Origin: a bacterium
Lineage (GTDB): Bacteria > Patescibacteriota > Patescibacteriia > UBA10025
DNA: 64,000 bases
Assembly (NCBI GenBank): GCA_021815445.1
Contig: JAKAGM010000001.1
Coordinates: forward strand, 3,447 to 67,446
Reading direction: 5' to 3'
Shown: positions 1 through 64,000 of the stretch, in pieces
Numbering within the stretch: the first letter of the stretch is position 1
How the letters are laid out: each line of letters begins with the position of its first letter
Notes under the pieces: model-generated
Database searches by the model: none
The model's input: only the letters and a program-made list of their open reading frames with translations
What the model was told of the DNA's origin: nothing
Translations under genes and position numbers: made by a program

Positions 1-52
1 AAGACATGCAGACTCAGATTTTGTTCAGTTAGCGGATAAGAATCATGCCCGT

Positions 53-718
53 ATGACAAAAAAAGAAAAAATCATACTTCTCATCCTGGTAGGCGTTACG
101 ATTGTCGCGGCAGCTGTGTTCGTAGGAATCTACAAATATAACCTCGGCGGACTCATACATACCGCTCCCGGAAATAGCAACCGGAACACAGCGAGGATGC
201 CACTGCCTGAATCGAGAACAATCACCCCGCAAGACCGCAAGGATCTCGGCTTGGCGGAAGGTATTGACGGGGTGATCAAGTATGCGTATAAACCGGATGG
301 CAGTGTGATGTCGTACGTGGAGATTACCAAAGATACGCGGCCGGCTGATGACGACGGCGACGGTCTCTCCAACGATCTGGAAGCTAAGCTGGGCACCGAC
401 CCGAAGAACCCGGATACTGATCGCGATGGACTGCTTGATGGCGATGAAGTCAGGATCGGTACCAACCCGAAGAAAGTGGATACCGACGGAGATAAAGTGA
501 ACGACGGAACGGAAGTAAAATATTGTCTCGACCCGCTGAAGCTCGATACTCTGGGAAACGGGAAAGGGGATGCGGCGAACCTGAAGGCTCACCCGGAAGG
601 GTTTTGCAGTACGGCCGCGTCGCCTACAAATTCTGCCACGAATAGTGACAGCAACGCCAGGGTATTTATTGAGAACGTCAATTCCACACCGAGCGTTCAA
701 ACTAACTCGGCGCAGTGA
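53..718 (+). CDS. Membrane-anchored protein with thrombospondin type-3-like Ca-binding repeats (DxDxDGxxDxxE)
   Basis: N-terminal TM helix; repeated D-x-D-x-D-G-L-x-D-x-x-E motifs (DDDGDGLSNDLEAKLGTDPKNPDTDRDGLLDGDEV...). Function unknown. Confidence 0.55.
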   Translation: MTKKEKIILLILVGVTIVAAAVFVGIYKYNLGGLIHTAPGNSNRNTARMPLPESRTITPQDRKDLGLAEGIDGVIKYAYKPDGSVMSYVEITKDTRPADDDGDGLSNDLEAKLGTDPKNPDTDRDGLLDGDEVRIGTNPKKVDTDGDKVNDGTEVKYCLDPLKLDTLGNGKGDAANLKAHPEGFCSTAASPTNSATNSDSNARVFIENVNSTPSVQTNSAQ

Positions 719-745
719 TGCATAAGTATGCTATACTGATTCATT

Positions 746-1351
746 ATGGCTGACAAAAACAATATCCACCCCGAAGATATATTTGGAGGGCAAGAAAAGC
801 CGGCGCCTCTGGGGGACGTCGTCCAAAGGAGCGCCCGAAGGACAGCAATCGGGACACAACCGCCTCAAAGAGCGCCGTTGTTGCCGCAGGCGGACAACGT
901 ACCGCCAAACAGGAAATTCATTTACCTCGGGGCCGGTGTCGGGATAATCGTGCTCGTCGCGCTTGCGGTATATTATGTTACGGCGAAACCGTTCGCAAAT
1001 AAAAATGCTCCGGCAAATACGAATTCCGCCACGCCGGCCGAGACGACGATCCTGCCCTCGAAAGTTACCCCTCCCGTCAATGTGGCGCAGGCAGATACCG
1101 ACAAGGACGGGCTTACAGACCAAGAGGAGGCTCAGTTGGGCACGGATCCCAAGAATCCTGACACCGATGGCGACGGATTGTCAGATCATGATGAAGTGAA
1201 AATTTATCACACCAACCCTCTGAAAAAAGACACCGACGGTGACGGCGTCAGCGACGGGGATGAGGTGAGGCAAGGCACAAATCCCAACGGCCCCGGACTC
1301 TTACGCGACCTCCAAAAAGGGATACAGGGAATTTCAAACATCGCCCAGTAA
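746..1351 (+). CDS. Second tandem paralog of the TSP3-repeat membrane-anchored protein
   Basis: TM anchor (GAGVGIIVLVALAVYYV) plus repeated DTDKDGLTDQEE / DTDGDGLSDHDE / DTDGDGVSDGDE motifs. Confidence 0.55.
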   Translation: MADKNNIHPEDIFGGQEKPAPLGDVVQRSARRTAIGTQPPQRAPLLPQADNVPPNRKFIYLGAGVGIIVLVALAVYYVTAKPFANKNAPANTNSATPAETTILPSKVTPPVNVAQADTDKDGLTDQEEAQLGTDPKNPDTDGDGLSDHDEVKIYHTNPLKKDTDGDGVSDGDEVRQGTNPNGPGLLRDLQKGIQGISNIAQ

Positions 1352-1363
1352 CGCCAAACGAAT

Positions 1364-2494
1364 ATGCCGGATGACACCATGCCCCCGCAAAATAACCAAC
1401 CCGCGTTTCACGCGATGCCTGAGAAGTATTATCTCGGCAAACAGCCAAAGGCAAAATCAAAGCGGCTGCTGGTTACGGTAATCGTGCTGGTAGTCATTGC
1501 GCTCGGGTTAGGAGTCGCGTATTTCTTTACCCGAGGGATGAATAATGGTCGCACAACGAATATAACAGCCAACTCTCTCTCGCCCGTGAATCAGGCAACC
1601 CTTAATCGGAATGCGAATAGGAACATAAATGCTCTGGCGCCGGCAAACGCAAATCTCAATACAAACACTTTGACTTTCCTGAACACCAATAGTACTCAGC
1701 TCAACACCCAGCCGACCAACACCGCGGGGCCTGTTATCAATACTGTGACCAATTCATTGTTTTCCACAAATACGAACACCGCTACGATAACCAACGTCGC
1801 CCGCCTTGCGGATTCGGTAGACACCGACCATGACGGGCTGACTGATGTGGAGGAGCTTCTCTATGGGACAAACAAAAACCTTGCCGATACCGATGGTGAC
1901 GGTTACTCGGATGGTGTCGAAGTCGCCGGAGGCTACAATCCCCGCAGCGCCGGCCTTATCATCTCTACAAATCTGGTAAAAGAATACGTCCATCCCATGT
2001 TCGGTTATAAGATACTCTTCCCGTCGACCTGGATCCAGAATCCGAATCCGCAAACATCGAACGGGGTCATTTTTTCAACGTCTACAGGCGAGTTTGTGGG
2101 AATAGATGTCGAAAATAATACAGCAAAGCTTTCTGCACGAGACTGGTATCTCAAAGCTTCCCCCGGAATAGATTTGCGCTCGGTCACCACTATCCAAAAT
2201 ACTGCGAAAACGCTCGAAGGAGTCCTGAGCCTTGACGGGCAGACGGCATACTATACGGCAGGGGAACGCGCGTATATCATTTCGTACAATACCAATCTTT
2301 TGAGTACGATAAATTTTCGGACGACATTTGAGATGATGTATAAAAGCTTTTCCCTGACTCCCGTAGTCCTCACGAACACAAACTCCGGCGCGAACACGAA
2401 TGCTGGTACTGCAAATACAAACTCAAGCCTCAATTCAAACGCAAATACCAACAGCAGCACGCCGACAAACGTCTCGACCAACACGGGATATTAA
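1364..2494 (+). CDS. Third tandem paralog: TM anchor, N/T-rich low-complexity linker, TSP3-like repeats, extra C-terminal domain
   Basis: TM helix (LLVTVIVLVVIALGLGVAYFF), Asn/Thr-rich linker, DTDHDGLTDVEE / DTDGDGYSDGVE repeats, about 150 aa globular C-terminal part. Confidence 0.5.
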   Translation: MPDDTMPPQNNQPAFHAMPEKYYLGKQPKAKSKRLLVTVIVLVVIALGLGVAYFFTRGMNNGRTTNITANSLSPVNQATLNRNANRNINALAPANANLNTNTLTFLNTNSTQLNTQPTNTAGPVINTVTNSLFSTNTNTATITNVARLADSVDTDHDGLTDVEELLYGTNKNLADTDGDGYSDGVEVAGGYNPRSAGLIISTNLVKEYVHPMFGYKILFPSTWIQNPNPQTSNGVIFSTSTGEFVGIDVENNTAKLSARDWYLKASPGIDLRSVTTIQNTAKTLEGVLSLDGQTAYYTAGERAYIISYNTNLLSTINFRTTFEMMYKSFSLTPVVLTNTNSGANTNAGTANTNSSLNSNANTNSSTPTNVSTNTGY

Positions 2495-2507
2495 CGCGAA
2501 AGGCGGT

Positions 2508-2981
2508 ATGCTCGATATAGCGTTTCGCTCAGTACATGGTGTTCGCGGCCCGCGTGAGGCTGTTACCGGAGTGCTGGGATGCGCAGCGCGGGTACCTCTG
2601 GTCAGGAAAAAACTTACACAAAGAACTCAGAACAGTGTCACGGTTATTTTTTGCGGGATATCCACAATTCGCGCATTGAACTTCCGTTATCGCAACGTGC
2701 GGAAACCTACCGATGTTCTGTCATTCTCATACCCGTTTTCGCGCCGAGATTCCCAGCATGGAGATTCAGTATTCCTTGGCGAGATATTTATCTGTGTCCC
2801 GATTGCCCGTCGGCAGGCTCGTGAATACGGACATTCCATGCGCGCGGAGATTGAGTTGTTGGTTGTGCATGGTTTATTACACATTCTTGGCTTTGATCAT
2901 ACCACTCGATCCGGGGCCCGGAAGATGAGGATAATCGAGAATAAAATTCTCCGGCGGACTGTTTCGAGAACCGAACATTAG
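2508..2981 (+). CDS. ybeY: Endoribonuclease YbeY (rRNA maturation factor)
   Basis: Zinc-binding signature HGLLHILGFDH (H-x3-H-x5-H) near the C-terminus; about 157 aa. I place the start at the internal ATG at 2508 because the longer ORF overlaps the upstream gene. Confidence 0.85.
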   Translation: MLDIAFRSVHGVRGPREAVTGVLGCAARVPLVRKKLTQRTQNSVTVIFCGISTIRALNFRYRNVRKPTDVLSFSYPFSRRDSQHGDSVFLGEIFICVPIARRQAREYGHSMRAEIELLVVHGLLHILGFDHTTRSGARKMRIIENKILRRTVSRTEH

Positions 2982-3042
2982 GCCCAAGGGTTTGGGGAAA
3001 CGGTTTTCCTCGATGCTATGTACGTTTTGATATCATAATCGT

Positions 3043-3402
3043 ATGTTCCAATTCCAAAAACTGATCAAAAGTTTCCGCTACGCGTTTCGCGGTCTTTGGT
3101 ACGTGACAAAGCACGAACAGAGTTTCAGGCTGCACCTTATTGCCGCAGCTGTCGTTGTGTTTCTTATGCTGTATTTTCATATCACCATTAAAGAAGCCGT
3201 CATCCTGTCGCTCGTTATAGCTGCTGTCCTGGTTTTGGAGCTCATTAACACCATTTTTGAGAGCCTCGTTGATATGCTCCAGCCGAGGATTCATCATCTT
3301 GCCGAAGTAATAAAGAATATCATGGCGGCCACTGTCCTCATAGCCTCACTTGGAGCGCTCATTATAGGCATTCTCATCTTCGCTCCGTATGTTTTCCATT
3401 AG
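3043..3402 (+). CDS. dgkA: Diacylglycerol / undecaprenol kinase family (DgkA)
   Basis: 119-aa protein with 3 TM helices, ELINT(I)FE motif, classic ybeY-dgkA adjacency. Confidence 0.7.
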   Translation: MFQFQKLIKSFRYAFRGLWYVTKHEQSFRLHLIAAAVVVFLMLYFHITIKEAVILSLVIAAVLVLELINTIFESLVDMLQPRIHHLAEVIKNIMAATVLIASLGALIIGILIFAPYVFH

Positions 3403-3533
3403 TATTCGATCACGAGTATGGCCACTCCGACGCTGAACACAAAATCTGGACACCCGTGCCGCCGTTGCGCGCTTTTGCATATTCATTTATACTGTTAGAT
3501 ATCAACATCTGTGCGTATTAAAGCATTCAGACT

Positions 3534-4784
3534 ATGCCACGAGACGAAATAATTACCGGTCTTGATATCGGTTCGATGACTATCCGGGTAGCAATGGGCC
3601 AGCTCGATCCCACGGGGCAGGGCATCCAGATTCTTGGGGCCTCAGAGGCCCAGGCTGACGGCCTGAGCAAAGGAGCAGTTACGAGCATCGAGGATGCGGT
3701 GTCATCTGTCTCAAAAGCTCTAGAGGATGTCGAGCGCATGACGGGCATCCCCGTCGAGAATGCGTTTGTCGGCATTGGCGGAACGCACATTTCAGCGCAG
3801 GAAAGTCATGGCGTTGTTGCGGTTTCCAAAGCCGACGGTGAGATCAAGGAGGAAGATGTTGAGCGTGTCGTCGAAGCGGCGCAAACCGTGGCGACTCCGC
3901 CGAATTACGAGATACTGCACGTGCTCCCGCGAAGCTTCATCGTCGATAACCAAAAGGGGATCAAGGATCCCATCGGTATGACCGGCATCCGACTTGAAGT
4001 CGATGCGCAGATCATTCAGGGGCTCTCGTCACAGATCAAAAATCTTACCAAGTGTGTTTACCGTACCGGCGTCGATATTAACGATGTAGTCGTCGGCGTA
4101 CTCGCGGCGTCGGAATCTGTACTGACCAAACGCCAAAAGGAGCTCGGTGTGGCGCTCGTAAACCTTGGGGGCTCCACGACGAGCGTTTTGGTTTTTGAGG
4201 AGGGCGACGTCATCCACGCGGCGATCCTGCCTGTCGGCGCGTCACATATCACCAATGACATTGCTATAGGACTGCGTACGTCCATAGATGTCGCTGAAAA
4301 AATAAAGCTCGAATACGGTACGGCAATTCCCGGAGATGTAGCCAAACGCGACGAGATCCGTCTCGAGGATATTAGCCAGCAGGAGACTGGTGTCGTCGAG
4401 CGCAAACACGTTGCCGAAATCATCGAGGCACGCTGTGAAGAGATTTTTAAGCTTATTGAAAAAGAACTTGTGAAGGTCGACAGGTCGGGTCTGCTGCCTG
4501 CAGGGGTGGTCCTCACGGGCGGCGGTGCGAAACTTCCCGGGCTTGTCGACATAGCCAAACGCGAATTCAGGCTCCCGGCTGTCGTCGGATTCCCCCAGAA
4601 CATCGCCCACACTCCTGTCGATAAGATCAATGACCCCGCGTGGTCGACTGCCGTAGGGCTTGTCGTCTGGGGAGCTTCGCTCTCCGCCAAGCACAGCGGA
4701 ACCGGATCGTCTCTTCCCCGGTTTTCTTCCGTTGCAGATGTCACCGGAAAGATGCGGAAGTGGTTCAAATCCCTTATCCCCTAA
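3534..4784 (+). CDS. ftsA: Cell division protein FtsA
   Basis: Actin-like ATPase fold motifs ([26 protein letters not shown]); lies immediately upstream of ftsZ. Confidence 0.9.
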
Positions 4785-4801
4785 AAATCCATACTGCACG
4801 T

Positions 4802-5977
4802 ATGAAAAGTCGTCTTAACGGAGGAACGAATGTGGAAATAAAACCTGACATAGAAACATTTGCCAAAATCAAGGTGATTGGCGTTGGCGGATCCGGTGGC
4901 GCGGCTATCGACCGCATGATTTCAGAAAAAATTCGCGGCGTTGATTTTATCGCCGTTAATACTGATGCGCAGGCGCTCCATCATTCCCGGGCCCCCCATC
5001 GCATCCACATTGGCAAGATGACGACAAAAGGCCTCGGTGCTGGTATGGATCCTGAGGTTGGGGCGAAGGCGGCCGAAGAGAGCAGGGACGAGATCCATGA
5101 GGCGTTAAAGGGCGCTGACATGGTATTTATCACCTGCGGTTTGGGCGGGGGCACGGGCACGGGCGCCGCTCCGGTGATTTCAGATATCGCCAAAGAGGTC
5201 GGCGCGCTGACAGTCGCCGTTGTCACCAAACCGTTCGCTTTCGAAGGCGCCCAGCGCAAGTCGATTGCGGAATCAGGCTATCATGAACTCTCAGACCGCG
5301 TGGACACGATCATCATGATACCCAACGACAGAATCCTCCAGATTGTGGACAAAAAGACATCCTTGCTCGAGGCGTTCGGGACAGTTGACGATGTGCTTCG
5401 CCAGGGTGTGCAGGGGATTTCCGAGCTTATCACTATCCCCGGCCTCATAAACGTTGACTTTGCAGATGTGAAATCAATCATGGAAGGGGCAGGTTCAGCG
5501 CTCATGGGCATCGGCCGCGGGACAGGGGAGAACAGGGCAGTGGAAGCTGCGAAGGCGGCAATTGACAGCCCGTTGCTCGAGCTCTCTATCGACGGCGCAA
5601 AAGGCATTCTCTTTACCGTTACCGGCGGGCCTAACTTGGGCATGTATGAGGTCAACGAAGCGGCCCGCGTTATTACCGGATCCGCAGATCCGAACGCGCG
5701 AGTTATCTTTGGCACGATTATCGACGAGGATATGAAGGATGAAATCAAGATAACAGTCATTGCGGCCGGTTTTGGCGAACGAAGTAAGACGAAACGCATC
5801 ACCCCTCAAGTATCAATGCAGGAACGAAGGCCGGAAATGCCCGCCCCGCAACCCCGACCGGTCCAGTCAACTCCTCGCGTCATGCCTCCTGTCCGGCCTA
5901 AGACTCCAGAGCAGCAAAAGACGGCCCAGGAAGAAGAGCTTGAGATCCCCGCGTTCATACGGAAGAAAATGATGTAA
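4802..5977 (+). CDS. ftsZ: Cell division GTPase FtsZ
   Basis: Tubulin signature [12 protein letters not shown] and N-terminal [17 protein letters not shown]. The start is taken at the internal ATG at 4802; the longer ORF would overlap ftsA. Confidence 0.95.
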
Positions 5978-6472
5978 AACCGGAACATTCGACAGCTTTC
6001 ACACATGCACTCCCAACCCGAGAGTGCATTTTGGTAAGCCGACTTTTCCACAAGCAAAGGTGGCGCGATGCGTTTGCAGAGGATCTATCGACAGAGTATC
6101 CTTATTTTATGTAAATATTTTACAGAATATTTTTTTTACTTTACGATGTACATTGCTACCTCATCATCCGATATGCATGGGAGGTTGTCGGCACTCTTTG
6201 CTGTCTGCCTGGATGCTCGGACGACGGCGAAGTGCCTTGGCGGTTCATCTGTTTTCTTCATGTTTCTTGATATAGACCGCCGGAACTCTCCAGGCATCCG
6301 CCCGATAATCAGGAGGCAGGTTTTTATCTCTGCAAAATGCCTCTACAGGGTCCTTGAGCTCCCGAAATGCAGTTATCCACAGACTTTTTGTCTTCAGTAA
6401 AGCAGGAATCTTTTTTCCGACACTTATTTCTTCCAAGAGGTTAGCGCAAAAAGTTTAATAGACCCCAAAATG

Positions 6473-6500
6473 TTGACAAATCTATATATAGTAGTATAAT
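6473..6500 (+). promoter_or_regulatory. Sigma70-like promoter TTGACA-16-TATAAT upstream of nrdR
   Basis: TTGACA at 6473-6478 and TATAAT at 6495-6500, about 40 bp upstream of the nrdR ATG. Confidence 0.45.
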
Positions 6501-6526
6501 GACAGTTAGGGTACTAGATATTGTAC
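6482..6526 (+). promoter_or_regulatory. Two tandem NrdR-box-like palindromes (CTATATATAG; GTACTAGATATTGTAC), centres about 32 bp apart
   Basis: AT-rich 10-16 bp palindromes resembling the NrdR box (acaCwAtATaTwGtgt), with the typical roughly 3-helical-turn tandem spacing. The first sits inside the promoter spacer. Confidence 0.35.
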
Positions 6527-6538
6527 TAAAATCCGATT

Positions 6539-6988
6539 ATGAATTGCTTATCCTGCGGCAAAGAAGACACGAAGGTCACTGATTCACGGGTAGTAAACGA
6601 TGGAATGGCGATTCGGAGACGTCGAGAATGCCAAAAATGCGGTTTCCGGTTCTCTACCTACGAAGAAGTTGAAATTTTAAATCTTTCAGTGGTCAAAAGG
6701 GACGGGGTCCATGAGCCCTATTCACGCGAGAAGGTTGAGCGCGGACTCAAAAAAGCTCTCGAGAAACGGCCGATAACGCAAGAGAAGTTCCGCATGCTCA
6801 TTGCAAACATTGAGCGGGATATTCAGACCGAGGCGAAATCCGACGAGGTGACCAGCAGCCAGATCGGCGAGATTATCATGCGCCATCTCAAAAAAGCCGA
6901 TAAGGTCGCATATATCAGGTTCGCGTCAGTGTATAAATCTTTTGAGGATATCGATTCTTTTAAACAAGAAATTAAAAAAATCACTTAA
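6539..6988 (+). CDS. nrdR: Transcriptional repressor NrdR
   Basis: N-terminal zinc ribbon (CLSCG...CQKCG) plus an ATP-cone domain; directly precedes the ribonucleotide reductase gene. Confidence 0.9.
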   Translation: MNCLSCGKEDTKVTDSRVVNDGMAIRRRRECQKCGFRFSTYEEVEILNLSVVKRDGVHEPYSREKVERGLKKALEKRPITQEKFRMLIANIERDIQTEAKSDEVTSSQIGEIIMRHLKKADKVAYIRFASVYKSFEDIDSFKQEIKKIT

Positions 6989-6999
6989 AAACCATCTTT

Positions 7000-9777
7000 A
7001 TGTCCTCTTCCGACGTATCTCCTACCCAAACAAAGGTTAAGGAGTCGGTGAGTGTGCTGACTCAAGAGCAGACTGCGGGGGCCGCGCACGCACGCGAAGG
7101 ACTCCATATGGATTATTTTTTTTCCCGCAAGGGTGTGCACCCCTATGATGAGATCGAATGGGAACTGCGCGAAGCCAAGATTGTCGGAAGCGACGGGAAA
7201 GTCGTTTTTGAGCAAAAAGATGTTGAATTGCCTAAGACGTGGTCGCAGCTTGCGACGAATGTTGTCGTATCCAAATATTTTCGCGGCAGGCTCGGGAGTC
7301 CCGAGCGCGAAACAAGCGTCAAGCAGATGGTATCGAGGGTAGCCGATACGATTGCCGCATGGGGGAAAGCAGGAGGCTATTTCGCCAGCGACGAGGACGC
7401 GGAGACTTTCCGCATGGAGCTTACGCATCTTCTCGTCTATCAAAAAGCGGCGTTTAACAGTCCCGTGTGGTTTAATGTCGGGGTCAAGGAACATCCGCAA
7501 TGTTCGGCCTGCTTTATCCTCTCCGTCCAGGATTCCATGGAGTCTATTTTAGATTGGATCAGGAAAGAAGGACTCATCTTTAAGGGCGGGTCCGGATCAG
7601 GCGTCAACCTCTCGACGCTCCGGTCATCGCGGGAACAGCTGTCCGGCGGCGGGTACGCGTCCGGTCCGGTCTCGTTCATGCGCGGCGCCGATGCTTCGGC
7701 CGGTTCCATAAAATCCGGCGGCACGACGCGCAGGGCGGCCAAGATGGTTATCCTCAATGTCGACCACCCCGATATCATTGAATTCATACATTGCAAAGAG
7801 GTCGAGGAAAAGAAGGCGTGGGCGCTCGGCGAACAGGGATACGATATGTCGATGAACGGTGAGGCGTGGAAGTCCATCCAATTCCAGAATGCCAACAATT
7901 CAGTGCGCGCGACGGATGAATTCATGCAGGCTGTTGAGAATGACGGTCTCTTTTCTACCCGCTCGGTAGGCAGCCACAACCCCGTAGACCAATACCGTGC
8001 CCGCGACATCCTGCGGCAGATATCCGAGGCGACCTGGGTATGCGGCGATCCCGGTTTGCAGTACGACACTACGATCAATGCGTGGCACACCTGTCCCAAT
8101 ACGGGCAGGATTAACGCCTCGAATCCGTGTTCAGAGTACATGCACCTCGATAATTCAGCGTGCAACCTCTCCTCAATCAACCTGATGAAATTCCTCAAGG
8201 ACGATGATTCTTTCGATGTCGGGGGGTACAAACGGGCGATAGATATCATGATTCTCGCGCAGGAAATACTCGTAGGATTTTCGAGCTATCCGACGGAGGA
8301 AATCTCGCGGAATGCCCATGATTACCGGGAGCTCGGTCTGGGATACGCGAACCTCGGCGCTCTTCTAATGTCATGGGGCCTGCCGTATGATTCAGACGCG
8401 GGCCGCGCGGTGTCTGCGGCTCTCACGGCGTTTCTTACCGGTGAAGCGTATGCGGAATCGGCGCGAGTAGCCGCTGTCGTCGGGCCTTTTGCCGGATACG
8501 AGAAAAATCGCGAGCCCATGCTCAATGTTATCGCAAAACACAAATTTCACCTGGATGATATCAACCGGCACTACGTCCCGGCTGAACTTTTTGCCGCCGC
8601 TGAAACCTCATGGACAGACGCACTGGAGCTTGGCAAGCACAACGGATTCAGAAACTCACAGACGACTGTCCTTGCCCCCACCGGAACGATCAGCTTCCTG
8701 ATGGATTGTGATACGACAGGCATCGAGCCCGACATAGCCCTGGTCAAATACAAGAATCTTGTCGGCGGCGGCGTCATGAAGATTGTCAACCACTCGGTGC
8801 CTCGCGCCCTGCACAGGCTCGGGTACAGCCAGGACCAGGTCGACGCTATCATAAGGTACGTCGACGACAAGGGGACTATCGAAGGAGCTCCGGAACTGAA
8901 AGAGGAACATCTCTCAGTTTTCGACTGCGCGTTCAAACCGGCGAATGGCGTCCGCTTCATCCACTACATGGGCCATATCAGGATGATGGGAGCCGCGCAA
9001 CCGTTTATCTCCGGGGCCATCTCAAAGACGGTAAACCTGCCGAAAGAAGCGACTGTCGATGATATTTCCACTGCGTATACCGAAGGGTGGAAGCAAGGCC
9101 TCAAAGCGCTCGCCATTTATCGCGACGGTTCCAAGCGCACGCAACCGCTCTCGACGGCCGATGATGATACGACCCAAAAGACGCGTGAGACAAAGCAAAA
9201 GTCATTGCGCAGACGGCTGCCGGACGAGCGCAAATCCATCACCCACAAATTCTCCGTCGGCGGCCATGAGGGGTACATCACCGCCGGGCTCTATGACGAC
9301 GGTACGCCCGGAGAAGTGTTCATTACCATGGCGAAAGAAGGCTCGACAATATCGGGGCTCATGGATGCCTTTGCTACCTCAATCTCCATCGGCCTCCAGT
9401 ACGGCGTCCCGCTCAAGACGATGGTCAATAAGTTTTCCCACATGAGGTTCGAGCCCTCAGGATTTACCGGTAACGCTGATATTCCGATAGCAAAGTCGAT
9501 TGTCGATTACATCTTCCGCTGGATGGGCAGGAAATTCCTCCCCCAGGAGGAGCAGGCGGAGGCGACAAAAGAAGCTGTCAAACCGATTGTCGAGAATGGC
9601 AATCATGACAGTGTAAAAGCAGAGACAGCGCCATCTGTTCCGTCCGCGTTCCAGCAAAAGATAACGTTCACCAACCAGGAGGACGCGCCTGCATGCCAGA
9701 CCTGCGGATCAATCATGGTCCGCAACGCGGCCTGCTACAAATGCACCAACTGCGGCGCTACAAGCGGGTGCAGCTAA
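7000..9777 (+). CDS. nrdJ: Class II adenosylcobalamin-dependent ribonucleoside-triphosphate/diphosphate reductase (NrdJ)
   Basis: 925-aa monomeric RNR with motifs NPCSEYMHL, SACNLSSINL and ATDEFMQAVENDG, and a C-terminal CxxC...CxxC zinc ribbon. Confidence 0.9.
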   Translation: MSSSDVSPTQTKVKESVSVLTQEQTAGAAHAREGLHMDYFFSRKGVHPYDEIEWELREAKIVGSDGKVVFEQKDVELPKTWSQLATNVVVSKYFRGRLGSPERETSVKQMVSRVADTIAAWGKAGGYFASDEDAETFRMELTHLLVYQKAAFNSPVWFNVGVKEHPQCSACFILSVQDSMESILDWIRKEGLIFKGGSGSGVNLSTLRSSREQLSGGGYASGPVSFMRGADASAGSIKSGGTTRRAAKMVILNVDHPDIIEFIHCKEVEEKKAWALGEQGYDMSMNGEAWKSIQFQNANNSVRATDEFMQAVENDGLFSTRSVGSHNPVDQYRARDILRQISEATWVCGDPGLQYDTTINAWHTCPNTGRINASNPCSEYMHLDNSACNLSSINLMKFLKDDDSFDVGGYKRAIDIMILAQEILVGFSSYPTEEISRNAHDYRELGLGYANLGALLMSWGLPYDSDAGRAVSAALTAFLTGEAYAESARVAAVVGPFAGYEKNREPMLNVIAKHKFHLDDINRHYVPAELFAAAETSWTDALELGKHNGFRNSQTTVLAPTGTISFLMDCDTTGIEPDIALVKYKNLVGGGVMKIVNHSVPRALHRLGYSQDQVDAIIRYVDDKGTIEGAPELKEEHLSVFDCAFKPANGVRFIHYMGHIRMMGAAQPFISGAISKTVNLPKEATVDDISTAYTEGWKQGLKALAIYRDGSKRTQPLSTADDDTTQKTRETKQKSLRRRLPDERKSITHKFSVGGHEGYITAGLYDDGTPGEVFITMAKEGSTISGLMDAFATSISIGLQYGVPLKTMVNKFSHMRFEPSGFTGNADIPIAKSIVDYIFRWMGRKFLPQEEQAEATKEAVKPIVENGNHDSVKAETAPSVPSAFQQKITFTNQEDAPACQTCGSIMVRNAACYKCTNCGATSGCS

Positions 9778-9926
9778 AAGCCGGATTAAAGGCGTAGTGG
9801 CAGACCTGCCCGCCGTATGAGACTACGGCAAGCGGGGCTTGCTCTGCGGCATGATTTTAAGAAACAATCCCAAAAAGCCCCGGAAGCAGTCACGCATCGG
9901 GACTTTTTGAATCATCCGGCGAAATA

Positions 9927-10073
9927 TTATACTTCTTCCGCTGGAGCCGCTTTATCCGACCTGAGTTTATTGAGTTCGCTGCGCATTTTTGCGAGCGATT
10001 CCATCAGTCCCTCGAGGCCGAGATCAACATCTGCGGCTCTGAGGTTTGACAGATGATCCTTGAGTTCTTCCAT
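9927..10073 (-). CDS. Possible small ORF (48 aa, MEELKDHLSNLRAADVDLGLEGLMESLAKMRSELNKLRSDKAAPAEEV)
   Basis: Uninterrupted ATG-to-TAA frame on the minus strand in the nrdJ/HD intergenic region, with helical, coiled-coil-like composition. It is below the 60-aa cutoff of the ORF track. Speculative. Confidence 0.2.
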   Translation of the reverse strand: MEELKDHLSNLRAADVDLGLEGLMESLAKMRSELNKLRSDKAAPAEEV

Positions 10074-10208
10074 ATTTTTCGGTGTTTTTTACCTGTGAAT
10101 TAAACAGGCCAGTGTAGCAGAAATTGAAGTATTGTCAAGGGCCGCCTTTGCATTTACCGCCCGGGTGCAGTATCCTGAATCTTACCGGGCATTAAACGCA
10201 CGATACCT

Positions 10209-10808
10209 ATGACTTTCAACCAGCGCGACATAGAATTTCTCTACGAAATCGGCTCCCTGCGCAATGTGCAGAGGGGCTGGCGCCAGCATTTGGCAAAAGA
10301 CTGCGCCAACGACCTCGAGCATACGTACCGCGTCATATGGATAGCCCTCATGCTCGCGAGGAAAGAAGGGGTGACGGACGAGAACAAAGTTATTAAGATG
10401 GCGCTGGTGCATGACCTGGCCGAGGCGCGGACCTCTGACTTGAGCTATGTGCAGAAAGTGTACGTGAAAGCCGACGAAGACAAGGCGGCGCACGACACGT
10501 TCGACGGGACGAGCGTAAATGATTTTTACTCCGAGATACTGAGTGAGTTTGAAAAACGAGACTCATTAGAAGCAAAAATAGTCAAAGATGCCGACAATCT
10601 TGATGCGCAGATTGAGCTGAAAGAGCTTGAGGAAACCGGCTCGAAGATTGCCACGAAATGGATGGCCACTTTTCGCAAACTAGTCAGAAAGGAAAAACTC
10701 TACACCCGGGCGGCCAAAGACCTCTGGGATGCTCTCGACGAAGCTGATGTCGCTGACTGGCACATGAAGGCCAATAAATGGCTCAAGATCCCCGGCGCTG
10801 GCAAGTAA
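10209..10808 (+). CDS. HD-domain phosphohydrolase (YfbR-like 5'-deoxynucleotidase family)
   Basis: H...HD metal-binding motifs (HTYRV..., VHDLAEARTSDL). Confidence 0.65.
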   Translation: MTFNQRDIEFLYEIGSLRNVQRGWRQHLAKDCANDLEHTYRVIWIALMLARKEGVTDENKVIKMALVHDLAEARTSDLSYVQKVYVKADEDKAAHDTFDGTSVNDFYSEILSEFEKRDSLEAKIVKDADNLDAQIELKELEETGSKIATKWMATFRKLVRKEKLYTRAAKDLWDALDEADVADWHMKANKWLKIPGAGK

Positions 10809-10818
10809 GAGGCAAGTT

Positions 10819-11250
10819 ATGACAGTTGTCGATAAAAAGAAACGCGTTCTCGATTTCATCAAACGCCAACATGTAGCCGTGTTGGCGACGGTTGACGGCG
10901 TGCGGCGCGTACCCGAGTGCGCTGTCGTTGAATTCTCAGAGACGGATAACCTTGAGATTATTTTTGACACATTTTCCTCGTACCGCAAGTACGGAAATTT
11001 GCAGACGAACCAGCGCGTTGCGCTCGTGATCGGCTGCGAGGACGACGTCACTGTCCAGTACGAGGGCGTCGCCCGCGAGGTGACCGGTGACGAACTGAAA
11101 CGGTGCCAGAAAATTCATACGGCCAAGCTTCCCGGTGCGAAAAAGTTCACGACGATGGAAGACATCAGATTTTTTCGTATTACCCCGGTGTGGATCCGCT
11201 ACGTGAATGTGTCGCTCGATCCGTGGGAAGTCTTCGAGCTTTCATTATGA
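10819..11250 (+). CDS. Pyridoxamine 5'-phosphate oxidase-like FMN-binding split-barrel protein
   Basis: About 143 aa; the pattern HVAVLATVDG...P...VVEF is typical of the PNPOx-like family. The stop overlaps the next start (ATGA). Confidence 0.5.
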   Translation: MTVVDKKKRVLDFIKRQHVAVLATVDGVRRVPECAVVEFSETDNLEIIFDTFSSYRKYGNLQTNQRVALVIGCEDDVTVQYEGVAREVTGDELKRCQKIHTAKLPGAKKFTTMEDIRFFRITPVWIRYVNVSLDPWEVFELSL

Positions 11251-11822
11251 AGAGTACTCCCAAAAAGAAGTTTAAAGTCCTGAATCGCGGACTGACCATT
11301 GCCTATATCGGAAACGGGAAAGGGAAGACAACCGCGGCTGTCGGCGCGGCAGTCAGAGCGCGCGGCTGCGGGATGCGAGTGCTTTTTTTGCAGTTCTATA
11401 AAAGTCCCGAATGGCCCTCGGGAGAACGGCAGGCTCTCGTGAAGCTGGGCGTCAAGGTTCACGTTGTCGGCGAGGGGTTTGTCGGCATCCTCGGAGACAG
11501 AAAAAAACTTGCCGTACACAAAAAGGCCGCGGAGCGGGCGCTGAGAGAGAGCCGTAGAGCCCTTGTTTCAGGCGCATACGACCTTATTATCCTCGACGAA
11601 GCTATTTCGTGCCTCGAGCAGAAGCTGTTTACGCCTGCCCGGCTGGCGACACTCCTGAAGCTCAAACAAAAATCCACAAAAGCATCTCATGTCCACTTGA
11701 TTTTGACCGGCCACAAAAGATTTCCGCAGATACTCAAGCTCTGCGACCTGGTCACTGAGATGAAGATGGTGAAGCACCCATATTACCAAGGGTTTTTGGC
11801 GGTAAGGGGAGTGGATTATTAA
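11247..11822 (+). CDS. btuR: Cob(I)yrinic acid a,c-diamide / cob(I)alamin adenosyltransferase, CobA/BtuR type
   Basis: P-loop GNGKGKTTAAVG in an about 190-aa protein with the characteristic IILDE motif. It makes adenosylcobalamin, the cofactor of NrdJ. The start is the internal ATG at 11247, overlapping the upstream stop. Confidence 0.75.
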   Translation: MKSTPKKKFKVLNRGLTIAYIGNGKGKTTAAVGAAVRARGCGMRVLFLQFYKSPEWPSGERQALVKLGVKVHVVGEGFVGILGDRKKLAVHKKAAERALRESRRALVSGAYDLIILDEAISCLEQKLFTPARLATLLKLKQKSTKASHVHLILTGHKRFPQILKLCDLVTEMKMVKHPYYQGFLAVRGVDY

Positions 11823-11954
11823 CCACAAAGTACTATGGACACCCCAACACCTCAGCCCACCCCACAATCCTCATCAAGCACAATGATGCGAGTCATTTTG
11901 GTAATCATTCTCATTATCGTCGGCGCGGGCGCTTACTTCTGGTGGCAGAAAGGG
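11815..11954 (+). repeat. 140-bp exact direct repeat, copy 1 (RBS region plus first 40 codons of the paralogous anchored proteins)
   Basis: Identical to 13371-13510 as read by eye: attattaaccacaaagtactatggacacc...ggtggcagaaaggg. Confidence 0.85.
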
Positions 11955-13304
11955 CAAGCAAATACGAACAGTGCGAACCTCGTCCTCAATGCCATGAACC
12001 AGAGTACCAATGCGCCCTCCAACATCAATTCGGTTGCCAACGCGAACACCACCTTGAATACCAATATCGCCGTAAATGCCAATACTCCCGCTAATCTCAA
12101 CACGGCAGTAAACACCAATACTGCGGTAAACTCAAATACCAATACCGCAGTGGATACGAGCGGGTGGCTGGCCGAGACGGCGCGATGCAGTCATGAGCCC
12201 GTATCTCAGCAAAAGGAAAGTATCTTAACTGATAACTCTGACTGGCAAGTCATACGGGTATACAGGGGTGAGCTAAAATTCTCGTACGAAGTACCTTCTA
12301 GTGCAACTTTTAATACCGGTCTGGACAGATATACGAAAACTGGGTCAGAAGAGAGGGAAGTAATATCCGAAGTAAATCTAGAAGGTATGGCTATTGATGT
12401 TAGATGGTATAAAAACAACTCTTCGTTTGAGCTGTGGACTAGGGATCATGAGAATGAGATTTATACTTCCTATATTGCCAGCTCACGTGGCGCGGCAATA
12501 TCGGAACCAGAGCAGATAGTTGTTGATGGACGCAAAACAAAAACATATGAAGTTACGAGTCCTTTTGGGTTTAAGGTAATGCTGGTTTTTGTTGAGGATG
12601 GGGATAAAATATATCAAATAGAGGTTCGGGGGCCAGCGGAGAATATGGAAAACTTCAAAGGGGATATCAATAAAGTATTAATGAGTTTTCACTTTGAAAT
12701 CCCTGATCCAGGTGAATTGATATTTACCTATCGCGAAATTGATCTGTCCTTCAGGTATCCTTCATCCGTCGGCACTCCTCAGCTTGCATGGGGTACCCCA
12801 GTGAATAATAAAAATTGGGAGAAAGCTATGATTGAAGTAGGTCAGAAAGGCCAAAGTGCTTTTTCAATAACACGGGAAGCGGATTATTATAGCTCACATG
12901 AAAATGAGTGGCTGTATACTTTTTACGGGAAAGCGGTCGATGCTAAGCAGCCTCTTTCAGATTTAATCCTTTTTATAAGTAGAGATTTCAAAAATATTCT
13001 CGGTATTTCAAATAAATGTGGTTTCGTTGAGATAGTTGAACTAGACCAATATAATACTCAAACAGCGTTAATTTATCGAGCATTTGTTCCTCATCCTGAT
13101 TATAAGGTTGTATTAGCAACTTTCGTGATAAGTACATCTTTTCCTAATCTTGAAAATAGTAATATTGATCCTAATCTTGTGATAGCCAATGATATGCTCA
13201 ATGACATTAAAATGGGTACATTTCAACAAGATATTATTCAGAATTTAGACACATTTCGTGCGATCTTACCAACAATAAAAACTGCAACACCCCTACCCCG
13301 CTGA
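11835..13304 (+). CDS. Membrane-anchored protein, paralog A: conserved N-terminal anchor, N/T-rich linker, AT-rich unique C-terminal domain
   Basis: N-terminus MDTPTPQPTPQSSSSTMMRVILVIILIIVGAGAYFWWQKG is identical to the next gene. The C-terminal about 370 aa are encoded by markedly AT-rich DNA. Confidence 0.55.
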   Translation: MDTPTPQPTPQSSSSTMMRVILVIILIIVGAGAYFWWQKGQANTNSANLVLNAMNQSTNAPSNINSVANANTTLNTNIAVNANTPANLNTAVNTNTAVNSNTNTAVDTSGWLAETARCSHEPVSQQKESILTDNSDWQVIRVYRGELKFSYEVPSSATFNTGLDRYTKTGSEEREVISEVNLEGMAIDVRWYKNNSSFELWTRDHENEIYTSYIASSRGAAISEPEQIVVDGRKTKTYEVTSPFGFKVMLVFVEDGDKIYQIEVRGPAENMENFKGDINKVLMSFHFEIPDPGELIFTYREIDLSFRYPSSVGTPQLAWGTPVNNKNWEKAMIEVGQKGQSAFSITREADYYSSHENEWLYTFYGKAVDAKQPLSDLILFISRDFKNILGISNKCGFVEIVELDQYNTQTALIYRAFVPHPDYKVVLATFVISTSFPNLENSNIDPNLVIANDMLNDIKMGTFQQDIIQNLDTFRAILPTIKTATPLPR

Positions 13305-13370
13305 CTTCGATGGCGACGGCCTTTCTTAATACTTGCTGCTAGGTTACAATGGATATGTAATCTGACAGTA

Positions 13371-13510
13371 ATTATTAACCACAAAGTACTATGGACACCC
13401 CAACACCTCAGCCCACCCCACAATCCTCATCAAGCACAATGATGCGAGTCATTTTGGTAATCATTCTCATTATCGTCGGCGCGGGCGCTTACTTCTGGTG
13501 GCAGAAAGGG
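13371..13510 (+). repeat. 140-bp exact direct repeat, copy 2
   Basis: Identical to 11815-11954. Confidence 0.85.
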
Positions 13511-14113
13511 GATACAAAAATAAACACCGCAAACATTGCCATTAATACTACCAATAGGAACACAAATACCGTCTCCAATGCCAATTCGGCTGTGAATACC
13601 AATGTTGCCTCAAATGTCAACACTGCCGCTAATCTCAACACAGCGGTGAATGTGAATGCGGGGGCAAACTTAAACACCAACGCGGCAGTGGATACGAGCG
13701 GGTGGAAGACGTATGAGAATAGCACGTATGGGTACAACATCAAATATCCAACAGACTGGAAGGTAGTTGAGGCCACGGGGATGCTTACAGAATTCTCGCC
13801 CACGAGCAAGGATTATACCGTCGAGGGCTCGATTGCCTACCCCGTGGGGATAACAGGCTATACAGGCGCTGCATCTGATTTCTTAAGTCAGGTGTCGTCA
13901 GATAAGAAGAGTTCAGTAACCATTAATAATCAGGCTGCCACAAAGGTCATAGGATATTCGAATTCAATCTCTTATGTCTTTTCTAATCAGGCGCGAGTGC
14001 AATATCTGGTAATTGGTCCAAATAGCGCGCTGTTAAATAACGTAGATGTTTCAGATCGATCAACAATAGAATCGATGTTTGAGGCAATGCTTCGGACGTT
14101 CACAATTCAATAG
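13391..14113 (+). CDS. Membrane-anchored protein, paralog B, with a different, shorter C-terminal domain
   Basis: Same first 40 aa as paralog A, N/T-rich linker, shared AVDTSGW junction motif, then an unrelated about 140-aa domain. Confidence 0.55.
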   Translation: MDTPTPQPTPQSSSSTMMRVILVIILIIVGAGAYFWWQKGDTKINTANIAINTTNRNTNTVSNANSAVNTNVASNVNTAANLNTAVNVNAGANLNTNAAVDTSGWKTYENSTYGYNIKYPTDWKVVEATGMLTEFSPTSKDYTVEGSIAYPVGITGYTGAASDFLSQVSSDKKSSVTINNQAATKVIGYSNSISYVFSNQARVQYLVIGPNSALLNNVDVSDRSTIESMFEAMLRTFTIQ

Positions 14114-14197
14114 GAGGTAAGAATGCACTTTAACAACTGGTCTACCTGAAGGTCAGATAGAAACCACTATCCAACTCCCAAACTAAAGAGGTGTTAC

Positions 14198-16189
14198 ATG
14201 AGAACTGTAATGGTCGCTCTTGTTGCGCTGGTGCTGTCAGCTACCAGCGCTGTAGCAGTCGATCTAACGGAAACTGGATTTTACTACCCAACTGGCAGCC
14301 ACACATTAGGCAGCTATGCCGGATGGTTAGCAGTTCCGCCAGCTTACTTTGACGGCTACTACCATATCGGCAAAGATATTGACACCGGTGAAGTTGCGCC
14401 TGTGTACGCAATTTCGAATGGCATCGTGATCTACATCAGTTCTGGTGGATGGGGGACGAACAACAAGGGGGTGTTTGTGAGGCACACCCTTGTAGATGGG
14501 TCTCAGTTCGTTGCGCTTTACGGACACGTGAGAACAAGCAAGGTGGTGAATGACGCGGTACAAGCTGGTGTTCAATTTGCGACGATTGGGCCGTGGGATC
14601 CGACACATTTGCATTTTGGCATTCATCCTGGAGGGACTATACCCTCCGATCCATACGGTATGCTACCCTTGCCGGTGACATCGCCGTACAATGGCTGGCA
14701 GGATCCAATCGATTGGATTGCAACGCACAGTCCCGCTGGTGCTTACTCCTGCTCCTTCGTCTCCAAGTCTATCTCGCCTGCCGGTCCGTATGTTCCAGGG
14801 CAGACAGTTACCTGCCAGGTGAAGTTCAAGAACGAGGGTACGGCAACGTGGAGTAAGACAGGCGGCCAGTCGAATTACGTCGAATTGGGATCGTGCGACG
14901 GAAACGGAGGCATCGGCTACAGTTTCTTCAACTATCCCTGCACACTCCCCAATGACGGCCAAGTTCCATCATGGCTGAATTGCAAAGTGCCATGCACCTT
15001 CGTAGAATCCAATGTGCCGCATGGCAGTAATGCGACCTTCAACTTCACGGGTAAGATTAGGGACACGTTACCCAGTACATACAGCGTGTATTTCGGACCT
15101 GTCTGGAATAGCGCAATCATGTCTGGCTGGGTCGGGACGCATTACGCCGTCCAAGTCACCATCCCTGAGTCGTTCTCTACCATGACCCTTACCCCCATCG
15201 CAGGTGATTGGAACGGAGATGGAGTCTCCGAGGTCGGGGTCTATGCCGACGAGACGCAAACCTTCTATCTGGACACCAACAATGACGGGTATACGGAGTT
15301 GGAGCTTCATTACAGCTCAGCCGTAGACAAACCTTTGGCCGGCAACTGGGCTGGCGGCGGGTACTACGGCGTTGGTTTTTACCGTCCCGCCTATCGCACC
15401 TTCTGGCTGGATTATGACAACAACGGCCAGATGGACAATGGCATTGTGTTTGGTGACGGTGGAGACACGCCTTTGGCAGGTGACTGGCTTGGGAACGGCT
15501 ATTCCCGAATTGGCCTATACCGCCCTTCAACCAGGACATTCTGGCTGGACTACGACAACAACGGCACTGCAGACTTTAGCCGTGTCTTTGGAGATGCCAC
15601 GGACATTCCTATCACGGGAGACTGGGACTGTGACTTGGACTGGAACATCGGCGTTTACCGCCCGTCTACCAGGACGTTCTGGTTAGACTACAATAATGAC
15701 GGCTCGGCCGATTTCTCCCGAACCTTCGGAGACGCCGGTGATCTTCCCGTTGTCGGAGACTGGACCGGCAACTGCGGCACCAACATCGGCGTATTCCGCC
15801 CCTCCACCCAGGAATTCTGGCTCGATTACAACAACGACGGAACGGCTGACCGAGGGTTCCAGATCCAACGGATTATTCCCGGTTCGCCTAAGATCACGGC
15901 ACATGGAGAAGACAATACTCTGCCTCGGACATTCTCCCTGTCCCAGAATTACCCGAACCCGTTCAACCCGGGCACGACGATCAGGTACACCTTGCCGAGG
16001 AGTACCCACGTCGTTCTTTCCATCTACAATGTTCTGGGGCAGAAGCTGGAGACTCTGATTGATGAGCACCAGTTCGCCGGAGAGTATATCGCTTTCTGGG
16101 ACGGATCGCGCTTCGCATCGGGCATGTACTTCTACCGCCTCGTCACCGATCAGGCGGTGGAGACAAAAAAGATGATTCTTTTGAAGTAA
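14198..16189 (+). CDS. Secreted multidomain protein: M23-like metallopeptidase domain, 5 VCBS/FG-GAP-like repeats, T9SS-type C-terminal sorting domain
   Basis: Signal peptide. M23 motifs HIGKD (HxxxD) and HLHFGIH (HxH). Five repeats of FWLDYDNNG..DFSRxFGD..D.P..GDW. The C-terminus NYPNPFNPGTTIRY...VVLSIYNVLGQKLETLID...AGEYIAFWDGSRFASGMYFYRL matches the Por-secretion (T9SS) CTD consensus. Confidence 0.6.
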   Translation: MRTVMVALVALVLSATSAVAVDLTETGFYYPTGSHTLGSYAGWLAVPPAYFDGYYHIGKDIDTGEVAPVYAISNGIVIYISSGGWGTNNKGVFVRHTLVDGSQFVALYGHVRTSKVVNDAVQAGVQFATIGPWDPTHLHFGIHPGGTIPSDPYGMLPLPVTSPYNGWQDPIDWIATHSPAGAYSCSFVSKSISPAGPYVPGQTVTCQVKFKNEGTATWSKTGGQSNYVELGSCDGNGGIGYSFFNYPCTLPNDGQVPSWLNCKVPCTFVESNVPHGSNATFNFTGKIRDTLPSTYSVYFGPVWNSAIMSGWVGTHYAVQVTIPESFSTMTLTPIAGDWNGDGVSEVGVYADETQTFYLDTNNDGYTELELHYSSAVDKPLAGNWAGGGYYGVGFYRPAYRTFWLDYDNNGQMDNGIVFGDGGDTPLAGDWLGNGYSRIGLYRPSTRTFWLDYDNNGTADFSRVFGDATDIPITGDWDCDLDWNIGVYRPSTRTFWLDYNNDGSADFSRTFGDAGDLPVVGDWTGNCGTNIGVFRPSTQEFWLDYNNDGTADRGFQIQRIIPGSPKITAHGEDNTLPRTFSLSQNYPNPFNPGTTIRYTLPRSTHVVLSIYNVLGQKLETLIDEHQFAGEYIAFWDGSRFASGMYFYRLVTDQAVETKKMILLK

Positions 16190-16329
16190 TTCCTTTGTGG
16201 GGGAAAGGATTAACTAGCCATCAACCCTTGCGACAACGGTGCTGCAGGGGATTTTTTTATTTAACCTTCGCGATTCTGCGTTCTGTCTACCTCGGTTTGA
16301 GTTATGCACCATTGACTGGTTGAGCGAAA

Positions 16330-16562
16330 CCCTGGTACACTTCATCCACATTAACAACTCATAACAGGTAAGCCGGTGAGATTCCGGCACGGTCCCGCCA
16401 CGGTAATAAATAGTCCGACACCTTTTCGCCCCCTTACGTAGTAAGGAGCGGATAAAGCCAAATCATTCGAGCTTGAGCTCGAGTCCTTCGGGGAAAGGTC
16501 GGACGATACTTGCCTTAGTTTACACTGCAGCGCGGCCTTAGAAGGGAACTAAGGTTTTTTTA
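16330..16562 (+). ncRNA. Cobalamin (AdoCbl) riboswitch with terminator/antiterminator expression platform
   Basis: B12-box core ggtgagattccggcacggtcccgccacggtaa (16373-16404) matches GGTG-AATTCC-GCACGGTCCCGCCAC. It is followed by the hairpin ccttag-aagggaa-ctaagg plus T7 (16536-16561); an upstream copy of ccttagtt (16513-16520) can form the alternative helix. It sits in the 390-bp leader of the DUF4430 gene. Confidence 0.7.
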
Positions 16563-16583
16563 ATTTAGTAACATCACTTTCAT

Positions 16584-17054
16584 ATGGATAAACCTCCAAT
16601 GGTAGTAGTCAAACAAAAAGCAAAAACGAATTATGCGGCACTCGGAATCATCGCCGTCGTGGCGGCCGGCGTATTATTTTTCGGGAATGCCTATAACAAA
16701 GGAGTAACCAATGACGCCCAGAAAGCGGGCGCAGGCGTTGTTGCCGGAGTAGAGTCAGTCCAGCAGGAAGCGACGCTCACCATCAACAACGGCAAAACCA
16801 CCCGCAGTATGGTCATGACCCTCAATCCGGGCGTCTCTGCGCTTGATCTCGTCATCCGGGCGGGAATGAGGGAAAACTTTACAGTCGAAACGAAGAAATA
16901 TGACTTCGGGACCATCGTCGAATCTATCGACGGCGTGCGCGGCGGCGACCAGAAGAAATACTGGCTGTACTATGTGAACGGCAAACAGGCGACAGTCGGC
17001 GCGGATGCGTACAAAGTGCAATCCGGGGATACCATAGACTTCAGATTCGAATAA
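16584..17054 (+). CDS. Membrane-anchored DUF4430-like (transcobalamin C-terminal-domain-like) putative cobalamin-binding protein
   Basis: N-terminal TM anchor, about 100-aa beta domain ending in ...GDTIDFRFE. To my recollection DUF4430 is the transcobalamin/intrinsic-factor beta domain and occurs in B12-uptake loci. It is controlled by the riboswitch. Confidence 0.5.
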   Translation: MDKPPMVVVKQKAKTNYAALGIIAVVAAGVLFFGNAYNKGVTNDAQKAGAGVVAGVESVQQEATLTINNGKTTRSMVMTLNPGVSALDLVIRAGMRENFTVETKKYDFGTIVESIDGVRGGDQKKYWLYYVNGKQATVGADAYKVQSGDTIDFRFE

Positions 17055-17059
17055 TTTCC

Positions 17060-17584
17060 ATGAAAAAAAAGTACTCCATTGCCGTAGCTCTCGCATTGAT
17101 TCTGGTCGGGATGGCCGTCCGTCTCCTTCCGCATCCGGCCAATTTTACCCCCCTTGCCGCAATAGCGCTTTTTTCCGGCGTGTATCTTCCCCGCAGGTTT
17201 GCTCTCGTTGTGCCTCTCGCCGTGATGGTGGCTTCTGATGCGTTGATTGGCTTTCACAACCTCGTACTCTTTACCTGGGGATCCTTCGCGCTGATCGGAG
17301 TGATCGGCTGGTGGGTACAAAAGCATAAGCACGTCACTACGGTCATCGGCGGGGCGCTTGCCGGGTCTCTGCTCTTTTACCTCGTGACTAACTGGGCCGT
17401 GATGCAATTCGGGACTATGTACCCGCACACCATCTCGGGATTACTTGGCTCGTATGCTGCGGGGATACCTTTTTTCCGCAACATGCTTCTCGGAGACCTT
17501 TTTTACACGTCGACCTTTTTCGGGGCCTATGAATTGGCTGAGCGGCTGGGCGTGCGGATAGGAGCCCGCGCAGAAATTCGGTAA
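17060..17584 (+). CDS. Small 6-TM membrane protein, ECF-transporter S-component-like; putative cobalamin permease
   Basis: 174 aa, about 6 TM helices; co-transcribed with the DUF4430 gene (6-nt gap) behind the cobalamin riboswitch. Family assignment by topology and size only. Confidence 0.4.
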   Translation: MKKKYSIAVALALILVGMAVRLLPHPANFTPLAAIALFSGVYLPRRFALVVPLAVMVASDALIGFHNLVLFTWGSFALIGVIGWWVQKHKHVTTVIGGALAGSLLFYLVTNWAVMQFGTMYPHTISGLLGSYAAGIPFFRNMLLGDLFYTSTFFGAYELAERLGVRIGARAEIR

Positions 17585-17690
17585 CTCTAGGTCCCTTTCT
17601 AGGGTCCAAAACCCGGATTGAATTCCTGGCATAACTGTTGTTTTTCTTGAGAAATCTTGATATACTTGGGGGGTTCACACATATTGTCGT

Positions 17691-18620
17691 ATGGCTAATT
17701 ATCAAAACTATCGCAGGTACCGCAACCAAGGAGGGGACGGACGCCAGCGGGTGGGAAAGGCGGTACTTCTTTTGGCGGCCTTTCTTTTTATTTACCTGAT
17801 CGCGCGGGCAATCTTTGGCAGCGATAAAAACACCTCGATACTCAATACGCTGAATGAACCGCTTGCCAATGTCGGGTCTGCAAACACGGCAAATAACATA
17901 AATGGCATCGTCAATGGCGCTATCAACGGTAATAACAACAGCAATACCAACACAAACGTCAATGCAAGCCCTTCGGCTTCATCATCGACGTTTTCGGTTG
18001 CAAGCAATTGCGCCGCAGTAAAGTCGCGCGGGAGCGAAACGAAAAAAGCAGTAGCCCTCACCTTTAATGTCGGTACGATCAAAGAGGGAAGCATCGACGC
18101 TGTTTTGACCGGACTGAAAAACGGATCGGTGCCGGCGGCTTTCTTTGCGACAGGTGATGTCGCGTCGGGCAACGCGGCGCTTGTCAAGAAAATAGCCGAT
18201 GCGAATTTCCCGGTCTATAATTTCGGCAACAGCCTCGTGAAGTTTACCGACCTGCAAGAGGCGGGCATTACCGAACAGTTGACGAAAGCCGAAGCAAGCA
18301 TTTCAGCTGTTACCGGCGTGAGCACCAAACCGTTTTTCCGCCCCCCGTACAATGCCGTCGACGATACCGTGCTTGCCACTGTCAAGAAAGACGGGTACTG
18401 TCCCGTGGTCTCGACTTTTGATGCTCTCGACTGGAGCGCTGACAGCACGGCGGCTTCCTCGAAGGAGCGCGTGCTTTCAAAGGCCTCGAACGGGTCTATC
18501 ATCCTGATGCAAGCGTCGAACAGCATTACAGCCGAGATTCTTCCCGATGTGATCAGCGGCCTGAAGGCAAAAGGGTTTACTTTTGTAAGTCTTGATGCGC
18601 TTTTAGCGAGCTCATCATAA
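17691..18620 (+). CDS. Membrane-anchored polysaccharide deacetylase (NodB-homology domain)
   Basis: TM anchor, N-rich linker, then the NodB-like motifs FFRPPYN and DALDW. Confidence 0.65.
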   Translation: MANYQNYRRYRNQGGDGRQRVGKAVLLLAAFLFIYLIARAIFGSDKNTSILNTLNEPLANVGSANTANNINGIVNGAINGNNNSNTNTNVNASPSASSSTFSVASNCAAVKSRGSETKKAVALTFNVGTIKEGSIDAVLTGLKNGSVPAAFFATGDVASGNAALVKKIADANFPVYNFGNSLVKFTDLQEAGITEQLTKAEASISAVTGVSTKPFFRPPYNAVDDTVLATVKKDGYCPVVSTFDALDWSADSTAASSKERVLSKASNGSIILMQASNSITAEILPDVISGLKAKGFTFVSLDALLASSS

Positions 18621-18648
18621 TGTAACATAAGGAGGTCCTTTTGAGCCT

Positions 18649-19068
18649 ATGGCCGGAGAAGAAAAACAACAGTCTTCCACAGCTTTAAATGCCGGTCTCA
18701 TAGCCCTTGCCGCGCTTGTGATTGCGGGAAGCATCTTTTTTGCATTCCGACACAAGGTTGCGCCTGCGATGAACGCTCCATCAGCGGGGACAAACACCCC
18801 GGCGGCTGCGCAAAATGCCAACACGGGAAAATTTGAAGGCGATTCCATCACCGTGGGATGCTCCAGTAATGACGACTGTGTCGTCTGGGGGTGTTCAAGC
18901 CAGCTCTGCGGGAGAAAGGTGAAAGTGCAAGACTTAACAACGACGTGTGAATATAAGGACGTTTACTCGTGCACAAAGCTGACAACATGCGGATGCTTCG
19001 AAGGGGAATGCCAATGGCAGCAGACGCCCGATTATACTTCCTGCGTGGAGAAAAAGAAGTCTTCATGA
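18649..19068 (+). CDS. Small membrane-anchored Cys-rich protein (12 Cys in a roughly 70-aa extracytoplasmic domain)
   Basis: TM anchor then GCSSNDDCVVWGCSSQLCGRK...CEYKDVYSCTKLTTCGCFEGECQWQ...SC. Lies immediately upstream of htrA. Confidence 0.45.
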   Translation: MAGEEKQQSSTALNAGLIALAALVIAGSIFFAFRHKVAPAMNAPSAGTNTPAAAQNANTGKFEGDSITVGCSSNDDCVVWGCSSQLCGRKVKVQDLTTTCEYKDVYSCTKLTTCGCFEGECQWQQTPDYTSCVEKKKSS

Positions 19069-19176
19069 AATTTTCAGGAAGCGATTTTATCCTGTATCTA
19101 TTGAGAAGTTGACAGTCTTTTTATCGCGAAGGTATACTTTTTACCACATCGCGTAATAACGAAATACGAACGTTGT

Positions 19177-20442
19177 ATGGACACAAAACCTCAAGTGCAT
19201 TCAAAACCCCCGGAAATGTCTCTCAGCAAGAATCTGTTTGTAGTGGCGATAATCACCAGTCTCGTTATCGGCGGACTTTCAGGAGGTATTTTTGGCGTTG
19301 TGGCAACACAAAATCCCCAGTTTACCTCATGGATCCAAAAAAATGTCTTAAACTCTTCCCGGGCCTCTTCGACAGCAAATCTCACGGGCACCGGCAGCAC
19401 GCTCCAAGTCCAAGAGGATTCGGCCACTGTCGACGTGGTCAAACAGGCGACGCCGGCTGTCGTGAGCATCGTTGTCAAGCAGGACTTGAGCAAGCTCAAT
19501 AATAACAATACGTTCCCTTTTTTCAATTCGCCTTTCCAATTTAACGTTCCCCAAGGAGAACAGCAGATCGGCGCGGGAACCGGCTTTATCATCACCTCCG
19601 ACGGGCTTATCCTTACCAATAAGCACGTCGTTTCAGCCGGGCAAGACACCACGGGCAGCGCGACGCAATACACGGTCATCATGAATGACGGCAAGCAGTA
19701 TGACGCGACAGTCGTCGATACCGACCCGGTGAACGATTTTGCGCTGATTCGAATCAAGGCCACGGGGCTCCCCAAGCTTGACCTGGGAGATTCCGATACC
19801 GTCCGGGTAGGGCAGACGGTCATAGCCATCGGCAATGCCCTGGGACAATTCAGCAACACGGTGACGAAAGGGGTGATCTCGGGACTGTCCCGGACTATCA
19901 CGGCAGGAGACAGCCAAAACACGTCCGAAAGGCTGGAAAATATCTTTCAGACTGACGCGGCAATAAACTTCGGCAATTCGGGCGGACCGCTTCTCAACCT
20001 GGCCGGCCAGGTCGTCGGTCTCAACACGGCCATCAGCCAGCAAGGCCAGCTCATCGGATTCGCTATCCCTATTAACCAGGCAAAGACCGTTATCGCGAGC
20101 GTGCAAAAGTACGGCAAAATCGTGCGTCCGTACATGGGCGTCAGGTATGTGCAGGTGGATGATGCCGTAGCCGCTGAAAACAAATTAAGTGTCAACTACG
20201 GGGCGCTCCTGCTCAAGGGAAGCTCGGCAAATGAACCAGCGGTGATAGCAGGCAGCCCGGCGGACAAAGCCGGACTCGTGGAGAATGACATTATTCTCGA
20301 GTTTAACGGGAAGAAAATTACCGCTGATAACTCACTTGCGAGCGCCATCCAGAAGCTCAATCCAGGGGATACCGTCCAGCTCAAAGTTCTGCGCCAGGGA
20401 AAAGAAAAAAATATTTCGGTGACTCTCGAGGAGTTTAAATAA
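19177..20442 (+). CDS. htrA: Periplasmic serine endoprotease HtrA/DegP family (trypsin-like domain plus PDZ)
   Basis: Catalytic triad context TNKHVV, DFALIR, GNSGGPLLN; C-terminal PDZ domain; N-terminal TM anchor. Confidence 0.85.
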   Translation: MDTKPQVHSKPPEMSLSKNLFVVAIITSLVIGGLSGGIFGVVATQNPQFTSWIQKNVLNSSRASSTANLTGTGSTLQVQEDSATVDVVKQATPAVVSIVVKQDLSKLNNNNTFPFFNSPFQFNVPQGEQQIGAGTGFIITSDGLILTNKHVVSAGQDTTGSATQYTVIMNDGKQYDATVVDTDPVNDFALIRIKATGLPKLDLGDSDTVRVGQTVIAIGNALGQFSNTVTKGVISGLSRTITAGDSQNTSERLENIFQTDAAINFGNSGGPLLNLAGQVVGLNTAISQQGQLIGFAIPINQAKTVIASVQKYGKIVRPYMGVRYVQVDDAVAAENKLSVNYGALLLKGSSANEPAVIAGSPADKAGLVENDIILEFNGKKITADNSLASAIQKLNPGDTVQLKVLRQGKEKNISVTLEEFK

Positions 20443-20455
20443 TAACAAGAACGTT

Positions 20456-20938
20456 ATGAATATACGGGCAGAGGAAGAACTCGGAAAAACGCATTCCATG
20501 CACGAAGGGCAGGGAGATCAGGGTGCTGATACAGAGCACCAGGATTCCGAGGACGGGCATGAGGAAGAAACGAAACTTTCATGGGGTGAGCTTCATGATG
20601 CGCTCGAGGAGACATGGAAGATCGCGCAGGGCCTTACGGAGGACGAAGCTACCGGTTCAAAAGCGGCTGCAAAGCTCGGACAGCGTCTCCGGATGAAAAG
20701 CCAGGCGCTTTTTGATGTGTTAGAGGGGACATTGGAACTCGCAGGTCTCGACCATACGCGTGTGAGAGAAGCTATGGAGGATCTCGTATCGTTGGCTCGA
20801 AATCACCAAAAGGAATTCTTTGTCCATGGTCTCACGGACTCATCTGCGGCAAGCGGAGAACTGTTAAAAATCCACAACCAGTTCAAAAAAGGGCTTGGCA
20901 GCAAGGCAGAATTGGAAGAGCACCGGAAGGCCGCATAA
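20456..20938 (+). CDS. Acidic, helical hypothetical protein
   Basis: 160 aa, highly charged (E/D/H-rich N-terminus). No recognisable motif. Confidence 0.35.
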   Translation: MNIRAEEELGKTHSMHEGQGDQGADTEHQDSEDGHEEETKLSWGELHDALEETWKIAQGLTEDEATGSKAAAKLGQRLRMKSQALFDVLEGTLELAGLDHTRVREAMEDLVSLARNHQKEFFVHGLTDSSAASGELLKIHNQFKKGLGSKAELEEHRKAA

Positions 20939-21007
20939 GAGAACAACTATTTAGGAATAAAAAAACGGGGGCACAACTGTGTGTCCCCGGGGTATTTCGG
21001 TGCTTCT

Positions 21008-22357
21008 TTAGAGCAACGACAGGCACTGGTCGAGCTCATAATTCGTCACCGCTGTGCGGTAGCCGTCCCACTCGTGGCGTTTATTGTCAACCAGCGAGCC
21101 ATGAATGTGCGGGCCAAGCGTCTCCTGCATCAACGTGCTTGCCTCGAAGAGATCCGTTGCTTCGGCCAGACTGCCCGGAAGCGATCCGATGCCATGCTCT
21201 TTCAGCTCCGCTGTAGTCATTTCGAAGATGTTCTGTTCGATGGGCTCCGGCAGCTTATAACCTTTGTCGATTCCATCAAGTCCAGCGGCGAGCATGCAGG
21301 CGAAGGCGAGGTACGGGTTGCACGCCGGGTCGGCTGAACGAAGCTCGATGCGCGTGGCTTTTTCTTTCCCGACACGGTACATCGGCACGCGGACGAGCGA
21401 CGAACGATTTCTGCGTCCCCACGAGATGTAGACGGGCGCCTCATATCCTGCCACAAGGCGCTTATACGAATTCACCCACTGGTTGAGCACAAGCGTCATT
21501 TCGCGGACATGGGTGAGAATCCCGGCCATGAAAGAGCGCGCCAGTGCGGAGAGATTGTAGGGATCATCGGGATCGAAGAAGGCATTCTTGTCGCCTTTGA
21601 AGAGCGACATATGCGTGTGCATCCCGGAGCCGTTCTGGCCGAAGATCGGTTTGGGGATGAAGCTTGCATACGCACCTGCTTCAAGCGCGAGCTCTTTCAC
21701 CACAAACCTGTAGAGCATCGCGAAGTCAGCCATTGTTGATGCCTCCTGATATCGGAGGTCGATCTCGTGCTGGGAAGGGGCGACTTCATGATGAGAACAC
21801 TCGACCGGAATGCCGATTGCCTCCAGAGAAACCACGGCTTTTTTGCGCAGTCTGGTGCCCTCGTCCACTGTCGAGTAATCGAAGTACCCGCCACTGTCGA
21901 GGGGCGTGGTCCCGTGAGCGTCGCGAAAATAGAAGTACTCGATTTCCGGACCGCAATTGAATTTGTAGCCGCGGTCCGAGGCCTTCTTCAGGACACGCCT
22001 CAGAACCTGGCGAGGATCGCCATGGTAAGGAGTGCCGTCGGGATTGCAGATATCGCAGAACATCAAGGCGATCTTTTCCCCGCCGATTTCCCAGGGGATA
22101 ATCCGAAACGAGTGGAGGTCGGGCATTGCCATCAAGTCAGATTCTTCGATGCGGACAAACCCCTCGACGGAAGAGCCGTCAAAACCCTGTCCCTCTTCCA
22201 GAACTGTCTCCATTTCACTGCGAGTGATCGACATTCCCTTCATCTGGCCGAGAATGTCAGTGAACAGAAGGCGCACGTACCTAATCTTGTTCGTGTCGAG
22301 CGCATCGCGCGCCTGCTGCGAGTTGGTCACTTCGCGTTGTTGTGTACCCTGTTCCAT
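21008..22357 (-). CDS. glnA: Glutamine synthetase type I
   Basis: 449 aa with a GS beta-grasp N-domain and catalytic C-domain motifs (KPIFGQNGSGMHTHMSLF, NPYLAFA). Confidence 0.85.
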   Translation of the reverse strand: MEQGTQQREVTNSQQARDALDTNKIRYVRLLFTDILGQMKGMSITRSEMETVLEEGQGFDGSSVEGFVRIEESDLMAMPDLHSFRIIPWEIGGEKIALMFCDICNPDGTPYHGDPRQVLRRVLKKASDRGYKFNCGPEIEYFYFRDAHGTTPLDSGGYFDYSTVDEGTRLRKKAVVSLEAIGIPVECSHHEVAPSQHEIDLRYQEASTMADFAMLYRFVVKELALEAGAYASFIPKPIFGQNGSGMHTHMSLFKGDKNAFFDPDDPYNLSALARSFMAGILTHVREMTLVLNQWVNSYKRLVAGYEAPVYISWGRRNRSSLVRVPMYRVGKEKATRIELRSADPACNPYLAFACMLAAGLDGIDKGYKLPEPIEQNIFEMTTAELKEHGIGSLPGSLAEATDLFEASTLMQETLGPHIHGSLVDNKRHEWDGYRTAVTNYELDQCLSLL

Positions 22358-22607
22358 ACGAGCTCCTTTGGGTTAGCGGTTGGTTGCCTATATTGACAAT
22401 GATCCATTTTTCCTCGGAAAACGCGAAAACTCTCCGGTTTGAGCTTCCTTTTTTTACCCCTCCGACTCCGGGAAAAAAGGAAAAAACTCCGTTTGGAGAG
22501 TTTTTTTTATTCTACTTTGAATTGTAGATATAGAGAGTGTAGCAAGATTTTACCAGAGGGTAAAAGAGGGTTATCCACAGGCTCTTATTGCGTAGACAGG
22601 GAAAGCT

Positions 22608-22690
22608 CATGCCTCCGGCAGGGCTTACTTTTTGTGACCAAAAAGTAGGCAAAAAGTCTCGGGGTTTTCGATTCGCGAGAAAGTCAGATC
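22608..22690 (+). repeat. About 75-bp repeat element, copy 1 (upstream of prfB); contains a 12-bp inverted repeat (ctcggggttttcg / cgaaaaccccga)
   Basis: gcctccggcagggcttactttttgtgacc...tctcggggttttcgattcgcgagaaagtc aligns with 23959-24030. Confidence 0.5.
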
Positions 22691-22810
22691 CTTTTTCTAT
22701 CTCGGATTGGCTCAGCGAAAACCCCGAACCCCATATGTAGGAGTAGTATGGCGGGGTTTACCCCAAGGGCAGCGCTTGTTTGTTCGTCTTTTTTACTATA
22801 CACTTCCCCC

Positions 22811-23909
22811 ATGAACGAGATTATTGGGCAACTCAAAGAGCTTCAAAACAAAATCGCCCAGACCTGGGGGTTTCTTTGACCTGGACCAGACGCGGCAAAA
22901 AATCGGCGAACTGGAAAGTGAAGTAAGCGAACCGGATTTTTGGAAGGACACGAAGCACGCCAAGGCGAAAAGCCAGGAGCTCGACGAGCTCAAGGAAGAA
23001 GTTTCGCGTTGGGAGGCAATCAAAAAAGACGTTGATGACCTTGTCGACCTATCTTCGCTGGCCCACAAAGAGCACGATGAGTCCATACGCGGCGATGTCG
23101 AGAAAAAGTTCGCCGAAGTGACTAAACGCTTCAGGGAGCTTGAGTTTTACATCATGTTTTCCCAGAAGTACGATAAACGGAACGCGATTCTCGCTATCCA
23201 CGCCGGCGCAGGCGGGACGGATTCTCAAGACTGGGTCGCTATGCTTCTTCGGATGTATCTGCGTTTCTGCGAACGCAAGGGGTGGGTGGTAAAAATAGTC
23301 GATGAATCGTTCGGACAGGAAGCGGGCATCAAGAGCGTCACCATGGAAATCCACGGCCGATGGGCGTACGGACATCTGCGTTCTGAAGCGGGTGTACACA
23401 GGCTGGTGCGCATTTCACCGTTCGACGCTGAGAAGATGCGCCACACCTCGTTCGCGCTCGTTGAAATCCTGCCGGAGCTTGAAGAGCTTGAGGAGGTCAA
23501 GATTGACGACAAAGATCTCCGCATAGACACTTTTATGTCGTCGGGGAAGGGCGGACAAAGTGTCAATACGACGTACTCGGCGGTGCGCATCGTCCATATC
23601 CCGACCGGCATCATGGTTTCGTGCCAGAATGAGCGCTCTCAGCTCCAAAACAAAGCAACAGCGATGAAAATCCTCAAAAGCAAGCTGTATAAAATTACTC
23701 TTGAGAAACAGCAGGAAGAAAAACAGCAGTTGCGCGGCGAGTACCAATCGGCCGAGTGGGGGAGCCAGATACGTTCGTACGTGCTCCAGCCCTACCAGAT
23801 GGTGAAAGACCACCGGACAAAATACGAGGAGAATAATCCGGACGAGGTATTGAACGGGAAGCTGGAAGGGTTCATCGAAAGCTACTTGCGCTGGAAGGTG
23901 AAGAAATAG
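22811..23909 (+). CDS. prfB: Peptide chain release factor 2 with programmed +1 ribosomal frameshift
   Basis: ORF0 MNEIIGQLKELQNKIAQTWGFL ends at CTT TGA C (22874-22880) and is preceded by the SD-like GGGGG. The +1 frame continues DLDQTRQKIGELESE... and carries the RF2 GGQ motif (SGKGGQSVNTT). Confidence 0.9.
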
Positions 23910-23958
23910 CGGCAACACAAAAGCATCGGTTATTCAAAAAAACAACGACATTGCTTTG

Positions 23959-24030
23959 TCTTCGGCGGAGCGCTTTTTTGTGACTGAAAAAATCTCGGGG
24001 TTTGCGATGTGCGAGACGGATCGAGGTTTG
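23959..24030 (+). repeat. About 75-bp repeat element, copy 2 (downstream of prfB)
   Basis: gtcttcggcggagcgcttttttgtgact...tctcggggtttgcgatgtgcgagacggatc is homologous to 22608-22690. Confidence 0.5.
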
Positions 24031-24044
24031 GGAATTAGAGTAGT

Positions 24045-24072
24045 GTATCAGTGTGTTAACACATTGATACAT
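24045..24072 (+). promoter_or_regulatory. Palindromic operator-like site A (TGTATCAGTGTGTTAACACATTGATACA)
   Basis: A 28-bp near-perfect palindrome centred on GTTAAC. It is one of four related sites; this one lies about 165 bp upstream of the small membrane protein gene at 24240. Confidence 0.55.
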
Positions 24073-24239
24073 ACATAAAACTGTTTTTATAATGCATTGA
24101 CACTTGTGTGGGCGACTGCTACCATTGTCTAACCCTTTCGTACATTCGACATTCAAAAACATAACTACCAATAACAGTGCAGCCCTTTATATGTAGGCAA
24201 CACAAATTCTTAGTCCACGTTCTGAAGAAGGAGGATCAC

Positions 24240-24611
24240 ATGTCTAGAAAAGCGAAGTTCTGGATAACCTTAGTGCTTGGTCTCATCTACACCCTGTTTG
24301 GGTGGATGATGACCCATCATTTGCTGGCGGTCATCCTGACCTACGGCGCGCAGTCGGTGATTGCTGCGATCATCGCCGCGTCGTGCAACGAGCGCAATCA
24401 GCGTATCGGCGGCTGGTGGACGTTTGCCCAGGGTATGGCTTTCTGTGTCGTCGGCGGTTTCATCACTGGATTGCTCTACGTCTGGATCGCCTGCGGTCTC
24501 GCGGCAGTTGTCTACGGCGCTGGGATCGGAGGGATCAAGCTGGAAGAAGAGTTTCAGGAGAATCCTTCGATTCCAAAAGCACAACTGGGCATATGTTCAG
24601 TGTGGTGCTGA
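24240..24611 (+). CDS. Small integral membrane protein (about 123 aa, 4 TM)
   Basis: Strong RBS AGGAGG 6 nt upstream of the ATG at 24240; hydrophobic throughout. Confidence 0.5.
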   Translation: MSRKAKFWITLVLGLIYTLFGWMMTHHLLAVILTYGAQSVIAAIIAASCNERNQRIGGWWTFAQGMAFCVVGGFITGLLYVWIACGLAAVVYGAGIGGIKLEEEFQENPSIPKAQLGICSVWC

Positions 24612-24733
24612 TGTGACCATCAGTATGTTTCTTTCGACCCGCTTATGAGTGGGTCTTTTTTTATGTGCTTGCCCAGATGAACGTTTTGTGATAGAATACT
24701 CCTGTTAGCAACTTTATTCATCTTACCGCACTT

Positions 24734-26230
24734 ATGGGTCCGGCAAGAGCTTTTTTGTATATTCTCATCAGTTTTATCCTCGGGGTGGGGACTCGTTCTT
24801 TACTGCCTATCCCAACGGTTTTCGCTTTGACTGTCAGTGTGGTGGCGTTTTTGGGCATGATAATTGCGTTTCGTCACGCGACGGCGCGGTTCATATTTCT
24901 CTGCGCGCTTTTGTTTGCTCTCGGCATATTGCGCTTTAACATTTCAGAACCGCGCAATGATTCTACTGCCATTCGGTCGCTGAATAATAAGGGAACTGTG
25001 ACATTTATGGGTGTTGTTGTGCAGGAGCCTGATGTTAGGCAAGACAGCGTTAAGTTGACGGTCTCGGTGCGAAAGGTCCAACTCAAAAAACGTGATGCCG
25101 CCTACCGTGGCAAAGTTCTTGTAACAGCTCCGCTATATCCTGAGATTGCATATGGAGAGGCGCTTCTCATAACCTGTACGTTCAAATCTCCGGAGCCTGT
25201 CCAGGACTTTGCCTATGACCAGTACCTGAGCCGATTCGGCGTGTATTCTCTGTGTTCTTTCCCCCGCATCAAACGTGTCTCATCAGGGCAGGGGAATCCG
25301 ATCATGAACAGTATTCTCAACGTTAAGCGTTTATTCACCAACCGCATCCAAATGGCCGTACCTGAGCCGGAAGCGTCGTTTCTCGGGGGACTTGTGCTTG
25401 GTGCAAAACGCTCAATACCTCAAAAACTTATGGATGCATTCGCTCGGACAGGGACGACGCACGTCGTGGCGTTGTCAGGGTACAATATTACCATCATCGC
25501 AGTATGTATCCAGAATCTCTGCCGAGCTCTGCGAATTCCAAAGCGTAAAGGGTTCTGGGTGGCGCTTGGAGTGATTGCCATATTCATCCTTATGACCGGA
25601 GCTCAGGCATCAGTCGTGCGGGCGGGGATTATGGGTGGTCTTACTTTGCTTGCCAACCGCCTCGGCCGGCTTTCACGGATTACCAACGCGCTCGTACTTG
25701 CCGCATTTTGCATGTTGGCCATCAACCCGCGCATCCTTGCTTTTGACGCCGGCTTCCAGTTATCTTTTTTGTCCACTCTCGGGCTCGTGTACTGTTCGCC
25801 GCTCATAGAGAAATGGTTCGTTAAAGTTCCCGATGTCCTCGGGATGAGGTCGAGCCTTGTTGCCACTCTTTCGGCAATGATGTTCACGCTACCGCTGATT
25901 GTCGCGACTTTCGGGAGGATTTCGCTTATTGCGCCGCTTGTGAACGCGCTCATACTTCCGTTTGTCCCTCTTGCCATGGGTGTCGGATTTGCTACGGGTA
26001 TTGCGGCGTTTGTCTGGCTGCCGCTCGGGAAACTGTGCGGCTGGCTCGCCTGGCTGGTACTACGTTCAATACTTTTGGTTATCGAAACAGGATCATCACT
26101 GCCTTTCACATCATATTCGCTGTCACATATTCACTGGGCGTTGATTATTGCATGCTATGCCGGTATTATTTTTGTCCTTTGGAAAAATAAAAAAAGACCG
26201 CGGGGCGATATCGTGCGCCCTGCGGTATGA
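24734..26230 (+). CDS. comEC: DNA internalisation competence protein ComEC/Rec2 (DUF4131 plus competence channel domain), lacking the C-terminal MBL domain
   Basis: Multi-TM protein with motif ARTGTTHVVALSGYNITII, typical of the ComEC competence domain. Confidence 0.75.
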   Translation: MGPARAFLYILISFILGVGTRSLLPIPTVFALTVSVVAFLGMIIAFRHATARFIFLCALLFALGILRFNISEPRNDSTAIRSLNNKGTVTFMGVVVQEPDVRQDSVKLTVSVRKVQLKKRDAAYRGKVLVTAPLYPEIAYGEALLITCTFKSPEPVQDFAYDQYLSRFGVYSLCSFPRIKRVSSGQGNPIMNSILNVKRLFTNRIQMAVPEPEASFLGGLVLGAKRSIPQKLMDAFARTGTTHVVALSGYNITIIAVCIQNLCRALRIPKRKGFWVALGVIAIFILMTGAQASVVRAGIMGGLTLLANRLGRLSRITNALVLAAFCMLAINPRILAFDAGFQLSFLSTLGLVYCSPLIEKWFVKVPDVLGMRSSLVATLSAMMFTLPLIVATFGRISLIAPLVNALILPFVPLAMGVGFATGIAAFVWLPLGKLCGWLAWLVLRSILLVIETGSSLPFTSYSLSHIHWALIIACYAGIIFVLWKNKKRPRGDIVRPAV

Positions 26231-26260
26231 ATTCCTTGATAAAACATTGACACTTGACTG

Positions 26261-27190
26261 TCAGGTTTTCTCGGCCCAGATGGCCTCGGCTTCCTCAAGA
26301 AGTTGGATTCCTTCATTCTCGGGGCGCTGGAAGATATTGCGTCCAATGATGCTTCCAAACCCTCCGCCATCTCTGATGGCACGGATTTCCGAGAGAACCG
26401 CGGCCTTGTCTTTTGCTTCGCCCCCCGAGAAGAGGACGATCCTCCGGCCGCCGAAAGCGGACTGTATAACGTGTTTGATACTGTCGACGAGCGCAGTATG
26501 AGGGATGTCCAGATCTTCGTAGAGTTTCGATCCCTCTTGCTTACCGGCGAAGTACAGACTTCCTCGCGGCGGCTTCACCTTGACGATGTGCGCCCCAAGC
26601 TGGCAGGCGATGTGCGCGGCGTAGGCGATCACATCCGTAGCCTCCTGTTTCGCCTTGGTGTCGAGGTTGCCGCCTCGCGGATACGACCATACGACGACGA
26701 CCAGCCCGGCTGCCTTGGCCTCTGCGGCGATCTCGCGAAGCTGCTCATACATTTCACGCGAACGCGGAGATCCGGGGTAGATCGTAAATCCCACGGCGCG
26801 ACAGCCCAGGCGCAGCGCATCTTGGACTGAAGCCGTTACGGCAGGGCACGGATCGCCGGTGGAGAGCAGGTCGCTGTTGTTGAGTTTGAGTATCAAGGGG
26901 ATTCCCCCTTTGAATTCTTCGAATCCGGCTTCCAGAGCACCGAGAGGAGCAGCGTGGGCGTTACACCCCGCCTCGATGGCAAGATGGAAATGGTATCTGG
27001 GGTCGTATCCTGCCGGGTTCTTTGCGAAACTGGCTCCCGGACCATGCTCAAAACCCTGGTCAACGGGCAGGATGACCAATTTGCCGGTGCCCGCCAGCCT
27101 GCCGTGGTTGAGAATCTGTGCAAGATTCGCCAGCACTTGCTTATTTTCTCCCCGGTACCACGAGAGAATTTTATCAACTGGTTCTGACAT
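26261..27190 (-). CDS. fbaB: Class I fructose-bisphosphate aldolase, DhnA/FbaB (archaeal) type
   Basis: Motif ILPVDQGFEHGP and TIM-barrel length (about 309 aa from the ATG at 27190 with AGGAGG RBS). Confidence 0.6.
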   Translation of the reverse strand: MSEPVDKILSWYRGENKQVLANLAQILNHGRLAGTGKLVILPVDQGFEHGPGASFAKNPAGYDPRYHFHLAIEAGCNAHAAPLGALEAGFEEFKGGIPLILKLNNSDLLSTGDPCPAVTASVQDALRLGCRAVGFTIYPGSPRSREMYEQLREIAAEAKAAGLVVVVWSYPRGGNLDTKAKQEATDVIAYAAHIACQLGAHIVKVKPPRGSLYFAGKQEGSKLYEDLDIPHTALVDSIKHVIQSAFGGRRIVLFSGGEAKDKAAVLSEIRAIRDGGGFGSIIGRNIFQRPENEGIQLLEEAEAIWAEKT

Positions 27191-27339
27191 ACTCTTCCTC
27201 CTGTTACGTGGTGGTTTTGGTGAGCGATGTTGTTTCATGTTATTGCGAGATCACTCTATCATGTACCGTCTTGAGCGTCAATATAAGAAAAACGACCGCG
27301 GATTAATGCGGTCGTGACGTATTCAGAGTGTGCCGAGGG

Positions 27340-28293
27340 TCAGCAGTTGTTCCTTCCAAACTGATGTTTGGTTTCCATGAAGCGGATAGTGCCTGAAGCC
27401 GAGCGTCCCATGATTGAGTAGGTCACGTCTCCGTGAGGAGTGGTGCGTACACCGCGGAGCAGATCGCCGTCAGTGACCCCGGTGGCAGCAAAGATCACAT
27501 CCTCACCGCTGGCCAATTCCTTTGCCGTGTAGATCCGATCGGGATCCGTGATGCCCATTTCACGCGCTCGTTCTTTCTGGGCATCATCTTTCCACTGGAG
27601 CTGGCCGAGTATCTCGCCGCCCATGCAGCGAAGCGCCGCGGCGGCAAGCACCCCTTCAGGCGCGGCACCGATACCCATGAGCACATCAACGGGACTGTCA
27701 GGGAGCGCTGTCGCTATAGCCCCTGCGACGTCGCCGTCCTGGATGAAGTGGATGCGGGCGCCCGTAGAGCGGATCTCAGCCACCAGATCGTTATGTCGAT
27801 CGCGCTTCAAGACGACCACTACCAGGTCGCGCATCGGTTTACCAAGGGCCTTGGAAATCCTCTGAAGGTTCCAGGTGGGGGACTCTCGCAGATTGATGAC
27901 TCCGCATGCTTTGGGCCCGACAGCAAGTTTCCGCATGTAGCCGTCGGGAGCATGGAGCAGAGTGCCGGGATTGCCTGCGGCTATCACGGACATTGCGTTC
28001 TCGCCGCCCTCGGCAGTCCGGTCCGTACACTCGAGAGGATCGACAGCGATGTCGAGCTCGAGGCCATGTCCGGATCCAACCTTCTCGTCGATGAAGAGCA
28101 TGGGAGCTTCATCACGCTCTCCCTCGCCGATGACGATAGTGCCTCGGATGTCGATGAAGTTAAATTCACTCCGCATGGCTTCGACAGCGGCACTATCAGC
28201 GGCATGTTTATCGCCCCGACCAATCCAACCCGCGGCGGCTCGTGCAGCCGCCTCGGTGACTCTGACAAATTCAAGTGCAATGTTTTTATCCAT
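27340..28293 (-). CDS. glpX: Fructose-1,6-bisphosphatase class II (GlpX)
   Basis: N-terminus MDKNIALEFVRVTEAAARAAAGWIGRGDKHAADSAAVEAMR closely resembles E. coli GlpX. The same aacaggagg RBS as fbaB is present. Confidence 0.85.
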   Translation of the reverse strand: MDKNIALEFVRVTEAAARAAAGWIGRGDKHAADSAAVEAMRSEFNFIDIRGTIVIGEGERDEAPMLFIDEKVGSGHGLELDIAVDPLECTDRTAEGGENAMSVIAAGNPGTLLHAPDGYMRKLAVGPKACGVINLRESPTWNLQRISKALGKPMRDLVVVVLKRDRHNDLVAEIRSTGARIHFIQDGDVAGAIATALPDSPVDVLMGIGAAPEGVLAAAALRCMGGEILGQLQWKDDAQKERAREMGITDPDRIYTAKELASGEDVIFAATGVTDGDLLRGVRTTPHGDVTYSIMGRSASGTIRFMETKHQFGRNNC

Positions 28294-28394
28294 TCCTTTG
28301 CCTCCTGTTCTCGTGTTTGTAGGTTTGTTTTCCATAGTTCAGTCGTATTAAAATCATCTCATTTTTCGAAAGGTTTTGTCAACATCTGTAATGT

Positions 28395-29243
28395 ATGCGC
28401 TATATAAAAAAATACATTTACCTTGTGCCTATCGTCATACTGTTAATGCTCGCAGTAGGTTTTTTCGTATTTCGAGGCGACGGAATGCTCGTCGTCACCT
28501 TCCTCGATGTCGACCAAGGAGACAGTATCCTTATCCAAAGCCCTTCAAGCGCCACTGTCCTTATCGATTGCGGGCCGGACAGATCAGTGCTCTCGGAGCT
28601 CGGCCGCAGTGTGCCGTTTTATGACCGGACAATTGATCTTCTCGTCATCACGCATCCCGATGCCGACCATATCACCGGATGCATTGATGTCGTCGAGCGG
28701 TATCGCATTTCACGGGTGCTGATCACAGGCATTGCCTCAACAAGCAACCTGTGGTCAATTTTGGACGATGCCATAGAACGAAAACACATTCCCGCCACTG
28801 TAGCGCGGGCTGGTGAATCATTTATGTTTGATAGGGCTGTGCTGCGCGTCCTGTTTCCTCTTGAGGACGTTTCCGGCCAAACGTTTAAAAACACGAACGA
28901 CAGCTCGATAGTTGCGATGCTTGAGTATGGCGATGAAAGATTCCTTTTCACGGGCGATGCGAATGTCAGTGTTGAGCAGAAACTTCTCCAAGTGGGAACC
29001 AACGTGTCCGCCCAAGTGCTCAAAGTCGGGCATCACGGGAGCAGGACATCGTCATCACGGGAGTTTCTCGAAAAGGTGCATCCGGCTTATGCCGTCATCC
29101 AAGTAGGTGAGAAAAATAAATACGGACATCCGACTCAGGATGTTCTCGAAAGGTTGCGGCACATTGGAGCCAAAGTGTTGAGAACGGACAGAGACGGACG
29201 GTTAGAGATGAAGAGTGATGGAAGACAGGTGCGGGTTAAGTAG
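28395..29243 (+). CDS. Membrane-anchored MBL-fold metallo-hydrolase resembling the ComEC C-terminal beta-lactamase-like domain
   Basis: Motifs LDVDQGDSILI, ITHPDADHITG and KVGHHGSRTSS, encoded separately from comEC. Confidence 0.65.
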   Translation: MRYIKKYIYLVPIVILLMLAVGFFVFRGDGMLVVTFLDVDQGDSILIQSPSSATVLIDCGPDRSVLSELGRSVPFYDRTIDLLVITHPDADHITGCIDVVERYRISRVLITGIASTSNLWSILDDAIERKHIPATVARAGESFMFDRAVLRVLFPLEDVSGQTFKNTNDSSIVAMLEYGDERFLFTGDANVSVEQKLLQVGTNVSAQVLKVGHHGSRTSSSREFLEKVHPAYAVIQVGEKNKYGHPTQDVLERLRHIGAKVLRTDRDGRLEMKSDGRQVRVK

Positions 29244-29253
29244 ACTCTGAACT

Positions 29254-29784
29254 ATGTCGCGGCCCTTTCACTTACACGTAGAAGAAGGATATTATTTTCT
29301 TACTGCTCGGACTCAGCAAGGATACCCGTTTTTACATAGCCAAAATGCCAAAAGAATTCTCTTAGGATCAATTGAACAATCGGTTCAACAATGCACGATT
29401 AAACTTTTTGCGTGGGTAATAATGGATAATCATTACCACATTCTTATCGGTACCGATAGGGGGCAAAGAATACAACAGCTTATGCAGCTGATTCATGGAA
29501 GAAGCTCAAGACGTCTACGAAAGTTTAATCAAACGGAGGGCAGACTGATCAGTCTGCCCTCCACGGGGTGGAAAGTCTGGCAAAATTACTGGGACATATG
29601 TATCCGTGATGAGGCAGATTTCTTTACCCACCTGAACTATATCCACCACAACCCGGTCAAGCACGGATTAGTGAGAAGGATGGAGGACTACCCATTTTCA
29701 AGCTATAGACAATACGTTCAAACAGAGGGTTCTCAGTGGCTCGACAGCTCCTTTGAGACTTATCCCGTCATTGACTTTACATAG
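29254..29784 (+). mobile_element. IS200/IS605-family Y1 transposase / REP-associated tyrosine transposase (RAYT)-like gene
   Basis: HYHIL (HxH) motif plus C-terminal ...YIHHNPVKHGLV...DYPFSSYRQY (catalytic Tyr region) in an AT-rich segment. No flanking IS ends were identified. Confidence 0.6.
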
Positions 29785-29906
29785 TAGTAACCTTTCAGCT
29801 GCCTGACCATTACGTCCGCCTTGACAAAAGTTTACAGTTCATGTACGGTATGGGGAATTTCTAAATCACAAACTGTTCATCACATTCAACAGAAAGAGAG
29901 GTTTGT

Positions 29907-30974
29907 ATGGCCGCGGATCCAAGCGCTGAAAACACAGGATCCCGCCCGGGGCGACTCAGTGCGCTTCGAGATTTTACTTCGCGTTTTAAACCCACATTCA
30001 AAGCCGATGATAAGGCAATGCTCTTACTTCGGCTGGTCCTCTTCGTCGCGTGGGTCGGAGCCACCCTGGCTCTAGCTTTCACGCACCCGTTTCTGGCCGT
30101 CACCTTGTTTGGCACGGTTATGTTCTTCTTCGGCACCGTCAAGGTGGACGAAGGCAACCGTGGACTTCCATCTCTGCTTGGCGGGCGCAAACCCGTAAGT
30201 TTGCCTGAGGGCCTGAAGCCAGTCCTACCATTTTTGATCACGGTGCGCAGTATTGATATCCGTGATCATCTGACGATGGTAACTGTCAGGCATCAATCCG
30301 CGGACGGTTTCTTTCATGATGTGCAGGTTGCCGTGCAGTGGCATGCCCCTCGACGAAATGATGAGTCTGGTCGATGGTTCGACGGTCGTCAGCTTCTGGC
30401 GTTCGACAACCTTGAACCAGGGGTTGCTGAGCGGCAAGTGATCGCGCTGACCGAACAGGCTACAGAGCCCACCATAGCTTCCTATGCCCACGATCAGCTG
30501 TCCGGCATTAATGTCTACCAGTTGGTGGACAAGCTCAAGGATGCTCTGGAAAATGGGGTCAGCCTTGACCTGGGCGCAATCTTCTCCCGGGACTCGGCAA
30601 TCGCCCTGAAAACCCGGGCGGACATGGCTCGCCAAATCCGCGATGTCATTTCCGTCCAGCTGAAGTCTGTCGGGATTGTTGTCTCGATGGTCGCTATGGC
30701 CGTCGTGAATCCCGACAAGACCATTGTTGACCTCCTGGAGGAAATCCAAAGGCAGTTTGTCGAGAAGTCCTCCCAGGCGCTCGATACCGCGGGTGACATT
30801 CAGAAAGCGCTTCAGTTTGTCGAGGCGGCTAAGAGGCGCGGCCAGGAAGTTACGCTGCTTGACGCGTATCGAACGATTCGCGACCTCGATAACCGGGAAG
30901 TTGCAGCGAAGCAGGGCCTCTCAAGTGCCCTCATTGAAAGTCTTGCGAGGGCGGTCAGCAGTCAGGCAGCATGA
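29907..30974 (+). CDS. SPFH/Band-7 domain protein (stomatin/flotillin-like) with N-terminal membrane anchor
   Basis: TM region then a Band-7-like core and a C-terminal coiled coil (EEIQRQFVEKSSQALDTAGDIQKALQFVEAAKRRGQE). The start codon is ambiguous. Confidence 0.5.
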   Translation: MAADPSAENTGSRPGRLSALRDFTSRFKPTFKADDKAMLLLRLVLFVAWVGATLALAFTHPFLAVTLFGTVMFFFGTVKVDEGNRGLPSLLGGRKPVSLPEGLKPVLPFLITVRSIDIRDHLTMVTVRHQSADGFFHDVQVAVQWHAPRRNDESGRWFDGRQLLAFDNLEPGVAERQVIALTEQATEPTIASYAHDQLSGINVYQLVDKLKDALENGVSLDLGAIFSRDSAIALKTRADMARQIRDVISVQLKSVGIVVSMVAMAVVNPDKTIVDLLEEIQRQFVEKSSQALDTAGDIQKALQFVEAAKRRGQEVTLLDAYRTIRDLDNREVAAKQGLSSALIESLARAVSSQAA

Positions 30975-31431
30975 TCTTTCAACTTCTTCGGGTGTGAGCG
31001 GCCCAAGGGTGTTCACCTCCCACGGACTCGTGTATTTTGCGGGTCCTTTTTTTGTTCAAGTGGGATTACGAATCCCACCTACACGTGAGGCGGTCTTGAC
31101 AAGATCATGGTAAATGTGGTAAGGTGGGGTGCTTTTTATGATGCACAAAGTGTGTCTTAGGAAGCTTGTCAGGAGGGTAGTATTTGAATGCTCTTTGACA
31201 ATTGAATGAACAATCAACTTAAGTTCTCATAACTCATAGCTCACCCCAGATGCGGGTGGAAAGGAGTAATTCCTTATGAACGCGCATGCGTTCAAAGTGT
31301 CTTTTGGCACTTGGTGCGCCAGGGCACCCGCAAATTCCTGGACGTTTCCACTTCCAACGCGGGAGGTGAGCGATGGTTGAGCAGTATCTTGGAATGGCGC
31401 AAGTTGTTGAAGCGGGAGGAGGTGATCCTTC

Positions 31432-32355
31432 GTGAGGGAAAATCCAGCTTTACCCTTCGGCACATTAATTCGATGGGGAATTTCTGCTGCCAGACGGCAC
31501 AGCGAAGGTGAATTTAAGGATGGCATCCACTTCCTACATGAAGCCGACCACATGCTCTTTGCTTTTTTGCGAGAGCTAACCGACCGCACACAAAGTCCAG
31601 AACTTCGAGCACTTTTGAATTCCGTCGTCGAAGAACTGGGCCATTCCATTGGAGACAGCGAAATGGTACAGCAGCGGAGAGACAGAGGCAGGGGACAGCC
31701 CCAAGGAGCCTCTGTACAGAAAGATCGTCAACAGAATGTTAAAGTTGGCGATTCAGCACGAGGCAGAGTAAAGGTGAACGATCTTTCGGGCGCCGGCGGA
31801 GACCGTCTCAGACATATTCTGCAAGTAATTGATACCAAGGATGCGGAGCGAGCTTCATTGGTTTGCGAGAAGCTTGATGAGCACAGTCAATCGGGGCTGC
31901 TGCATCTTGGTCAAAGTCTGATCGCAGCGGGTGGTACGGATAATGAACAAAAGGACCTGCTGCTGAGACTCCTCGGCATCGGTGTTGGTGAAGAAAAACA
32001 AGCACACTCGAACACCGAAGTGATTACGAGAGCCGCGGAAGTTCTTTCGTGGCTTTCACCCGAGACTAAGCTGAAACTTCACGCAGCTAAGGCAAGCAAT
32101 GAAGCGCTCGCTGCTTTGCATCCTCTGGGAGAAGATCGCGTGCGCAAGTTGCTTGACGAAATGGCGCAAGATCTGGAGTTTCTCGAACAGCTCGTTGCGG
32201 CTAAACACGGGAGAATCCAGAAGGGTTTTTCTTGGATAGGCCGCATGTTTCAAAACTTGCGCGGAACACCGGCAAGCACAGATCAAGTGGAGGCCGCGCG
32301 CGCAAGCAACCTTGCAGCATGGGCAGCGGTCGAAGCACAACGCAATGCGAGTTAA
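31432..32355 (+). CDS. Hypothetical all-helical protein
   Basis: Long ORF with no recognisable motif; start uncertain. Confidence 0.35.
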   Translation: MRENPALPFGTLIRWGISAARRHSEGEFKDGIHFLHEADHMLFAFLRELTDRTQSPELRALLNSVVEELGHSIGDSEMVQQRRDRGRGQPQGASVQKDRQQNVKVGDSARGRVKVNDLSGAGGDRLRHILQVIDTKDAERASLVCEKLDEHSQSGLLHLGQSLIAAGGTDNEQKDLLLRLLGIGVGEEKQAHSNTEVITRAAEVLSWLSPETKLKLHAAKASNEALAALHPLGEDRVRKLLDEMAQDLEFLEQLVAAKHGRIQKGFSWIGRMFQNLRGTPASTDQVEAARASNLAAWAAVEAQRNAS

Positions 32356-32409
32356 CTGCAACCAATCCCCGGTGACGACAATTGTCCCGGTGCAAACTGG
32401 AGAAATACA

Positions 32410-33023
32410 TGGCTGATAAAAGTGATGAAAGGGAAAAGCGTCCCGACAAGGACGAAAGGCCGAAATCAACCGCCGAAAAGGTGGCTGAGATAGCGGCTGA
32501 TCCTGTCACAGGGATGCTCGAAGGATTCGCCCAGGCGTTCCGCGAAATCGTGATGGACAGATCCGTCGCGGAGCTTGTGGTTCTGTGGCTGATGGGACTC
32601 GTGACTACGAAGATTGTAGTTAACGGGATCTCAAACTTCATTCGCAATGATGCAAACCTCGTGGACATGAAACACCAGCACAAGATGGAGCTTCTTGGCC
32701 GCCTCACCGGGAACACTGAATGGTTCCTGAAGCAGTGCAAGAAGACTCTGATTGAATGCAAGGACTTCGTGTTCGACAGAGCGAGTAAGTATTACCAGTT
32801 CCTCAAGACCAAGGACACCGAAAGTGCGGCATGGATCACGACCCACGCAGATCGTTTTGCAGCGGATGCGGAACGGATCCGTTTGGGGAGGAAGCAGGTA
32901 AGCTTTCTTCACCCACTCAGTGTGTTCAACCGGAGATTGGTATGGCGTCGTCGCTTGTGGCCAATCTCAATCCAGACGATCACCGTACCAACAACAGCAG
33001 TCAATGCTCAGGAGGTAAACTAG
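32410..33023 (+). CDS. Hypothetical protein with one predicted TM helix
   Basis: GGAG RBS before the ATG at 32410; charged N-terminus (MADKSDEREKRPDKDERPK); TM at VAELVVLWLMGLVTT. Confidence 0.4.
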
Positions 33024-33024
33024 C

Positions 33025-34995
33025 ATGTCGGATGCAAATTCGACTTCAACTGGCCCGGAAGACGGCGCTGATACCATTTCTAAAAAGCGCGGTCTCTTCA
33101 AGTGGCTGTTACACTTGTTTGACAAGGAAAAGATGGATCCGGCAGCTCGTGGCCTCCTCAACGAGATTGACACTGAGGAAGGCACCAAACCGGTATGGCT
33201 CCTATGGGGTGCGTTGGCGGGAATGTTCTTCGCCTTCACTCAAACCGGCCGGTCTGGCGTCGACGCTGGCTACCAGTTCGTGAATCGCGAGCTGCAGCGT
33301 TTTCTGGATTTCACAAAACGCATCGCAGTGTTTACGGTATGGTGCGTGCTTCCAGGAGCGTTCTCGTACGTATTCTGGCTCTTGATGGCGACATGGCTGC
33401 AATTCGATCCGTCGTTTTGGCTGTTCTGGTCGGGGATCCTGGTTGCTCTCGGATGGACTGTGTTCTTCACCTATTTGGTGGTCATCCAGAGCATCATTCG
33501 GCTTCTCAAAGTTCAGGAAGACCTGTCGACAATCGACACCAAAACTCCGGAAGGAAAGAGGCTGAAGGAAGAGCGACGTGCGGCACGTTTTGCTCTCGCT
33601 GGCGCGTTCTCGAAATCGATCCTGTGGTGTTGCCTCTATATCCTGTTCGGTATGCTGTTGCGGCCGTGGGAACATCTCCTCACGTTCGTTATCTTCAACC
33701 TTTCCCTCTTTGTGACGCTCTTGACGAAAGACTCGTCACAGCGGGGGCGTGAAGGTAAGTGGACGATCGGACATCTCATGGAAGCTGTGCAAATCGGCAG
33801 CATAGCCGCGGTATGCATTTTCCTGACGATTCACTACTGGAATGTTGGTCTTCGGCGCGCGGGTGGTCCCCAGGTTGCAAAAGTCCTCGATGCCCTTGCT
33901 GACGTGGGTATTGTCACTTCGGACCAAGTTCTCGGTTGGGCACCGGTGAAGAGACAGGTCGACTCACTGAAAGTCGTCCGTTCAAAAGCAGAAGATCGGA
34001 ACAAGGACGGTTTTGTCGATGCTCTCGATACCGCATTTGCCGTCATGGATATCGACGGTCGCGGCGGGATGCCAAATCTCGCCGATCTGAGAGCTTTCCC
34101 GCTGTATTTCAGGTCAACCGCTGACACCACCATCAGTGAGCTCGGTGACGGTACGATGGATACCACAATTGTACGTGGCCCGCGCGAGTGGACTCTTCAT
34201 GCCACTGTCGGACCCTACAAGCAGCCGGTCGGCGACTTCAACGGCGATTTCCATGTCAACATGGAGGACTCCCTAGATTTCGCAAATTATCTGCTTATGG
34301 GTGGACACCCGCCAATCTACCAGACCGATCCGGATATGATCCCCGCCGGCGACAGACCTCTCACATCCGAGCCTCCAAAGAAGGACACTCTCGTGCTTTA
34401 CGGATCCTTGGAGAAACCTGAGGCTCGCTATCCGTCAGCCGATGTGAGGGATCGCGCTGACAGAATCCGCCAGCTCGCGGAACGCCAAGTAGAGGGAGAA
34501 CAGCAGCGTGCGGTGGTCGTACCGTCGGTATCTGAAGTGCCGATGGCATACTCACCGCAAACGGTGAATTACAACGTGGATGCGAAGAATCCCGAGCCCC
34601 TCTCCATAGGGCGATTCCCCAGCGGTTCTGTGATTCACATCCTGGCCACGGGCAAGATCAGGTACGATAATTTACTCGCCCAAAGGTTCACGATCGGTCC
34701 CATCGGAGATCCCGAGCAGGGGCCGGTATGGAAGGCCAATGTTGCCGGCGAAGACTTACCGATCTGGCATGGAGCACTATGCATCGTGGTCCCGCCAGAT
34801 AAGTCCATCAAAGGATTCGTACCCCCGTCGCAACACATGCCCTTGAATTGGATAAGGGATGGTGGCGGCGTATGGATTGCCGACTTCCCTGTCTCAATCG
34901 ACGGGGAGTATGAGCTTGTCGTCGCAGACGGAGGATACGGCGACAATGACGGGTATTACGTGGCTACGGTCAAGTGGTCACGTCAGTCAAGTTAG
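33025..34995 (+). CDS. Large hypothetical membrane protein (about 7 TM N-terminal half plus about 330-aa soluble C-terminal domain)
   Basis: Tightly coupled to the previous gene (1-nt gap). No known motif. Confidence 0.45.
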   Translation: MSDANSTSTGPEDGADTISKKRGLFKWLLHLFDKEKMDPAARGLLNEIDTEEGTKPVWLLWGALAGMFFAFTQTGRSGVDAGYQFVNRELQRFLDFTKRIAVFTVWCVLPGAFSYVFWLLMATWLQFDPSFWLFWSGILVALGWTVFFTYLVVIQSIIRLLKVQEDLSTIDTKTPEGKRLKEERRAARFALAGAFSKSILWCCLYILFGMLLRPWEHLLTFVIFNLSLFVTLLTKDSSQRGREGKWTIGHLMEAVQIGSIAAVCIFLTIHYWNVGLRRAGGPQVAKVLDALADVGIVTSDQVLGWAPVKRQVDSLKVVRSKAEDRNKDGFVDALDTAFAVMDIDGRGGMPNLADLRAFPLYFRSTADTTISELGDGTMDTTIVRGPREWTLHATVGPYKQPVGDFNGDFHVNMEDSLDFANYLLMGGHPPIYQTDPDMIPAGDRPLTSEPPKKDTLVLYGSLEKPEARYPSADVRDRADRIRQLAERQVEGEQQRAVVVPSVSEVPMAYSPQTVNYNVDAKNPEPLSIGRFPSGSVIHILATGKIRYDNLLAQRFTIGPIGDPEQGPVWKANVAGEDLPIWHGALCIVVPPDKSIKGFVPPSQHMPLNWIRDGGGVWIADFPVSIDGEYELVVADGGYGDNDGYYVATVKWSRQSS

Positions 34996-35161
34996 TTGAT
35001 TGTGTCATTTCAATTGTTCAACGGGGGACGAGTCTTTACGATTCGCCCCCTTTTTATTTAGCGGCATCAGATGTTTGCATAATGGGTCATGCAGACATTT
35101 TTTAAGTTGAAATAAATTTTCGAGCGGCGATAGCATGTAAAAAACTTGGAAGAATTCTCAC

Positions 35162-35190
35162 TTGAAATAATATGCGTTCCATGGTATACT
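35162..35190 (+). promoter_or_regulatory. Sigma70-like promoter TTGAAA-17-TATACT upstream of the NHL/FG-GAP protein gene
   Basis: TTGAAA 35162-35167, TATACT 35185-35190, AT-rich UP-like region upstream. Confidence 0.4.
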
Positions 35191-35224
35191 GAGTCAGGAA
35201 ATAAAAAACCAAAACCATTATCCC

Positions 35225-38200
35225 ATGCTACGACGGTATCTCTTTTTTACCGCAGTGTTTGGCGCGATAGCCATCGCGATAAGCATTTTTGCTGTGCCTG
35301 TCGGCCATGCTGCTTACGGTGATACGTCAACATTTATAGGTCAAATCTATGCCGGGGATGGCGGTCAGGTGCTGGACGCGTACTTTGATTTTCCTGATGA
35401 CATGATCCTTGATGCATCCGGAAATTTTCTCATCGCCGATACGTATAACAATGTCGTTCGGAAAGTGGACGGCTCGGGTATCGTGAGCACGATGGCCGGC
35501 ACGGGGTCGACGGGATTCATTAACGGTGCGAGCGGGTCAGCCGAATTTTATCAGCCGCGGGCGCTTGTCGCCGCTGCGAACGGCGATATCTACGTTGCTG
35601 ATTCCGCGAACAACGCCGTGCGAAAAATAAGCGGAGGAATTGTTTCCACCGTAGTTTCATCGGGGCTGAATTCGCCTCTGGGGCTCGCACTTGCCGGTAC
35701 GGCACTCTATATCTCTGATTCAGGAAACAATGCAATCAAGTACGTGAGCACGAGCGGAGGCGCCGTCACTACGTTGGCGACTGGCGTGAATGATCCCCGT
35801 AAACTTATCGTCAGCGCCGACGGTTCAAAACTTTATGTTGCTGATAACGGGAATCACCGTGTTGTTTCCATTGCACTGCCCGGAGGAGCCGTCACGGTTG
35901 TCGCCGGGTCGGGAACGTCAGGGTATGTCGAAGGAACCGGCACGGCTGCCCAATTCCAAAATGTCTGGGGGCTTGTCCAGGATGGAACGACACTCTACGT
36001 CACCGATCATGACGGGCTGGTGACTGACAGGATTCGCACTATTAATTTAAATACCGGGACGACCGGCCTTTTTGCCTTTGACCAGTACCAGCGCACAATG
36101 CTCTACCCCGGGGCCCTTGTCATAAAAGATGGTTACCTCTACGCGATGATGACCGGTAGAGGCACCATTCAACGATTTCTCCTTACTGATTCCGCTACGA
36201 CAGACCACTTCGGAGGTGTGGAGGCCTTCAGCGACACGATAGGCACCAACGCATTGGTGGGCAGGCCGCTTGATTTGACGTTGTCTCCCGACGGGAAGTA
36301 CGTGTACTTTTCCGAGAACAACAAGGTACGGAAGTTTGATGCGACCACGGGCGAGGTGCTCACCGTGCTTGGCTCCATTACTGACGGGTACCGTGAAGGC
36401 ACGGATGCGTACCCGAGTCCCATGAGATTCAGCGGGCCTTTTGGCATCACCGTGAACTCCACAGGCACGCGGCTGTATGTCGCCGACAGGAACAATAACA
36501 GGATCCGGGGAGTGCTTCTTGACGCGACTCCAATTTCTTCGTTCCTGGTGAGCGGAGCCGGGTTGACGAATACGACCGGCACGCAGGACAACGGCTACCA
36601 GGAGGGCGTGAAGTGCGAAGGAGAACTTGCCCAAGGGGTGTCAGGATGCGCGTATTTCAAAAATCCTGCGGGTATAGTCATTGACCCGACAAACACGTAT
36701 CTCTATGTCACCGATACGGGGAATAACCGCGTGAGGAGAGTCCGCATCTCCGACGGCCAAACTTCACTCATAGCCGGATCCGGGACAGCGGGATTTGCCG
36801 ACGGCGCCGGTTCCGCGGCAAAATTCAACCGGCCATTCGGGATAGCGATTGATTCGGCGGGCAAATTCCTCTATATCGCCGATTCAAACAATCATCGCAT
36901 TCGCAAGATTGACCTTGCTACCAATACAGTCTCGACATTGATCGGAACCGGGGCCCTCGGCTACGCCAATGCAACCCCGTTGAATTCAGTGCTCTCGTAT
37001 CCCGAATATGTCGATGTCACCAGTAATGGCAATGTGTATTTTACCGAAGCGGGCTCCCAGCGCATCCGTGTGTTTGATATTGCCGCAAACGCAGTCAAGC
37101 TTGTCGCCGGCTCCGGCACCCGCGGCTTCCTCAATGGCGCCGCGTCGGTGGCGAAGTTTAACAATCTCAAGGGGCTCGCAGTAGATACTCAAAAGAACAA
37201 GATTTTTGTCGCAGATTCCTGGAACGACCTCATTCGCGCCGTCAATATTACCGGAGATATTCCGTATACTGACCCGGCTCCCGAGGTTGCGGCTGTATCA
37301 CCGAAAAACGTCAATCCCGCGTGGAACACCGGGTCGGGCCTTAAAGTCCAAATCACGGGAAAAAACTTTCGGTATAACGCGACTGTATTGTTTGGAAACT
37401 TCACTGCTGAGAAGACATGGGTAGTGTCGGGGACTGCGATAGTTGCGCAGCTCCCGCTTTCAAAGATGTCCCCTGGAATCTATGACGTCACCGTTCGTGA
37501 AGCTGACGGGCAGGAAGCGACGCTGGAAAAAGGGTTCAATCTTACGCAGACAAATAATGCTCTCTCAACCACCTACTTTGCCTATGCGGGAAAGAAGCAG
37601 GCGAACATTGCCGTGGCGCCGGGAAGTTCTTTCTTTGCTTTCTCCTCAACGTTGAGAGGAGGTTTCAATGTTACCTCGGGAAATGTGGCCGGGGACAGCA
37701 AAAGCGAAATCATTGTCGGGACGGGAAACGGTATGAATCCCGAAATCCGTGTTTTCACGAATGGAGGAAAACTTCTCAGCGCGTTTGCACCGTATAGCCC
37801 CTCCATTAAGTCGGGCGTGCGCCTCTATGTCTGCGATGTGAATGGCGACGGGGCGAAGGATATAGTCACAGTCCCCGGGCCGGGCGCTGCACCGCTCGTC
37901 AAAGTATTTTCGGGCGAGGGAAAATTGGAGTCAAGTTTTTCCGCGCTCGACGGAAAGTTTAAAGGCGGCGCGTTCTTGGCCTGCGGAGATGTGAATGGCG
38001 ACGGTGTCAGCGATATAGTCGTATCCGCGGGAAAAGGCGGGGGGCCACATGTCACCGCGCATTCGTCCTCCGGCAAAATCATAGCGAACTTTTTCGCTTA
38101 TGATAAAAATTTCCGAGGAGGCATCAGGGTCGCTACGGCAGATATTGACGGTGACGGCAAGGAAGAAATCATTACCGGGCCCGACAACGGCGCGCCGCAC

Positions 38201-38551
38201 ATACAGACATTCCAGTTCCGTTCAGGGATCGTCAAGCGCCTCAATCCCGGGTGGTTCGTATTTTCCCGTGATTATCGCGGAGGGGTTTCAGTCGCGGGAG
38301 CCGATGTCGACGGAGACGGGTCAAAAGAAATCATCGTCGGGGTAGGGGACAATGCGACGCCCCTGGTGAAAGTGCTCAACAAGAGCGGTACGCTTGTGAA
38401 ACAATTCTATGCTTTTGCCACGACCTTCTTGGGCGGTGTCAATATAGGCGGTGGCGATGTCGACGGTGACGGGCTGGACGAAGTTCTTGTGCTTCCTAGA
38501 AGCGGGGGAGGGCCGAATCTCCGGATTATCAATGTCGAACAGTTGAAGTAA
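35225..38551 (+). CDS. Giant secreted protein: NHL-repeat beta-propellers plus IPT/TIG-like segment plus FG-GAP/VCBS (integrin-alpha-like) repeats
   Basis: Signal peptide; many NHL-type repeats (YVADxxNNRIRKI, NNRVRRV, NHRIRKID); C-terminal DVNGDGxxDIV / DIDGDGKEEII / DVDGDGSKEII repeats. Confidence 0.6.
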   Translation: MLRRYLFFTAVFGAIAIAISIFAVPVGHAAYGDTSTFIGQIYAGDGGQVLDAYFDFPDDMILDASGNFLIADTYNNVVRKVDGSGIVSTMAGTGSTGFINGASGSAEFYQPRALVAAANGDIYVADSANNAVRKISGGIVSTVVSSGLNSPLGLALAGTALYISDSGNNAIKYVSTSGGAVTTLATGVNDPRKLIVSADGSKLYVADNGNHRVVSIALPGGAVTVVAGSGTSGYVEGTGTAAQFQNVWGLVQDGTTLYVTDHDGLVTDRIRTINLNTGTTGLFAFDQYQRTMLYPGALVIKDGYLYAMMTGRGTIQRFLLTDSATTDHFGGVEAFSDTIGTNALVGRPLDLTLSPDGKYVYFSENNKVRKFDATTGEVLTVLGSITDGYREGTDAYPSPMRFSGPFGITVNSTGTRLYVADRNNNRIRGVLLDATPISSFLVSGAGLTNTTGTQDNGYQEGVKCEGELAQGVSGCAYFKNPAGIVIDPTNTYLYVTDTGNNRVRRVRISDGQTSLIAGSGTAGFADGAGSAAKFNRPFGIAIDSAGKFLYIADSNNHRIRKIDLATNTVSTLIGTGALGYANATPLNSVLSYPEYVDVTSNGNVYFTEAGSQRIRVFDIAANAVKLVAGSGTRGFLNGAASVAKFNNLKGLAVDTQKNKIFVADSWNDLIRAVNITGDIPYTDPAPEVAAVSPKNVNPAWNTGSGLKVQITGKNFRYNATVLFGNFTAEKTWVVSGTAIVAQLPLSKMSPGIYDVTVREADGQEATLEKGFNLTQTNNALSTTYFAYAGKKQANIAVAPGSSFFAFSSTLRGGFNVTSGNVAGDSKSEIIVGTGNGMNPEIRVFTNGGKLLSAFAPYSPSIKSGVRLYVCDVNGDGAKDIVTVPGPGAAPLVKVFSGEGKLESSFSALDGKFKGGAFLACGDVNGDGVSDIVVSAGKGGGPHVTAHSSSGKIIANFFAYDKNFRGGIRVATADIDGDGKEEIITGPDNGAPHIQTFQFRSGIVKRLNPGWFVFSRDYRGGVSVAGADVDGDGSKEIIVGVGDNATPLVKVLNKSGTLVKQFYAFATTFLGGVNIGGGDVDGDGLDEVLVLPRSGGGPNLRIINVEQLK

Positions 38552-38578
38552 AAAGCGTTGAAAAAGGAATAGCGTGGG

Positions 38579-38608
38579 TATATCAACGTGTTAACACATT
38601 AATACATT
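38579..38608 (+). promoter_or_regulatory. Palindromic operator-like site B (GTATATCAACGTGTTAACACATTAATACAT)
   Basis: Same GTTAAC-centred palindrome family; ends 22 bp upstream of the ATG at 38630. Confidence 0.5.
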
Positions 38609-38629
38609 TCGAAAGACAAGAACAGATCC

Positions 38630-39280
38630 ATGAAAGCAAAAATACCGCTCACAAACACCACGGTTGCGGTCGTATGGTCGTTTGTTGCTGTCTTTTACGC
38701 CATAATCTTCACTACATCAAAGTATTTATTCTGGCAGAAACTTGGTGAAACAAGCATTTTGTTTGCTTTTATCATTATACTTTTACCATACTTTGTCGTA
38801 CTCTTTTTTATTGTTCGTTTTGTGAGAGAAGGGGTAGAAATAACGCGCAGAATTCGGGCAGACCTAGGGGAAGCGGCAGAATACGCCTCAGGTGACACGA
38901 TTACTTCACGGATGTATTTTATTATTCCTGCGCTCCAGGGCAAGTATGCAATCCCTGAGGAAAACGTGCTGACGTATTATCAAACCCATATCCAGGATAT
39001 CAAAACGCAAGCCGCAGGGTTTATGCATTTTGCTATTCTTCTGACCGTTTCAGGTGTGGCGATATCTCTTCGGGTAAATTCAGTTTCAGGAACTCTATTC
39101 GCGATTCTTATCGCTGTCATTGCTCTAGGTATGTGGGGGTGGGCCTTTGATTATCGCAGTATCGAGGCATTGCGTACAAGGCGATTCACGGGATTTTTGA
39201 GAAAGAATCCTAAACTCTTTGCTGTTGGGTTTCTGAGTTTAGTATGCGCGATGGTTTTACTGGCTGTAGTCGGGTATTAG
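38630..39280 (+). CDS. Hypothetical integral membrane protein (about 216 aa, AT-richer codon usage)
   Basis: 5-6 predicted TM helices; no motif. Confidence 0.45.
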   Translation: MKAKIPLTNTTVAVVWSFVAVFYAIIFTTSKYLFWQKLGETSILFAFIIILLPYFVVLFFIVRFVREGVEITRRIRADLGEAAEYASGDTITSRMYFIIPALQGKYAIPEENVLTYYQTHIQDIKTQAAGFMHFAILLTVSGVAISLRVNSVSGTLFAILIAVIALGMWGWAFDYRSIEALRTRRFTGFLRKNPKLFAVGFLSLVCAMVLLAVVGY

Positions 39281-39318
39281 TGTACTTTGAGGGCCATGAT
39301 GTAGCGTCGCATATGTTA

Positions 39319-39348
39319 GTGTTCCGATGTGTTAACACACTAGTACAT
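39319..39348 (+). promoter_or_regulatory. Palindromic operator-like site C (GTGTTCCGATGTGTTAACACACTAGTACAT)
   Basis: Same palindrome family; about 160 bp upstream of malQ. Confidence 0.5.
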
Positions 39349-39508
39349 TTCGTAAATAAAAAATTCCAGCCAGCCTTTTATGTGCAAACAGGGGTTGTTT
39401 TTGTTTCAGTAAGCGTATAAACTACCGGCGGTAGAGATGGTATCGCGATGTAGTGTTTTGAGAATACATCAAGGGGTCATGAGCAATGTTTTATGCTAAC
39501 ATGATAAT

Positions 39509-40990
39509 ATGAAAACACGCCGATCAGGCATTCTCCTCCACCCGACTTCGCTCCCCAGTCCGTACGGCATTGGGGACTTTGGGCCGGAGGCGTACAGTTT
39601 CGTGGATTTTCTGAGAAAAGCCGGGCAAAAGTTCTGGCAGGTTTTGCCGCTCAGAATACCCGATGAAACCGGCTCCCCGTACGCGTCGTCGTCTGCGTTT
39701 GCCGGTAACTGGCTCTTGGTCAGTCCGGATCTTTTGGTCGCGCAAGGGCTGTTGCCTGAATCAGAACTCCCGCGCGAACGAAAGGTCGGTTTTGTGAATT
39801 ATGACAACCTGATTCACGACAGGAAAAATATGCTTGACCGTTCTCTGCGGTATTTCGACGATTCGGTATCCGAACGGCTTAAAAAAGCCTTCTGGGAATT
39901 TAAAAAGCGCGAGTCGTGGTGGCTGAGGGATTTTTCCCTTTTTATGGCCATAAAGGATTTTTTTGGAGGCAGATCGTGGCATCGATGGTCCGACGGTTTG
40001 GCGCGAAGAAATCCAGATACGCTCCGGTTATGGGCAAAAACTCTTGGAAATGGAATGAGAATATACGAGTACGGGCAGTGGCTTTTTTTCAGGCAGTGGG
40101 AGAGTTTGCGGGCGTATGCAAATCGTCGCGGAATCCAGATCATCGGTGACGTGCCGTTTTTTGTGCGTCACGACAGCGTGGATGTGTGGAGCCATCGCAG
40201 GTTGTTCATGCTTGATAAGAGGAATCTCCCGCGGGTCGTTTCCGGCGTCCCGCCCGACTATTTCAGTTCCCGAGGACAGATATGGCGCGACCCCCAGTAT
40301 GACTGGAAGGCGATGGAACAGGGGCAATTCACATGGTGGGTACAGCGTCTCGGGATGGTGCTGCGGCTGTATGATAAAGTCAGGCTTGACCATTTCCGCG
40401 GGTATGAAGCAGTCTGGCACATCAGACGGGGGAGTCTGACAGCGCGAAACGGGCACTGGTCTCCCGTGCCTGGCGATAAACTCTTTACTCGCATGTGCAA
40501 ATTTTCGAAACATATGCCGTTTATTGCGGAAGATCTCGGATTGATAACTGACGACGTAACCGCATTGCGGAAAAAATTCGGCTTTCCTTCAATGCGCGTC
40601 CTCCAGTTCGGTTTCTCGCTCAATGCCGGAAATCCGCACGCCATCAAAAACCTGCCTCTGAACGCGGTGGTCTACACAGGGACGCATGATAACAATACCG
40701 CGCAAGGGTGGATTCTCGATGATGCGCCCGCAAATATTCGACGGCACGCTCTCGCCGTGCTTAAAGCCGACAAGCGCACTTTCGCATGGAAGCTTATCCA
40801 AGCAGGGATGAAGTCCCGGGCTGATACGTTCATTGCGCCGCTCCAAGATGTGCTCGGTCTGGGCTCGGAGGCACGCATGAATACCCCATCGACAAAACGA
40901 AAAAATTGGCGGTGGAGACTCAAGCCCGCAGTCCTGACGGACCAGATTGCAAAGAAATTAAGGAAACTCAGCACAGATTCGGGCAGGTAA
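39509..40990 (+). CDS. malQ: 4-alpha-glucanotransferase (amylomaltase, GH77)
   Basis: N-terminal ILLHPTSLPSPYGIGDFG signature and GH77 catalytic region motifs. Confidence 0.85.
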   Translation: MKTRRSGILLHPTSLPSPYGIGDFGPEAYSFVDFLRKAGQKFWQVLPLRIPDETGSPYASSSAFAGNWLLVSPDLLVAQGLLPESELPRERKVGFVNYDNLIHDRKNMLDRSLRYFDDSVSERLKKAFWEFKKRESWWLRDFSLFMAIKDFFGGRSWHRWSDGLARRNPDTLRLWAKTLGNGMRIYEYGQWLFFRQWESLRAYANRRGIQIIGDVPFFVRHDSVDVWSHRRLFMLDKRNLPRVVSGVPPDYFSSRGQIWRDPQYDWKAMEQGQFTWWVQRLGMVLRLYDKVRLDHFRGYEAVWHIRRGSLTARNGHWSPVPGDKLFTRMCKFSKHMPFIAEDLGLITDDVTALRKKFGFPSMRVLQFGFSLNAGNPHAIKNLPLNAVVYTGTHDNNTAQGWILDDAPANIRRHALAVLKADKRTFAWKLIQAGMKSRADTFIAPLQDVLGLGSEARMNTPSTKRKNWRWRLKPAVLTDQIAKKLRKLSTDSGR

Positions 40991-41304
40991 ATAAAAAAAG
41001 CCCCTCGCCTCAATGGTGGGTCTCATCGAGTACTCAAAGGGGCTTCTCGGGCAGCCGCGCAGGGTACGGAGTTTCATACCCACTAACGTCGCCAACGTTC
41101 TTCGCGACACCCGGTCGTTTCCAGGGAAAACCTGGTTCTGCTTGTTCTTGTCGGATAAAATAAATGTACCAATTACAAGCCTACCTTCGGTTGCCATTAA
41201 GGTCAAGTGGAATTTTTGAAATTAGTCGGACTTCTTTGTGGATCCACGTCAAACTCGCTAAGCACGACGGTACGGGCAGGCGGGGAGACTGTTTTCAGAA
41301 GTAA

Positions 41305-41353
41305 GCGGACCCAACCCCGTCATTCGCGAATGACGGGGTGGTCTTCTCCGTGA
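41305..41353 (-). repeat. Partial copy of the tRNA-Asp 3' half (anticodon-stem 3' side, variable loop, acceptor 3' strand) with the T-arm replaced by a 12-bp perfect hairpin
   Basis: Minus strand reads CACGGAGAAGACCA-CCCCGTCATTCGCGAATGACGGGG-TTGGGTCCGC. Compare the intact tRNA: CACGGAGAAGACCAGGGGTTCAAATCCCCTTGGGTCCG. Confidence 0.6.
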
Positions 41354-41413
41354 TCCCGCACCATGTCGCTTCGCTCCAGATGCGGGACTTCGCAGGGAGG
41401 CATTTTCCTCAAA

Positions 41414-41445
41414 CCGGACCCAAGGGGATTTGGTTCCGGGGTCTC
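41414..41445 (-). repeat. Second partial copy of the tRNA-Asp 3' end (about 22 nt AAATCCCCTTGGGTCCGGTTT)
   Basis: Direct repeat of the 3' terminal segment of the tRNA at 41573-41647, about 115 bp downstream of it. Confidence 0.6.
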
Positions 41446-41572
41446 GCTGTTCCTTCGGAACATCGCTCGACCCGTCTCGTCCCGCGCGAAGCAAAACTAT
41501 TTGCTTCGCTTGTTGACTCAACCCCCTGATCTTCTCGGGGATCTGTGCAAGTTAGGCGCATTGTTTCCAAAC

Positions 41573-41647
41573 CGGACCCAAGGGGATTTGAACCCCTGGT
41601 CTTCTCCGTGACAGGGAGACGTGTTAACCGGGCTACACCATGGGTCC
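41573..41647 (-). tRNA. tRNA-Asp (anticodon GTC)
   Basis: Manual cloverleaf fold. Acceptor GGACCCA/TGGGTCC, D-arm GTGT..ACAC, anticodon stem TCTCC/GGAGA with loop CTGTCAC, T-arm AGGGG-TTCAAAT-CCCCT, discriminator G. No encoded CCA. Confidence 0.85.
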
Positions 41648-41757
41648 GGTTTGGAAACAATATGTTAATGTGACGTTCACTACTTTACCAAGCGAAATGG
41701 GAAATGTACAGGGATAGCACAAAGAACTGTCACTGTCCGCCGGAGGGGCGGTTTTTC

Positions 41758-42105
41758 CTATTTTTTTGCGGCTTTCTCAACCACTGCGGCAAAGATTTGA
41801 GGATGGAATTCAGCAAGGTCAGCCAATATTTTTCTATTGAGCTCAATCTTGGCAATCTTCAGGAGATGAATTAATTTAGAATAACTCATCTTGTTCTGGC
41901 GAGCAGCGGCGTTGACTTGCATCGTCCATTGAGAGCGAAAGTCGCCTTTTTTCATCTTGCGATGCTTGTACGCGAAGGATCCCGCTTTTAGGTGAGCGAC
42001 TTTGGCAAGCCGGGGTATATTTTTCCTGCCCCACCTGTAGCCTTTTACTTTGCGCAGGAGGCGTTTTCTTTTTTTTGCCCTAATTGTTCCACGTTTGACG
42101 CGCAT
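41758..42105 (-). CDS. rplT: 50S ribosomal protein L20
   Basis: MRVKRGTIRAKKRKRLLRKVKGYRWGRKN... matches the L20 N-terminus; ILADLAEF motif at the C-terminus. Confidence 0.9.
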   Translation of the reverse strand: MRVKRGTIRAKKRKRLLRKVKGYRWGRKNIPRLAKVAHLKAGSFAYKHRKMKKGDFRSQWTMQVNAAARQNKMSYSKLIHLLKIAKIELNRKILADLAEFHPQIFAAVVEKAAKK

Positions 42106-42110
42106 AGATA

Positions 42111-42308
42111 TTATCGGTAGGGGGTTACACGGCGAACAATCTTTTCGAATGAATGGTCAACATTTTTATCACGACGTTTCCGGCGTGTAACAATGCTCGA
42201 CTCTCGGGCGTTGAAATGGTCTTGGCCCGCTTTTCGCCTGATGAGCTTTCCGCGTTTGGTGACCCTGAAGCGTTTCGCAGTTGCTTTATGTGTTCTGAGC
42301 TTTGCCAT
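42111..42308 (-). CDS. rpmI: 50S ribosomal protein L35
   Basis: MAKLRTHKATAKRFRVTKRGKLIRRKAG...; 65 aa. Confidence 0.9.
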   Translation of the reverse strand: MAKLRTHKATAKRFRVTKRGKLIRRKAGQDHFNARESSIVTRRKRRDKNVDHSFEKIVRRVTPYR

Positions 42309-42313
42309 AGAAA

Positions 42314-42829
42314 TTATTTCTTTTTCATGAGAAGCATAGTCAGCCTGCCGCCCATTTTTGATACGTCCTGTTCTATCTGTACCGTGTCGCCGAATGAACG
42401 GGCAAACTCATGCATTTGGTCGATTGCCCGGCGCACATGTGCGCGTTCCCGTCCCCGTAAAATCATTTCCACCTGAACCTTATCTCCCTTTTCAAAAAAT
42501 TTCTCCGACTGGGCATGTCTCATCTCAAGATCGTGCTTGCCGATATTGATAGAGATACGGATGCCCTTTATCTCAACCCGTTTCTGTCTGGCCTTGTTTT
42601 TCCGTTCCAACTTCTCCTGCCGAAATTGGTAGGCGCCATAGTCCATAATACGGACCACCGGCGGATTCGCCAGGGGGGAAACCTCGATAAGGTCAAGCCC
42701 ACGCTCTTGTGCCATCTGGAGAGCGTCGCGAATAGAAACGACACCTATTTGGGCATCTTTTTCGTCGATCAACCTTACTTCCGGTACTCGAATCTGATGG
42801 TTCAGCCGATAGCGCTTAGTAGTACTAAT
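42314..42829 (-). CDS. infC: Translation initiation factor IF-3, initiating at an AUU codon
   Basis: Extending the ORF upstream in frame gives (M)STTKRYRLNHQIRVPEVRLIDEKDAQIGVVSIRDALQMAQERGLDLIEV, which matches the IF3 N-terminus. The first in-frame start is ATT at 42829, the conserved autoregulatory AUU start of infC. The track ORF starts at a TTG inside the gene. Confidence 0.8.
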   Translation of the reverse strand: MSTTKRYRLNHQIRVPEVRLIDEKDAQIGVVSIRDALQMAQERGLDLIEVSPLANPPVVRIMDYGAYQFRQEKLERKNKARQKRVEIKGIRISINIGKHDLEMRHAQSEKFFEKGDKVQVEMILRGRERAHVRRAIDQMHEFARSFGDTVQIEQDVSKMGGRLTMLLMKKK

Positions 42830-42840
42830 TGTTCTATGAA

Positions 42841-43110
42841 TTAATGATTAACTTTCTTGTAGGGGTGACCAAATTCGATCAAATTGAGTTTTTTGTCTCG
42901 CCGCCAGCCTTTAATCTGTCTTTCTCGGTTTCTTGCTTCTCGAAGAGTATCAAATTGTTCTTGATATACCAACTTTACTGGAAGCCTTTTTCTCGTATGT
43001 TCGGGACCCAACCCGAGATTGTGTATCTTAACTCTTACTTTAAGGTGGCTACTAGTTCCTGTATACAGCGAGTTATCAGAGCAAAGAAGGATGTAAAGAT
43101 AGTACTTCAT
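42841..43110 (-). CDS. GIY-YIG nuclease superfamily protein (UPF0213/YhbQ-like, about 89 aa)
   Basis: MKYYLYILLCSDNSLYTGTSSHLKVRVKIHNLG...GWRRDKKLNLIE: GIY...YIG...R...E core. The surrounding DNA (42830-43230) is conspicuously AT-rich. Confidence 0.65.
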   Translation of the reverse strand: MKYYLYILLCSDNSLYTGTSSHLKVRVKIHNLGLGPEHTRKRLPVKLVYQEQFDTLREARNRERQIKGWRRDKKLNLIEFGHPYKKVNH

Positions 43111-43231
43111 ACTCTTGGTGCCCTTCGGTATGCTCAGGGCACCATTCGATTCAAGGCTGCCTTGACTTAAGGGGTTGTCGATCCTCCTATTGGTCGAAGA
43201 CCATGAGTGAGGAGCGTAGCGACGAATCGAA

Positions 43232-43641
43232 TGGTGGAGATGAGGGGAATTGCACCCCTGTCCAATATACGAACCAGTCAACGTCTCCAAGCTATCCTAT
43301 TTTAGCGTGGTCGATGGCAGAAGTCAAAATAGGAAAAAGGTCCTGCCATCCGAGTCTCGTGGTACGGCCGGGAGCAAGAGACACGCTCGTCGGTCGTCCT
43401 CCGTTTGTGACACCTCCGACCTTCTCAGGAGGAATCAGAAGGGGAGATGGTTATCGGTTTTTACGCGACAACAGGCGCAAAGGAAGGCGCAAATACGCTT
43501 GCAAGTGCGGTCTTCGCTTTGCTTACAAATGATTTGGCATTTGTCTAATTGGAGCCAGTTTAACGTCATGAACTGCCGTGGACGGCTTGCAGTTGAGATG
43601 GCAATGTACACTGTCGATTATAAGCATCCCCATGATGCGCC
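43232..43641 (-). ncRNA. ssrA: tmRNA (ssrA)
   Basis: Minus strand 5' end GGGGATGCTTATAATCGACAG... pairs with the 3' end ...AGGGGTGCAATTCCCCTCATCTCCACCA. The acceptor stem has the G3:U70 Ala-identity pair, with T-arm and encoded CCA. It is located 25 nt downstream of smpB on the same strand. Confidence 0.8.
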
Positions 43642-43665
43642 TGATTGCGGAAAGGTTGAAAATGA

Positions 43666-44109
43666 TCAGTAGTCCAGCGCTTGCCTGATCCGCCGGTCAA
43701 CCTCGCGTTTCTTAATGGTTTCGCGCTTATCCTGTTTCTTCTTCCCGCGCGCCAAACCCAGCTCAACCTTGATCAAGCTACCCTTAGTATAGACAGAAAG
43801 CGGAATAAGTGTCAAGCCTGCCGAAGCCATCTTCCCGATCAATGATTTGATGTCCTCACGCTTCACAAGCAGCTTCTTTTCTCGGTCAGGATCCTCGTGG
43901 GATTCTTTCGAAGCACGCTGGTATCTCGCTATATGGCAGCCGATCAGCCAGAGTTCATTGCCGCGCATGCTCACATAACTTCCCATCAGAGTACAGTTGC
44001 CCAGCTTGACCGACTTTACCTCTGCGCCTCTCAATACAATACCGGCCTCAATTTTTTCGAGGATTGTGTAGTTGAAATAGCCTTTTTTGTTCTTAGCGAG
44101 GGTAGGCAT
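43666..44109 (-). CDS. smpB: SsrA-binding protein SmpB
   Basis: Motifs GIVLRGAEVKS, GYVSMRGNELWL and the basic C-terminal tail KKKQDKRETIKKREVDRRIR. Confidence 0.9.
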   Translation of the reverse strand: MPTLAKNKKGYFNYTILEKIEAGIVLRGAEVKSVKLGNCTLMGSYVSMRGNELWLIGCHIARYQRASKESHEDPDREKKLLVKREDIKSLIGKMASAGLTLIPLSVYTKGSLIKVELGLARGKKKQDKRETIKKREVDRRIRQALDY

Positions 44110-44182
44110 AGGAATATGAGTAGTATACAGGATTTTTGAACTGTGGATAATCGGGGTTGACGTCCGAAGTTGTTTGGGTGTA

Positions 44183-44212
44183 GTGTATCAATGTGTTAAC
44201 ACACTAATACAC
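44183..44212 (+). promoter_or_regulatory. Palindromic operator-like site D (GTGTATCAATGTGTTAACACACTAATACAC)
   Basis: The best-formed copy of the palindrome; ends 20 bp upstream of the TrpR-like gene start, so probably autoregulatory. Confidence 0.55.
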
Positions 44213-44232
44213 CTCAGCATGTACCCCATTTT

Positions 44233-44586
44233 ATGCCAAAGCGTTCGATAGACTGGAACAAAAGAAAAACAAGCGATCTCTTTGAAGCGGTTCTCGCGCT
44301 TAAAACGCAGGATGAGTGCAGGCGTTTTTTCCGTGACCTGTGCACGCTTGAGGAAATTGCCGCACTTGCCGACAGGTGGCAGATGGTCAAAATGATGGTC
44401 CAAGGATATTCATACCGCGATATATCGGCGAAACTCAAAGTGAGCACAACGACTGTTGCCCGTGTCGCGCAGTGGTTCACACGAGGCGAAGAGGGTTATC
44501 GGCTCGTGGTTAAGAGACTGGGGCTCACCAGACTGCCTGAAGCAAAAATTTCTTCAAATCATTATCACCACGCTTCTCTTCACTGA
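44233..44586 (+). CDS. TrpR-like DNA-binding protein (YerC/YecD family)
   Basis: LFEAVLALKTQDECRRFFRDLCTLEEIAALADRWQMVKMMVQGYSYRDISAKLKVSTTTVARVAQW is the hallmark of the Trp-repressor-related YerC/YecD family (HTH). A weak terminator-like hairpin plus T8 follows at about 44626-44656. Confidence 0.7.
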   Translation: MPKRSIDWNKRKTSDLFEAVLALKTQDECRRFFRDLCTLEEIAALADRWQMVKMMVQGYSYRDISAKLKVSTTTVARVAQWFTRGEEGYRLVVKRLGLTRLPEAKISSNHYHHASLH

Positions 44587-44874
44587 AGAGGTGTCGTGAT
44601 GTGGTAGACATTTCACCGCATCCGGAGAAACCCCTTCAGTGCAAGAGGTTTTTTTTGATACATGCGTACCTTGAGAAAATCTTGAGACACGATGGGACGT
44701 GATGACAACCGTTCGCACCGAGAGAGGTGTATGTTGATGCGACAACATAAACATACCCCCTTCTCGTCATTGAGAAGAGCTTGTCGGACTGCTCCTGCAA
44801 TCCGAGACTGTCACCGTCCGGTGGCCGCCCTCACTCTCGAGCTTGCTCATGTTCATTTCATTTGGAGGTGTACC

Positions 44875-45972
44875 GTGTCAAAGCACGAAGCCAGCACGCA
44901 AACAGTGTTCGATCCAATCGGCCAGCGCTATGAAGGCCTCGCCAGGCCGTCAGGACTTCGATACGGCATTATTGAGGTAACAACCCGGTGCCAACTCGCT
45001 TGCCCAGGATGCTACATGGTTCGACGTGGCGCGCTCAATCACGGCAGTTTGTCTTTTGACCAGGCGGTCGGCGTACTTGACCGGTGCTGCGAATATACTG
45101 GCCGAGAGCTCGAAACAATGGACATCCTCGGCGGCGAGCCGCTCCTGTGGCCGCCGCTCAAAGAATACATCGTCGAGCTACTCAATCGCGGCATCAAACC
45201 TTGGCTTTTTACCAACATGCTGACGATCACGCCGTCACTGGCCCGGTGGCTCTTTGAGCGGAAGGTGCATATCACCGGCAAGCTGAACGTGGATCCGTCT
45301 GATCCTGCTCAGCTCTCTGTCCAAGCGGCGATGATTGGCCGGAACGAGCGCGTAGCCCGCCGAATGGCCGCGGCAATTTCTGTTTGGCTTGGAGTCGGAT
45401 ATCGCAACCCATTATTCCGGCTCCAAAATCTGGTTCGTCAGGCAAACATCGGATTTGTGCCCGATTACTACCGCTGGTGCCTCGAACAAGGGATTGGGAC
45501 GGATCTTGAACTCATGGGTTCCGGCGAAACGGTAGGCGCGGAGTACTATGCGGTGGCGCCGACTCCGAAACAAGTCGCCCGCATGATAGAAGCGATCCAT
45601 GCGGTTCGGCGCGAGTACGGTTTGCCGGAAGCTGAAGTGCTGATGCCCCACGTCTTTGGATCCTGCCCTTTTTATGACAAGGGGCTCTACTTCGCCGCCG
45701 ACTGTTCAATCCGTGCCTGTTCCAACTCCACGGTCACGCTTGCACACTTAAGCGACCAGGATCCGATCCGGAAAGCCTATGAGTCGCCGCTCATCTGCCG
45801 CCGGCTCAGCCTGTGCCGTGAGGTGGTAGGAGAGCCATGCCGTTCGTGCGATCGGTGGGAACGGTGCCGCGGTGGCTGCCGGGCAACCGTGGAAGGGATG
45901 GGCGACCCGTACGGCGGATATACGCTTTGTCCGCTTCCTTACCTCGGCAATGGTAAGCCCAAAGTCGGCTAG
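44875..45972 (+). CDS. Radical SAM enzyme with C-terminal SPASM domain (peptide/protein-modifying maturase class)
   Basis: CQLACPGC (CxxxCxxC) radical SAM cluster motif. The C-terminal C...C...CRSCDRWERCRGGC fits the SPASM CX2CX5CX3C signature. The GTG start with GGAGG RBS at 44875 is preferred; in-frame ATGs at 44692/44731 would add a Cys-containing 50-60-aa N-terminal extension. Confidence 0.7.
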   Translation: MSKHEASTQTVFDPIGQRYEGLARPSGLRYGIIEVTTRCQLACPGCYMVRRGALNHGSLSFDQAVGVLDRCCEYTGRELETMDILGGEPLLWPPLKEYIVELLNRGIKPWLFTNMLTITPSLARWLFERKVHITGKLNVDPSDPAQLSVQAAMIGRNERVARRMAAAISVWLGVGYRNPLFRLQNLVRQANIGFVPDYYRWCLEQGIGTDLELMGSGETVGAEYYAVAPTPKQVARMIEAIHAVRREYGLPEAEVLMPHVFGSCPFYDKGLYFAADCSIRACSNSTVTLAHLSDQDPIRKAYESPLICRRLSLCREVVGEPCRSCDRWERCRGGCRATVEGMGDPYGGYTLCPLPYLGNGKPKVG

Positions 45973-46045
45973 GCAGCACGCAATAGTAGCGGGGGGCTGG
46001 AATAATGAACTTCTAAAGTTCCGGCCCCCCTATTTTCTCTCGACT

Positions 46046-46588
46046 ATGCGTCAAAAAATTATTACAACAGCTCAAAAGAAATTACTAGAGCTTAACCGCC
46101 GATACAACGGGTTCATGGCAGTCATCCTTGATAACTGGCGCGGTTATCGTTTTATTTACGACACTGTCGATGTTCGACGATGCCAGAATAATTGCACGCA
46201 GTGTCCGCTTTTCCGATTGTTAGCAAATGAAAAAGACGGCGCTTTTACAGCTCGCCTTCTCCGGGCGTCGCCTGCCGACCGCAGACTGTTCGGTCCCCAA
46301 AAGTATCTCAATTGTAAAACAATTTCGCAGTACCGAATGTGTTATAAGAATTTTATTGCTCAAAAAATAGCAACGCAAAAAGAATTGACGGCCGAATTAC
46401 GGCTTGTTCAAGGACTCAGGGTGCTCTACGCCAAAGAGCGAGATCCCTTGCTTGTCGAACAAGAGATAAAAAGGAATATTATCAACTTTTCTGCTCGATG
46501 GTCGCCACTCTCAGCAGCAGCCGGCAAGAGCCGGCGCAAATCATTTGACAGCTTGTTGAAAAAGGATTACACTTTATCCACATTATGA
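46046..46588 (+). CDS. Hypothetical Cys-containing protein (about 180 aa) in AT-rich DNA
   Basis: CQNNCTQC and CKTISQYRMC motifs; start ambiguous (alternative ATG at 45950 overlapping the rSAM gene); strongly AT-rich relative to its neighbours. Confidence 0.35.
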   Translation: MRQKIITTAQKKLLELNRRYNGFMAVILDNWRGYRFIYDTVDVRRCQNNCTQCPLFRLLANEKDGAFTARLLRASPADRRLFGPQKYLNCKTISQYRMCYKNFIAQKIATQKELTAELRLVQGLRVLYAKERDPLLVEQEIKRNIINFSARWSPLSAAAGKSRRKSFDSLLKKDYTLSTL

Positions 46589-46772
46589 ATCTAACTTCAC
46601 TCCAACAGAAAAACCTGAAGATGTTCCGCTGGAACTTTCGTCACTATGGCGGCAGGGTTTCTTTACTGTTTGGAGTAGATATGGCGTAATAACGAATTCC
46701 AAAATATTCCACAGAAAGAAACCTCAAGCTGCCGCTCGAGGTTTTTTGGTAAATAATTAATTTTAAGAAAGT

Positions 46773-47663
46773 ATGAACACACGCACGATTTTCATCGGAA
46801 CTATCGGCACATTCCGCGTCGAGATCCCGGTTATAGAAATAGGCTCAGGAGAGCCGAAAGGTTTGATTGTGGCCGTTCAACACGGGGGTGAGCTAAGCCC
46901 GTTATGGATTATCAAAGAACTTATCAACGCTCCCCCACGTTCGGGCGCCATGACGCTAATTCCCGTAGCAAATCCATTCGGATTCGTGTTTGGGGAGCGA
47001 AATGAGGTCATCGAACAGAAAGATCCGAACCGCCAATATCCGGGGAGGGCAAGCGGTGATTTCTCAGCCAGGATCGCGGATAAAATTTTTTCCCTGGCAA
47101 AGGAGGCTGACTTCGTTGTCGACCTGCACACGTTTACGCGCCAAGCTCCATTCCTTGTCGGCTATGAACGGGGCGGGATATCAGACGGTAACGATGTGGA
47201 AAAACTCATCCAACTGCTAGGGCCGGATGTCGTATGGACGGTTGATGAAAAGCAAGGAGAGGATAGGCGGTTTGCCGGAAGTTTTGACGGCGCTCTGGGG
47301 CGGGAGGGCGTCCCGTCGGTATTCATTGAAATGCCGAACTACCAGATGATTTCACAGGATCTCATTGTCCGTATCGCTTCCGGTATCAGAAACGTATTCG
47401 AAGGGTACTCGTCGCCTTTTCAAAAAGGGAAGGAGATCAAAAGGTTCTCGGCAAAGTATCTGTACGCGGATGATGCTGGGATCTTTGATCCGACGGTGAA
47501 ACCGCTTGAAACAGTTGTTGCGGGACAGGAGATTGGCACGCTTTATCTTCTGCCAAATTTCAAAAAGCAAAAGGTGATCACGCCCATCGGAGGGACGGTA
47601 CTCACGGTAAAAGGAAAGGATGTGATAAGGACAGGGACAAAACTTGCCAGTATCGGAGTGTAA
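46773..47663 (+). CDS. Zinc-dependent deacylase/carboxypeptidase-like protein of the AstE/AspA (succinylglutamate desuccinylase/aspartoacylase, M14-like) family
   Basis: N-terminal VQHGGE (HGxE zinc ligands) and a later VVDLHT (second His ligand), with a C-terminal beta-rich domain typical of the family. Confidence 0.55.
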   Translation: MNTRTIFIGTIGTFRVEIPVIEIGSGEPKGLIVAVQHGGELSPLWIIKELINAPPRSGAMTLIPVANPFGFVFGERNEVIEQKDPNRQYPGRASGDFSARIADKIFSLAKEADFVVDLHTFTRQAPFLVGYERGGISDGNDVEKLIQLLGPDVVWTVDEKQGEDRRFAGSFDGALGREGVPSVFIEMPNYQMISQDLIVRIASGIRNVFEGYSSPFQKGKEIKRFSAKYLYADDAGIFDPTVKPLETVVAGQEIGTLYLLPNFKKQKVITPIGGTVLTVKGKDVIRTGTKLASIGV

Positions 47664-47714
47664 ACCGCACGAAACAGAAAACAACAGAGAACGTTCACAA
47701 TTCACGAAAGGGGA

Positions 47715-49097
47715 GTGGTCATGAGACCAACTCAAGAGCTGTTCAGCGATTTGCTGGCACAGGGATGCTCGTTTCGGTATCAGCCCGAGCGTTTCTGCGA
47801 ACTCGAAGGCGGAGGGCATCCGTATCCTTCACTCACACGTACAGTTTCCACACCTTCCGGCGACATGATCGAGGAGCTTATCCAGCCGGTGCTGCAACCG
47901 ATTGTCCTCGACCAACGTCTTGTCGCCAATGTACGGAAAGCTTCGGCGGCGTGGCCAACGTTTCTCGGGGTCCAACTCGAGCTTTTCCGCGCGGCGCAAA
48001 AAGGCGAGCTCAGCGGATCGGACGTCGCACTCATTAGGGGTATGTGCACCGAGCGGGAATGGAAGTGCGGACTCGTAGAGCCCGGCTACCGGACGATTCA
48101 CCCGTTTATCCGCCTGGACGCCGTGTTGACCGATGACGGTTTTAAAGTCATCGATATCAATTCGACGCGTCCGGCCGGCGTAGGGGACCTGCTCGGTTTC
48201 CACGTGGCGATGAACGGCAGTGATGGTTCGGGCATCAAACCGTTTCCCATCGGGTGCTCATTCAGCCGCATCGTGTCTTCGTGCGTGGGCGACTGGGCCT
48301 CGGCAAAACATCTGCCGGGCGAGTCGATTCCCGTTGATATTGTCGTGCGGCACACGGACGGTGACTGGAACAATTTCCGGAACCTGAGCCGCCAGCTGGC
48401 ACGTTCAGGCCTGAATACCCGGCTCATCGAACCAGATGAACTGAGGAGCGGAGAGCCAAGCGCCATTGTGCGGGGTCGCATCAAGGAAGGCGACCCGGCG
48501 TATGCCATCTTGCAGCAGGGTTACCCGAATGAGCGCTGCGTGATGTCTCCGCTCTATCGCCGTTTCCTCGGAAACAAAGTGTGGATGTATCTTTTCCGGA
48601 TTCCGCCGTTCTCCGAGCATTTCAAGCGGGTAATGGGCGAGGCATACCAGCTTTTTGACCGTCTGTTCCCGCCCATAGGGCTCTTTTCCGGCACCTCCGT
48701 TCGTTTCCCGGAAGGCTTCCTGGATATCGCGAAACTCGATCGGCAAGAATGGGTCCTCAAAGATCCGGCGAGCTCGTCAGGGCGCAGGATGTATCTCGGG
48801 TACCTGATGGGAAAGAAAAAATGGGCCGATGCGCTTGCGCAGATGCAGGACGGCTGGATCGTGCAGCGTTTCTACCGCGCGACCGAAAAACTTGCAGTTG
48901 CCGGTCCGTGTGGCGAGCCGATTGAAGAATCGCTCTTCACGAAGTACGGCATCTACATTTTCGGTTCGGAGCTTGCCGGACTGGAATTCAACGCCCGGAA
49001 AATGCCCGTTGTCCATGGTGCGCGGAATACATACTGCAACGCCGTGTACGAAACCGCAGGCCCCTCATCGTGCGCAGGAGAATTGGGGGCTCAATGA
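47715..49097 (+). CDS. ATP-grasp-type amidoligase resembling the glutathionylspermidine-synthetase / circularly-permuted ATP-grasp families
   Basis: C-terminal region WVLKDPASSSGRRMYLG...DGWIVQRFY...KYGIYIFGSELAGLEFNARKMPVVHGARNT resembles the W.LKP..GREG / ..G.W.V.G...G.G.RE...FxPH pattern of the GSP-synthetase ATP-grasp family. Family call from memory. Confidence 0.45.
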   Translation: MVMRPTQELFSDLLAQGCSFRYQPERFCELEGGGHPYPSLTRTVSTPSGDMIEELIQPVLQPIVLDQRLVANVRKASAAWPTFLGVQLELFRAAQKGELSGSDVALIRGMCTEREWKCGLVEPGYRTIHPFIRLDAVLTDDGFKVIDINSTRPAGVGDLLGFHVAMNGSDGSGIKPFPIGCSFSRIVSSCVGDWASAKHLPGESIPVDIVVRHTDGDWNNFRNLSRQLARSGLNTRLIEPDELRSGEPSAIVRGRIKEGDPAYAILQQGYPNERCVMSPLYRRFLGNKVWMYLFRIPPFSEHFKRVMGEAYQLFDRLFPPIGLFSGTSVRFPEGFLDIAKLDRQEWVLKDPASSSGRRMYLGYLMGKKKWADALAQMQDGWIVQRFYRATEKLAVAGPCGEPIEESLFTKYGIYIFGSELAGLEFNARKMPVVHGARNTYCNAVYETAGPSSCAGELGAQ

Positions 49098-49483
49098 TCC
49101 CCATGGTCAGCAAGTATTGGCTTGTCCGCGTTTGGGATATTAAAGATGTCCTGAGCGACTACGGGTTGACACCTGAGCAGACTGCGACTGTATGCGGTAC
49201 TATCGTGAACAACACGTGCATCCGCTTTACAATACAGTCGCAGTATCAGTGCGGAGTTGGCGAACCTCACGTAGTACCTTTTACCGGCGAGTACGTGGGT
49301 GTGTTTCCCGCCTTGATCCGATCGTCGCTCCTCGAGCACCATGTCATCCTCCGGCGATACAGGAGAATGATATTCCGACTCTGGAATCGGAAAGTCGCTA
49401 CTATGTATCTCGGGACGCTGGTGTGCGCGGAGCACTTTACGTACGTTAAGTCTATTCCCCTGGACTATTGGGGACCATGGTAA
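49094..49483 (+). CDS. Hypothetical small protein (about 130 aa) translationally coupled to the ATP-grasp gene (ATGA overlap)
   Basis: MIPMVSKYWLVRVWDIKDVLSDYGLTPEQTATVCGTIVNNTCIRFTIQSQYQCGVGEP...; no known motif. Confidence 0.35.
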   Translation: MIPMVSKYWLVRVWDIKDVLSDYGLTPEQTATVCGTIVNNTCIRFTIQSQYQCGVGEPHVVPFTGEYVGVFPALIRSSLLEHHVILRRYRRMIFRLWNRKVATMYLGTLVCAEHFTYVKSIPLDYWGPW

Positions 49484-49683
49484 CGCAAAGCAGAGTGGCA
49501 GTGGAACCTGATCGAAAGATTTGGGTCTGTAAGATCAGTAGGTTCCTCTGCACACTCTGCAGAATGCAGGCTAGGCGATCCGTCTCGGATTGTCAAGCCG
49601 ACAGGCAGAGCTTTTTTGAGCTATCTGCCTGTTTTTCTTGACAACTTTTTACACGCAGTATACAGTGCTCACAAACGCAGATT

Positions 49684-49740
49684 CCCCCCGTAGTGCAGTC
49701 TGGTAGCACGCTCGGTTCGGGACCGAGAAGTCGCTAGTTC
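49684..49740 (+). pseudogene. 5' fragment of a tRNA-Pro(CGG)-like gene (acceptor 5' strand, D-arm, anticodon arm, variable loop), truncated before the T-arm
   Basis: CCCCCCG-TA-GTGC-AGTCTGGTA-GCAC-G-CTCGG-TTCGGGA-CCGAG-AAGTC folds as tRNA positions 1-48, but no T-arm or 3' acceptor strand follows. It is flanked by a promoter-like TTGACA(49638)-15-TATACA and a downstream nested hairpin plus T-run (49744-49811). Confidence 0.5.
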
Positions 49741-49883
49741 TCCGCCACCTAAATATCCAAAGAGGCGGATCCGCCTCTGGCGGAAAATCCGGCTGGTGGC
49801 CCTCACTTTTTTCCCAATGATCGTTGCAGGACGGTCTTTTTTTCTTACCTCTTTCTCGATTCCTTGATATACTGTACACATCT

Positions 49884-51536
49884 ATGACGCTCAAAGGATT
49901 GATAGCGAGACAACTCACCAAAGATATTCTGGCGCTCTGGCCGGATGCTCGAGAAGCCCTCGAACAGGGTTCCTTTGTTGTTGATATCAGCTATCCGCCC
50001 GATTCGAAGTTCGGCCACTATACCACGAACATTGCCCTCCGGCTTAGCGCTGTTGCTAAAATGGCTCCCCAGGAGACTGCAAAAAAGATTGCTGATCGCT
50101 TCTCGCTTCCCGCTGTGCAAAAAACCGAGGTGGCGGGCCCCGGCTTCGTGAACTTTTTCCTCAAAGAATCCTGGCTTTCACGCCAGCCGGAAAAGATTAT
50201 CAAGGAAAAGAAAGCATTCGGTAAAAGCGTGCTCGGCAAAGGCCAGCGCGTTGACGTCGAGTTCATCTCAGCCAACCCCACGGGTCCGCTGACGCTCGGC
50301 AATGGCAGGGGAGCATTCATGGGCGATACATTGGCAAACGTTCTCTCGGCCGCAGGATATGTCGTGAAGCGGGATTATTATGTCAACGACATGGGCAACC
50401 AGGTCAATATCCTCGCAGAATCAGTCCTGCGCAGGTATTGGATTTCTCAGGGCATCCGCATGGAATATCCCGCATACTGTTATCAGGGGGAGTACATCGA
50501 CGATATAGCAAAAAGCCTCTACCTCCCAAATTACAATCTGGGGAAAACGTCGCTTTCCGACATTCGGGACAAGATCAAGGGGAGAATCCTCAAGCGAATG
50601 CTTGGCGGTATCCAACGTTTTGTCACGAAGCGGCTCGGGATCAAGTTCGATATGTGGTTTTCTGAACGGAGCCTCTATGTCTCGGGAAAAATGGACAAGA
50701 TGCTCGACACGCTCCGCTCGCTCGACCTCATTTTTGAGAAGGAAGATGCGATCTGGTTCCGTACGACTCAGTTCGGCGACGACAAAGACCGCGTATTGAT
50801 CCGCGCTAACAGCGAACCGACATATTTTCTCCCAGACATTGCCTACCATCACGATAAGTTCACCCGGAGGAAATTCAACAGAGTGATTAACTTCCTCGGC
50901 GCCGACCACGCGGGGTACGCGCCGAGACTGCAGGCGGCTATGAAGGCGCTCGGGCACGGCGGCAAGCTGGATATTATCGTATTCCAGCTCGTGAAGCTTA
51001 TCTCCGGCGGCAAGGAGGTCCGCATGTCGAAACGCAAAGGCATGTTTGTCACTTTCGAGGAGCTTATCGACGATGTGGGGCCTGATGCGGCGCGATACTT
51101 TTTCCTCATGCACGCGCCGAACACGCACATGGACTTCGATCTTGATTTAGCCAAGAAAAAAACGCAGGATAATCCCGTGTATTACGTCCAGTATGCTCAC
51201 GCGCGTATTTGTAGTATACTCAGGAATGCGAAAGGACTGCCGGTACTTCAAAAAGCAACGGTGGAAAGCAGCGTCCACCCAAGCCAGTTCAATCTGATGG
51301 TCAAACTTGCCCAGTGGCCTGAGATAGTCGAAGATATCGCCCAGACCTATGCGATGCACCAGCTGCCCACGTACGCGTATGAGCTTGCAACCCTTTTCCA
51401 TGAGTTTTATACTCATGTACGCGTGATTGACCAGGGTGCTGTAGCGAAAATGCCTTTTGAGCTTATCCAAGCAGCAAAAATCGTGCTCGCCAACGTGCTT
51501 ACCATGATGGGCATTTCAGCGCCTGAAAAAATGTAA
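49884..51536 (+). CDS. argS: Arginine--tRNA ligase
   Basis: Motifs SANPTGPLTLGNGRG (HIGH-region equivalent of ArgRS) and the Rossmann catalytic core; C-terminal anticodon-binding DALR-type domain. Confidence 0.85.
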   Translation: MTLKGLIARQLTKDILALWPDAREALEQGSFVVDISYPPDSKFGHYTTNIALRLSAVAKMAPQETAKKIADRFSLPAVQKTEVAGPGFVNFFLKESWLSRQPEKIIKEKKAFGKSVLGKGQRVDVEFISANPTGPLTLGNGRGAFMGDTLANVLSAAGYVVKRDYYVNDMGNQVNILAESVLRRYWISQGIRMEYPAYCYQGEYIDDIAKSLYLPNYNLGKTSLSDIRDKIKGRILKRMLGGIQRFVTKRLGIKFDMWFSERSLYVSGKMDKMLDTLRSLDLIFEKEDAIWFRTTQFGDDKDRVLIRANSEPTYFLPDIAYHHDKFTRRKFNRVINFLGADHAGYAPRLQAAMKALGHGGKLDIIVFQLVKLISGGKEVRMSKRKGMFVTFEELIDDVGPDAARYFFLMHAPNTHMDFDLDLAKKKTQDNPVYYVQYAHARICSILRNAKGLPVLQKATVESSVHPSQFNLMVKLAQWPEIVEDIAQTYAMHQLPTYAYELATLFHEFYTHVRVIDQGAVAKMPFELIQAAKIVLANVLTMMGISAPEKM

Positions 51537-51611
51537 ATAATCTGTAGGTGCAGAGCTTGCTCTGCGAGATGGCATTCAGGCGAGCAAGCTCGCCACCTAC
51601 GCGCCTATACT

Positions 51612-52751
51612 ATGAAAATAGGTATCGACAGCCGAACAATTCTGAATCCCGCATCCGGCGAGCGCGCCGGGGTGGGGCATTATACCTATTATTTAGTTAA
51701 AAACCTCCTCAAGATAGACACAAAGAACCAGTACGTGTTGTTTTTTGACTATCGCACGCAAAACACGAATGAGTTTCGCCAGAAGAACGTAATCATCCGC
51801 CACTTCCCGTTTTCGCAATACAAGTCATTCCTGCCTTTTGCGTATTCACACATGCTCATCTCAGCGTATCTGGTGAAATTCGGACTCGACGTGTACCATT
51901 CGCCGATCACCGCCTTGCCGCTGACCTATCCCCGGAAATCAGTCGTCACTGTCCACGACCTCGCTATTTACAAGAACCCGGGCTGGTTTCCTTCGCAGAT
52001 TTTTTCCACGAGACTCCTTGTCCCGCAGGCTTTGCGTAGCGCCGATAAGATTATCGCCGTGTCGGAGAGCACAAAAAAAGATCTCAAAGAACTCTTTAAC
52101 GTTTCAGACAAGAAAATCAGCGTGATATACGAGGGCGTCCGCGTCGAAAAGATACGCTTAAAGAAGCAGAAAGAAAACATTGCCAGGTTTAAGCTGGGCC
52201 CCAAGTTTATCCTTTTTATCGGCACGCTCGAACCGCGAAAAAATCTCGTGACACTTGTGCGTGCGTATAAGAAGCTCCTCACTTGGCACAAAGAATTTGT
52301 CAGGTACCCGCTGGTCATCGCCGGTCATCCCGCGTATAAATCGGAAGAGGTGTACGACGAAGTGAAGGAACTAAAGCTCGGCAAGCTCGTCAAGTTCATT
52401 GGATATATTACGCACAATGAGAAAGTAGACCTCCTCAAAGCGTGTTCCTGTTTCATTAATCCCTCAAGTTATGAGGGATTCGGACTGACGCTGGTCGAGG
52501 CAATGGCGCTGGGAGCTCCCGTCATCACGAGCGGCATTTCCTCAATGCCCGAGATTGTCGGCAAGGCCGGCGTGCTAATTGACCCTGAAAAAGAATACGA
52601 GATTGCCGCGGCGATGAAAGAAGTTCTTTCGAACACCCGTCTGCGGAGCAAGCTCAAAAAGCTCGGCATCGAGCAGGCGGCAAAGTTCTCTTGGGAAAAA
52701 TGCGCACGCCAGACACTCGCCGTCTACAAGGACGCGGGGAAGAAAAAGTAA
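51612..52751 (+). CDS. Glycosyltransferase family 4 (GT-B fold)
   Basis: EGFGLTLVEAMALGAPVITS (E-x7-E region) typical of GT4. Confidence 0.75.
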   Translation: MKIGIDSRTILNPASGERAGVGHYTYYLVKNLLKIDTKNQYVLFFDYRTQNTNEFRQKNVIIRHFPFSQYKSFLPFAYSHMLISAYLVKFGLDVYHSPITALPLTYPRKSVVTVHDLAIYKNPGWFPSQIFSTRLLVPQALRSADKIIAVSESTKKDLKELFNVSDKKISVIYEGVRVEKIRLKKQKENIARFKLGPKFILFIGTLEPRKNLVTLVRAYKKLLTWHKEFVRYPLVIAGHPAYKSEEVYDEVKELKLGKLVKFIGYITHNEKVDLLKACSCFINPSSYEGFGLTLVEAMALGAPVITSGISSMPEIVGKAGVLIDPEKEYEIAAAMKEVLSNTRLRSKLKKLGIEQAAKFSWEKCARQTLAVYKDAGKKK

Positions 52752-52847
52752 CTGGAATTGCGCAGGCGTGATGTTTAGTCCATTGTTCAAAAACTATGGG
52801 GTTAGTTTGGTATGGTATACTAGAAATAAGAGGATAAAAAACTTCCT

Positions 52848-53468
52848 ATGAGCGCCGACCAACTCAGGTCAACGTACAACACCATCGCAGCCGACTACCA
52901 CAAGGAACACATCACAGATGCCTGGAACAATGATTACATCGTGCTTTTTTGCTCGTTATTACCCGCAGGTGCGCATGTCCTTGACCTAGGGTGCGGGCCG
53001 GGCACTGACACGAGTACATTGGTGAATGCAGGGTTCAAGCTGGACGGATTTGACCTTTCAGATGAACTCTTAGCTATTGCGAGAACAAAAAATCCCTCCG
53101 TGGCATTTACACAGGGAGACATGCGCAAACTACCCTATACGCCAGGTATGTTTGATGGTGTTTTTGCTAAAGCATCGCTCCTCCATATCCCAAAGAAAGA
53201 ACTTCCTGCAGTCCTCCAAGAAATTTGGAGAGTCCTGAAGCCAGGTGGAATAGTGCAGATCTCGGTAAAGAAAGGAGAAGGGGAAAGCGAGCTCACCGAA
53301 GACGACTACGGGTATTCCTACACACGTTTTTTTGCCTACTGGACGAGTGAAGAAATGCGGTCAGCATTGAATCTTGCGGGGTTCAGCGTCGAACATGGCA
53401 CGGAGACTCCGATACCAGGCAAAAAGACTGTCTGGATCAAGCTGGTTGCTAGGAAAAAAGCGGGATAA
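52848..53468 (+). CDS. Class I SAM-dependent methyltransferase
   Basis: Motif I VLDLGCGPGTDT. Confidence 0.7.
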   Translation: MSADQLRSTYNTIAADYHKEHITDAWNNDYIVLFCSLLPAGAHVLDLGCGPGTDTSTLVNAGFKLDGFDLSDELLAIARTKNPSVAFTQGDMRKLPYTPGMFDGVFAKASLLHIPKKELPAVLQEIWRVLKPGGIVQISVKKGEGESELTEDDYGYSYTRFFAYWTSEEMRSALNLAGFSVEHGTETPIPGKKTVWIKLVARKKAG

Positions 53469-53469
53469 C

Positions 53470-54009
53470 ATGCTCACCATCATTTTCGAATCTCACGGTA
53501 CGACGTTAGACAATGAGGCCGGCCTTTCCTCGGGTATTTTTGACGTACAATTGTCTGAGCTTGGCAAACGCCAGGCGCGGGAGTTGGGCGACCGGTACCG
53601 CACCACCGACCTCGCCGCTGTCTATTGTTCAGATTTACAACGCTCGTATAAGACTGCCGAAATAGCGTTCAAAGGAAAGAGCATCCCTATCATCCATGAT
53701 GCGCGGCTCCGCGAGTGCGATTACGGAACGTTCACACGGCGTTCGGTCAAAGAGGTTGAAGCACTCAGGGGCGCTCATGTCCATAACCCGTTTCCCAATG
53801 GAGAAAGCTATGAACAGACGACGGCTCGAATGAAAGATTTCTTACGCGACGCGTTGCGCGCCTATGACGGCAAGACAGTCATGATTATCGGTCACCGGGC
53901 GACCCAGTACGGACTTGAACATTGGATTCGCCAAGTTCCTCTGGAAGAAGCTGTCATCGCGTCATGGAAGTGGCAACCTGGGTGGACGTATCAGCTTGAA
54001 GAAATTTAG
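53470..54009 (+). CDS. Histidine phosphatase superfamily (phosphoglycerate-mutase-like) protein with SHG in place of the canonical RHG
   Basis: MLTIIFESHGTTLDNEAG...; family fold conserved but catalytic-motif Arg replaced by Ser; ATG at 53470 overlaps the upstream stop. Confidence 0.5.
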   Translation: MLTIIFESHGTTLDNEAGLSSGIFDVQLSELGKRQARELGDRYRTTDLAAVYCSDLQRSYKTAEIAFKGKSIPIIHDARLRECDYGTFTRRSVKEVEALRGAHVHNPFPNGESYEQTTARMKDFLRDALRAYDGKTVMIIGHRATQYGLEHWIRQVPLEEAVIASWKWQPGWTYQLEEI

Positions 54010-54122
54010 CGCAGGCCCGCTTCGCCGGATTTCAGCGAGGCGAGCAGAGCCGCCTGCGCTACGTGGTTAAAATAACCGAGCGCGCCCGGCCCTGGGTGCG
54101 CGAGAAAAAATAAGGACAAGAC

Positions 54123-55112
54123 CTAGGAAATAGTTTTTACCAATAAATAGACAGCACCTCCGACGAGCGCGGCGCCGGGGATAGTAAGAAGCCAGGCCCA
54201 GACAATCCTCACCGTAATATCCCATCTCACCGCGGAGATCCGTTTTGCCGCGCCCACTCCGGAAATGGCGCCGGTGATGACGTGCGTCGTGCTGACCGGC
54301 GCGCCGAGAGCAGTGGCGACAAAAATGCTTATCGCGCTCGCGGTCTCGGCGCAGAATCCGTCTAGCGGCCGCAGCTTGGTAATTTTCTGTCCCATCGTTT
54401 TCACGATGCGCCAGCCTCCCGAGAGTGTACCGAGTGCGATAGCCGTGTGAGCACTGAGAACAACCCATAGCGGGACGTGGAAACTTTTGAGAAATCCAGC
54501 TGTGACAAGAAGGCTCGTGATGATACCCATGGTTTTTTGCGCATCATTCCCGCCGTGGCCTAAACTGTAGAGCGCGGCGGAAACCAGCTGGAATCGCCGG
54601 GACCATTTCGTGATGACCGCGGGACGCCTGTTCCGCACCATCCACATCGTGATAACCATAAAGAGGAGGCCCAGAACGAGGCCAATGCCCGGCGCCAGGA
54701 CAAGGAAAACCAGCGTTTTTATCCACCCGCTGGCAATAATAACGCCGAATCCGCCTTTTACGATAGCCGCTCCCGCGTATCCTCCTATCAACGCGTGGGA
54801 TGAGCTTGTCGGGAGCCCGAGATACCAGGTGAAAAGGTTCCAACTGATCGCGCCAAGGAGCCCGCCGAAGATGACCTTAGGCGTGACGAGGGAGATATCA
54901 ATAAGTCCCTTGCCTATTGTCGCCGCGACGGCAGTGCCGAAGATAAGAAAAGCGACGAAATTGAAAAATGCCGCCCACGCGACAGCCTGCCGGGGGGTGA
55001 GGACGCGCGTGGAGACAATTGTAGCTATCGAGTTCGCCGCATCGTGGAGGCCGTTTGTGTAATCAAACGCTAGCGCGATCAGGATGATGATGACCACGAA
55101 GATGAGGTTCAT
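54123..55112 (-). CDS. Inorganic phosphate transporter, PiT family
   Basis: Motif GLHDAANSIATIVSTRVL and its duplicated counterpart GGNDAQKTMGII; about 10 TM. Confidence 0.8.
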   Translation of the reverse strand: MNLIFVVIIILIALAFDYTNGLHDAANSIATIVSTRVLTPRQAVAWAAFFNFVAFLIFGTAVAATIGKGLIDISLVTPKVIFGGLLGAISWNLFTWYLGLPTSSSHALIGGYAGAAIVKGGFGVIIASGWIKTLVFLVLAPGIGLVLGLLFMVITMWMVRNRRPAVITKWSRRFQLVSAALYSLGHGGNDAQKTMGIITSLLVTAGFLKSFHVPLWVVLSAHTAIALGTLSGGWRIVKTMGQKITKLRPLDGFCAETASAISIFVATALGAPVSTTHVITGAISGVGAAKRISAVRWDITVRIVWAWLLTIPGAALVGGAVYLLVKTIS

Positions 55113-55128
55113 GCTCGTTGTCGCTCCG

Positions 55129-55755
55129 CTACGCTGTCTTAATTACGATGCCCTCAATAACGTTCGCCACATCCTCGCAGCGGTCTGACGCAATCTCGAG
55201 CCGACCGTAGATTTCTTTGAGCCTGATCAGGTCTTTCAACTGCTCTACCGTTTCCGCATGTTCAAAAAGGGAAGCTGTTGCAGACTGACAGATGAGGTCG
55301 GCCCGGTTTTCAAGCGTGTTGATCTCCTCGCAAAACGAGTGGACGTGTTCAAGCGTTTTGAGCCGGGCAATCGCCTCGTAAATCTGGCATACCGCCTTGT
55401 TGATTATCGTTACGAGTTCTACCAGCTGGGGTGTCGGCTCTTTGATGCCAAAAAAATTCAGTCTGCTCGCCACTCCCTCAATGCAGTCGAGCACATCGTC
55501 GAGTCCGCTGGCAAGCTCGTGGATATCTTCCCGGTCAAACGGGGTGATAAACGTTTCGCGCAGACGGGTAAAAATATCATGGGTGATGGCGTCCCCCTCG
55601 TGCTCGATGTGTTCGATTTTCCTATATTTTTTCTCGATGTCGACATAGTTGTTCACCATCTCGTCGAGCGCTTCAATCCCTTCTTTGACTTTATTCGCTT
55701 GCAATTTAAAAAGCTCAAAGAATTTTTCCTCCTTTGGCAAAAGATTAAATTTCAT
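55129..55755 (-). CDS. DUF47 / PhoU-like putative phosphate-transport regulator (pairs with PiT)
   Basis: Helical about 208-aa protein immediately upstream of the PiT gene in the canonical PiT-DUF47 arrangement. Confidence 0.6.
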   Translation of the reverse strand: MKFNLLPKEEKFFELFKLQANKVKEGIEALDEMVNNYVDIEKKYRKIEHIEHEGDAITHDIFTRLRETFITPFDREDIHELASGLDDVLDCIEGVASRLNFFGIKEPTPQLVELVTIINKAVCQIYEAIARLKTLEHVHSFCEEINTLENRADLICQSATASLFEHAETVEQLKDLIRLKEIYGRLEIASDRCEDVANVIEGIVIKTA

Positions 55756-55845
55756 AGGTGCCCGAGAATATTGAATAATTCTACATTCTTTATATCATAC
55801 TTTTTGACCTCAGGTCAAAGCAAAAAAAGAACCTCACCAGGAGGT

Positions 55846-56343
55846 TCATGGCCAAGGTTCGATGTGTTCGGGAAGCTCAGTAACTTCTTCGAGATGATAC
55901 CAGAGAATTGTTTTCTCGCTGGTATTGTCGAGATGAAAATGTCCGACGAATCGCTCACCGAGCAGGAGCATAGGCAGGAAGTAGCTGTCGTTCGACCACA
56001 TGTCCGGGTAAGGGATTCCGTCGAGGGAAAACCAGCCAGGAATCATCTCGTCGGTCTCGCGGGGTTCACCGGAGAATTCCCGGCTCGAGAACACGTGGAG
56101 CTCGACTTCGAGCGGACTCTCGGCGTAGGTGATGAGTACCACGCCGTGCTTTGTGAGATTCCGGGGGCGTATTCCGCTTTCGTCGAATGTCTCACGCACT
56201 GCTGTCTGTTCGATAGTCTCGCCGCTTTCATTGTGGCCTCCGTACCCCGTCCAGAGACCGGCTCCAAGGCGGACTTTCTTATGTCCCAGCAAAATGTGCG
56301 TCTCCGTGAGGAGGAAGCACAGTGTCATTGCAGTTGGCGGCAT
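55846..56343 (-). CDS. NUDIX hydrolase
   Basis: Nudix box GGHNESGETIEQTAVRETFDESGI (GX5EX7REUXEEXGU pattern). Confidence 0.75.
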   Translation of the reverse strand: MPPTAMTLCFLLTETHILLGHKKVRLGAGLWTGYGGHNESGETIEQTAVRETFDESGIRPRNLTKHGVVLITYAESPLEVELHVFSSREFSGEPRETDEMIPGWFSLDGIPYPDMWSNDSYFLPMLLLGERFVGHFHLDNTSEKTILWYHLEEVTELPEHIEPWP

Positions 56344-56538
56344 GCACCCTCCTTTTCAGAGAATTGTGTGATGGATCTTTATAAAGATCAAATCGTACAG
56401 GTTCTTTTAACCACGGGCTGGAGAATGTGTCAATATCTTCCTTTTTCGTAGCAAGGACCTTTAGGTCCGACGCCCCAACTACATTGTTGCTGTGGGTCTA
56501 AAGACCCTTGCTACACAGTCGATGTTCCGCTACACTGA

Positions 56539-59500
56539 GTGTACTTCCCTGATATGGAAGCACCACAAAAGCCCGTAAAAACCCGCGCGTCTGTTCCAAA
56601 CTTCCCCAAACTTGAGGAAGGCGTTTTAGATTTTTGGGATAAAGAGCGGATTTTCCAAAAGACGCTCGAAAAGACGGCCGGCGGAAAACGGTTTGTTTTC
56701 TTTGAAGGCCCGCCGACAGCGAACGGATTGCCCGGCATCCACCATGTGATTGCGCGTGCGTTTAAAGATATTATCGTCCGGTACAAAGCGCTCCGCGGTT
56801 TTTTTGTCGAGCGCAAAGCCGGCTGGGACACGCACGGCCTGCCTGTGGAAATCCAAGTCGAGAAAGCGCTGAAACTTTCCGGGAAAAAACAGATCGAGGA
56901 CTACGGGATAGAAAAGTTTAACGCGAAATGCAAAGAGAGCGTTCTGGAATACAAAAAAGAGTGGGAAACGCTCACCAAGCGCATCGGATTTTGGCTCGAT
57001 ATGGAGCATCCATACATGACCTATACGAATGATTACATCGAATCGCTCTGGTGGCTTATCAGGCAGATTTGGAGCAAAGGGCTGCTCTATAAAGGACACA
57101 AGGTAGTCCCGCACTGTCCGCGTTGCGGTACGGCGTTATCGAGCCACGAAGTGGCGCAGGGATATAAGGATGTGACTGAAGATTCTGTCTTTGTGAAATT
57201 CGAGGTAAAAAATCCAGAAAGGGTTGGGATGAAGGGCCCATTATTTATTCTTTCATGGACGACTACACCGTGGACACTGCCGGGGAATGTTGCGCTTGCG
57301 GTGGGAGCGGATATTAAATATGTTGCAGTCACGATTGGTAGTGAAACATATATTCTTGCTGAGGACAGGGTTAGTTCGGTAATTGAATTTCCACTTGGGA
57401 AAAAACTTGAGTCAGAAAAACCCTTAGACCCGAGCACAAAAATACAAAAGGGCTTAAAAGGAAAAGATCTCGTCGGACTGGAGTATGAACCCCTCTATCC
57501 AGTAATCCCCCTCGAAGGAAAAAAAGCCTATTACGTCGCTCCGGCAGACTTTGTAACCACTGATGAGGGAACGGGCGTGGTGCATACCGCTGTCATGTAC
57601 GGCGAAGATGACTACACTCTCGGAGAAAAGCTTGATTTGCCTAAGCATCATACAGTTCACCGCGACGGTACATTCACCGACGAATTGCCAAAATGGAAAG
57701 GCATGTTTGTCAAAGATGCCGAGAAAGATATTATTGAGGATCTCCGTTCACGAGGCCTACTTTATAATGCGGTTTCGCATACACATTCATACCCCTTTTG
57801 CTGGCGATGCGGCACGCCGCTTCTCTATTACGCGAAAGACAGCTGGTTTATCGCGATGTCAAAGCTTCGTGAACAACTGGTGGCGAATAACCAGCAGATC
57901 AACTGGGTTCCGTCACATATTAAAGATGGCCGGTTCGGAGAATGGCTCAAAGAGGTGAAAGATTGGGCATTCTCGCGCGAACGGTATTGGGGGACACCAT
58001 TACCTATTTGGGAGTCAGCTAACGGCGAAAAAATCTGTGTCGGTTCATACGAGGAACTCCGTTCCTTAGCGAAAGACAAATCATTGGTGGGGGAGACATT
58101 TGACCCTCATAGGCCGTTTGTCGATAACATAACTCTCGTCAAAAATGGTAAAGAATATACACGCGTGAACGAAGTCATCGACGTGTGGTTTGATTCGGGA
58201 TCGATGCCGTTTGCCCAGTGGCACTACCCGTTCGAAAACGCTGAGCGGGTTGACGGCGGACTCAGTTTTCCCGCCGACTATATTTCAGAAGCGATTGACC
58301 AGACGCGGGGATGGTTTTATACCCTTCTCGCAATTTCCACATTACTCGGCAAGGGCGCTCCGTATAAAAACGTCATCTGCCTCGGGCATATTTTAGATGA
58401 AAAAGGCCAGAAGATGTCGAAGTCAAAAGGAAACATCTTGAAACCGTACGACGTGATTGATACATACGGGGCTGACCCGCTCCGCATGTATCTCGCCACG
58501 ATGAACCCGCCGGGCGAACCGAAGCGGTTCGATACCAAAGGACTTGATGAAGTGGTCAAAAAATATTTCTTTACGCTCTGGAATGTCACTGAGTTCTATT
58601 TGCTGTATGCTAGCCATGGTCCGGCAGCCGAGATTAAGCCGGTGGACGTTCTCGACAGGTATATCCTTGCGCGGCTGGCACAGCTCGTGGAGCAGGCGAC
58701 ACGGGCATTTGACGCGTTCGATGTCTATACAGTCGGCCGGAAACTGATGGAGTTCGCCACGGAGCTGTCCACGTGGTACGTGAGACGGTCGCGGGAACGG
58801 TTCAAACATGGCGGCGAGGAAGCCCAGCAGGCTGTCAGCACATTGGGGAAGGTGCTCAAAACCCTCGCGCAACTTATGGCCCCATTAACGCCGATGTACG
58901 CCGATATTATCTGGAAAAAACTCGATCCACAGGCAGTTTCCGTGCACTTGAGTTCGTGGCCGGAAAGCGGGGGAGACGCAGATGAGGATTTACTCGATGC
59001 CATGGAAACAGTGCGCCTCGTCAGCGAGCTTGGGCATGCCCTGAGAGCCGAACACGCTTTGCGCGTACGCCAGCCATTGCCGCAGTGCGTGCTCATCGGC
59101 AAACGGATTCCCGACGCATTTATCCGCCTCGTGGCAGAAGAGCTTAATGTAAAAGAGGTTAACTTTGGCACCAAGGCTCCTACAGGCACAGAGTTCGCCA
59201 AAAAAGAATCTGGCGGACTCACCGTGGTTCTCGATACCACCATCACTGACGAACTGCTCCAGGAAGGGATGCTGCGAGACATCATTCGCCATATCAATGC
59301 CCAACGCAAAGCACTCGGTTTTACACTTGCAGACACCGCGTGTATCACGTACGTTACGGAAGATGAAGATATTGTGAAACTCCTCGAACACTTTACCGAT
59401 GTATTACTCAAAGACACGCTGTCGTCTACGCTGCAGCATGCCGAGTCCGAGGAAAAGCTCGCCGGCGCCGGTGAGCCGCTCAAGGTGAAATACGGCACTG

Positions 59501-59553
59501 TGCGTTTTGGGTTGGAGAAAATTGCCGAAGCTTCATCCCGCTCAAACAGCTGA
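56539..59553 (+). CDS. ileS: Isoleucine--tRNA ligase (type 2, about 1000 aa)
   Basis: HIGH-region PPTANGLPGIHHV, KMSKSKGN, CP1 editing domain; no long C-terminal zinc-finger extension. Confidence 0.9.
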   Translation: MYFPDMEAPQKPVKTRASVPNFPKLEEGVLDFWDKERIFQKTLEKTAGGKRFVFFEGPPTANGLPGIHHVIARAFKDIIVRYKALRGFFVERKAGWDTHGLPVEIQVEKALKLSGKKQIEDYGIEKFNAKCKESVLEYKKEWETLTKRIGFWLDMEHPYMTYTNDYIESLWWLIRQIWSKGLLYKGHKVVPHCPRCGTALSSHEVAQGYKDVTEDSVFVKFEVKNPERVGMKGPLFILSWTTTPWTLPGNVALAVGADIKYVAVTIGSETYILAEDRVSSVIEFPLGKKLESEKPLDPSTKIQKGLKGKDLVGLEYEPLYPVIPLEGKKAYYVAPADFVTTDEGTGVVHTAVMYGEDDYTLGEKLDLPKHHTVHRDGTFTDELPKWKGMFVKDAEKDIIEDLRSRGLLYNAVSHTHSYPFCWRCGTPLLYYAKDSWFIAMSKLREQLVANNQQINWVPSHIKDGRFGEWLKEVKDWAFSRERYWGTPLPIWESANGEKICVGSYEELRSLAKDKSLVGETFDPHRPFVDNITLVKNGKEYTRVNEVIDVWFDSGSMPFAQWHYPFENAERVDGGLSFPADYISEAIDQTRGWFYTLLAISTLLGKGAPYKNVICLGHILDEKGQKMSKSKGNILKPYDVIDTYGADPLRMYLATMNPPGEPKRFDTKGLDEVVKKYFFTLWNVTEFYLLYASHGPAAEIKPVDVLDRYILARLAQLVEQATRAFDAFDVYTVGRKLMEFATELSTWYVRRSRERFKHGGEEAQQAVSTLGKVLKTLAQLMAPLTPMYADIIWKKLDPQAVSVHLSSWPESGGDADEDLLDAMETVRLVSELGHALRAEHALRVRQPLPQCVLIGKRIPDAFIRLVAEELNVKEVNFGTKAPTGTEFAKKESGGLTVVLDTTITDELLQEGMLRDIIRHINAQRKALGFTLADTACITYVTEDEDIVKLLEHFTDVLLKDTLSSTLQHAESEEKLAGAGEPLKVKYGTVRFGLEKIAEASSRSNS

Positions 59554-59558
59554 ACGCC

Positions 59559-60314
59559 ATGGCAACTTTTTCTACTGAAGGCGTCGTGCTCTCCCATTCG
59601 TCGCCTACCGATTCAGGAAGGCTAGTGACGCTGTATACCTGGGGGCACGGCAAGCTCCAAGCGCGCCTCCGTGGAAGCCATAAGACACTCAGTAAGCTCG
59701 CAGGGAACATGGAGCCGTTTTGCGACGGGCTTTTTTTCCTTGCCCACGGGCCGGGCGGGTACACTGTTATCGGCGTCGATGCCGCCTCGCCGCGGAGCGC
59801 GCTCAAGCGAAAGCTCCAGACGACGGCCGCTGCAAGCATCGTTGCGGAAGCTGTCATACGCCTTACGCATGACCAGCAGCCTGACCGCAGGCTTTTTGCC
59901 GTCGTACAGTCCGTCTTTTCTTTTCTTGACCAGAAAGCGCTTCGGACAGGATCTCTCTTGCTCCTCATCACATGGTTTTTCCTCCGTTTCTTTTCTTTGC
60001 AGGGAAGCGGACTCGAGTTTTCACAATGCGTGCGCTGCAGGAAAAAGCTCACCCCCGGGACGCTCAGCATTAGTTTCTCGCTTGGCGGCGCTCTCTGCGG
60101 AGAATGCGGGAGACTGACTTCCGATGCGCAAGCTTTGCGGGCTGATACGCTCAAGCTTTTTCGCCTCCTCAACGAGGCTCCGCTCGCTGACGTCCTTCGT
60201 GTAAAGACTTCGACAGCCAGCCTTGTCCAGGCGCTCAACGTCGTTTCACGGCTGTATCGCTATCACCTCGAGGATAGCTCGCCGGCGCAACAATTCTTTC
60301 AGGCGCTCTCCTGA
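59559..60314 (+). CDS. recO: DNA repair protein RecO
   Basis: OB-fold N-terminus and C-terminal zinc-binding CVRCRK...CGEC. Confidence 0.75.
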   Translation: MATFSTEGVVLSHSSPTDSGRLVTLYTWGHGKLQARLRGSHKTLSKLAGNMEPFCDGLFFLAHGPGGYTVIGVDAASPRSALKRKLQTTAAASIVAEAVIRLTHDQQPDRRLFAVVQSVFSFLDQKALRTGSLLLLITWFFLRFFSLQGSGLEFSQCVRCRKKLTPGTLSISFSLGGALCGECGRLTSDAQALRADTLKLFRLLNEAPLADVLRVKTSTASLVQALNVVSRLYRYHLEDSSPAQQFFQALS

Positions 60315-60349
60315 GCAGTTGTTTATGGCACCGCTCCCTGCTATACTTT

Positions 60350-62335
60350 ATGCGTACCGAGCGTATGAAAAAAAACTATAAACCATTCACTCCCCCCAAG
60401 CGCCAGGCTTCGGAGGAGGAAGATGCAGACAAGGAACAACATATCCCGATACGCGATGTCCGCACTGATGACGTTCCCCGATCCGGCGTGAGGAAATTTT
60501 CAGTCAAGCGCATCGCTGAGATTTACCAGGACGACGGCAAGCTTCCTGACATGTCAAAAATAGTCCGCAAGGATCCGCACAGAAAGCGGACAGTATTCAC
60601 TTTGATCATCGTCGCGCTTGTGGTACTTCTCGGAGCTTCACTCGGGGGTTTTTATCTTTTTAACCAGAGTCGCAATACGTTCTCGGGAAACAACATTAAT
60701 GTGACCGTCAAGGGGCCGCAACTGGCGACATCAGGTGATGACATGACGCTCACTGTTACCATCCACAATGGCGAGAAGATCTCCCTCACGCATGGGGAGC
60801 TCACTGTGCTGTATCCTACGAATTTCCAGTTTGGCTCCGCCCAGCCGTCTCCTCTGGCTGACCGCCAGAATATCTGGGAGGTCGGGGATGTCGGTGCAGG
60901 GAAAGATATACAAATTGTGTTGCGCGGATCTCTTGTCGGGGAAGTGGGGGACAAGAAGCTTTTCTCTCTCACATTCGCCTATGTCCCGCAGAATTTCAAT
61001 TCCGAGTTTCAGGAATCCGTTAATTTTACCGTTACGCTCGGCTCATCAATCATCAGCTTGAAGCTTGATGCCCCTTTGCGGGTCGGTGTAGGGAAAGACA
61101 GCGAATTTAAAATTACTTACCGCAACGAGTCAGATAAAGATATTGATCGTGTCCGCATCCAGGCGACCTATCCTGACGGGTTTTCTGTCATCAGCAGCGC
61201 ACCGCAAGCCAAAGAGGGGACAAACGTCTGGGATATCGACAAGCTGAAAAGCGGGGAGAGCGGCACCATCTCCATCCACGGCACGTTGGCGGGCAACGGA
61301 GGGGAAAATAAGGAGTTTAAAGTACAGGCAGGTCTACTCGCCCAGGACAATACCTTCCGCCTCCAAGTGGAAAAATCCGCGCTTATTCTCCTGCTCAAGC
61401 CGGAGCTTTCGCTCACCCTTACGGCGGGCGGCAGTGAAAAAGGCGGTATCGCCGCACTTGGGGATCTCATTTCATATTCCCTCGCGTACACTAATAACGG
61501 CGATGTCGAGGTGAAAAATGTCGAAATCACCGTCACGCTCGCGTCTCCTATTGTCGACTGGGATCATATCATCGACCCGCAGAAAGGCAAAATGGATGCT
61601 ACGACGATTACCTGGACATCCGACCAAATTGCCGCGCTGGCTTCAGTGAAACCGAACGAAGGCAGTACAATTACTTTTTCGGTGCCAGTCATGTCCGCGC
61701 TGACCGCCAAGACGCTTGCGAAAAACCTTTCACTTATCGCGAGCGCCAAGGCAAAGTCGCAGAAGGTCACTGACCTCGAGGGGCAGGCATTTGAGACCGA
61801 GAGCAACACGACGGTGACGAAGATAGCCAGTACCTTCACGTTCAAGGCCGAGGCGCGGTATTACAATGACGAATTTCTCCAGGTGGGTTACGGTCCGCTC
61901 CCGCCCACTGTCGGTCAAAAAACCACCTACAGGATTTTTTGGAACCTTGCGAATACGAGCAACGAAGTGACTGACGTTGTGGTAAAGACGACGTTGCCGG
62001 ATAATGTCATCTGGACGGGGACGACATCGGTGTCTGCGGGCGAGAAGCTTGTCTATGACGATGCCGCGCGCACAGTAACGTGGAAAATCAACAGAATCCC
62101 TGTCGGCGTAGGGATTACTCTCCCCGAGCTTGAGGCGTACTTCGATCTGACGGTGACGCCCACCTCAGCGGATGTCGGCAAAATACTCGTCTTGAGCGAA
62201 AAGTCCGAGGCGACGGGCGTCGATTCATATACCGAGCAGAAGCTCGATATCACGAAGGAGCTTCTCACCACTGACTTAAGCTCAGACCCCAACGCCAAGG
62301 GAAAGGGGATAGTCGCCGAGGCAAAGACGCCGTAG
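60350..62335 (+). CDS. Membrane-anchored protein with multiple Ig-like (DUF11/CARDB-like) beta-sandwich repeats
   Basis: Basic cytoplasmic N-terminus, one TM (FTLIIVALVVLLGASLGGFYLF), then about 560 aa of repeated beta-rich modules. Confidence 0.45.
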   Translation: MRTERMKKNYKPFTPPKRQASEEEDADKEQHIPIRDVRTDDVPRSGVRKFSVKRIAEIYQDDGKLPDMSKIVRKDPHRKRTVFTLIIVALVVLLGASLGGFYLFNQSRNTFSGNNINVTVKGPQLATSGDDMTLTVTIHNGEKISLTHGELTVLYPTNFQFGSAQPSPLADRQNIWEVGDVGAGKDIQIVLRGSLVGEVGDKKLFSLTFAYVPQNFNSEFQESVNFTVTLGSSIISLKLDAPLRVGVGKDSEFKITYRNESDKDIDRVRIQATYPDGFSVISSAPQAKEGTNVWDIDKLKSGESGTISIHGTLAGNGGENKEFKVQAGLLAQDNTFRLQVEKSALILLLKPELSLTLTAGGSEKGGIAALGDLISYSLAYTNNGDVEVKNVEITVTLASPIVDWDHIIDPQKGKMDATTITWTSDQIAALASVKPNEGSTITFSVPVMSALTAKTLAKNLSLIASAKAKSQKVTDLEGQAFETESNTTVTKIASTFTFKAEARYYNDEFLQVGYGPLPPTVGQKTTYRIFWNLANTSNEVTDVVVKTTLPDNVIWTGTTSVSAGEKLVYDDAARTVTWKINRIPVGVGITLPELEAYFDLTVTPTSADVGKILVLSEKSEATGVDSYTEQKLDITKELLTTDLSSDPNAKGKGIVAEAKTP

Positions 62336-62708
62336 GAACATTGAGCGTAGAAGTATTTATTTATCCCACCACTCCGAGCTTGCCTGCCCGCCCCTGGAGG
62401 GACCCGGAGTCCCGTTGTCGTACTTCGGAATGCTGAGCCCAATAGACAGTCTTTGCTGCGGGAAAAAAGTGTGTGTAACAAGGACCTTTAGGTTCGTAAG
62501 CCAGCGGCCATTTTCGCCAGCTCTTGGCAGTCTTGACAAAAACCCCAGGATATGATAGTATACGCGGTTACGCTAGTACTTCTTTATGTTCTTTGATAAC
62601 TCGCTTACGCAGTTAGTTCGCAGTTAACGCACAGCAGTAATTGGACATAACGTCCATCGTCTCCAACAAACGGTCTTCACCGCATGGTGCAAGGCTAAGG
62701 GAGGTCCC

Positions 62709-63731
62709 GTGGAAAGCAAGAGTCACGTAGTTGTGGTCCCCAACGAGCTGACCATTGACAAGATGTTTTCACTCTTTGTGTACACGAGGGAGGTTCTTGG
62801 GTTTACCCTCGAACAAATGGACATCCACTTCGAGGATGAATATCTCGGGAAGGGTATTCCTGAAGGCATCCCTGACATTGACGTCAGGCAAAAGTACAAC
62901 AAGCGCGGGTTCGGATCCGCGCTGGAGTGCCTCGCCAGGGTATTTCCGAAACTCCACCGGGTACTCGGCATGGATCACCTCATTGATATCCTGAACAGGA
63001 ACAACAAGACAGGATATCTCAAATCTGACTCGTTGAGCCTCGTATGGCTTATTCGCCAAATGCCCCGCCTGGCTCACAACTGCTCACCACGGCAGCACCG
63101 GCTGTACATCATCGGACTATTCTGGTCGGTGTGCGAGATCTACTTCGCTGCCGCACAGAACGACGAAAACTGTGGTCTTGATACCGTAACCTCGCTTCAA
63201 AACCCTTTCACGATGGAGGGGTACATGAAGATGTGGGACACCATCGAGTCGGCGTATGAGGGCGATCCGCGCTTCAGTGAGTTCGACGAACTGTTCACTC
63301 GGGCTGACGCACGCGAGGAGCAGGCCCAGGAGCGAGCGATCGCAATCCAGCCGACGCACACCTTCGAGGTGAGATCCATCAACGGCGGCAAGGTTGTCGG
63401 TCACTACATCGAGAGCGATGACGATCGCGTCCCGCGCCGGTATTTTCACCTACATCCTGAAGTTCTGGTGCTGTTGGCGCGGAAACCGGAAAAGCGGAAC
63501 TACGCCGTGTTTACTCGCGGCAGTCAGAACCTCAATCCGTTGTTCCAGGCTCTCTCGAACCAGGAGCCGGATCGCTGGGATCTGGTTCCCGGAGGAGGCA
63601 GTGCAATGCTGCTCAACGGATCCAGCACTCGTGCGCGCCAGGCTTCGGACTTGAAGCCATTGGAGCTGATTGAGCTCGTCACCACTCATCTCCGGTATCG
63701 GTCGCGCAGTGAGGCAAGGCGGCGCAAGTAG
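62709..63731 (+). CDS. Hypothetical protein (about 340 aa)
   Basis: Long ORF with typical codon usage; no motif recognised; followed by a terminator. Confidence 0.4.
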   Translation: MESKSHVVVVPNELTIDKMFSLFVYTREVLGFTLEQMDIHFEDEYLGKGIPEGIPDIDVRQKYNKRGFGSALECLARVFPKLHRVLGMDHLIDILNRNNKTGYLKSDSLSLVWLIRQMPRLAHNCSPRQHRLYIIGLFWSVCEIYFAAAQNDENCGLDTVTSLQNPFTMEGYMKMWDTIESAYEGDPRFSEFDELFTRADAREEQAQERAIAIQPTHTFEVRSINGGKVVGHYIESDDDRVPRRYFHLHPEVLVLLARKPEKRNYAVFTRGSQNLNPLFQALSNQEPDRWDLVPGGGSAMLLNGSSTRARQASDLKPLELIELVTTHLRYRSRSEARRRK

Positions 63732-63757
63732 CGTCGCGCGTAAGCAAGTTGGACATG

Positions 63758-63808
63758 GCCCGGGGTCACGAGACATTTCGTCTTTGTGACCGCCGGGCTT
63801 TTTTCTTA
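63758..63808 (+). terminator. Rho-independent terminator
   Basis: GGCCCGG-GTCACGAGAC-ATTTC-GTCTTTGTGAC-CGCCGGGC nested hairpin followed by TTTTTTCTT. Confidence 0.55.
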
Positions 63809-64000
63809 TTTATTAAGTCCACCAGTTTGAGCTGGTGAATTAGTTTTTATAGTATTAGACTGTGAGCGTCGCTGTGACTTGGAAGAAAGAAAATAACTGC
63901 CCCTCCGGGGCGGGCTCCACTTTTCTTTGCTCGTCCAAAAAAAAGTGGAGAGAAAAGAAAAGACGTCGCGGCGCAAACTCGGCCGTTTGGTCTATATCAT

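What the first reader, a model, noticed from the sequence alone, without database searches (positions are those of the whole stretch)
11815..14113. Two adjacent surface-protein genes share an identical 140-bp promoter-proximal/5' module but carry unrelated, AT-rich C-terminal domains
The RBS region plus the first 40 codons are 100% identical between the two genes. That is far above the divergence expected for old paralogs, and it implies recent duplication or ongoing gene conversion. Downstream they share only an N/T-rich linker and an AVDTSGW junction before diverging into unrelated globular domains. The domain of paralog A (about 12200-13300) is conspicuously AT-rich. This is the architecture of cassette-style variable surface proteins: a constant anchor and export signal with swappable effector or receptor domains. 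Possible roles are host attachment or phage-receptor variation. The exact repeats also create a substrate for deletion or inversion of the intervening gene.
Basis: seen in the sequence. Interest (0 to 1): 0.5.

Follow-up and report, generated by a model that had tools for sequence, protein, structure and literature searches.

The report
Gene-converted twin envelope-protein genes in Patescibacteria
Two neighbouring genes of a tiny uncultured (Patescibacteria) bacterium encode membrane-anchored envelope proteins whose first 140 bases were recently copied from one gene onto the other, and one of them has also picked up foreign domains; this is ordinary paralogue evolution, not a programmed antigen-switching system.

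Summary
Window 11815-11954 and 13371-13510 are an exact 140-nt direct repeat: 20 nt upstream plus codons 1-40 of gene A (11835-13304) and gene B (13391-14113). There are only two copies in the 64 kb.

After the repeat, the N/T-rich linkers are about 70% identical, up to a shared AVDTSGW.

The genes encode a Patescibacteria-typical architecture: short N-tail, one TM helix, an Asn/Thr linker, then PsbP/Mog1-fold domains. Each such domain normally starts with the widely conserved motif DTSGWKTY..YGF.F.YP..W.

A related genome carries the same trio: paralogue, paralogue, then an M23 peptidase with a Por_Secre_tail. There too the N-termini are homogenised (79% identical) while the domains are 27% identical. 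So the pair looks old and its 5' ends evolve in concert.

Best explanation: a recent gene-conversion tract, probably A to B. In addition, a compositionally foreign block (12202-13284, 37.5% GC, GC3 0.27-0.38 against a genome GC3 of 0.59) replaced A's domain.

I found no recombinase, inverted copies, silent cassettes or variant alleles. Genome-wide copy number could not be tested. This is a new member of a known kind, of modest interest.

The parts
11815..11954 (+). Copy 1 of the exact 140-nt repeat: 20 nt upstream plus codons 1-40 of gene A. Its first 8 nt (ATTATTAA) are the last codons and stop of the upstream cobO-like gene.
   Evidence: the cobO Pfam match runs to the last residue
13371..13510 (+). 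Copy 2 of the exact 140-nt repeat: 20 nt upstream plus codons 1-40 of gene B. It is the likely recipient of the conversion.
11835..13304 (+). Gene A, 489 aa. Layout: N-tail (aa 1-19), TM helix (aa 20-37, nt 11892-11945), N/T linker (11955-12146), vestigial AVDTSGW (12147-12167), disordered spacer (12168-12230), domain D1 (12231-12737), domain D2 (12738-13301).
12202..13284 (+). Compositionally foreign block inside gene A (GC 37.5% against 53% to the left and 49% to the right; GC3 0.27-0.38). It encodes D1 and D2 and is inferred to be a horizontally acquired domain replacement.
   Evidence: the D2 homologue P0006 lies in a 37.6% GC Patescibacteria contig and has GC3 0.28
13391..14113 (+). Gene B, 240 aa. 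Layout: same N-tail and TM helix, N/T linker (13511-13684), AVDTSGW (13685-13705), then a single PsbP/Mog1-fold domain to 14110.
14198..16189 (+). Conserved downstream partner: a secreted M23 peptidase with FG-GAP-like repeats and a Por_Secre_tail C-terminal domain.
11247..11822 (+). Upstream cobO-like ATP:corrinoid adenosyltransferase gene. Its 3' end overlaps repeat copy 1, which gives the direction of conversion.

Best explanation
A and B are an old tandem pair of Patescibacteria envelope-protein genes. Each encodes a short cytoplasmic tail, one TM helix (a signal anchor, or possibly a cleavable signal ending AGA|Y), a flexible Asn/Thr-rich linker, and extracytoplasmic PsbP/Mog1-fold domain(s). 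The pair sits directly upstream of a secreted M23 peptidase.

1. A recent short non-reciprocal homologous recombination (gene conversion) copied 140 nt of the 5' end of one paralogue onto the other. The direction was most likely A to B, because the tract carries the last 8 nt of cobO, which are native only at the A locus. This erased all divergence there, while the adjacent linker keeps about 30% divergence.

2. Independently, the original domain of the upstream paralogue A was replaced in frame by about 1.1 kb of low-GC DNA encoding two domains (D1, D2). The source was probably a lower-GC Patescibacterium. The replacement left a vestigial DTSGW and a disordered spacer in front of the incoming domain's own DNSDW start.

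The result is two proteins with identical translation-initiation and membrane-insertion modules that display different binding domains on the cell surface.

Shown: the repeat, the compositional break, the folds, the conserved trio, and the within-genome clustering of N-termini. Inferred: the conversion mechanism and its direction, the horizontal origin of A's domains, the topology, and any link to the peptidase.
For: - Exact 140-nt identity with sharp edges, and only two copies in the window.
- Synonymous differences: 0/40 in the module against 14/38 in the linker, a rate at which 40 unchanged codons have probability of roughly 1e-8.
- A related MAG (L003/L005) has the same trio: a 240-aa paralogue, the 255-aa P0004, then M23 with Por_Secre_tail. 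Its TM-coding segments share an 87-nt stretch at 85% identity.
- N-terminal 45 aa are 91% (A-B) and 79% (R_up-R_dn) identical within genomes, but 30-44% between genomes. The relative's two domains are only 27% identical.
- B's best match and positional orthologue is P0004, next to M23.
- A third genome (L010) has pair plus M23 without homogenisation, so the pair predates the identity.
- The tract includes cobO's terminal ...AT TAT TAA, and cobO matches its Pfam model to the last residue.
- Foreign block 12202-13284: GC3 of 0.38 (D1) and 0.27 (D2) lie 3 and 4.6 sd below the window's genes, while A's first 112 codons are native-like at 0.625.
- D1/D2 have only 7 distant homologues among 1.84 billion cluster representatives. 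The two that carry a source name are annotated Patescibacteria, and the best-scoring one, P0006, lies in a 37.6% GC contig that also carries TM + N/T-linker paralogues; its GC3 is 0.28.
- In the A model, residues 1-29 (DTSGW plus spacer) are disordered.
Against: - Only one other genome shows homogenised N-termini, so 'concerted evolution' rests on two lineages.
- The whole 877-kb genome could not be scanned, so more copies of the module may exist. Both DNA scans found nothing because the species is absent from those collections. The protein word search failed its own positive control.
- The repeat length (140) equals k-1 of the MEGAHIT k=141 assembly named in the contig id. That is the longest exact repeat such an assembler can thread, so the tract boundaries deserve read-level confirmation.
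- Independent recent duplications in each lineage, followed by domain replacement, cannot be strictly excluded.
Confidence: 0.68

Rival explanations
1. A single recent event, either a partial tandem duplication or Campbell-type integration of a circular DNA carrying a homologous 5' segment plus D1-D2. It created both copies of the module at once, with no later gene conversion.
For: The foreign block lies between the two repeat copies, and direct repeats flanking inserted DNA are what a single-crossover integration produces.
Against: - The segment homologous between A and B runs 354 nt, to AVDTSGW, but only its first 140 nt are identical. The linker is 30% diverged with 14/38 synonymous changes, which a single recent event cannot give.
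- A's linker has native GC3 (0.625), unlike D1 and D2.
- The paralogue pair is present in two other genomes.
Confidence: 0.12
2. A programmed variation system of the Mycoplasma Vsp/Vpma or shufflon type: a constant expression and export module with swappable domain cassettes, where recombination between the repeats switches what is displayed.
For: - Identical 5' UTR-proximal and N-terminal modules on different C-termini resemble vsp/vpma genes (PMC2268961).
- The family is modular, and A shows a domain swap.
- Direct repeats could delete A.
Against: - Only two copies in 64 kb, in the same orientation, with no inverted copy.
- No recombinase, integrase or reverse transcriptase within +/-10 kb. 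The nearest mobile gene is an IS200-like transposase 15 kb away.
- Both genes are complete with their own starts, and there are no silent cassettes.
- A and B are invariant singleton clusters on all contigs that carry them, with equal contig counts, so no A-deleted variant was seen.
- There is no lipobox and no homopolymer tract.
Confidence: 0.07
3. The identity is maintained by purifying selection on a nucleotide-level element (an RNA structure, a regulatory site or a translation-initiation signal), not by recombination.
For: The tract starts 20 nt upstream of the ATG. The genome lacks Shine-Dalgarno sites, so unstructured 5' regions may matter.
Against: - The RNA fold is no better than shuffles (z = +1.45), and there is no Rfam match.
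- The same region is only 30-44% identical at amino-acid level in orthologues, so it is not conserved between lineages.
- Selection does not produce zero changes at 40 third positions next to a linker with 37% synonymous change.
Confidence: 0.04
4. An assembly artefact: paralogous 5' ends homogenised, or a fragment wrongly inserted, by the de Bruijn assembler.
For: The repeat length of 140 equals k-1 for the k141 MEGAHIT contig, a suspicious coincidence.
Against: - A 140-nt repeat shares no 141-mer, so the assembler does not collapse it.
- A's 5' part has native composition and runs straight on from cobO.
- All 7 contigs read that carry them (largest on record 881 kb) encode exactly the same A and B with the same neighbours.
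- The window and L001 are identical over 21.4 kb.
Confidence: 0.05

Closest known systems
Segmental concerted evolution and gene conversion between paralogous surface-protein genes, e.g. Helicobacter pylori babA/babB and homA/homB (PMC3960876)
   Same: Paralogues in one genome share a segment with strong intra-genome identity while other segments diverge. RecA-type intragenomic recombination creates chimeras. The products are envelope proteins.
   Different: In H. pylori the concerted segment is the 3' end, the loci are dispersed, and switching between strains and in vitro has been demonstrated. Here the homogenised part is the 5' end of adjacent genes, and no switching has been observed.
Staphylococcus aureus lpl tandem lipoprotein paralogue cluster (Tsuru and Kobayashi 2008, PMC2568036)
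   Same: Tandem paralogues of exported proteins, in which a highly conserved internal sequence serves as a homologous-recombination site that shuffles variable regions between neighbours.
   Different: lpl has many copies, a central conserved region and lipoprotein signals, and rearrangements were documented across more than 10 genomes. Here there are two copies, a 5' conserved tract, and no strain comparison is available.
Mycoplasma agalactiae Vpma and M. bovis Vsp phase-variable lipoprotein loci (PMC2268961)
   Same: A conserved 5' untranslated region and signal-peptide-coding region are shared by genes whose mature parts differ.
   Different: Those loci have 6 or more genes in both orientations, a single promoter, recombination sites in the 5' UTR and an adjacent Xer1/Mbr tyrosine recombinase. 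None of these is present here.
PsbP/Mog1-fold extracytoplasmic proteins of bacteria (cyanobacterial PsbP 2xb3, BT_1490 3hlz, LpqN 6e5d, DcrB 6e8a, T6SS immunity proteins TplEi 5h7y and Tsi3 4luq; Pfam PsbP_2 PF18933)
   Different: Sequence scores are far below the family thresholds (NCBIfam PsbP 17 bits against a cut-off of 60; no Pfam hit). The TM plus Asn/Thr-linker context and the arrays of up to four domains are specific to Patescibacteria. The function is unknown.

Membership tests
Gene-converted (concertedly evolving) paralogue pair | A segment is far more similar between the paralogues than the rest of the genes, with sharp boundaries and no synonymous divergence. | tested here: met
   140/140 nt identical, against 70% in the linker. 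Synonymous differences are 0/40 against 14/38.
Gene-converted (concertedly evolving) paralogue pair | For that segment, similarity within a genome exceeds similarity between orthologues of different genomes. | tested here: met
   N-terminal 45 aa are 91% and 79% identical within genomes, against 30-44% between them. The relative's domains are 27% identical. A third genome (L010) is not homogenised. Only three genomes were available.
Gene-converted (concertedly evolving) paralogue pair | The duplication predates the identical tract (the pair is present in relatives). | tested here: met
   Paralogue pair plus M23 is present in L003/L005 and L010.
Gene-converted (concertedly evolving) paralogue pair | Conversion events are observed directly (strain or read variation in tract ends). 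| not testable with these tools
   No reads are available. All contigs on record carry identical proteins.
Vsp/Vpma-type phase-variable multigene surface-protein locus | A site-specific recombinase is encoded next to the locus. | tested here: not met
   Pfam content of all genes within +/-10 kb shows no recombinase or integrase. An IS200-like transposase lies 15 kb away.
Vsp/Vpma-type phase-variable multigene surface-protein locus | Several genes or cassettes, some inverted or silent, share the 5' module. | tested here: not met
   Two copies in 64 kb, both on the + strand, each a complete gene, with no reverse-strand copy at up to 30 mismatches. The rest of the genome was not searchable.
Vsp/Vpma-type phase-variable multigene surface-protein locus | A lipoprotein signal peptide with a lipobox cysteine. 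| tested here: not met
   The N-terminal 40 aa contain no Cys.
PsbP/Mog1-like fold domain (Pfam PsbP_2 and relatives) | The fold matches solved PsbP-family structures. | tested here: met
PsbP/Mog1-like fold domain (Pfam PsbP_2 and relatives) | The sequence score reaches the curated family threshold. | tested here: not met
   No Pfam family for A, and nothing relevant for B. NCBIfam PSII_PsbP gives 17.3 bits against a cut-off of 60, over B aa 95-129 only.
Diversity-generating retroelement target | A template/variable repeat pair differing at adenines, with a reverse transcriptase nearby. | tested here: not met
   The repeats are 100% identical and N-terminal, and there is no RT within +/-10 kb.

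The most novel reading that the evidence does not exclude
The conserved trio forms one functional module of episymbiotic Patescibacteria: one or two membrane-anchored PsbP-fold proteins directly upstream of a secreted M23 peptidoglycan endopeptidase carrying a T9SS-type C-terminal sorting domain. In this reading the PsbP-fold proteins act as self-protection or regulatory partners of a host-directed cell-wall hydrolase. They share a fold with the T6SS immunity proteins Tsi3 and TplEi. Their domains are exchanged horizontally in an arms race, while gene conversion keeps the anchor and expression module matched.
Probability: 0.1. Interest if true: 0.6.

Novelty: new member of a known kind. Interest (0 to 1): 0.3.

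Why it matters
It gives a clean, datable example of a short gene-conversion tract and an in-frame horizontal domain replacement in the same gene pair of an ultra-small (about 0.88 Mb) Patescibacteria genome. Recombination-driven remodelling of surface proteins is rarely documented in this group.

It also defines what the recurrent 'DTSGW...YP..W' motif is: the first hairpin of a PsbP/Mog1-fold domain displayed on an Asn/Thr linker.

Finally, it flags a conserved partnership with an M23 peptidase that could bear on how these episymbionts handle cell walls. It does not reveal a new mechanism.

Tried and rejected
1. Counting module copies genome-wide failed.
- A degenerate DNA pattern for GAGAYFWWQKG found nothing in the GTDB representative genomes or in JGI metagenomes, because the species is absent from both.
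- A protein word search with the 40-aa module returned nothing, not even P0001 and P0003, so it failed its positive control and is uninformative.
- A local phmmer run shows that the earlier full-length searches should have returned the paralogue (E about 1e-25) but did not. The word index is therefore unreliable for these low-complexity, hydrophobic proteins.

2. A search for close relatives through the M23 protein in JGI metagenomes gave only L025, which is cut just upstream, and one tail-only hit.

3. Exact look-up of the full-length ORFs failed because the public gene calls start at the internal Met.

4. RNA-element idea: there is no Rfam hit, and the fold z-score is +1.45.

5. Phage origin of A's domains: no PHROGs hit and no tblastn hit in phage genomes.

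6. DGR, shufflon and phase-variation models were rejected for lack of an RT, a recombinase or inverted repeats.

7. Promoter and terminator scans of the region gave counts no higher than shuffles.

9. PDB sequence searches found nothing significant.
Full report
**1. Observation**

The two ORFs are 11835-13304 (A, 489 aa) and 13391-14113 (B, 240 aa), both on the + strand.
- An exact 140-nt direct repeat spans 11815-11954 and 13371-13510. Mismatches lie immediately outside both ends.
- No further copy exists on either strand of the 64-kb window, even allowing 30 substitutions. The chance expectation is about 1e-75.
- The repeat is 20 nt of upstream sequence plus codons 1-40.

Beyond the repeat:
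- The Asn/Thr-rich linkers align at 70% nucleotide identity with one 18-nt indel.
- A second exact block of 21 nt encodes AVDTSGW (12147-12167 = 13685-13705). After it, similarity stops.
- Among codons for identical residues, 0 of 40 differ in the module and 14 of 38 differ in the linker.

There is, however, no Shine-Dalgarno motif in the shared upstream 20 nt, and hardly any gene in the window has one.

**2. Source and gene models**

- The window is identical to an 877-kb MEGAHIT contig from an ENA metagenome assembly (L001).
- The closest homologues are annotated 'Patescibacteria group bacterium'.
- Public gene calls start both genes at the internal MMRV. Homologues begin MDTPQTPQP..., MDNPTNQP... 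and MENPQETP..., which supports the upstream ATG inside the repeat.

**3. What the proteins are**

Both have a short N-tail, one hydrophobic helix (VILVIILIIVGAGAYFWW), a low-complexity Asn/Thr linker of about 65 residues, and globular domain(s).

B's domain:
- It starts with DTSGWKTYENSTYGYNIKYPTDW.
- The pattern [VI][DE]T[SA][GE]WK[TS]Y retrieved 20 loci from GTDB genomes. They span Kerfeld-, Buchanan-, Woyke-, Doudna-, Sungii-, Paceibacteria and Saccharibacteria, plus a few other phyla.
- In multi-domain relatives (P0006, P0007, P0010, P0011) the same motif precedes every domain.
- The 'AVDTSGW junction' is thus simply the conserved first strand of a widespread domain.
- NCBIfam gives a sub-threshold PsbP hit on the motif.

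A's C-terminal 383 residues:
- An exhaustive HMMER scan of 1.84 billion representatives found only seven distant relatives at 27-34% identity.
- Aligned with them, the region resolves into three parts: a spacer, domain D1 beginning DNSDWQVIRVY...FSYEVP, and domain D2. D2 is homologous to the terminal domain of those proteins.
- Profile-profile comparison of the B family with the D1 family gives 97% probability (E = 3e-10). D2 has no profile signal, but it shows the same secondary-structure order, and its homologues carry the motif.
- 'Unrelated' therefore holds only for pairwise sequence (E = 0.12).

**4. Composition**

- The mean GC3 of 43 window genes is 0.593 (sd 0.07).
- A's first 112 codons have GC3 0.625. 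D1 has 0.381 and D2 has 0.270, making A's C-terminal part the most extreme in the window. B's domain has 0.478.
- Maximum-likelihood segmentation places a 37.5% GC block at 12202-13284, flanked by 53% and 49%. The block lies inside gene A. It starts about 35 nt after AVDTSGW and ends about 20 nt before the stop codon.
- The best-scoring D2-family homologue, P0006, lies in a 37.6% GC Patescibacteria contig and has GC3 0.28.
- Taken together with the vestigial DTSGW, the disordered spacer and a second domain start (DNSDW), this indicates an in-frame replacement of A's original domain by horizontally acquired DNA. This step is inferred.

**5. Comparative context**

- In a related MAG (GCA_028711455.1, L003; GTDB representative L005), P0004 is B's best homologue, 47% identical over about half of B, mostly the domain region. 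It sits between a 240-aa paralogue and an M23 peptidase with a Por_Secre_tail. This is the same trio as in the window.
- The two paralogues there share an 87-nt TM-coding stretch at 85% identity.
- N-terminal 45-aa identities are 91% (A-B) and 79% (relative's pair) within genomes, against 30-44% between genomes. The relative's two domains are only 27% identical.
- A marine Patescibacterium (L010) also has a long paralogue, a short paralogue and M23 with Por_Secre_tail. Its N-termini are unrelated at 21%.
- M23 homologues also follow the motif gene in L022 and L006.
- Hence the gene pair is old, and its 5' ends are homogenised lineage by lineage. That is the signature of gene conversion.

**6. 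Direction of conversion**

- Repeat copy 1 begins inside the last codons of the cobO-like gene (...GAT TAT TAA).
- That gene's Pfam match runs to its final residue.
- The same ATTATTAA lies upstream of B, where it has no coding role.
- The A locus is therefore the likelier donor. This is an inference.

**7. Tests of the cassette and antigenic-variation reading**

- No inverted copy exists.
- No recombinase, integrase or RT lies within +/-10 kb.
- The only mobile gene seen is an IS200-like transposase at 29254-29784.
- Both genes are complete.
- P0001 and P0003 are singleton clusters at 90% identity. Each was found on 7 contigs read, with the same neighbours, so neither allelic variants nor an A-deleted form are on record.
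- There is no RNA structure or Rfam family and no phage link.
- Known systems with conserved 5' modules (Vpma/Vsp, PMC2268961) need features that are absent here.
- The closer analogues are segmental concerted evolution in H. pylori bab and hom genes (PMC3960876) and recombination at conserved segments in S. aureus lpl tandem paralogues (PMC2568036).

**8. Limits**

- The rest of the genome could not be searched, because the species is absent from the GTDB-representative and JGI collections. The protein word search failed its positive control.
- The repeat length equals k-1 of the k141 assembly. I see no way the assembler could create the identity, and seven assemblies agree, but read-level confirmation is advisable.
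- Topology (signal anchor or cleavable signal) and function are inferred. The recurring M23 partnership and the fold shared with T6SS immunity proteins suggest, weakly, a role tied to cell-wall hydrolysis.

**9. Verdict**

This is a real feature, but an ordinary one: a short gene-conversion tract between old tandem paralogues encoding Patescibacteria PsbP-fold envelope proteins, plus a horizontal domain replacement in one of them. It is a new member of a known kind, with interest of about 0.3.

Noticed in passing
window 14198-16189; also L005 7809-9866, L003 10858-12381, L010 7982-10018: A secreted M23 peptidase with FG-GAP-like repeats and a Por_Secre_tail (T9SS-type C-terminal sorting domain) in Patescibacteria, which are not known to have a T9SS. 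It is conserved directly downstream of the PsbP-fold gene(s) in several lineages.
   Followed up: partly
L005 8837-9523 compared with L003 10858-12381: Two assemblies share an identical P0004 but differ in the neighbouring M23 gene (685 aa against 507 aa). L005 carries near-identical 120-250-nt internal repeats (93-100% identity) in the FG-GAP region, which suggests repeat-number variation between strains.
   Followed up: partly
window 11815-11954 / contig name k141_1660939: The exact repeat length (140 nt) equals k-1 of the MEGAHIT final k-mer (141). That is the longest exact repeat such an assembly can pass through. It may be coincidence or an ascertainment ceiling and needs a read-level check.
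   Followed up: no
window 29254-29784: An IS200-like Y1 transposase gene with low GC3 (0.46). Other low-GC3 ORFs without Pfam hits lie at 38630-39280 (0.42) and 45950-46588 (0.47). These may be further foreign DNA.
   Followed up: partly
window 1364-2494 and 17691-18620: Two other genes use the same TM helix plus Asn/Thr-rich linker architecture in front of different domains: bacterial TSP3 repeats, and a polysaccharide deacetylase. The anchor-linker design is therefore a general display device in this genome.
   Followed up: partly
window 43232-43631 (- strand): A tmRNA with an unusually long predicted tag peptide of 25 aa (AKSFVSKAKTALASVFAPSFAPVVA).
   Followed up: no
whole window (35 gene starts sampled): Almost no gene has a Shine-Dalgarno motif upstream of its start codon. 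Gene callers chose the internal Met for both A and B, truncating the conserved MDTP... N-tail.
   Followed up: partly
L017 5764-5928 / 6672-6839; L027 3275-8187; L028 1729-7650: Other Patescibacteria loci also hold tandem arrays of TM + linker + PsbP-like proteins. In a Saccharibacteria contig, two neighbours share 168 nt at 85% identity covering the end of the TM helix and a Cys-rich segment. In L027, three neighbours all start MDQQ(Q)P. In L027 and L028 the arrays sit upstream of hrcA-grpE-dnaK.
   Followed up: partly

Follow-up and report, generated by a model that had tools for sequence, protein, structure and literature searches.

A probable mobile cassette encoding an M23 peptidase with a type IX secretion sorting domain in a Kerfeldbacteria-related Patescibacteria genome

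The window, a stretch of 64,000 nucleotides of contig JAKAGM010000001.1, contains a gene for a 663-residue protein that combines an M23 peptidase with the C-terminal sorting domain (CTD) of type IX secretion system (T9SS) cargo. Two paralogous genes for predicted membrane-anchored proteins, here called partners A and B, lie 5' of it. The features of the locus are as follows.

11835..13304, forward strand: gene for partner paralog A, 489 residues, with a predicted N-terminal transmembrane helix, an Asn-rich linker and a larger extracytoplasmic domain
13391..14113, forward strand: gene for partner B, 240 residues, directly 5' of the M23-CTD gene, with a predicted transmembrane anchor, an Asn-rich linker and a 'VDTSGWKTYENSTYGYNIKYPTDW' PsbP_2-like globular domain
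14185..14193, forward strand: AAAGAGGTG, Shine-Dalgarno-like on direct reading, with a GAGG core 6 nt 5' of the ATG
14198..16189, forward strand: M23-CTD open reading frame, 663 residues, with an ATG start read from the sequence
14198..14257, forward strand: predicted Sec signal peptide, residues 1-20, MRTVMVALVALVLSATSAVA followed by VD, with an AXA-type cleavage site seen on inspection of the translation
14354..14659, forward strand: M23 (LytM-type) metallopeptidase domain, residues ~53-154, from PF01551 and motif alignment
14738..15172, forward strand: middle beta-sandwich, residues 181-325, modelled by AF2 as all-beta with pLDDT ~80-90
15185..15877, forward strand: five 46-residue FG-GAP/VCBS-like repeats (G[DN]W..G......G.YRPS...FWLDY.N.G.AD), residues ~330-560, from repeat starts, AF2 and homology
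15878..15946, forward strand: flexible linker, residues 561-583 (GSPKITAHGEDNTLPRTFSLSQ), with pLDDT <50 (AF2)
15947..16189, forward strand: type A T9SS CTD, residues 584-663, and stop codon, from TIGR04183 and PF18962
16225..16262, forward strand: terminator-like hairpin (CCCUUGCG...UGCAGGG) followed by a U-run, from MFE and centroid folds, which parts the gene from the downstream operon

The domain order of the protein is a signal-peptide-like N-terminus, an M23 domain, a beta-sandwich, a five-bladed FG-GAP-like propeller, a linker and the CTD, and a full-length Foldseek search returned mostly generic propeller and Ig-domain matches. The putative signal peptide has a charged n-region and a hydrophobic core ahead of its AXA site, and was modelled by AF2 with low confidence, as signal peptides usually are. 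The hairpin 3' of the gene was not called by a terminator pattern scanner and its fold z-score was not significant; a terminator role is weakly suggested. An Rfam scan at gathering cut-offs returned nothing beyond a tRNA and the tmRNA.

Pfam family PF01551 (Peptidase_M23) matches residues 55-146 with 36.0 bits (gathering score 28.7), which bears out half of an earlier sequence-only reading that had described an M23-VCBS protein. The motifs H56-IGK-D60 (HxxxD), H110 and H137-L-H139 (HxH) are present, HxxxD and HxH being matched in alignments to the solved M23 peptidases 9gy1, 8s3m and LytM (2b44), and H56, D60, H110, H137 and H139 are invariant in all six family members compared. Because the catalytic residues are intact, a role as a secreted lytic factor is plausible. 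The zinc ligands, the extra catalytic His, the domain size and the all-beta fold are shared with LytM/lysostaphin-type M23 endopeptidases (PF01551; LytM 2b44, 9gy1 and phage LysTt72 8s3m), although sequence similarity to M23 chains of the PDB is low (E 1e-6 to 0.04). Whereas LytM-type enzymes carry SH3b- or LysM-type wall-binding modules, this M23 domain is fused to the beta-sandwich, the five-bladed propeller and the CTD. The peptidoglycan hydrolases of Patescibacteria epibionts can be likened to it by description: cultured members of the phylum live on other cells, and this protein is likewise a predicted secreted wall hydrolase. In Ca. Southlakia epibionticum, peptidase and lysozyme homologues have been reported to be essential for epibiotic growth (as cited in PMC12102498). 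Unlike those hydrolases, the M23-CTD gene is not linked to a T4SS locus, and the CTD and conserved partner are undescribed there.

The middle beta-sandwich matched no Pfam family. It is 61-67% identical to the equivalent domains of the relatives P0006 and P0008, but only 26-34% identical to those of P0005 and P0007, and a metagenome scan found one true family locus (L010) along with eight loci (L011-L018) that match the middle domain alone. The repeats begin at residues 336, 382, 428, 474 and 520, and AF2 models the region with pLDDT >95 as a five-bladed beta-propeller with four strands per blade, for which Foldseek found beta-propellers, among them the PVL lectin 4up4. In a Pfam scan, no match of the repeats to PF13517, PF01839 or PF13519 was found at E<=1; the VCBS half of the earlier description holds indirectly, through the propeller model and through homology to PF13517/PF01839 repeats, the repeat region of P0005 (positive for both families) being matched by BLASTP with E=8e-22. 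As in FG-GAP/VCBS propellers (PF13517, PF01839; PVL 4up4, an integrin-like lectin), repeats with GDxxGDG-type loops build the blades, and homology extends to PF13517-positive repeats in all of the relatives P0005-P0008, but such propellers usually have seven blades, and this protein has five, each of 46 residues. Many further wall hydrolases and proteases (SpoIID, amidase, CHAP, NlpC/P60, C1, S8 and M10) carry the repeat module too.

The earlier reading had placed a T9SS CTD in the last ~80 residues, and the curated models agree: the string that it quoted lies at residues 584-648, the score for Pfam PF18962 (Por_Secre_tail) is 31.1 bits (gathering score 27), and TIGR04183, the NCBIfam model of the T9SS type A sorting domain, which that reading had proposed as the check, gives 42.9 bits (cut-off 23, E=3.4e-11) over residues 585-660. 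The TIGR04183 match ends at residue 660 of 663, and ahead of the CTD residues 563-588 are disordered in the model; in a T9SS host, the cleavage site would fall within the linker at residues 561-583. When aligned with its 119 closest CTDs, the domain keeps all seven invariant and all 14 near-invariant columns. Its full-length identity is 47-64% to more than 100 CTDs, some of them named 'T9SS type A sorting domain' (Ignavibacteria, KSB1, Zixibacteria). Outside the family, the nearest CTDs that bear a name belong to KSB1, Ignavibacteria, Zixibacteria and Bacteroidetes, with one labelled Chloroflexi and none labelled Patescibacteria, in a taxonomic sample that is biased, the CTD-only homologue search having given just short proteins or fragments (<=151 residues). 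The layout of a signal peptide and a C-terminal, seven-strand sandwich of ~80 residues after a flexible linker is that of T9SS type A cargo such as mirolase of Tannerella forsythia (CTD 8qb1), RemA and NucA of Flavobacterium johnsoniae (CTDs on the SprA-PorV translocon, 8gl6 and 8glk) and PorZ of P. gingivalis (5m11), and the motif pattern YPNPF...IYN.LGQ...SGMYFYRL...KKM.LLK is shared as well. Metallopeptidases, to which the protein belongs, are a common class of T9SS cargo (PMC11205867).

A generic Ig-like beta-sandwich might resemble a CTD by chance or convergence, and the structural comparisons are consistent with such a reading. The CTD alone is modelled by AF2 (pLDDT 91.2) as a seven-strand Ig-like beta-sandwich, for which Foldseek found the mirolase CTD 8qb1, 8gl8_D, 8glk_D, 8gl6_D and PorZ 5m11 at TM 0.53-0.64; generic Ig-like sandwiches (GbpA, DUF3244, FlgD) score about as well as the true CTDs (E ~2e-3 to 3e-2), so the fold by itself is non-discriminating, and a phmmer search of the PDB reached only E=0.34, with 8glj_D. 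However, the cut-offs of two independent curated HMMs are passed, and these, with the identities to true CTDs, effectively refute a generic sandwich at the sequence level; given also the extreme C-terminal place after a flexible linker, this explanation is very improbable.

The remainder of the window had been judged unlike Bacteroidota, and the host is indeed elsewhere in the tree. Among the top 120 matches of the IleRS of the same contig, the names are all Patescibacteria/CPR, and the best named match is Ca. Kerfeldbacteria (61%). The contig is 877-881 kb long and the genome ~0.88 Mb, and a +1 frameshift in prfB at CTT TGA shows that UGA is a stop codon. Cryo-EM and genomic work has described Patescibacteria as being without an outer membrane (PMC7137472, PMC12102498), and T9SS has been described solely from Bacteroidota or the FCB group (PMC10202324, PMC11205867). 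In ~88 kb (~10%) of the ~877 kb contig, inspected at record positions 7875-73230 and 157966-180545, there were no Pfam families of a T9SS (GldK/L/M/N or PorK/L/M/N, SprA/Sov, PorV, PorU) or of outer membrane biogenesis. A local CTD HMM recovered only this protein and its paralog in ~92 kb (the window, L002 and L009), unlike T9SS organisms, which typically possess dozens of CTD proteins; unlike the hosts of T9SS cargo, too, this one belongs to a phylum without a reported T9SS, and a search of the literature on T9SS with Patescibacteria or the Candidate Phyla Radiation (CPR) found no paper on CTDs in CPR. Together with the published knowledge of the phylum, the inspected tenth of the contig suggests that a T9SS is absent from the whole genome, and the CTD is unlikely to serve as a T9SS signal in this host. 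The lineage might be an exception in possessing an outer membrane together with a T9SS, or a translocon like it, with the protein as ordinary cargo: the sequence and the fold of the CTD are both canonical, selection acts on it (see below), and the inspection reached only ~10% of the contig. Against this are the IleRS affiliation, the descriptions of phylum and secretion system, the ~0.88 Mb genome, and the finding of two CTD proteins with no T9SS or outer membrane families around them, which make such an exception improbable. The earlier suggestion of an FCB-related organism with a T9SS is therefore not borne out by the IleRS and the inspected sequence; the other option that it offered, horizontal acquisition of the gene, fares better.

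The M23-CTD gene does not travel alone. Wherever the sequence of a locus reaches far enough upstream, a partner gene precedes it, partner B being homologous to the gene 5' of the M23-CTD gene at L002, L003, L004, L005, L006, L010 and L019, in a family that is small (~10 members from a search of 5.8 billion proteins). The L006 partner matches PF18933 (PsbP_2) with 37.7 bits, above the gathering score of 27, while those of L004 (25.4 bits) and L003 (23.7 bits) fall just below it and the window partner (13391..14113) gives only a faint PsbP match (E=0.24). The first ~40 residues are identical between partner paralogs A and B, and are identical also in the L002 copy. An Asn-rich linker after a transmembrane anchor was seen in other predicted membrane proteins of the window as well. 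This membrane-anchored, PsbP_2-like partner is a new part of the picture, and would most simply be a cognate immunity protein or an accessory protein.

Several features set the cassette apart from its surroundings. Of the 38 genes of the window, its three deviate most in synonymous codon usage (z=9.1, 4.6 and 2.8), with paralog A (11835..13304), which also has a low GC of 0.416, as the strongest outlier (z=9.1) and partner B at z=2.8. The M23-CTD gene itself has GC/GC3 of 0.54/0.63, values that other genes of the window span, so that a transfer, if there was one, was not very recent; across hosts, its GC is 48-54% and that of its flanks 33 to 57%. The protein is a mosaic, in that its M23 domain is closest to P0005 and P0007, its middle domain to P0008 and P0006, and its repeats to P0002, P0004 and P0003. 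The gene for P0006 comes from a contig of 1.29 Mb whose record bears the title 'uncultured Ignavibacteriales bacterium', an FCB assignment given by that title only, and is flanked on one side by a serine recombinase, an integrase and a relaxase, and on the other by restriction-modification genes. At L003, L005 and L006, the cassette has homologous large serine recombinases next to it. A scan of GTDB-representative genomes with the protein alone gave no match, and with an alignment of three sequences it recovered only the Ignavibacteriales-titled contig. Codon usage, domain mosaicism, the relative in a mobile island and the FCB-type nearest CTDs make horizontal acquisition the most likely history, with transfer presumably from FCB to CPR; because the Ignavibacteriales label is a title only and the hosts at L004, L005, L006 and L019 are without taxon, the family could be mainly patescibacterial and the direction of transfer the opposite.

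Another reading takes the cassette as a prophage lysis module, made up of a membrane protein and an endolysin of M23 type. The M23 domain matches PHROG metallo-endopeptidases and endolysins, Foldseek gave a match to the phage lysin LysTt72, and the serine integrases near the cassette at three loci are of phage type. However, no relative was found among IMG/VR viral contigs or in 50,697 INPHARED phage genomes, and plasmid matches were to single domains only (the CTD in Salinibacter, Rhodothermus and Chondrinema; the repeats in Kitasatospora and Planctomycetes). Moreover, a signal peptide and a secretion-type CTD are not the layout of an endolysin, and the neighbourhoods in the window and at L002 consist of housekeeping genes, none of them for phage structure. 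The phage-lysis module was rejected on these searches and is hardly likely.

A second copy of the cassette, a new finding, is present ~150 kb away on the same contig (locus L002, protein P0002) amid genes for a ribosomal protein, EF-Ts and RF1, and it is exchanging sequence with the first. The linker is 98.6% identical in nucleotide sequence between the two, which indicates a gene-conversion tract, while repeat 1 is 92% identical and repeats 2-3 only 66-70%. The departure of the cassette from its surroundings in composition might raise the suspicion of an FCB fragment joined chimerically into a Patescibacteria contig during assembly or binning. However, the protein was found on at least seven contigs with essentially one neighbourhood (blocks by size: one of 50-200 kb, seven of 0.2-1 Mb), and this recurrence, the second copy, the gene-conversion tracts and the identity of the partner N-termini led to the rejection of such an artefact, which is scarcely conceivable.

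Between the two co-resident copies the CTD has dN 0.174, dS 0.68 and omega 0.26, values that point to purifying selection, although divergence of the paralogs could partly predate their acquisition. Such selection argues that the CTD does something in the host, and a pure relic leaves it unexplained. One rival account would have the CTD working in Patescibacteria as a sorting or anchoring signal through a mechanism other than T9SS, such as retention at the wall or S-layer surface or a dedicated processing peptidase, in a family native to CPR from which the Ignavibacteriales copy was transferred. This would fit the selection on the CTD and the retention of every conserved position, the recurrence of the partner's anchor-and-linker layout in other predicted membrane proteins of the window, the mobile island around the Ignavibacteriales-titled copy, and the family loci, most of them without a taxon, which could be CPR. 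It accords less well with the names of the nearest CTDs beyond the family, all FCB apart from the one Chloroflexi label, with the outlying codon usage of the cassette in its host genome, with the presence of just two CTD reading frames in ~92 kb, and with the literature, in which no paper tying T9SS-type CTDs to CPR was found; it is unlikely, but it carries more weight than any of the alternatives above.

The explanation that is favoured, with some confidence, is a mobile two-gene cassette whose CTD architecture was assembled in the FCB group, and which now resides in a Kerfeldbacteria-related Patescibacteria genome where the CTD would be idle as a T9SS signal. The first gene would encode a membrane-anchored, outward-facing PsbP_2-like protein, and the second a Sec-exported M23 zinc endopeptidase with a beta-sandwich, a five-bladed propeller and a type A CTD. 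This architecture was most likely put together in FCB-group bacteria, where the CTD carries cargo over the outer membrane, and the cassette may then have entered the patescibacterial genome, where its two diverged copies would still exchange sequence. Because the phylum is reported to be without an outer membrane, the signal peptide alone should place the enzyme outside the cell, presumably by Sec only. There it would most likely cut peptidoglycan cross-links, its presumed substrate, to which the propeller and sandwich domains would target it. The CTD would persist as a folded beta-sandwich, either for some secondary use or owing to continued movement of the cassette among lineages in which it is needed. 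A bolder idea is that the Patescibacterium lives on a T9SS-bearing host of Ignavibacteriales type and keeps the CTD so that the PorV shuttle or PorU/A-LPS attachment of the host captures or anchors the parasite's lytic enzyme, or at least that the shared cassette marks a specific pair of CPR and host; this is a long shot. On the favoured explanation, and judging from its domains, the protein is probably a Sec-exported peptidoglycan hydrolase, predicted to be active, with a genuine yet misplaced T9SS-type tag.

T9SS-type CTDs are routinely taken as a genomic proxy for T9SS-dependent secretion, and the phylum in which this canonical CTD occurs, under selection, should have no means of using it; an automatic label such as 'T9SS type A sorting domain-containing protein' is therefore no evidence of a T9SS. 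The cassette documents a rare mobile family of M23 hydrolases with a conserved partner and with domains shuffled among its members, which appears to cross the boundary between FCB and Patescibacteria, and its partner is a candidate for an immunity or accessory role beside a secreted wall hydrolase. Should physical association lie behind the exchange, the cassette could point to the hosts of this uncultured CPR lineage.

The gene at 14198..16189 (+; 663 codons, ATG start) lies exactly where the sequence-only reading had placed it, with a Shine-Dalgarno-like AAAGAGGTG just 5' of the ATG and a weak terminator-like signal, a hairpin with a U-run, on its 3' side. Its product had been described as an M23 peptidase-VCBS protein with a C-terminal sorting domain (CTD) of the T9SS (type IX secretion system), and the sorting domain had been staked in advance on TIGR04183, which residues 585-660 match at 42.9 bits (NCBIfam; curated cut-off 23). 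Pfam agrees, with 31.1 bits for PF18962 Por_Secre_tail (cut-off 27), and bears out the peptidase with 36.0 bits for PF01551 Peptidase_M23 (cut-off 28.7). The VCBS label survives only indirectly: FG-GAP/VCBS Pfam models have no matches to the protein itself at E<=1, but its repeats are homologous (E=8e-22) to those of relatives that match PF13517/PF01839. Domain boundaries were taken from the translation, an AlphaFold2 model (142-sequence alignment, mean pLDDT 80) and a CTD-only model (pLDDT 91):

Residues 1-20: signal-peptide-like N-terminus, ending AVA-VD, by inspection only
Residues ~53-154: M23 domain with H56-x3-D60, H110 and H137-x-H139
Residues 181-325: beta-sandwich of no Pfam family (AlphaFold2 model)
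Residues ~330-560: a propeller of five blades, built from five 46-residue repeats (pLDDT >95)
Residues 561-583: disordered linker (AlphaFold2 model)
Residues 584-663: CTD, a seven-strand sandwich whose fold matches solved T9SS CTDs

The M23 motif residues align with those that bind zinc or act in catalysis in LytM, 9gy1 and LysTt72 and are invariant in six family members (H56, D60, H110, H137, H139). For the repeat region, Foldseek matches propellers, one of them the FG-GAP-type lectin PVL. The CTD folds like those of mirolase (8qb1), the translocon-bound F. johnsoniae structures 8gl8_D, 8glk_D and 8gl6_D, and PorZ; Foldseek scores for generic Ig-like sandwiches are similar. It is sequence, not fold, that discriminates the identity of this domain: the two HMMs match it, it is 47-64% identical over its full length to more than 100 CTDs, and it retains every column conserved among them. 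Judged in this way, the protein is an M23 family member carrying a type A CTD family member.

Of the two explanations offered for such a domain, an FCB-related organism fares poorly: the 120 best matches of IleRS (56539..59553) carry Patescibacteria/CPR names only, the best named being Candidatus Kerfeldbacteria at 61% identity. The gene resides on an 877,264-bp ENA contig (ERZ27237554:k141_1660939; sister contig 881,187 bp), and gene content including FtsA/FtsZ, NrdR, class II RNR, ComEC, tmRNA/SmpB and L20/L35/IF3 fits a small-genome bacterium. Membrane-anchored proteins with Asn-rich linkers are numerous. The prfB gene (22811..23909, +) has a classical programmed +1 frameshift, frame 0 reading MNEIIGQLKELQNKIAQTWGFL to a stop at CTT TGA C (22874) and the remainder of RF2 following in the +1 frame (DLDQTRQ...); because of this site, both the called gene and the 361-aa ORF initiated at TTG have a wrong start, and the site shows UGA to be a stop codon in this host. 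The same ~0.88 Mb Patescibacteria genome encodes aconitase and isocitrate dehydrogenase (L002 1..2072, record ~178-180 kb) and, in the window, glutamine synthetase (21008..22357, -); many CPR genomes keep less of central metabolism than this.

Patescibacteria lack an outer membrane according to PMC7137472, which cites cryo-EM work, and to PMC12102498. Published accounts restrict T9SS either to Bacteroidota (PMC10202324, PMC11611037) or to the FCB superphylum (PMC11205867), and no publication that connects T9SS-type CTDs with CPR came up in a literature search. Among genes called in record 7875-73230 and 157966-180545 (~10% of the contig), none belongs to T9SS or outer-membrane-biogenesis Pfam families, which is consistent with absence of T9SS from the genome, short of proof. 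An HMM built from 120 CTDs and run with filters off on every ORF, in six frames, from the window, L002, L008 and L009 matched only the target and one paralog. The CTD is missing from two other large proteins that appear to be exported: 1108 aa at 35225..38551 (+), with only faint NHL/FG-GAP/SGL propeller matches, and 661 aa at 60350..62335 (+), with CLIPPER and faint NPCBM_assoc matches; the tag is therefore not a general feature of surface proteins in this genome.

Wherever the sequence of a family locus reaches far enough (the window, L002, L003, L004, L005, L006, L010 and L019), a gene of the same kind lies immediately upstream, so that partner and M23-CTD gene are a conserved two-gene cassette, with two tandem partner copies in the window:

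11835..13304 (+): partner gene, 489 aa
13391..14113 (+): partner gene, 240 aa
14198..16189 (+): M23-CTD gene

In the partner products, a transmembrane anchor and an Asn/Ala-rich linker are followed by a domain that opens with W..Y/F....G[FY].[IF].YP..W; the L006 partner scores above the gathering score of PF18933 PsbP_2, those of L004 and L003 just below, and those of the window have diverged too far for the model to recognise them. The first ~40 residues of the window copies are identical (MDTPTPQPTPQSSSSTMMRVILVIILIIVGAGAYFWWQKG) and their C-terminal domains differ, and the partner at the second cassette 150 kb off (L002 9231..9959) has nearly the same N-terminus, which suggests that the anchor module was recently duplicated or gene-converted. 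On a short JGI contig (L010 1..2794), an M23-sandwich-FG-GAP gene is followed by a partner gene and the start of another M23 gene; cassettes can thus form tandem arrays.

Horizontal acquisition, the other explanation, is supported by several lines of evidence. When synonymous codons were redrawn from pooled window usage with each amino-acid sequence kept, the three cassette genes were the top three outliers of 38 (z 9.1 for 11835..13304, 4.6 for the target, 2.8 for 13391..14113). Across hosts the target gene has 48-54% G+C with flanks of 33 to 57%; at L006 the gene has 48% versus 33-40% in its flanks. The target is a mosaic, its M23 domain nearest relatives P0005/P0007 (67/63%), its middle domain P0008/P0006 (67/61%), its repeats P0002/P0004/P0003 (82/62/59%) and its CTD the paralog P0002 (75%), then P0006 (64%). 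The P0006 gene belongs to a contig of 1.29 Mb whose title is 'uncultured Ignavibacteriales bacterium' (FCB group); genes for an integrase, a relaxase and a large serine recombinase lie to one side of it, and restriction-modification genes to the other. The cassette has homologous large serine recombinases of phage-integrase type (36-52% identity) at its flanks in L003, L005 and L006. In a biased sample, the search having returned short proteins only, the nearest named CTDs outside the family come from KSB1, Ignavibacteria, Zixibacteria and Bacteroidetes; one further CTD bears the label Chloroflexi, and none is labelled Patescibacteria.

An assembly chimera is unlikely, given essentially the same neighbourhood on the seven contigs read, a second copy ~150 kb away among S2, EF-Ts, L31 and RF1 genes, and gene-conversion tracts between the copies. 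The mobile/defence island of P0005 holds a second CTD-bearing protein (L005 1219..3579, -; 786 aa; Rax2/DUF5122 beta-propeller with FlgD_ig/Por_Secre_tail C-terminus), encoded between LexA and integrase genes, with SMODS, TIR and restriction-modification genes beyond the cassette. In the window, ~13 kb downstream of the cassette, is a gene of low G+C content compared with its surroundings (0.435) for a 176-aa IS200/IS605-type Y1 transposase (PF01797; 29254..29784, +).

The paralog P0002 (859 aa) differs from the target in its N-terminal half and shares its repeats, linker and CTD. Nucleotide identity is uneven (linker 98.6%, repeat 1 92%, repeats 2-3 66-70%), a signature of gene conversion. 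Nei-Gojobori estimates for the CTD (dN 0.174, dS 0.68, dN/dS 0.26) indicate that it is not decaying in this genome; the repeats give dN/dS of 0.03-0.22 where dS is unsaturated. Part of the divergence could be older than the acquisition.

A cobalamin riboswitch (RF00174; 16309..16443, +), missed by the default Rfam scan, scores 30.7 bits (E=3.6e-6), narrowly short of its gathering score, 31.5. It precedes the genes for DUF4430 (16584..17054) and DUF6580 (17060..17584), which suggests that, in this reduced genome, an uptake operon is under B12 control. The tmRNA (43232..43631, -), with SmpB ~2.5 kb downstream (called in L008; about 43666..44109, -), encodes a tag peptide, AKSFVSKAKTALASVFAPSFAPVVA, that, taken by itself, looks unusually long.

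By its residues the M23 domain is catalytically complete. The protein would be exported by Sec, which in a cell with no outer membrane would alone place the enzyme outside, where it may cleave peptidoglycan cross-links, its putative substrate. Many other proteins carry the same propeller module joined to SpoIID, amidase, CHAP, NlpC/P60 or protease domains, which suggests a wall- or glycan-targeting role. The simplest reading of the partner, a tentative and rather doubtful hypothesis, is that it is a cognate immunity or accessory protein; membrane-anchored and outward-facing, it would face the periplasm crossed by the enzyme in a diderm donor and the wall in a monoderm. The enzyme may act on the wall of its producer or on a host or competitor; its placement in mobile or defence islands at three loci, and the fact that cultured Patescibacteria live as epibionts, favour an accessory, interaction-related role. 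For one of these cultured organisms, PMC12102498 describes peptidase and lysozyme homologues as essential for epibiotic growth.

The protein thus resembles T9SS cargo by sequence but in this host probably does not work as such, and the one family-defining feature in doubt is a matter of context, namely a T9SS encoded by the same genome. It seems very improbable that a host-type tag is exploited on the surface of a T9SS-bearing host, or that the cassette is the mark of a specific association between CPR and Ignavibacteriales. What is new is the occurrence of known kinds in an unexpected phylum, a conserved partner gene and cross-phylum mobility, not the mechanism. The finding is a useful warning when T9SS are inferred from annotations, and it may offer a lead to the organisms with which CPR exchange genes.

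Follow-up and report, generated by a model that had tools for sequence, protein, structure and literature searches.

The four GTTAAC-centred palindromes in the window, as we call the whole 64-kb stretch of bacterial DNA that was analysed, are very likely operators of the HisR-type repressor encoded at 44233–44586; as an explanation read from sequence, this would include binding by repressor dimers in tandem and histidine as the effector. The system is most likely a known kind of histidine-sensing switch, but in this small-genome, Patescibacteria-like bacterium the sites precede the regulator gene itself, malQ, and the genes of two orphan membrane proteins in place of genes for histidine synthesis. 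The first-pass annotation of this DNA had read the palindromes as operators of the adjacent YerC, and the core of that reading, autoregulation included, probably holds on evidence that is comparative throughout: linkage of the sites to yerC, overlap with a promoter, uncompensated palindrome arms, and the site upstream of malQ.

All four copies proposed in that annotation were found to within 1–2 nt, and the conserved unit is 28 bp, at the ends of which sequence conservation stops. No strand is assigned to the 28-mers at site 1 (24044–24071, TGTATCAGTGTGTTAACACATTGATACA), site 2 (38579–38606, TATATCAACGTGTTAACACATTAATACA), site 3 (39320–39347, TGTTCCGATGTGTTAACACACTAGTACA), and site 4, the autoregulatory one (44184–44211, TGTATCAATGTGTTAACACACTAATACA). 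Scored with a weight matrix derived from sites of other genomes, they reach 49.1, 44.4, 30.4, and 49.1 bits, respectively, while the best position outside them in the 64 kb scores 0.3 bits and 50 shuffles peak at −0.2, so the window holds exactly four sites. A 22-nt degenerate pattern likewise matched three times in the window (0.00 expected) and the 12-nt core four times (0.10 expected). All four sites are intergenic and promoter-proximal, and none lies within a long ORF. The spacing to start codons is as first described: 20–21 nt for yerC (ATG at 44233), 21–23 nt for a gene encoding a 216-aa protein (38630), 160 nt for malQ (39509), and 167 nt for a gene encoding a 123-aa protein (24240); the distances of ~160 nt at sites 1 and 3 count against the operator explanation. 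The first description needs correcting for site 3, whose left outer arm is degenerate.

The regulator gene (yerC, hisR-like; 44233–44586, + strand) encodes a 117-aa protein whose identity as a TrpR-like member of the YerC/YecD family is borne out by Pfam Trp_repressor (PF01371, E 5.5e-24, 84.5 bits against a cut-off of 27) and NCBIfam TIGR02531 (87.4 bits, cut-off 42.2). It scores below the cut-off of the TrpR equivalog TIGR01321 (23.8 bits versus 67.25) and is 21% identical to E. coli TrpR; the two belong to one fold family, but the window protein is not an orthologue and its ligand-contact region differs. Homology to Firmicutes HisR (B. subtilis YerC and R. gnavus HisR) extends over the whole domain, with about 40% identity and E about 1e-18 for the PDB relatives 3FRW, 3KOR, and 3G1C. 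YerC had been called poorly characterised, but the family is that of HisR, the histidine repressor (Ashniev et al. 2022, PMC9413887), with a published, in-vitro-validated motif, the proteobacterial version of which matches the half-sites found here. R. gnavus HisR has been validated in vitro, and Firmicutes HisR is a histidine-dependent repressor that is often autoregulated. In our alignment, the window protein carries the conserved HisR N-terminal block, and it ends in a His-rich C-terminal extension of 18 aa (…SSNHYHHASLH).

Each 28-mer comprises four TGTRTYAA half-sites in the order → → ← ←, the outer and inner pairs sharing one common consensus, and thus equals two overlapping 20-bp HisR-type boxes with centres 8 bp apart (in site 4, 44184–44203 and 44192–44211, again without strand). 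The published HisR operator is 20 bp long, consists of two 8-nt half-sites 4 nt apart, and, in roughly half the genomes, precedes the gene of the regulator itself; its proteobacterial motif is TGTAnTAr-N4-yTAnTACA (Ashniev et al. 2022, PMC9413887), and published boxes, such as tgtattaacgcgctaacaca and tgtattaacacattaacaca, show the same two half-site types as the window sites. When the 28-mers are split into 20-mers, seven boxes are intact, matching TGTRTYAR-N4-YTRAYACA with 0–1 mismatch, and yerC is immediately preceded by two of these; site 3 contributes only its right-hand 20-mer (39328–39347), given its degenerate left outer arm. This pattern matches eight times in the window against 0.33 expected. 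Published proteobacterial sites are single 20-bp boxes, unlike the window's two overlapping boxes with their 8-bp offset and four half-sites.

The long palindrome had been taken as one dimer site; the sites look instead like two overlapping boxes, and each 28-mer probably serves two dimers. The trp operator of E. coli (TGTACTAGTTAACTAGTACA) is similarly GTTAAC-centred, with half-sites that, according to the cited literature, recur every 8 bp, as they do here. We infer both binding and its stoichiometry: two repressor dimers would occupy each site in tandem, as the Trp repressor does on its operators. Tandem dimer binding by that repressor was reportedly described by Lawson and Carey in 1993.

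The palindrome extends far beyond this host. It occurs at more than 60 loci in Patescibacteria, Gammaproteobacteria, and other phyla, and is conserved over GC contents from 0.30 to 0.69. In a scan of 185,579 species genomes that specified one half-site only and returned 35 loci, the unspecified half was also conserved at 27 of these and at 40 of 71 metagenomic loci, taking as conserved at least 20 of 28 self-complementary positions (chance matches expected, 5%). Of 96 non-redundant loci, 22 carry the site beside a yerC homologue, and at every yerC locus examined a site lies 7–45 bp upstream of the gene, if variant cores are allowed. Seven gammaproteobacterial MAG loci place the 28-mer before yerC-hisG-hisD-hisC, in keeping with published proteobacterial operons, hisR-hisGDC(B)HAF(IE), of which hisR is the first gene (PMC9413887). 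The window regulator resembles proteobacterial HisR in family (TIGR02531/PF01371), half-site (TGTRTYAA), and autoregulatory site (20–100 bp upstream of the regulator gene), and differs in having a Patescibacteria-like host and targets that are not his genes.

These comparisons also bear on whether the palindromes could be operators of a different DNA-binding protein, with yerC merely one of its targets. A conserved, perfect DnaA box precedes the −35 of yerC by 6 nt, and other factors may therefore act there. We nevertheless consider this improbable: the half-site equals a proteobacterial HisR motif derived independently from the upstream regions of hisR-his operons, site and yerC co-occur from Gammaproteobacteria to Patescibacteria, and motif class tracks recognition residues. 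The window YerC and all aligned proteins with TGTA-type motifs have an Arg at the position of TrpR Arg69, whereas the two Firmicutes HisR structures in the alignment lack it, and the Firmicutes motif (cacTTTA-N6-TAAAgtg) is unlike the window sites.

A repeat of the REP/MITE or IS200/RAYT-associated hairpin kind, lying near yerC by coincidence, has been largely refuted and is extremely improbable, even though an intergenic palindrome and an IS200-like Y1_Tnp gene (29254–29784) share the window, as in REP/RAYT systems. The palindromes nearest to that gene are 5–9 kb away and not associated with it, and a relative with the same synteny (MBL, Y1_Tnp, Band_7) lacks a palindrome at this place. Copy number is low (four in the window and two to three per MAG by the strict pattern), the sequence is, unlike REPs, kept across phyla and GC contents and tightly linked to yerC, and a search of 2.9 million viral contigs gave one match, a chance half-site. 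Where the palindrome is degenerate, one arm changes with no matching change in the other, indicating a protein site rather than a hairpin or REP element, and three of the four window copies fold no better than shuffled sequence (z for sites 1–4: −2.99, +0.39, −0.15, and −1.18). Copy number, compensatory hairpins, lineage specificity, and RAYT-flanking copies therefore all fail to place the palindrome among REP/RAYT elements. What a repeat would more readily accommodate is that about a quarter of well-formed sites elsewhere (14 of 55, from crude ORF calls) lie between convergent ORFs and that three (L034, L044, and L081) are extended to perfect palindromes of 44–48 bp; a simple promoter–operator model does not explain either.

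The yerC promoter overlaps site 4. A −35 element (TTGACG, 44157–44162), an 18-nt spacer, and a −10 element (TAGTGT, 44181–44186) define it at 44157–44186 on the + strand; since a simple consensus scan did not report it, the call rests on conservation, with the arrangement TGTGGATAA, TTGACR, 17–18 nt, and TA(A/G/T)T(G/C/A)T kept across six aligned genomes. The −10 shares 3 nt with the start of the operator, so that the predicted transcription start falls within the palindrome. This overlap weighs against the element acting as RNA or single strand (a 5′-UTR or 3′-UTR hairpin, terminator, or roadblock), because the full hairpin would go untranscribed. Site 1 can form a hairpin of 15 pairs and is the only copy to fold better than its shuffles, only ~20 nt separate sites 2 and 4 from start codons and they may belong to 5′ UTRs, and in other genomes convergent junctions can carry sites. 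Even so, such a role is very improbable, given the folding of sites 2–4, arm substitutions without compensation, an AT-rich stem, genuine terminators beside rather than in the palindrome (L038, L106, and L031), and zero Rfam matches.

As duplex operators, the sites would instead act on promoters: bound dimers are predicted to occlude the yerC −10 and transcription start, the −35 of the 123-aa protein gene, and the −10 region of the 216-aa protein gene. From such occlusion of promoter elements, we infer the sign of regulation, in that the regulator would repress its own gene, the two small membrane-protein genes, and probably malQ.

Candidate regulon member malQ (39509–40990, +) encodes a GH77 4-alpha-glucanotransferase, as first annotated (Pfam PF02446, E 1.5e-157). 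A consensus scan found no recognisable promoter beside site 3, but the site is kept upstream of malQ in a syntenic Kerfeldbacteria relative with a 69% identical regulator (L121, site at 3846–3873 and malQ at 4240; likewise L121/L122), and the sites upstream of both orthologous genes, yerC and malQ, are present in syntenic relatives.

The two other candidate targets, both of which are lineage-specific orphans, had been called transporter-like, a description that finds no support, as neither matches a family. The 216-aa protein (38630–39280, +; ~5 predicted membrane helices) has no Pfam or NCBIfam match, matches only itself among 5.8 billion clustered proteins, and has one remote relative (E 3.7e-4) among 1.84 billion representatives. 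By eye, its gene has a −35 (TTGAAA, 38558–38563), a 17-nt spacer, and a weak −10 (TATCAA, 38581–38586) within the left arm of site 2, a promoter that the consensus scan did not report. The 123-aa protein (24240–24611, +; ~3 predicted membrane helices) has sub-threshold Pfam matches to DUF4199/DUF308 only and none in NCBIfam. A strong promoter (24064–24093, +; TTGATA, 18 nt, TATAAT; 11 of 12 matches) has its −35 hexamer in the right arm of site 1; a second promoter-like site (TTGACA-17-TACCAT) follows at 24097–24125, and the gene is followed by its own terminator (24636–24655) and a T run. ComEC has a separate promoter-like site of its own and is not a target, and syntenic relatives (L125 and L126) lack both the 123-aa protein gene and site 1 between prfB and comEC.

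Homology, alternative pairings, and covariation support a his-type attenuator into which the 3′ end of yerC has been fused (44560–44656, +). His codons (CAT-TAT-CAC-CAC, 44560–44571) lie just upstream of region 1 (44573–44582), and a further one (CAC, 44581–44583) stands right before the yerC stop; then come region 2 (44581–44591, including the stop TGA at 44584–44586), region 3 (44631–44641), region 4 (44642–44648), and T8 (44649–44656). The alternative pairings 1:2, 2:3, and 3:4 are available in all six sequences compared, with duplex energies of −5.5 to −10.7, −11.4 to −16.4, and −3.1 to −8.6 kcal/mol, respectively; the window's own 3:4 terminator stem is weak owing to a C·A mismatch. Of the cells in the 2:3 helix, 93.9% are paired; compensatory changes are seen at 4 of its 11 pairs, and none of 500 shuffles reaches its covariation score. 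The set comprised six sequences, of which three hardly differ in this stretch, and the spacer was taken out before counting. Elsewhere, HH or HHH occurs in L121, L130, L124, L131, L108, L010, L024, L025, L035, L060, and L096, fused to yerC in L121 and as a free-standing mini-ORF with a terminator after yerC in L130, L124, L131, and L108. At 12 or more Patescibacteria loci, the PNP-preceding ones among them, yerC comes with such a leader/attenuator, which links the system to the supply of histidine or of His-tRNA.

By analogy with the family, histidine is most likely the co-repressor, though as effector it is an extrapolation, since the window targets (yerC, malQ, and two membrane proteins without annotation) include no gene for making or importing histidine. 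Firmicutes HisR, by contrast, controls his biosynthesis and histidine transporters, and his-gene targets do follow the same motif in the gammaproteobacterial loci. The 64-kb window has no hisG, hisD, or hisC, and among the loci examined outside Proteobacteria no his gene is a site target. The sites could instead be YerC operators that respond to a purine- or nucleoside-related metabolite and govern nucleoside or nutrient salvage: genes behind other Patescibacteria-type sites encode a PNP_UDP_1 phosphorylase (L108 and L118), YfiH/Cu-oxidase_4 (L114), a phosphoribosyltransferase (L080), and SPL-like radical-SAM proteins (L104, L113, and L114), and three sites adjoin adenosine deaminase clusters (L019, L031, and L094). 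We regard this as unlikely, if a serious contender, in view of the His-codon attenuators, which occur at the PNP loci too, and of an N-terminal ligand-domain block (LFxAIL-LK--EC--FFxDLCT--E) common to Firmicutes HisR and proteobacterial his-operon proteins.

Patescibacteria generally cannot make histidine. With histidine retained as the probable effector, it is conceivable, though we hold it only tentatively, that they kept a two-layer histidine circuit (HisR-type repressor plus His-codon attenuator) rewired from biosynthesis to scavenging and other functions. If so, these would range from nucleoside phosphorylase and YfiH through the turnover of alpha-glucans to membrane proteins specific to a lineage, the attenuator would have become fused to the repressor C-terminus in some lineages alongside a four-half-site tandem operator, and the circuit could be a starvation or host-supply sensor suited to an epibiotic lifestyle.

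The use of the His-rich YerC tail as an attenuator leader peptide appears new here, and an attenuator of this kind would respond to charged tRNA-His. Ribosomes would stall in this tail, whose stop codon lies in region 2; the 2:3 helix would serve as antiterminator and the 3:4 helix with T8 as terminator, controlling whether transcription continues past yerC into the radical-SAM gene that follows (44692–45972, +; 426 aa; Pfam Radical_SAM, weak generic NCBIfam matches only). This gene is a possible read-through target, and its membership is tentative because its position is not conserved in relatives. As in E. coli trp/trpL, repressor and leader-peptide attenuator would share one transcription unit and sense the same amino acid, but the trpL attenuator precedes biosynthetic genes, whereas the window's follows the regulator gene, with the leader peptide fused to the regulator. 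Candidate his attenuators have been described in the Bacillus cereus group and Eubacteriales (PMC9413887). With enterobacterial hisL, the element shares a His-codon run, a leader stop beside region 2, exclusive 1:2/2:3/3:4 helices, and a T-run terminator. Unlike his-operon attenuators, it has only 2–4 His codons and lies behind yerC rather than before his genes, its leader in the window and in L121 is the regulator's own C-terminal tail, and the genes downstream vary, encoding radical-SAM proteins, PNP, and small unknown proteins.

The four palindromes predicted by the first-pass annotation are all present at the places it gave, as 28-bp elements at 24044–24071 (site 1, upstream of a gene for a 123-aa protein), 38579–38606 (site 2, upstream of a gene for a 216-aa protein), 39320–39347 (site 3, upstream of malQ), and 44184–44211 (site 4, upstream of yerC). 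A weight matrix trained solely on sites from other genomes scored them at 49.1, 44.4, 30.4, and 49.1 bits, respectively. Since these scores lie far above that of the runner-up position (0.3 bits at 12674–12701, probably a chance match and about the best of 50 shuffles), the 64-kb window contains exactly four sites, and all are intergenic. Within the window, a 12-nt core (TGTGTTAACACA) matched all four palindromes against 0.10 matches expected, and a 22-nt degenerate pattern matched three against 0.00. A logo drawn from the half left unspecified by the database pattern placed the conserved unit at 28 bp, with TGTAT(C/T)A at −14 to −8 and no conservation beyond. The gene identities proposed earlier also hold (Trp_repressor/YerC-YecD at 44233–44586, GH77 malQ at 39509–40990), as does the hydrophobic character of the 216-aa and 123-aa ORFs; neither matches a protein family, and we found nothing to support their description as transporter-like. 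An Rfam search at the palindromes and leader elements gave no match.

A pattern specifying one arm and the core alone (GTGTTAACACAYTRRTACA) was run against 185,579 species, each represented by a single genome. This returned 35 loci, in 27 of which the unspecified arm was conserved too (at least 20 of 28 positions self-complementary, a level that chance half-site matches reach 5% of the time). The hosts were mainly Patescibacteria, along with Gammaproteobacteria MAGs (64–69% GC), Opitutia, Bacteriovoracaceae, and others. The same pattern found 83 loci in metagenomes (71 sites once redundancy is removed, of which 40 are well formed) and, in viral contigs, a single chance half-site and nothing else. 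Conservation this exact across phyla and across GC contents of 0.30–0.69 rules out a REP-type repeat; most simply, the motif would be a site co-evolving with a conserved DNA-binding protein. The window does carry an IS200-like Y1_Tnp gene (29254–29784; 176 aa, E 1.8e-10) through which a REP/RAYT link could be drawn. We rejected this link, given that the MBL / Y1_Tnp / Band_7 order is kept in Parcubacteria GW2011_GWC2_49_9 (locus L125 in our numbering of loci from other genomes and metagenomes) without a palindrome nearby. The gene itself has the appearance of a resident that may have been domesticated, not of an insertion sequence still active.

Searches with YerC proteins (tblastn) showed that 22 of 96 non-redundant loci have a yerC homologue next to the site. 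The closest homologues of the window's regulator (69–74% identity) belong to Candidatus Kerfeldbacteria, Parcubacteria, and other Patescibacteria MAGs, and the order of genes around both yerC and comEC is shared with GCA_001818285.1 (Kerfeldbacteria) and GCA_001004025.1 (Parcubacteria group). From this homology and synteny, the window probably derives from a Patescibacteria (CPR) bacterium with a small genome. In the syntenic relatives reached via the regulator protein (L121–L124, L130, and L131), each yerC start codon is preceded by a site at a distance of 7–22 bp. As a regulon member, yerC is conserved in all relatives. One Patescibacteria clade (L010, L024, L025, L028, L035, and L096) has an exact-pattern site downstream of yerC, and a matrix scan located a second site upstream, with the variant core GTGTTAATAC or GTATTAACAC. 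In MAGs with multiple matches, one site typically adjoins yerC and one to three more lie elsewhere, as expected of a local regulator that controls its own gene. At the gammaproteobacterial MAG loci, the 28-mer is followed by yerC, hisG, hisD, and hisC.

The first-pass annotation considered the YerC/YecD family poorly characterized; in fact, the B. subtilis yerC product is HisR, a TrpR-family histidine repressor (Ashniev et al. 2022, PMC9413887). Its regulon has been reconstructed in 395 Firmicutes and 97 other genomes, and Ruminococcus gnavus HisR shows histidine-dependent DNA binding in vitro (PMC9413887). The motif cacTTTA-N6-TAAAgtg is common to Firmicutes, Actinobacteria, and Synergistetes, and proteobacterial HisR has the TrpR-like motif TGTAnTAr-N4-yTAnTACA (sites include tgtattaacgcgctaacaca, tgtattaacacattaacaca, and tgtattaacgcgttagtaca; PMC9413887). 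The window YerC scores above the YerC/YecD model cut-off and below the TrpR equivalog cut-off, and aligns with three solved HisR-like structures (E about 1e-18). In our alignment, every protein with a TGTA...TACA-type site (Patescibacteria and proteobacterial) has Tyr-Arg at the position of E. coli TrpR Gln68-Arg69, whereas two Firmicutes HisR structures (motif cacTTTA) have Tyr-Leu or Tyr-Ala. Arg69 is among the DNA-contacting residues of TrpR (PMC9413887), and this residue pair is a lead to a protein correlate of motif class, not a proof. Taken as a reading of these sequences, the four palindromes are probably operators of the window YerC acting as a HisR-type repressor.

The 28-mer consists of TGTATCAA, TGTG TTAA CACA, and TTGATACA, and its positions 1–20 and 9–28 each match the proteobacterial HisR box TGTRTYAR-N4-YTRAYACA with zero or one mismatch. 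There are seven intact boxes across the four sites and eight pattern matches in the whole window, against 0.33 expected; the eighth (46047–46066, two mismatches, inside a 212-aa ORF) is probably due to chance. In sites not picked by the core pattern, the outer half-site reads TGTAT[TC]A[AG] and the inner [TC]GT[GA]TTAA, which amount to a single consensus, TGTRTYAA. Two overlapping boxes with a common half-site consensus imply an operator of four half-sites, -> -> <- <-, in which the two 20-bp boxes are offset by 8 bp from center to center and both include the central TTAA. Lawson and Carey reportedly found in 1993 that Trp repressor dimers bind in tandem at 8-bp intervals, and by analogy we infer two YerC dimers per full site. 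A TrpR model with GNACT half-sites at 8-bp spacing is cited in the HisR paper (PMC9413887). The 20-bp box type is thus shared with proteobacterial HisR, whereas in the window the boxes are doubled into a TrpR-like tandem. At site 3 the left outer half-site is gone, leaving room for perhaps one dimer. An alternative reading of the palindrome as a nucleic-acid hairpin draws on site 1, which folds better as single-stranded DNA than shuffled sequences (z −2.99); sites 2–4 do not (+0.39, −0.15, −1.18), and their arms differ, each remaining within the degenerate half-site consensus with complementarity lost. As judged from this divergence, the palindrome is a protein site, not a hairpin.

Alignment of four and then six genomes revealed a conserved promoter in the smpB–yerC spacer: an invariant TGTGGATAA, then TTGAC(A/G), 17–18 nt, and TA(A/G/T)T(G/C/A)T. 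In the window, the −35 and −10 elements (44157–44162 and 44181–44186, forward strand) are both conserved in the six-genome alignment, and the last three bases of the −10 are the first three of the palindrome. Since the −10 overlaps the palindrome start, transcription is predicted to begin inside the operator. Site 1 has a near-consensus promoter (TTGATA-18-TATAAT, 24064–24093, forward strand) whose −35 lies within its right arm. At site 2, a weak promoter (TTGAAA at 38558–38563, −10 in the left arm) was found by eye and is absent from the consensus scan, which also found no convincing promoter beside site 3. These positions would fit repression by occlusion at three of the four sites. Divergent from yerC are smpB (43666–44109, reverse strand) and the tmRNA (43232–43631, reverse strand; tag peptide AKSFVSKAKTALASVFAPSFAPVVA), and the operator region might also influence smpB-ssrA; the smpB–yerC pairing occurs in L108, L122, L123, L124, L130, and L131 as well. 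A perfect DnaA box, TTATCCACA (the same TGTGGATAA on the forward strand), lies 6 nt upstream of the yerC −35 at 44142–44150 and is kept there unchanged in six related genomes. The window contains four perfect boxes (also 6373–6381, 22571–22579, and 46574–46582) against about 0.5 expected from its length, and 23 matches with up to one mismatch against 10.9 expected. DnaA-dependent control of this spacer is one possibility.

The earlier proposal of malQ as a target gains from a Kerfeldbacteria relative (L121, regulator 69% identical). There, malQ follows a different gene, yet a 38.6-bit site again lies in the space between the two; this supports conserved targeting of malQ or of some unrecognized element within its long leader. 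Relative to L121, 38558–39280 (the 216-aa gene and its operator) is an insertion. The 216-aa protein matched only itself among 5.8 billion clustered proteins and one marginal relative among 1.84 billion representatives, and no site lies upstream of the gene for this sole remote relative. The same 3′ flank, TACATTTCG(A/T)AA, follows both site 2 and site 3, and one of the two may have arisen by duplication of the other. Syntenic relatives lack both site 1 and the 123-aa gene between prfB and comEC (24044–24663 is an insertion relative to L125/L126), and the pair look like a lineage-specific module. We also considered a DNA-uptake regulon with ComEC as the target of site 1. This was rejected because a strong terminator (24636–24655, with a T run) parts comEC from the 123-aa gene, comEC has its own promoter-like site (24669–24697), and the syntenic relatives keep prfB–comEC without either the site or the 123-aa gene.

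A second putative regulatory element lies at the 3′ end of yerC. The window YerC has 117 aa versus 98–101 aa in most relatives, and its extra tail ends in SSNHYHHASLH. The corresponding putative attenuator (44560–44656, forward strand) precedes a radical-SAM gene (44692–45972). In L130, the equivalent nucleotides form a separate mini-ORF directly after yerC (MASIVNISLHHHYTSLH), and L124, L131, and L108 also have mini-ORFs with consecutive His codons (HH mini-ORFs) after yerC; in L121 the leader is fused to yerC, as in the window. The order of elements is constant across the six sequences: the His codons come first, then region 1 (CTCTTC or CCTCTTT), region 2 spanning the stop codon (CAC-TGA-AGAGG or TTC-TAA-AGAGG), a variable spacer, region 3 (CCTCTTCAGTG or CCTCTTTAGAA), and region 4 (AAGAGG) with a T run. 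Mutually exclusive 1:2, 2:3, and 3:4 pairings are possible in all six, with 2:3 the strongest (−11.4 to −16.4 kcal/mol). Counted on the six sequences with the spacer removed, the 2:3 helix is 93.9% paired, with both-side changes in 4 of 11 pairs; its covariation score was reached by none of 500 shuffles, and slid controls were 35–52% paired. This is the architecture of trp- and his-type attenuators. A ribosome stalled at the His codons would cover region 1, allowing 2:3 pairing and read-through, while one reaching the stop codon would cover region 2, allowing the 3:4 terminator to form. The window 3:4 stem is weak (it has a C·A mismatch), so termination may be leaky. A His-rich tail beside a radical-SAM gene could also be read as a RiPP precursor, an option set aside because that gene is not conserved here and the RNA helices covary.

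HH mini-ORFs with terminators also follow the downstream palindrome in an L028-like clade and precede a PNP_UDP_1 phosphorylase gene in L108 and L131; there are none elsewhere in the window's intergenic DNA. A Kerfeldbacteria-like clade has palindromes on both sides of yerC, the downstream one followed by a conserved HH mini-ORF (e.g., MDNLFNLNLNHHNTTLARGER), covarying hairpins, a strong terminator, and a conserved GTTCTTTAACAAYTTAAYTCA block before unrelated genes. These leader regions lie at L010 6571–6770, L028 4784–4983, and L060 357–556, and on the reverse strand at L035 791–990, L025 5894–6153, L024 1367–1566, and L096 455–654, and the element has no Rfam match. The His-codon sensor accompanies yerC across lineages, which makes it the best available argument for a response to histidine supply. 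Proteobacteria are the one group with his genes among the targets, and the 64-kb window contains no hisG, hisD, or hisC, leaving the effector to be inferred; by analogy with HisR, we lean slightly towards histidine as the signal.

To our knowledge, transcriptional regulation in Patescibacteria (CPR) is almost unexplored, and a full-text literature search found no paper tying HisR/YerC to this group. This locus offers a concrete regulatory unit, with a small regulator that has solved homologues, a sharply delimited 28-bp cross-phylum operator, and a covarying attenuator. The HisR family, the half-site, and autoregulation were already known. New here are the doubling of the proteobacterial-type box into a TrpR-like tandem operator, the presence and wide conservation of this operator in Patescibacteria with a regulon detached from his genes, and the His-codon attenuator coupled to the regulator, whose own C-terminal tail can act as the leader peptide. 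If histidine is the signal, the system would reveal a host-derived nutrient monitored by these reduced organisms and the genes that they control through it.

No single function for the regulon could be established across Patescibacteria: targets are heterogeneous, and most first genes downstream of sites lack a Pfam match. Membrane proteins were not over-represented in other genomes either, making up 15 of 66 first genes versus 185 of 651 genes overall. A recurring minority of neighbors (PNP, YfiH, phosphoribosyltransferase, and adenosine deaminase) hints at a theme of purine or nucleoside salvage, based on a few loci. In these Patescibacteria-type loci, genes for a PNP_UDP_1 phosphorylase, YfiH/Cu-oxidase_4, a phosphoribosyltransferase, and an SPL-like (PA0069/Rv2578c family) radical-SAM protein lie downstream of sites or of the HH leader, and sites also adjoin adenosine-deaminase clusters (L108 5135–6154, reverse strand; L118 5956–6839; L131 10300–11318; L114 7710–9698; L104, L113, L080, L019, L031, and L094). 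L114 and L118 have four sites each. In L010, L024, L025, L028, and L035, glyA (serine hydroxymethyltransferase) is divergent from yerC with a common operator region. In three relatives (L123, L124, and L131), purC/purE and purH are no more than 8 kb away from yerC, among them the genes for SAICAR synthase and AICAR transformylase/IMP cyclohydrolase; AICAR is a by-product of histidine synthesis.

Among well-formed sites elsewhere, 14 of 55 lie between convergent ORFs (on crude ORF calls), about the frequency of random intergenic placement, and those in L038, L106, and L031 are next to genuine terminators. A simple operator model does not explain these convergent-junction sites or the extended ones (together L003 6145–6216, L016 3434, L038 747, L044 449, L062 589, L081 3434, and L034 29), of which L034, L044, and L081 are perfect palindromes over 44–48 bp, reaching 8–10 bp beyond the 28-bp core on each side. 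Some convergent-junction sites may be accounted for by small transcripts that escaped annotation, the HH leader being an example of the kind. At one such junction, in L003, two sites stand in tandem.
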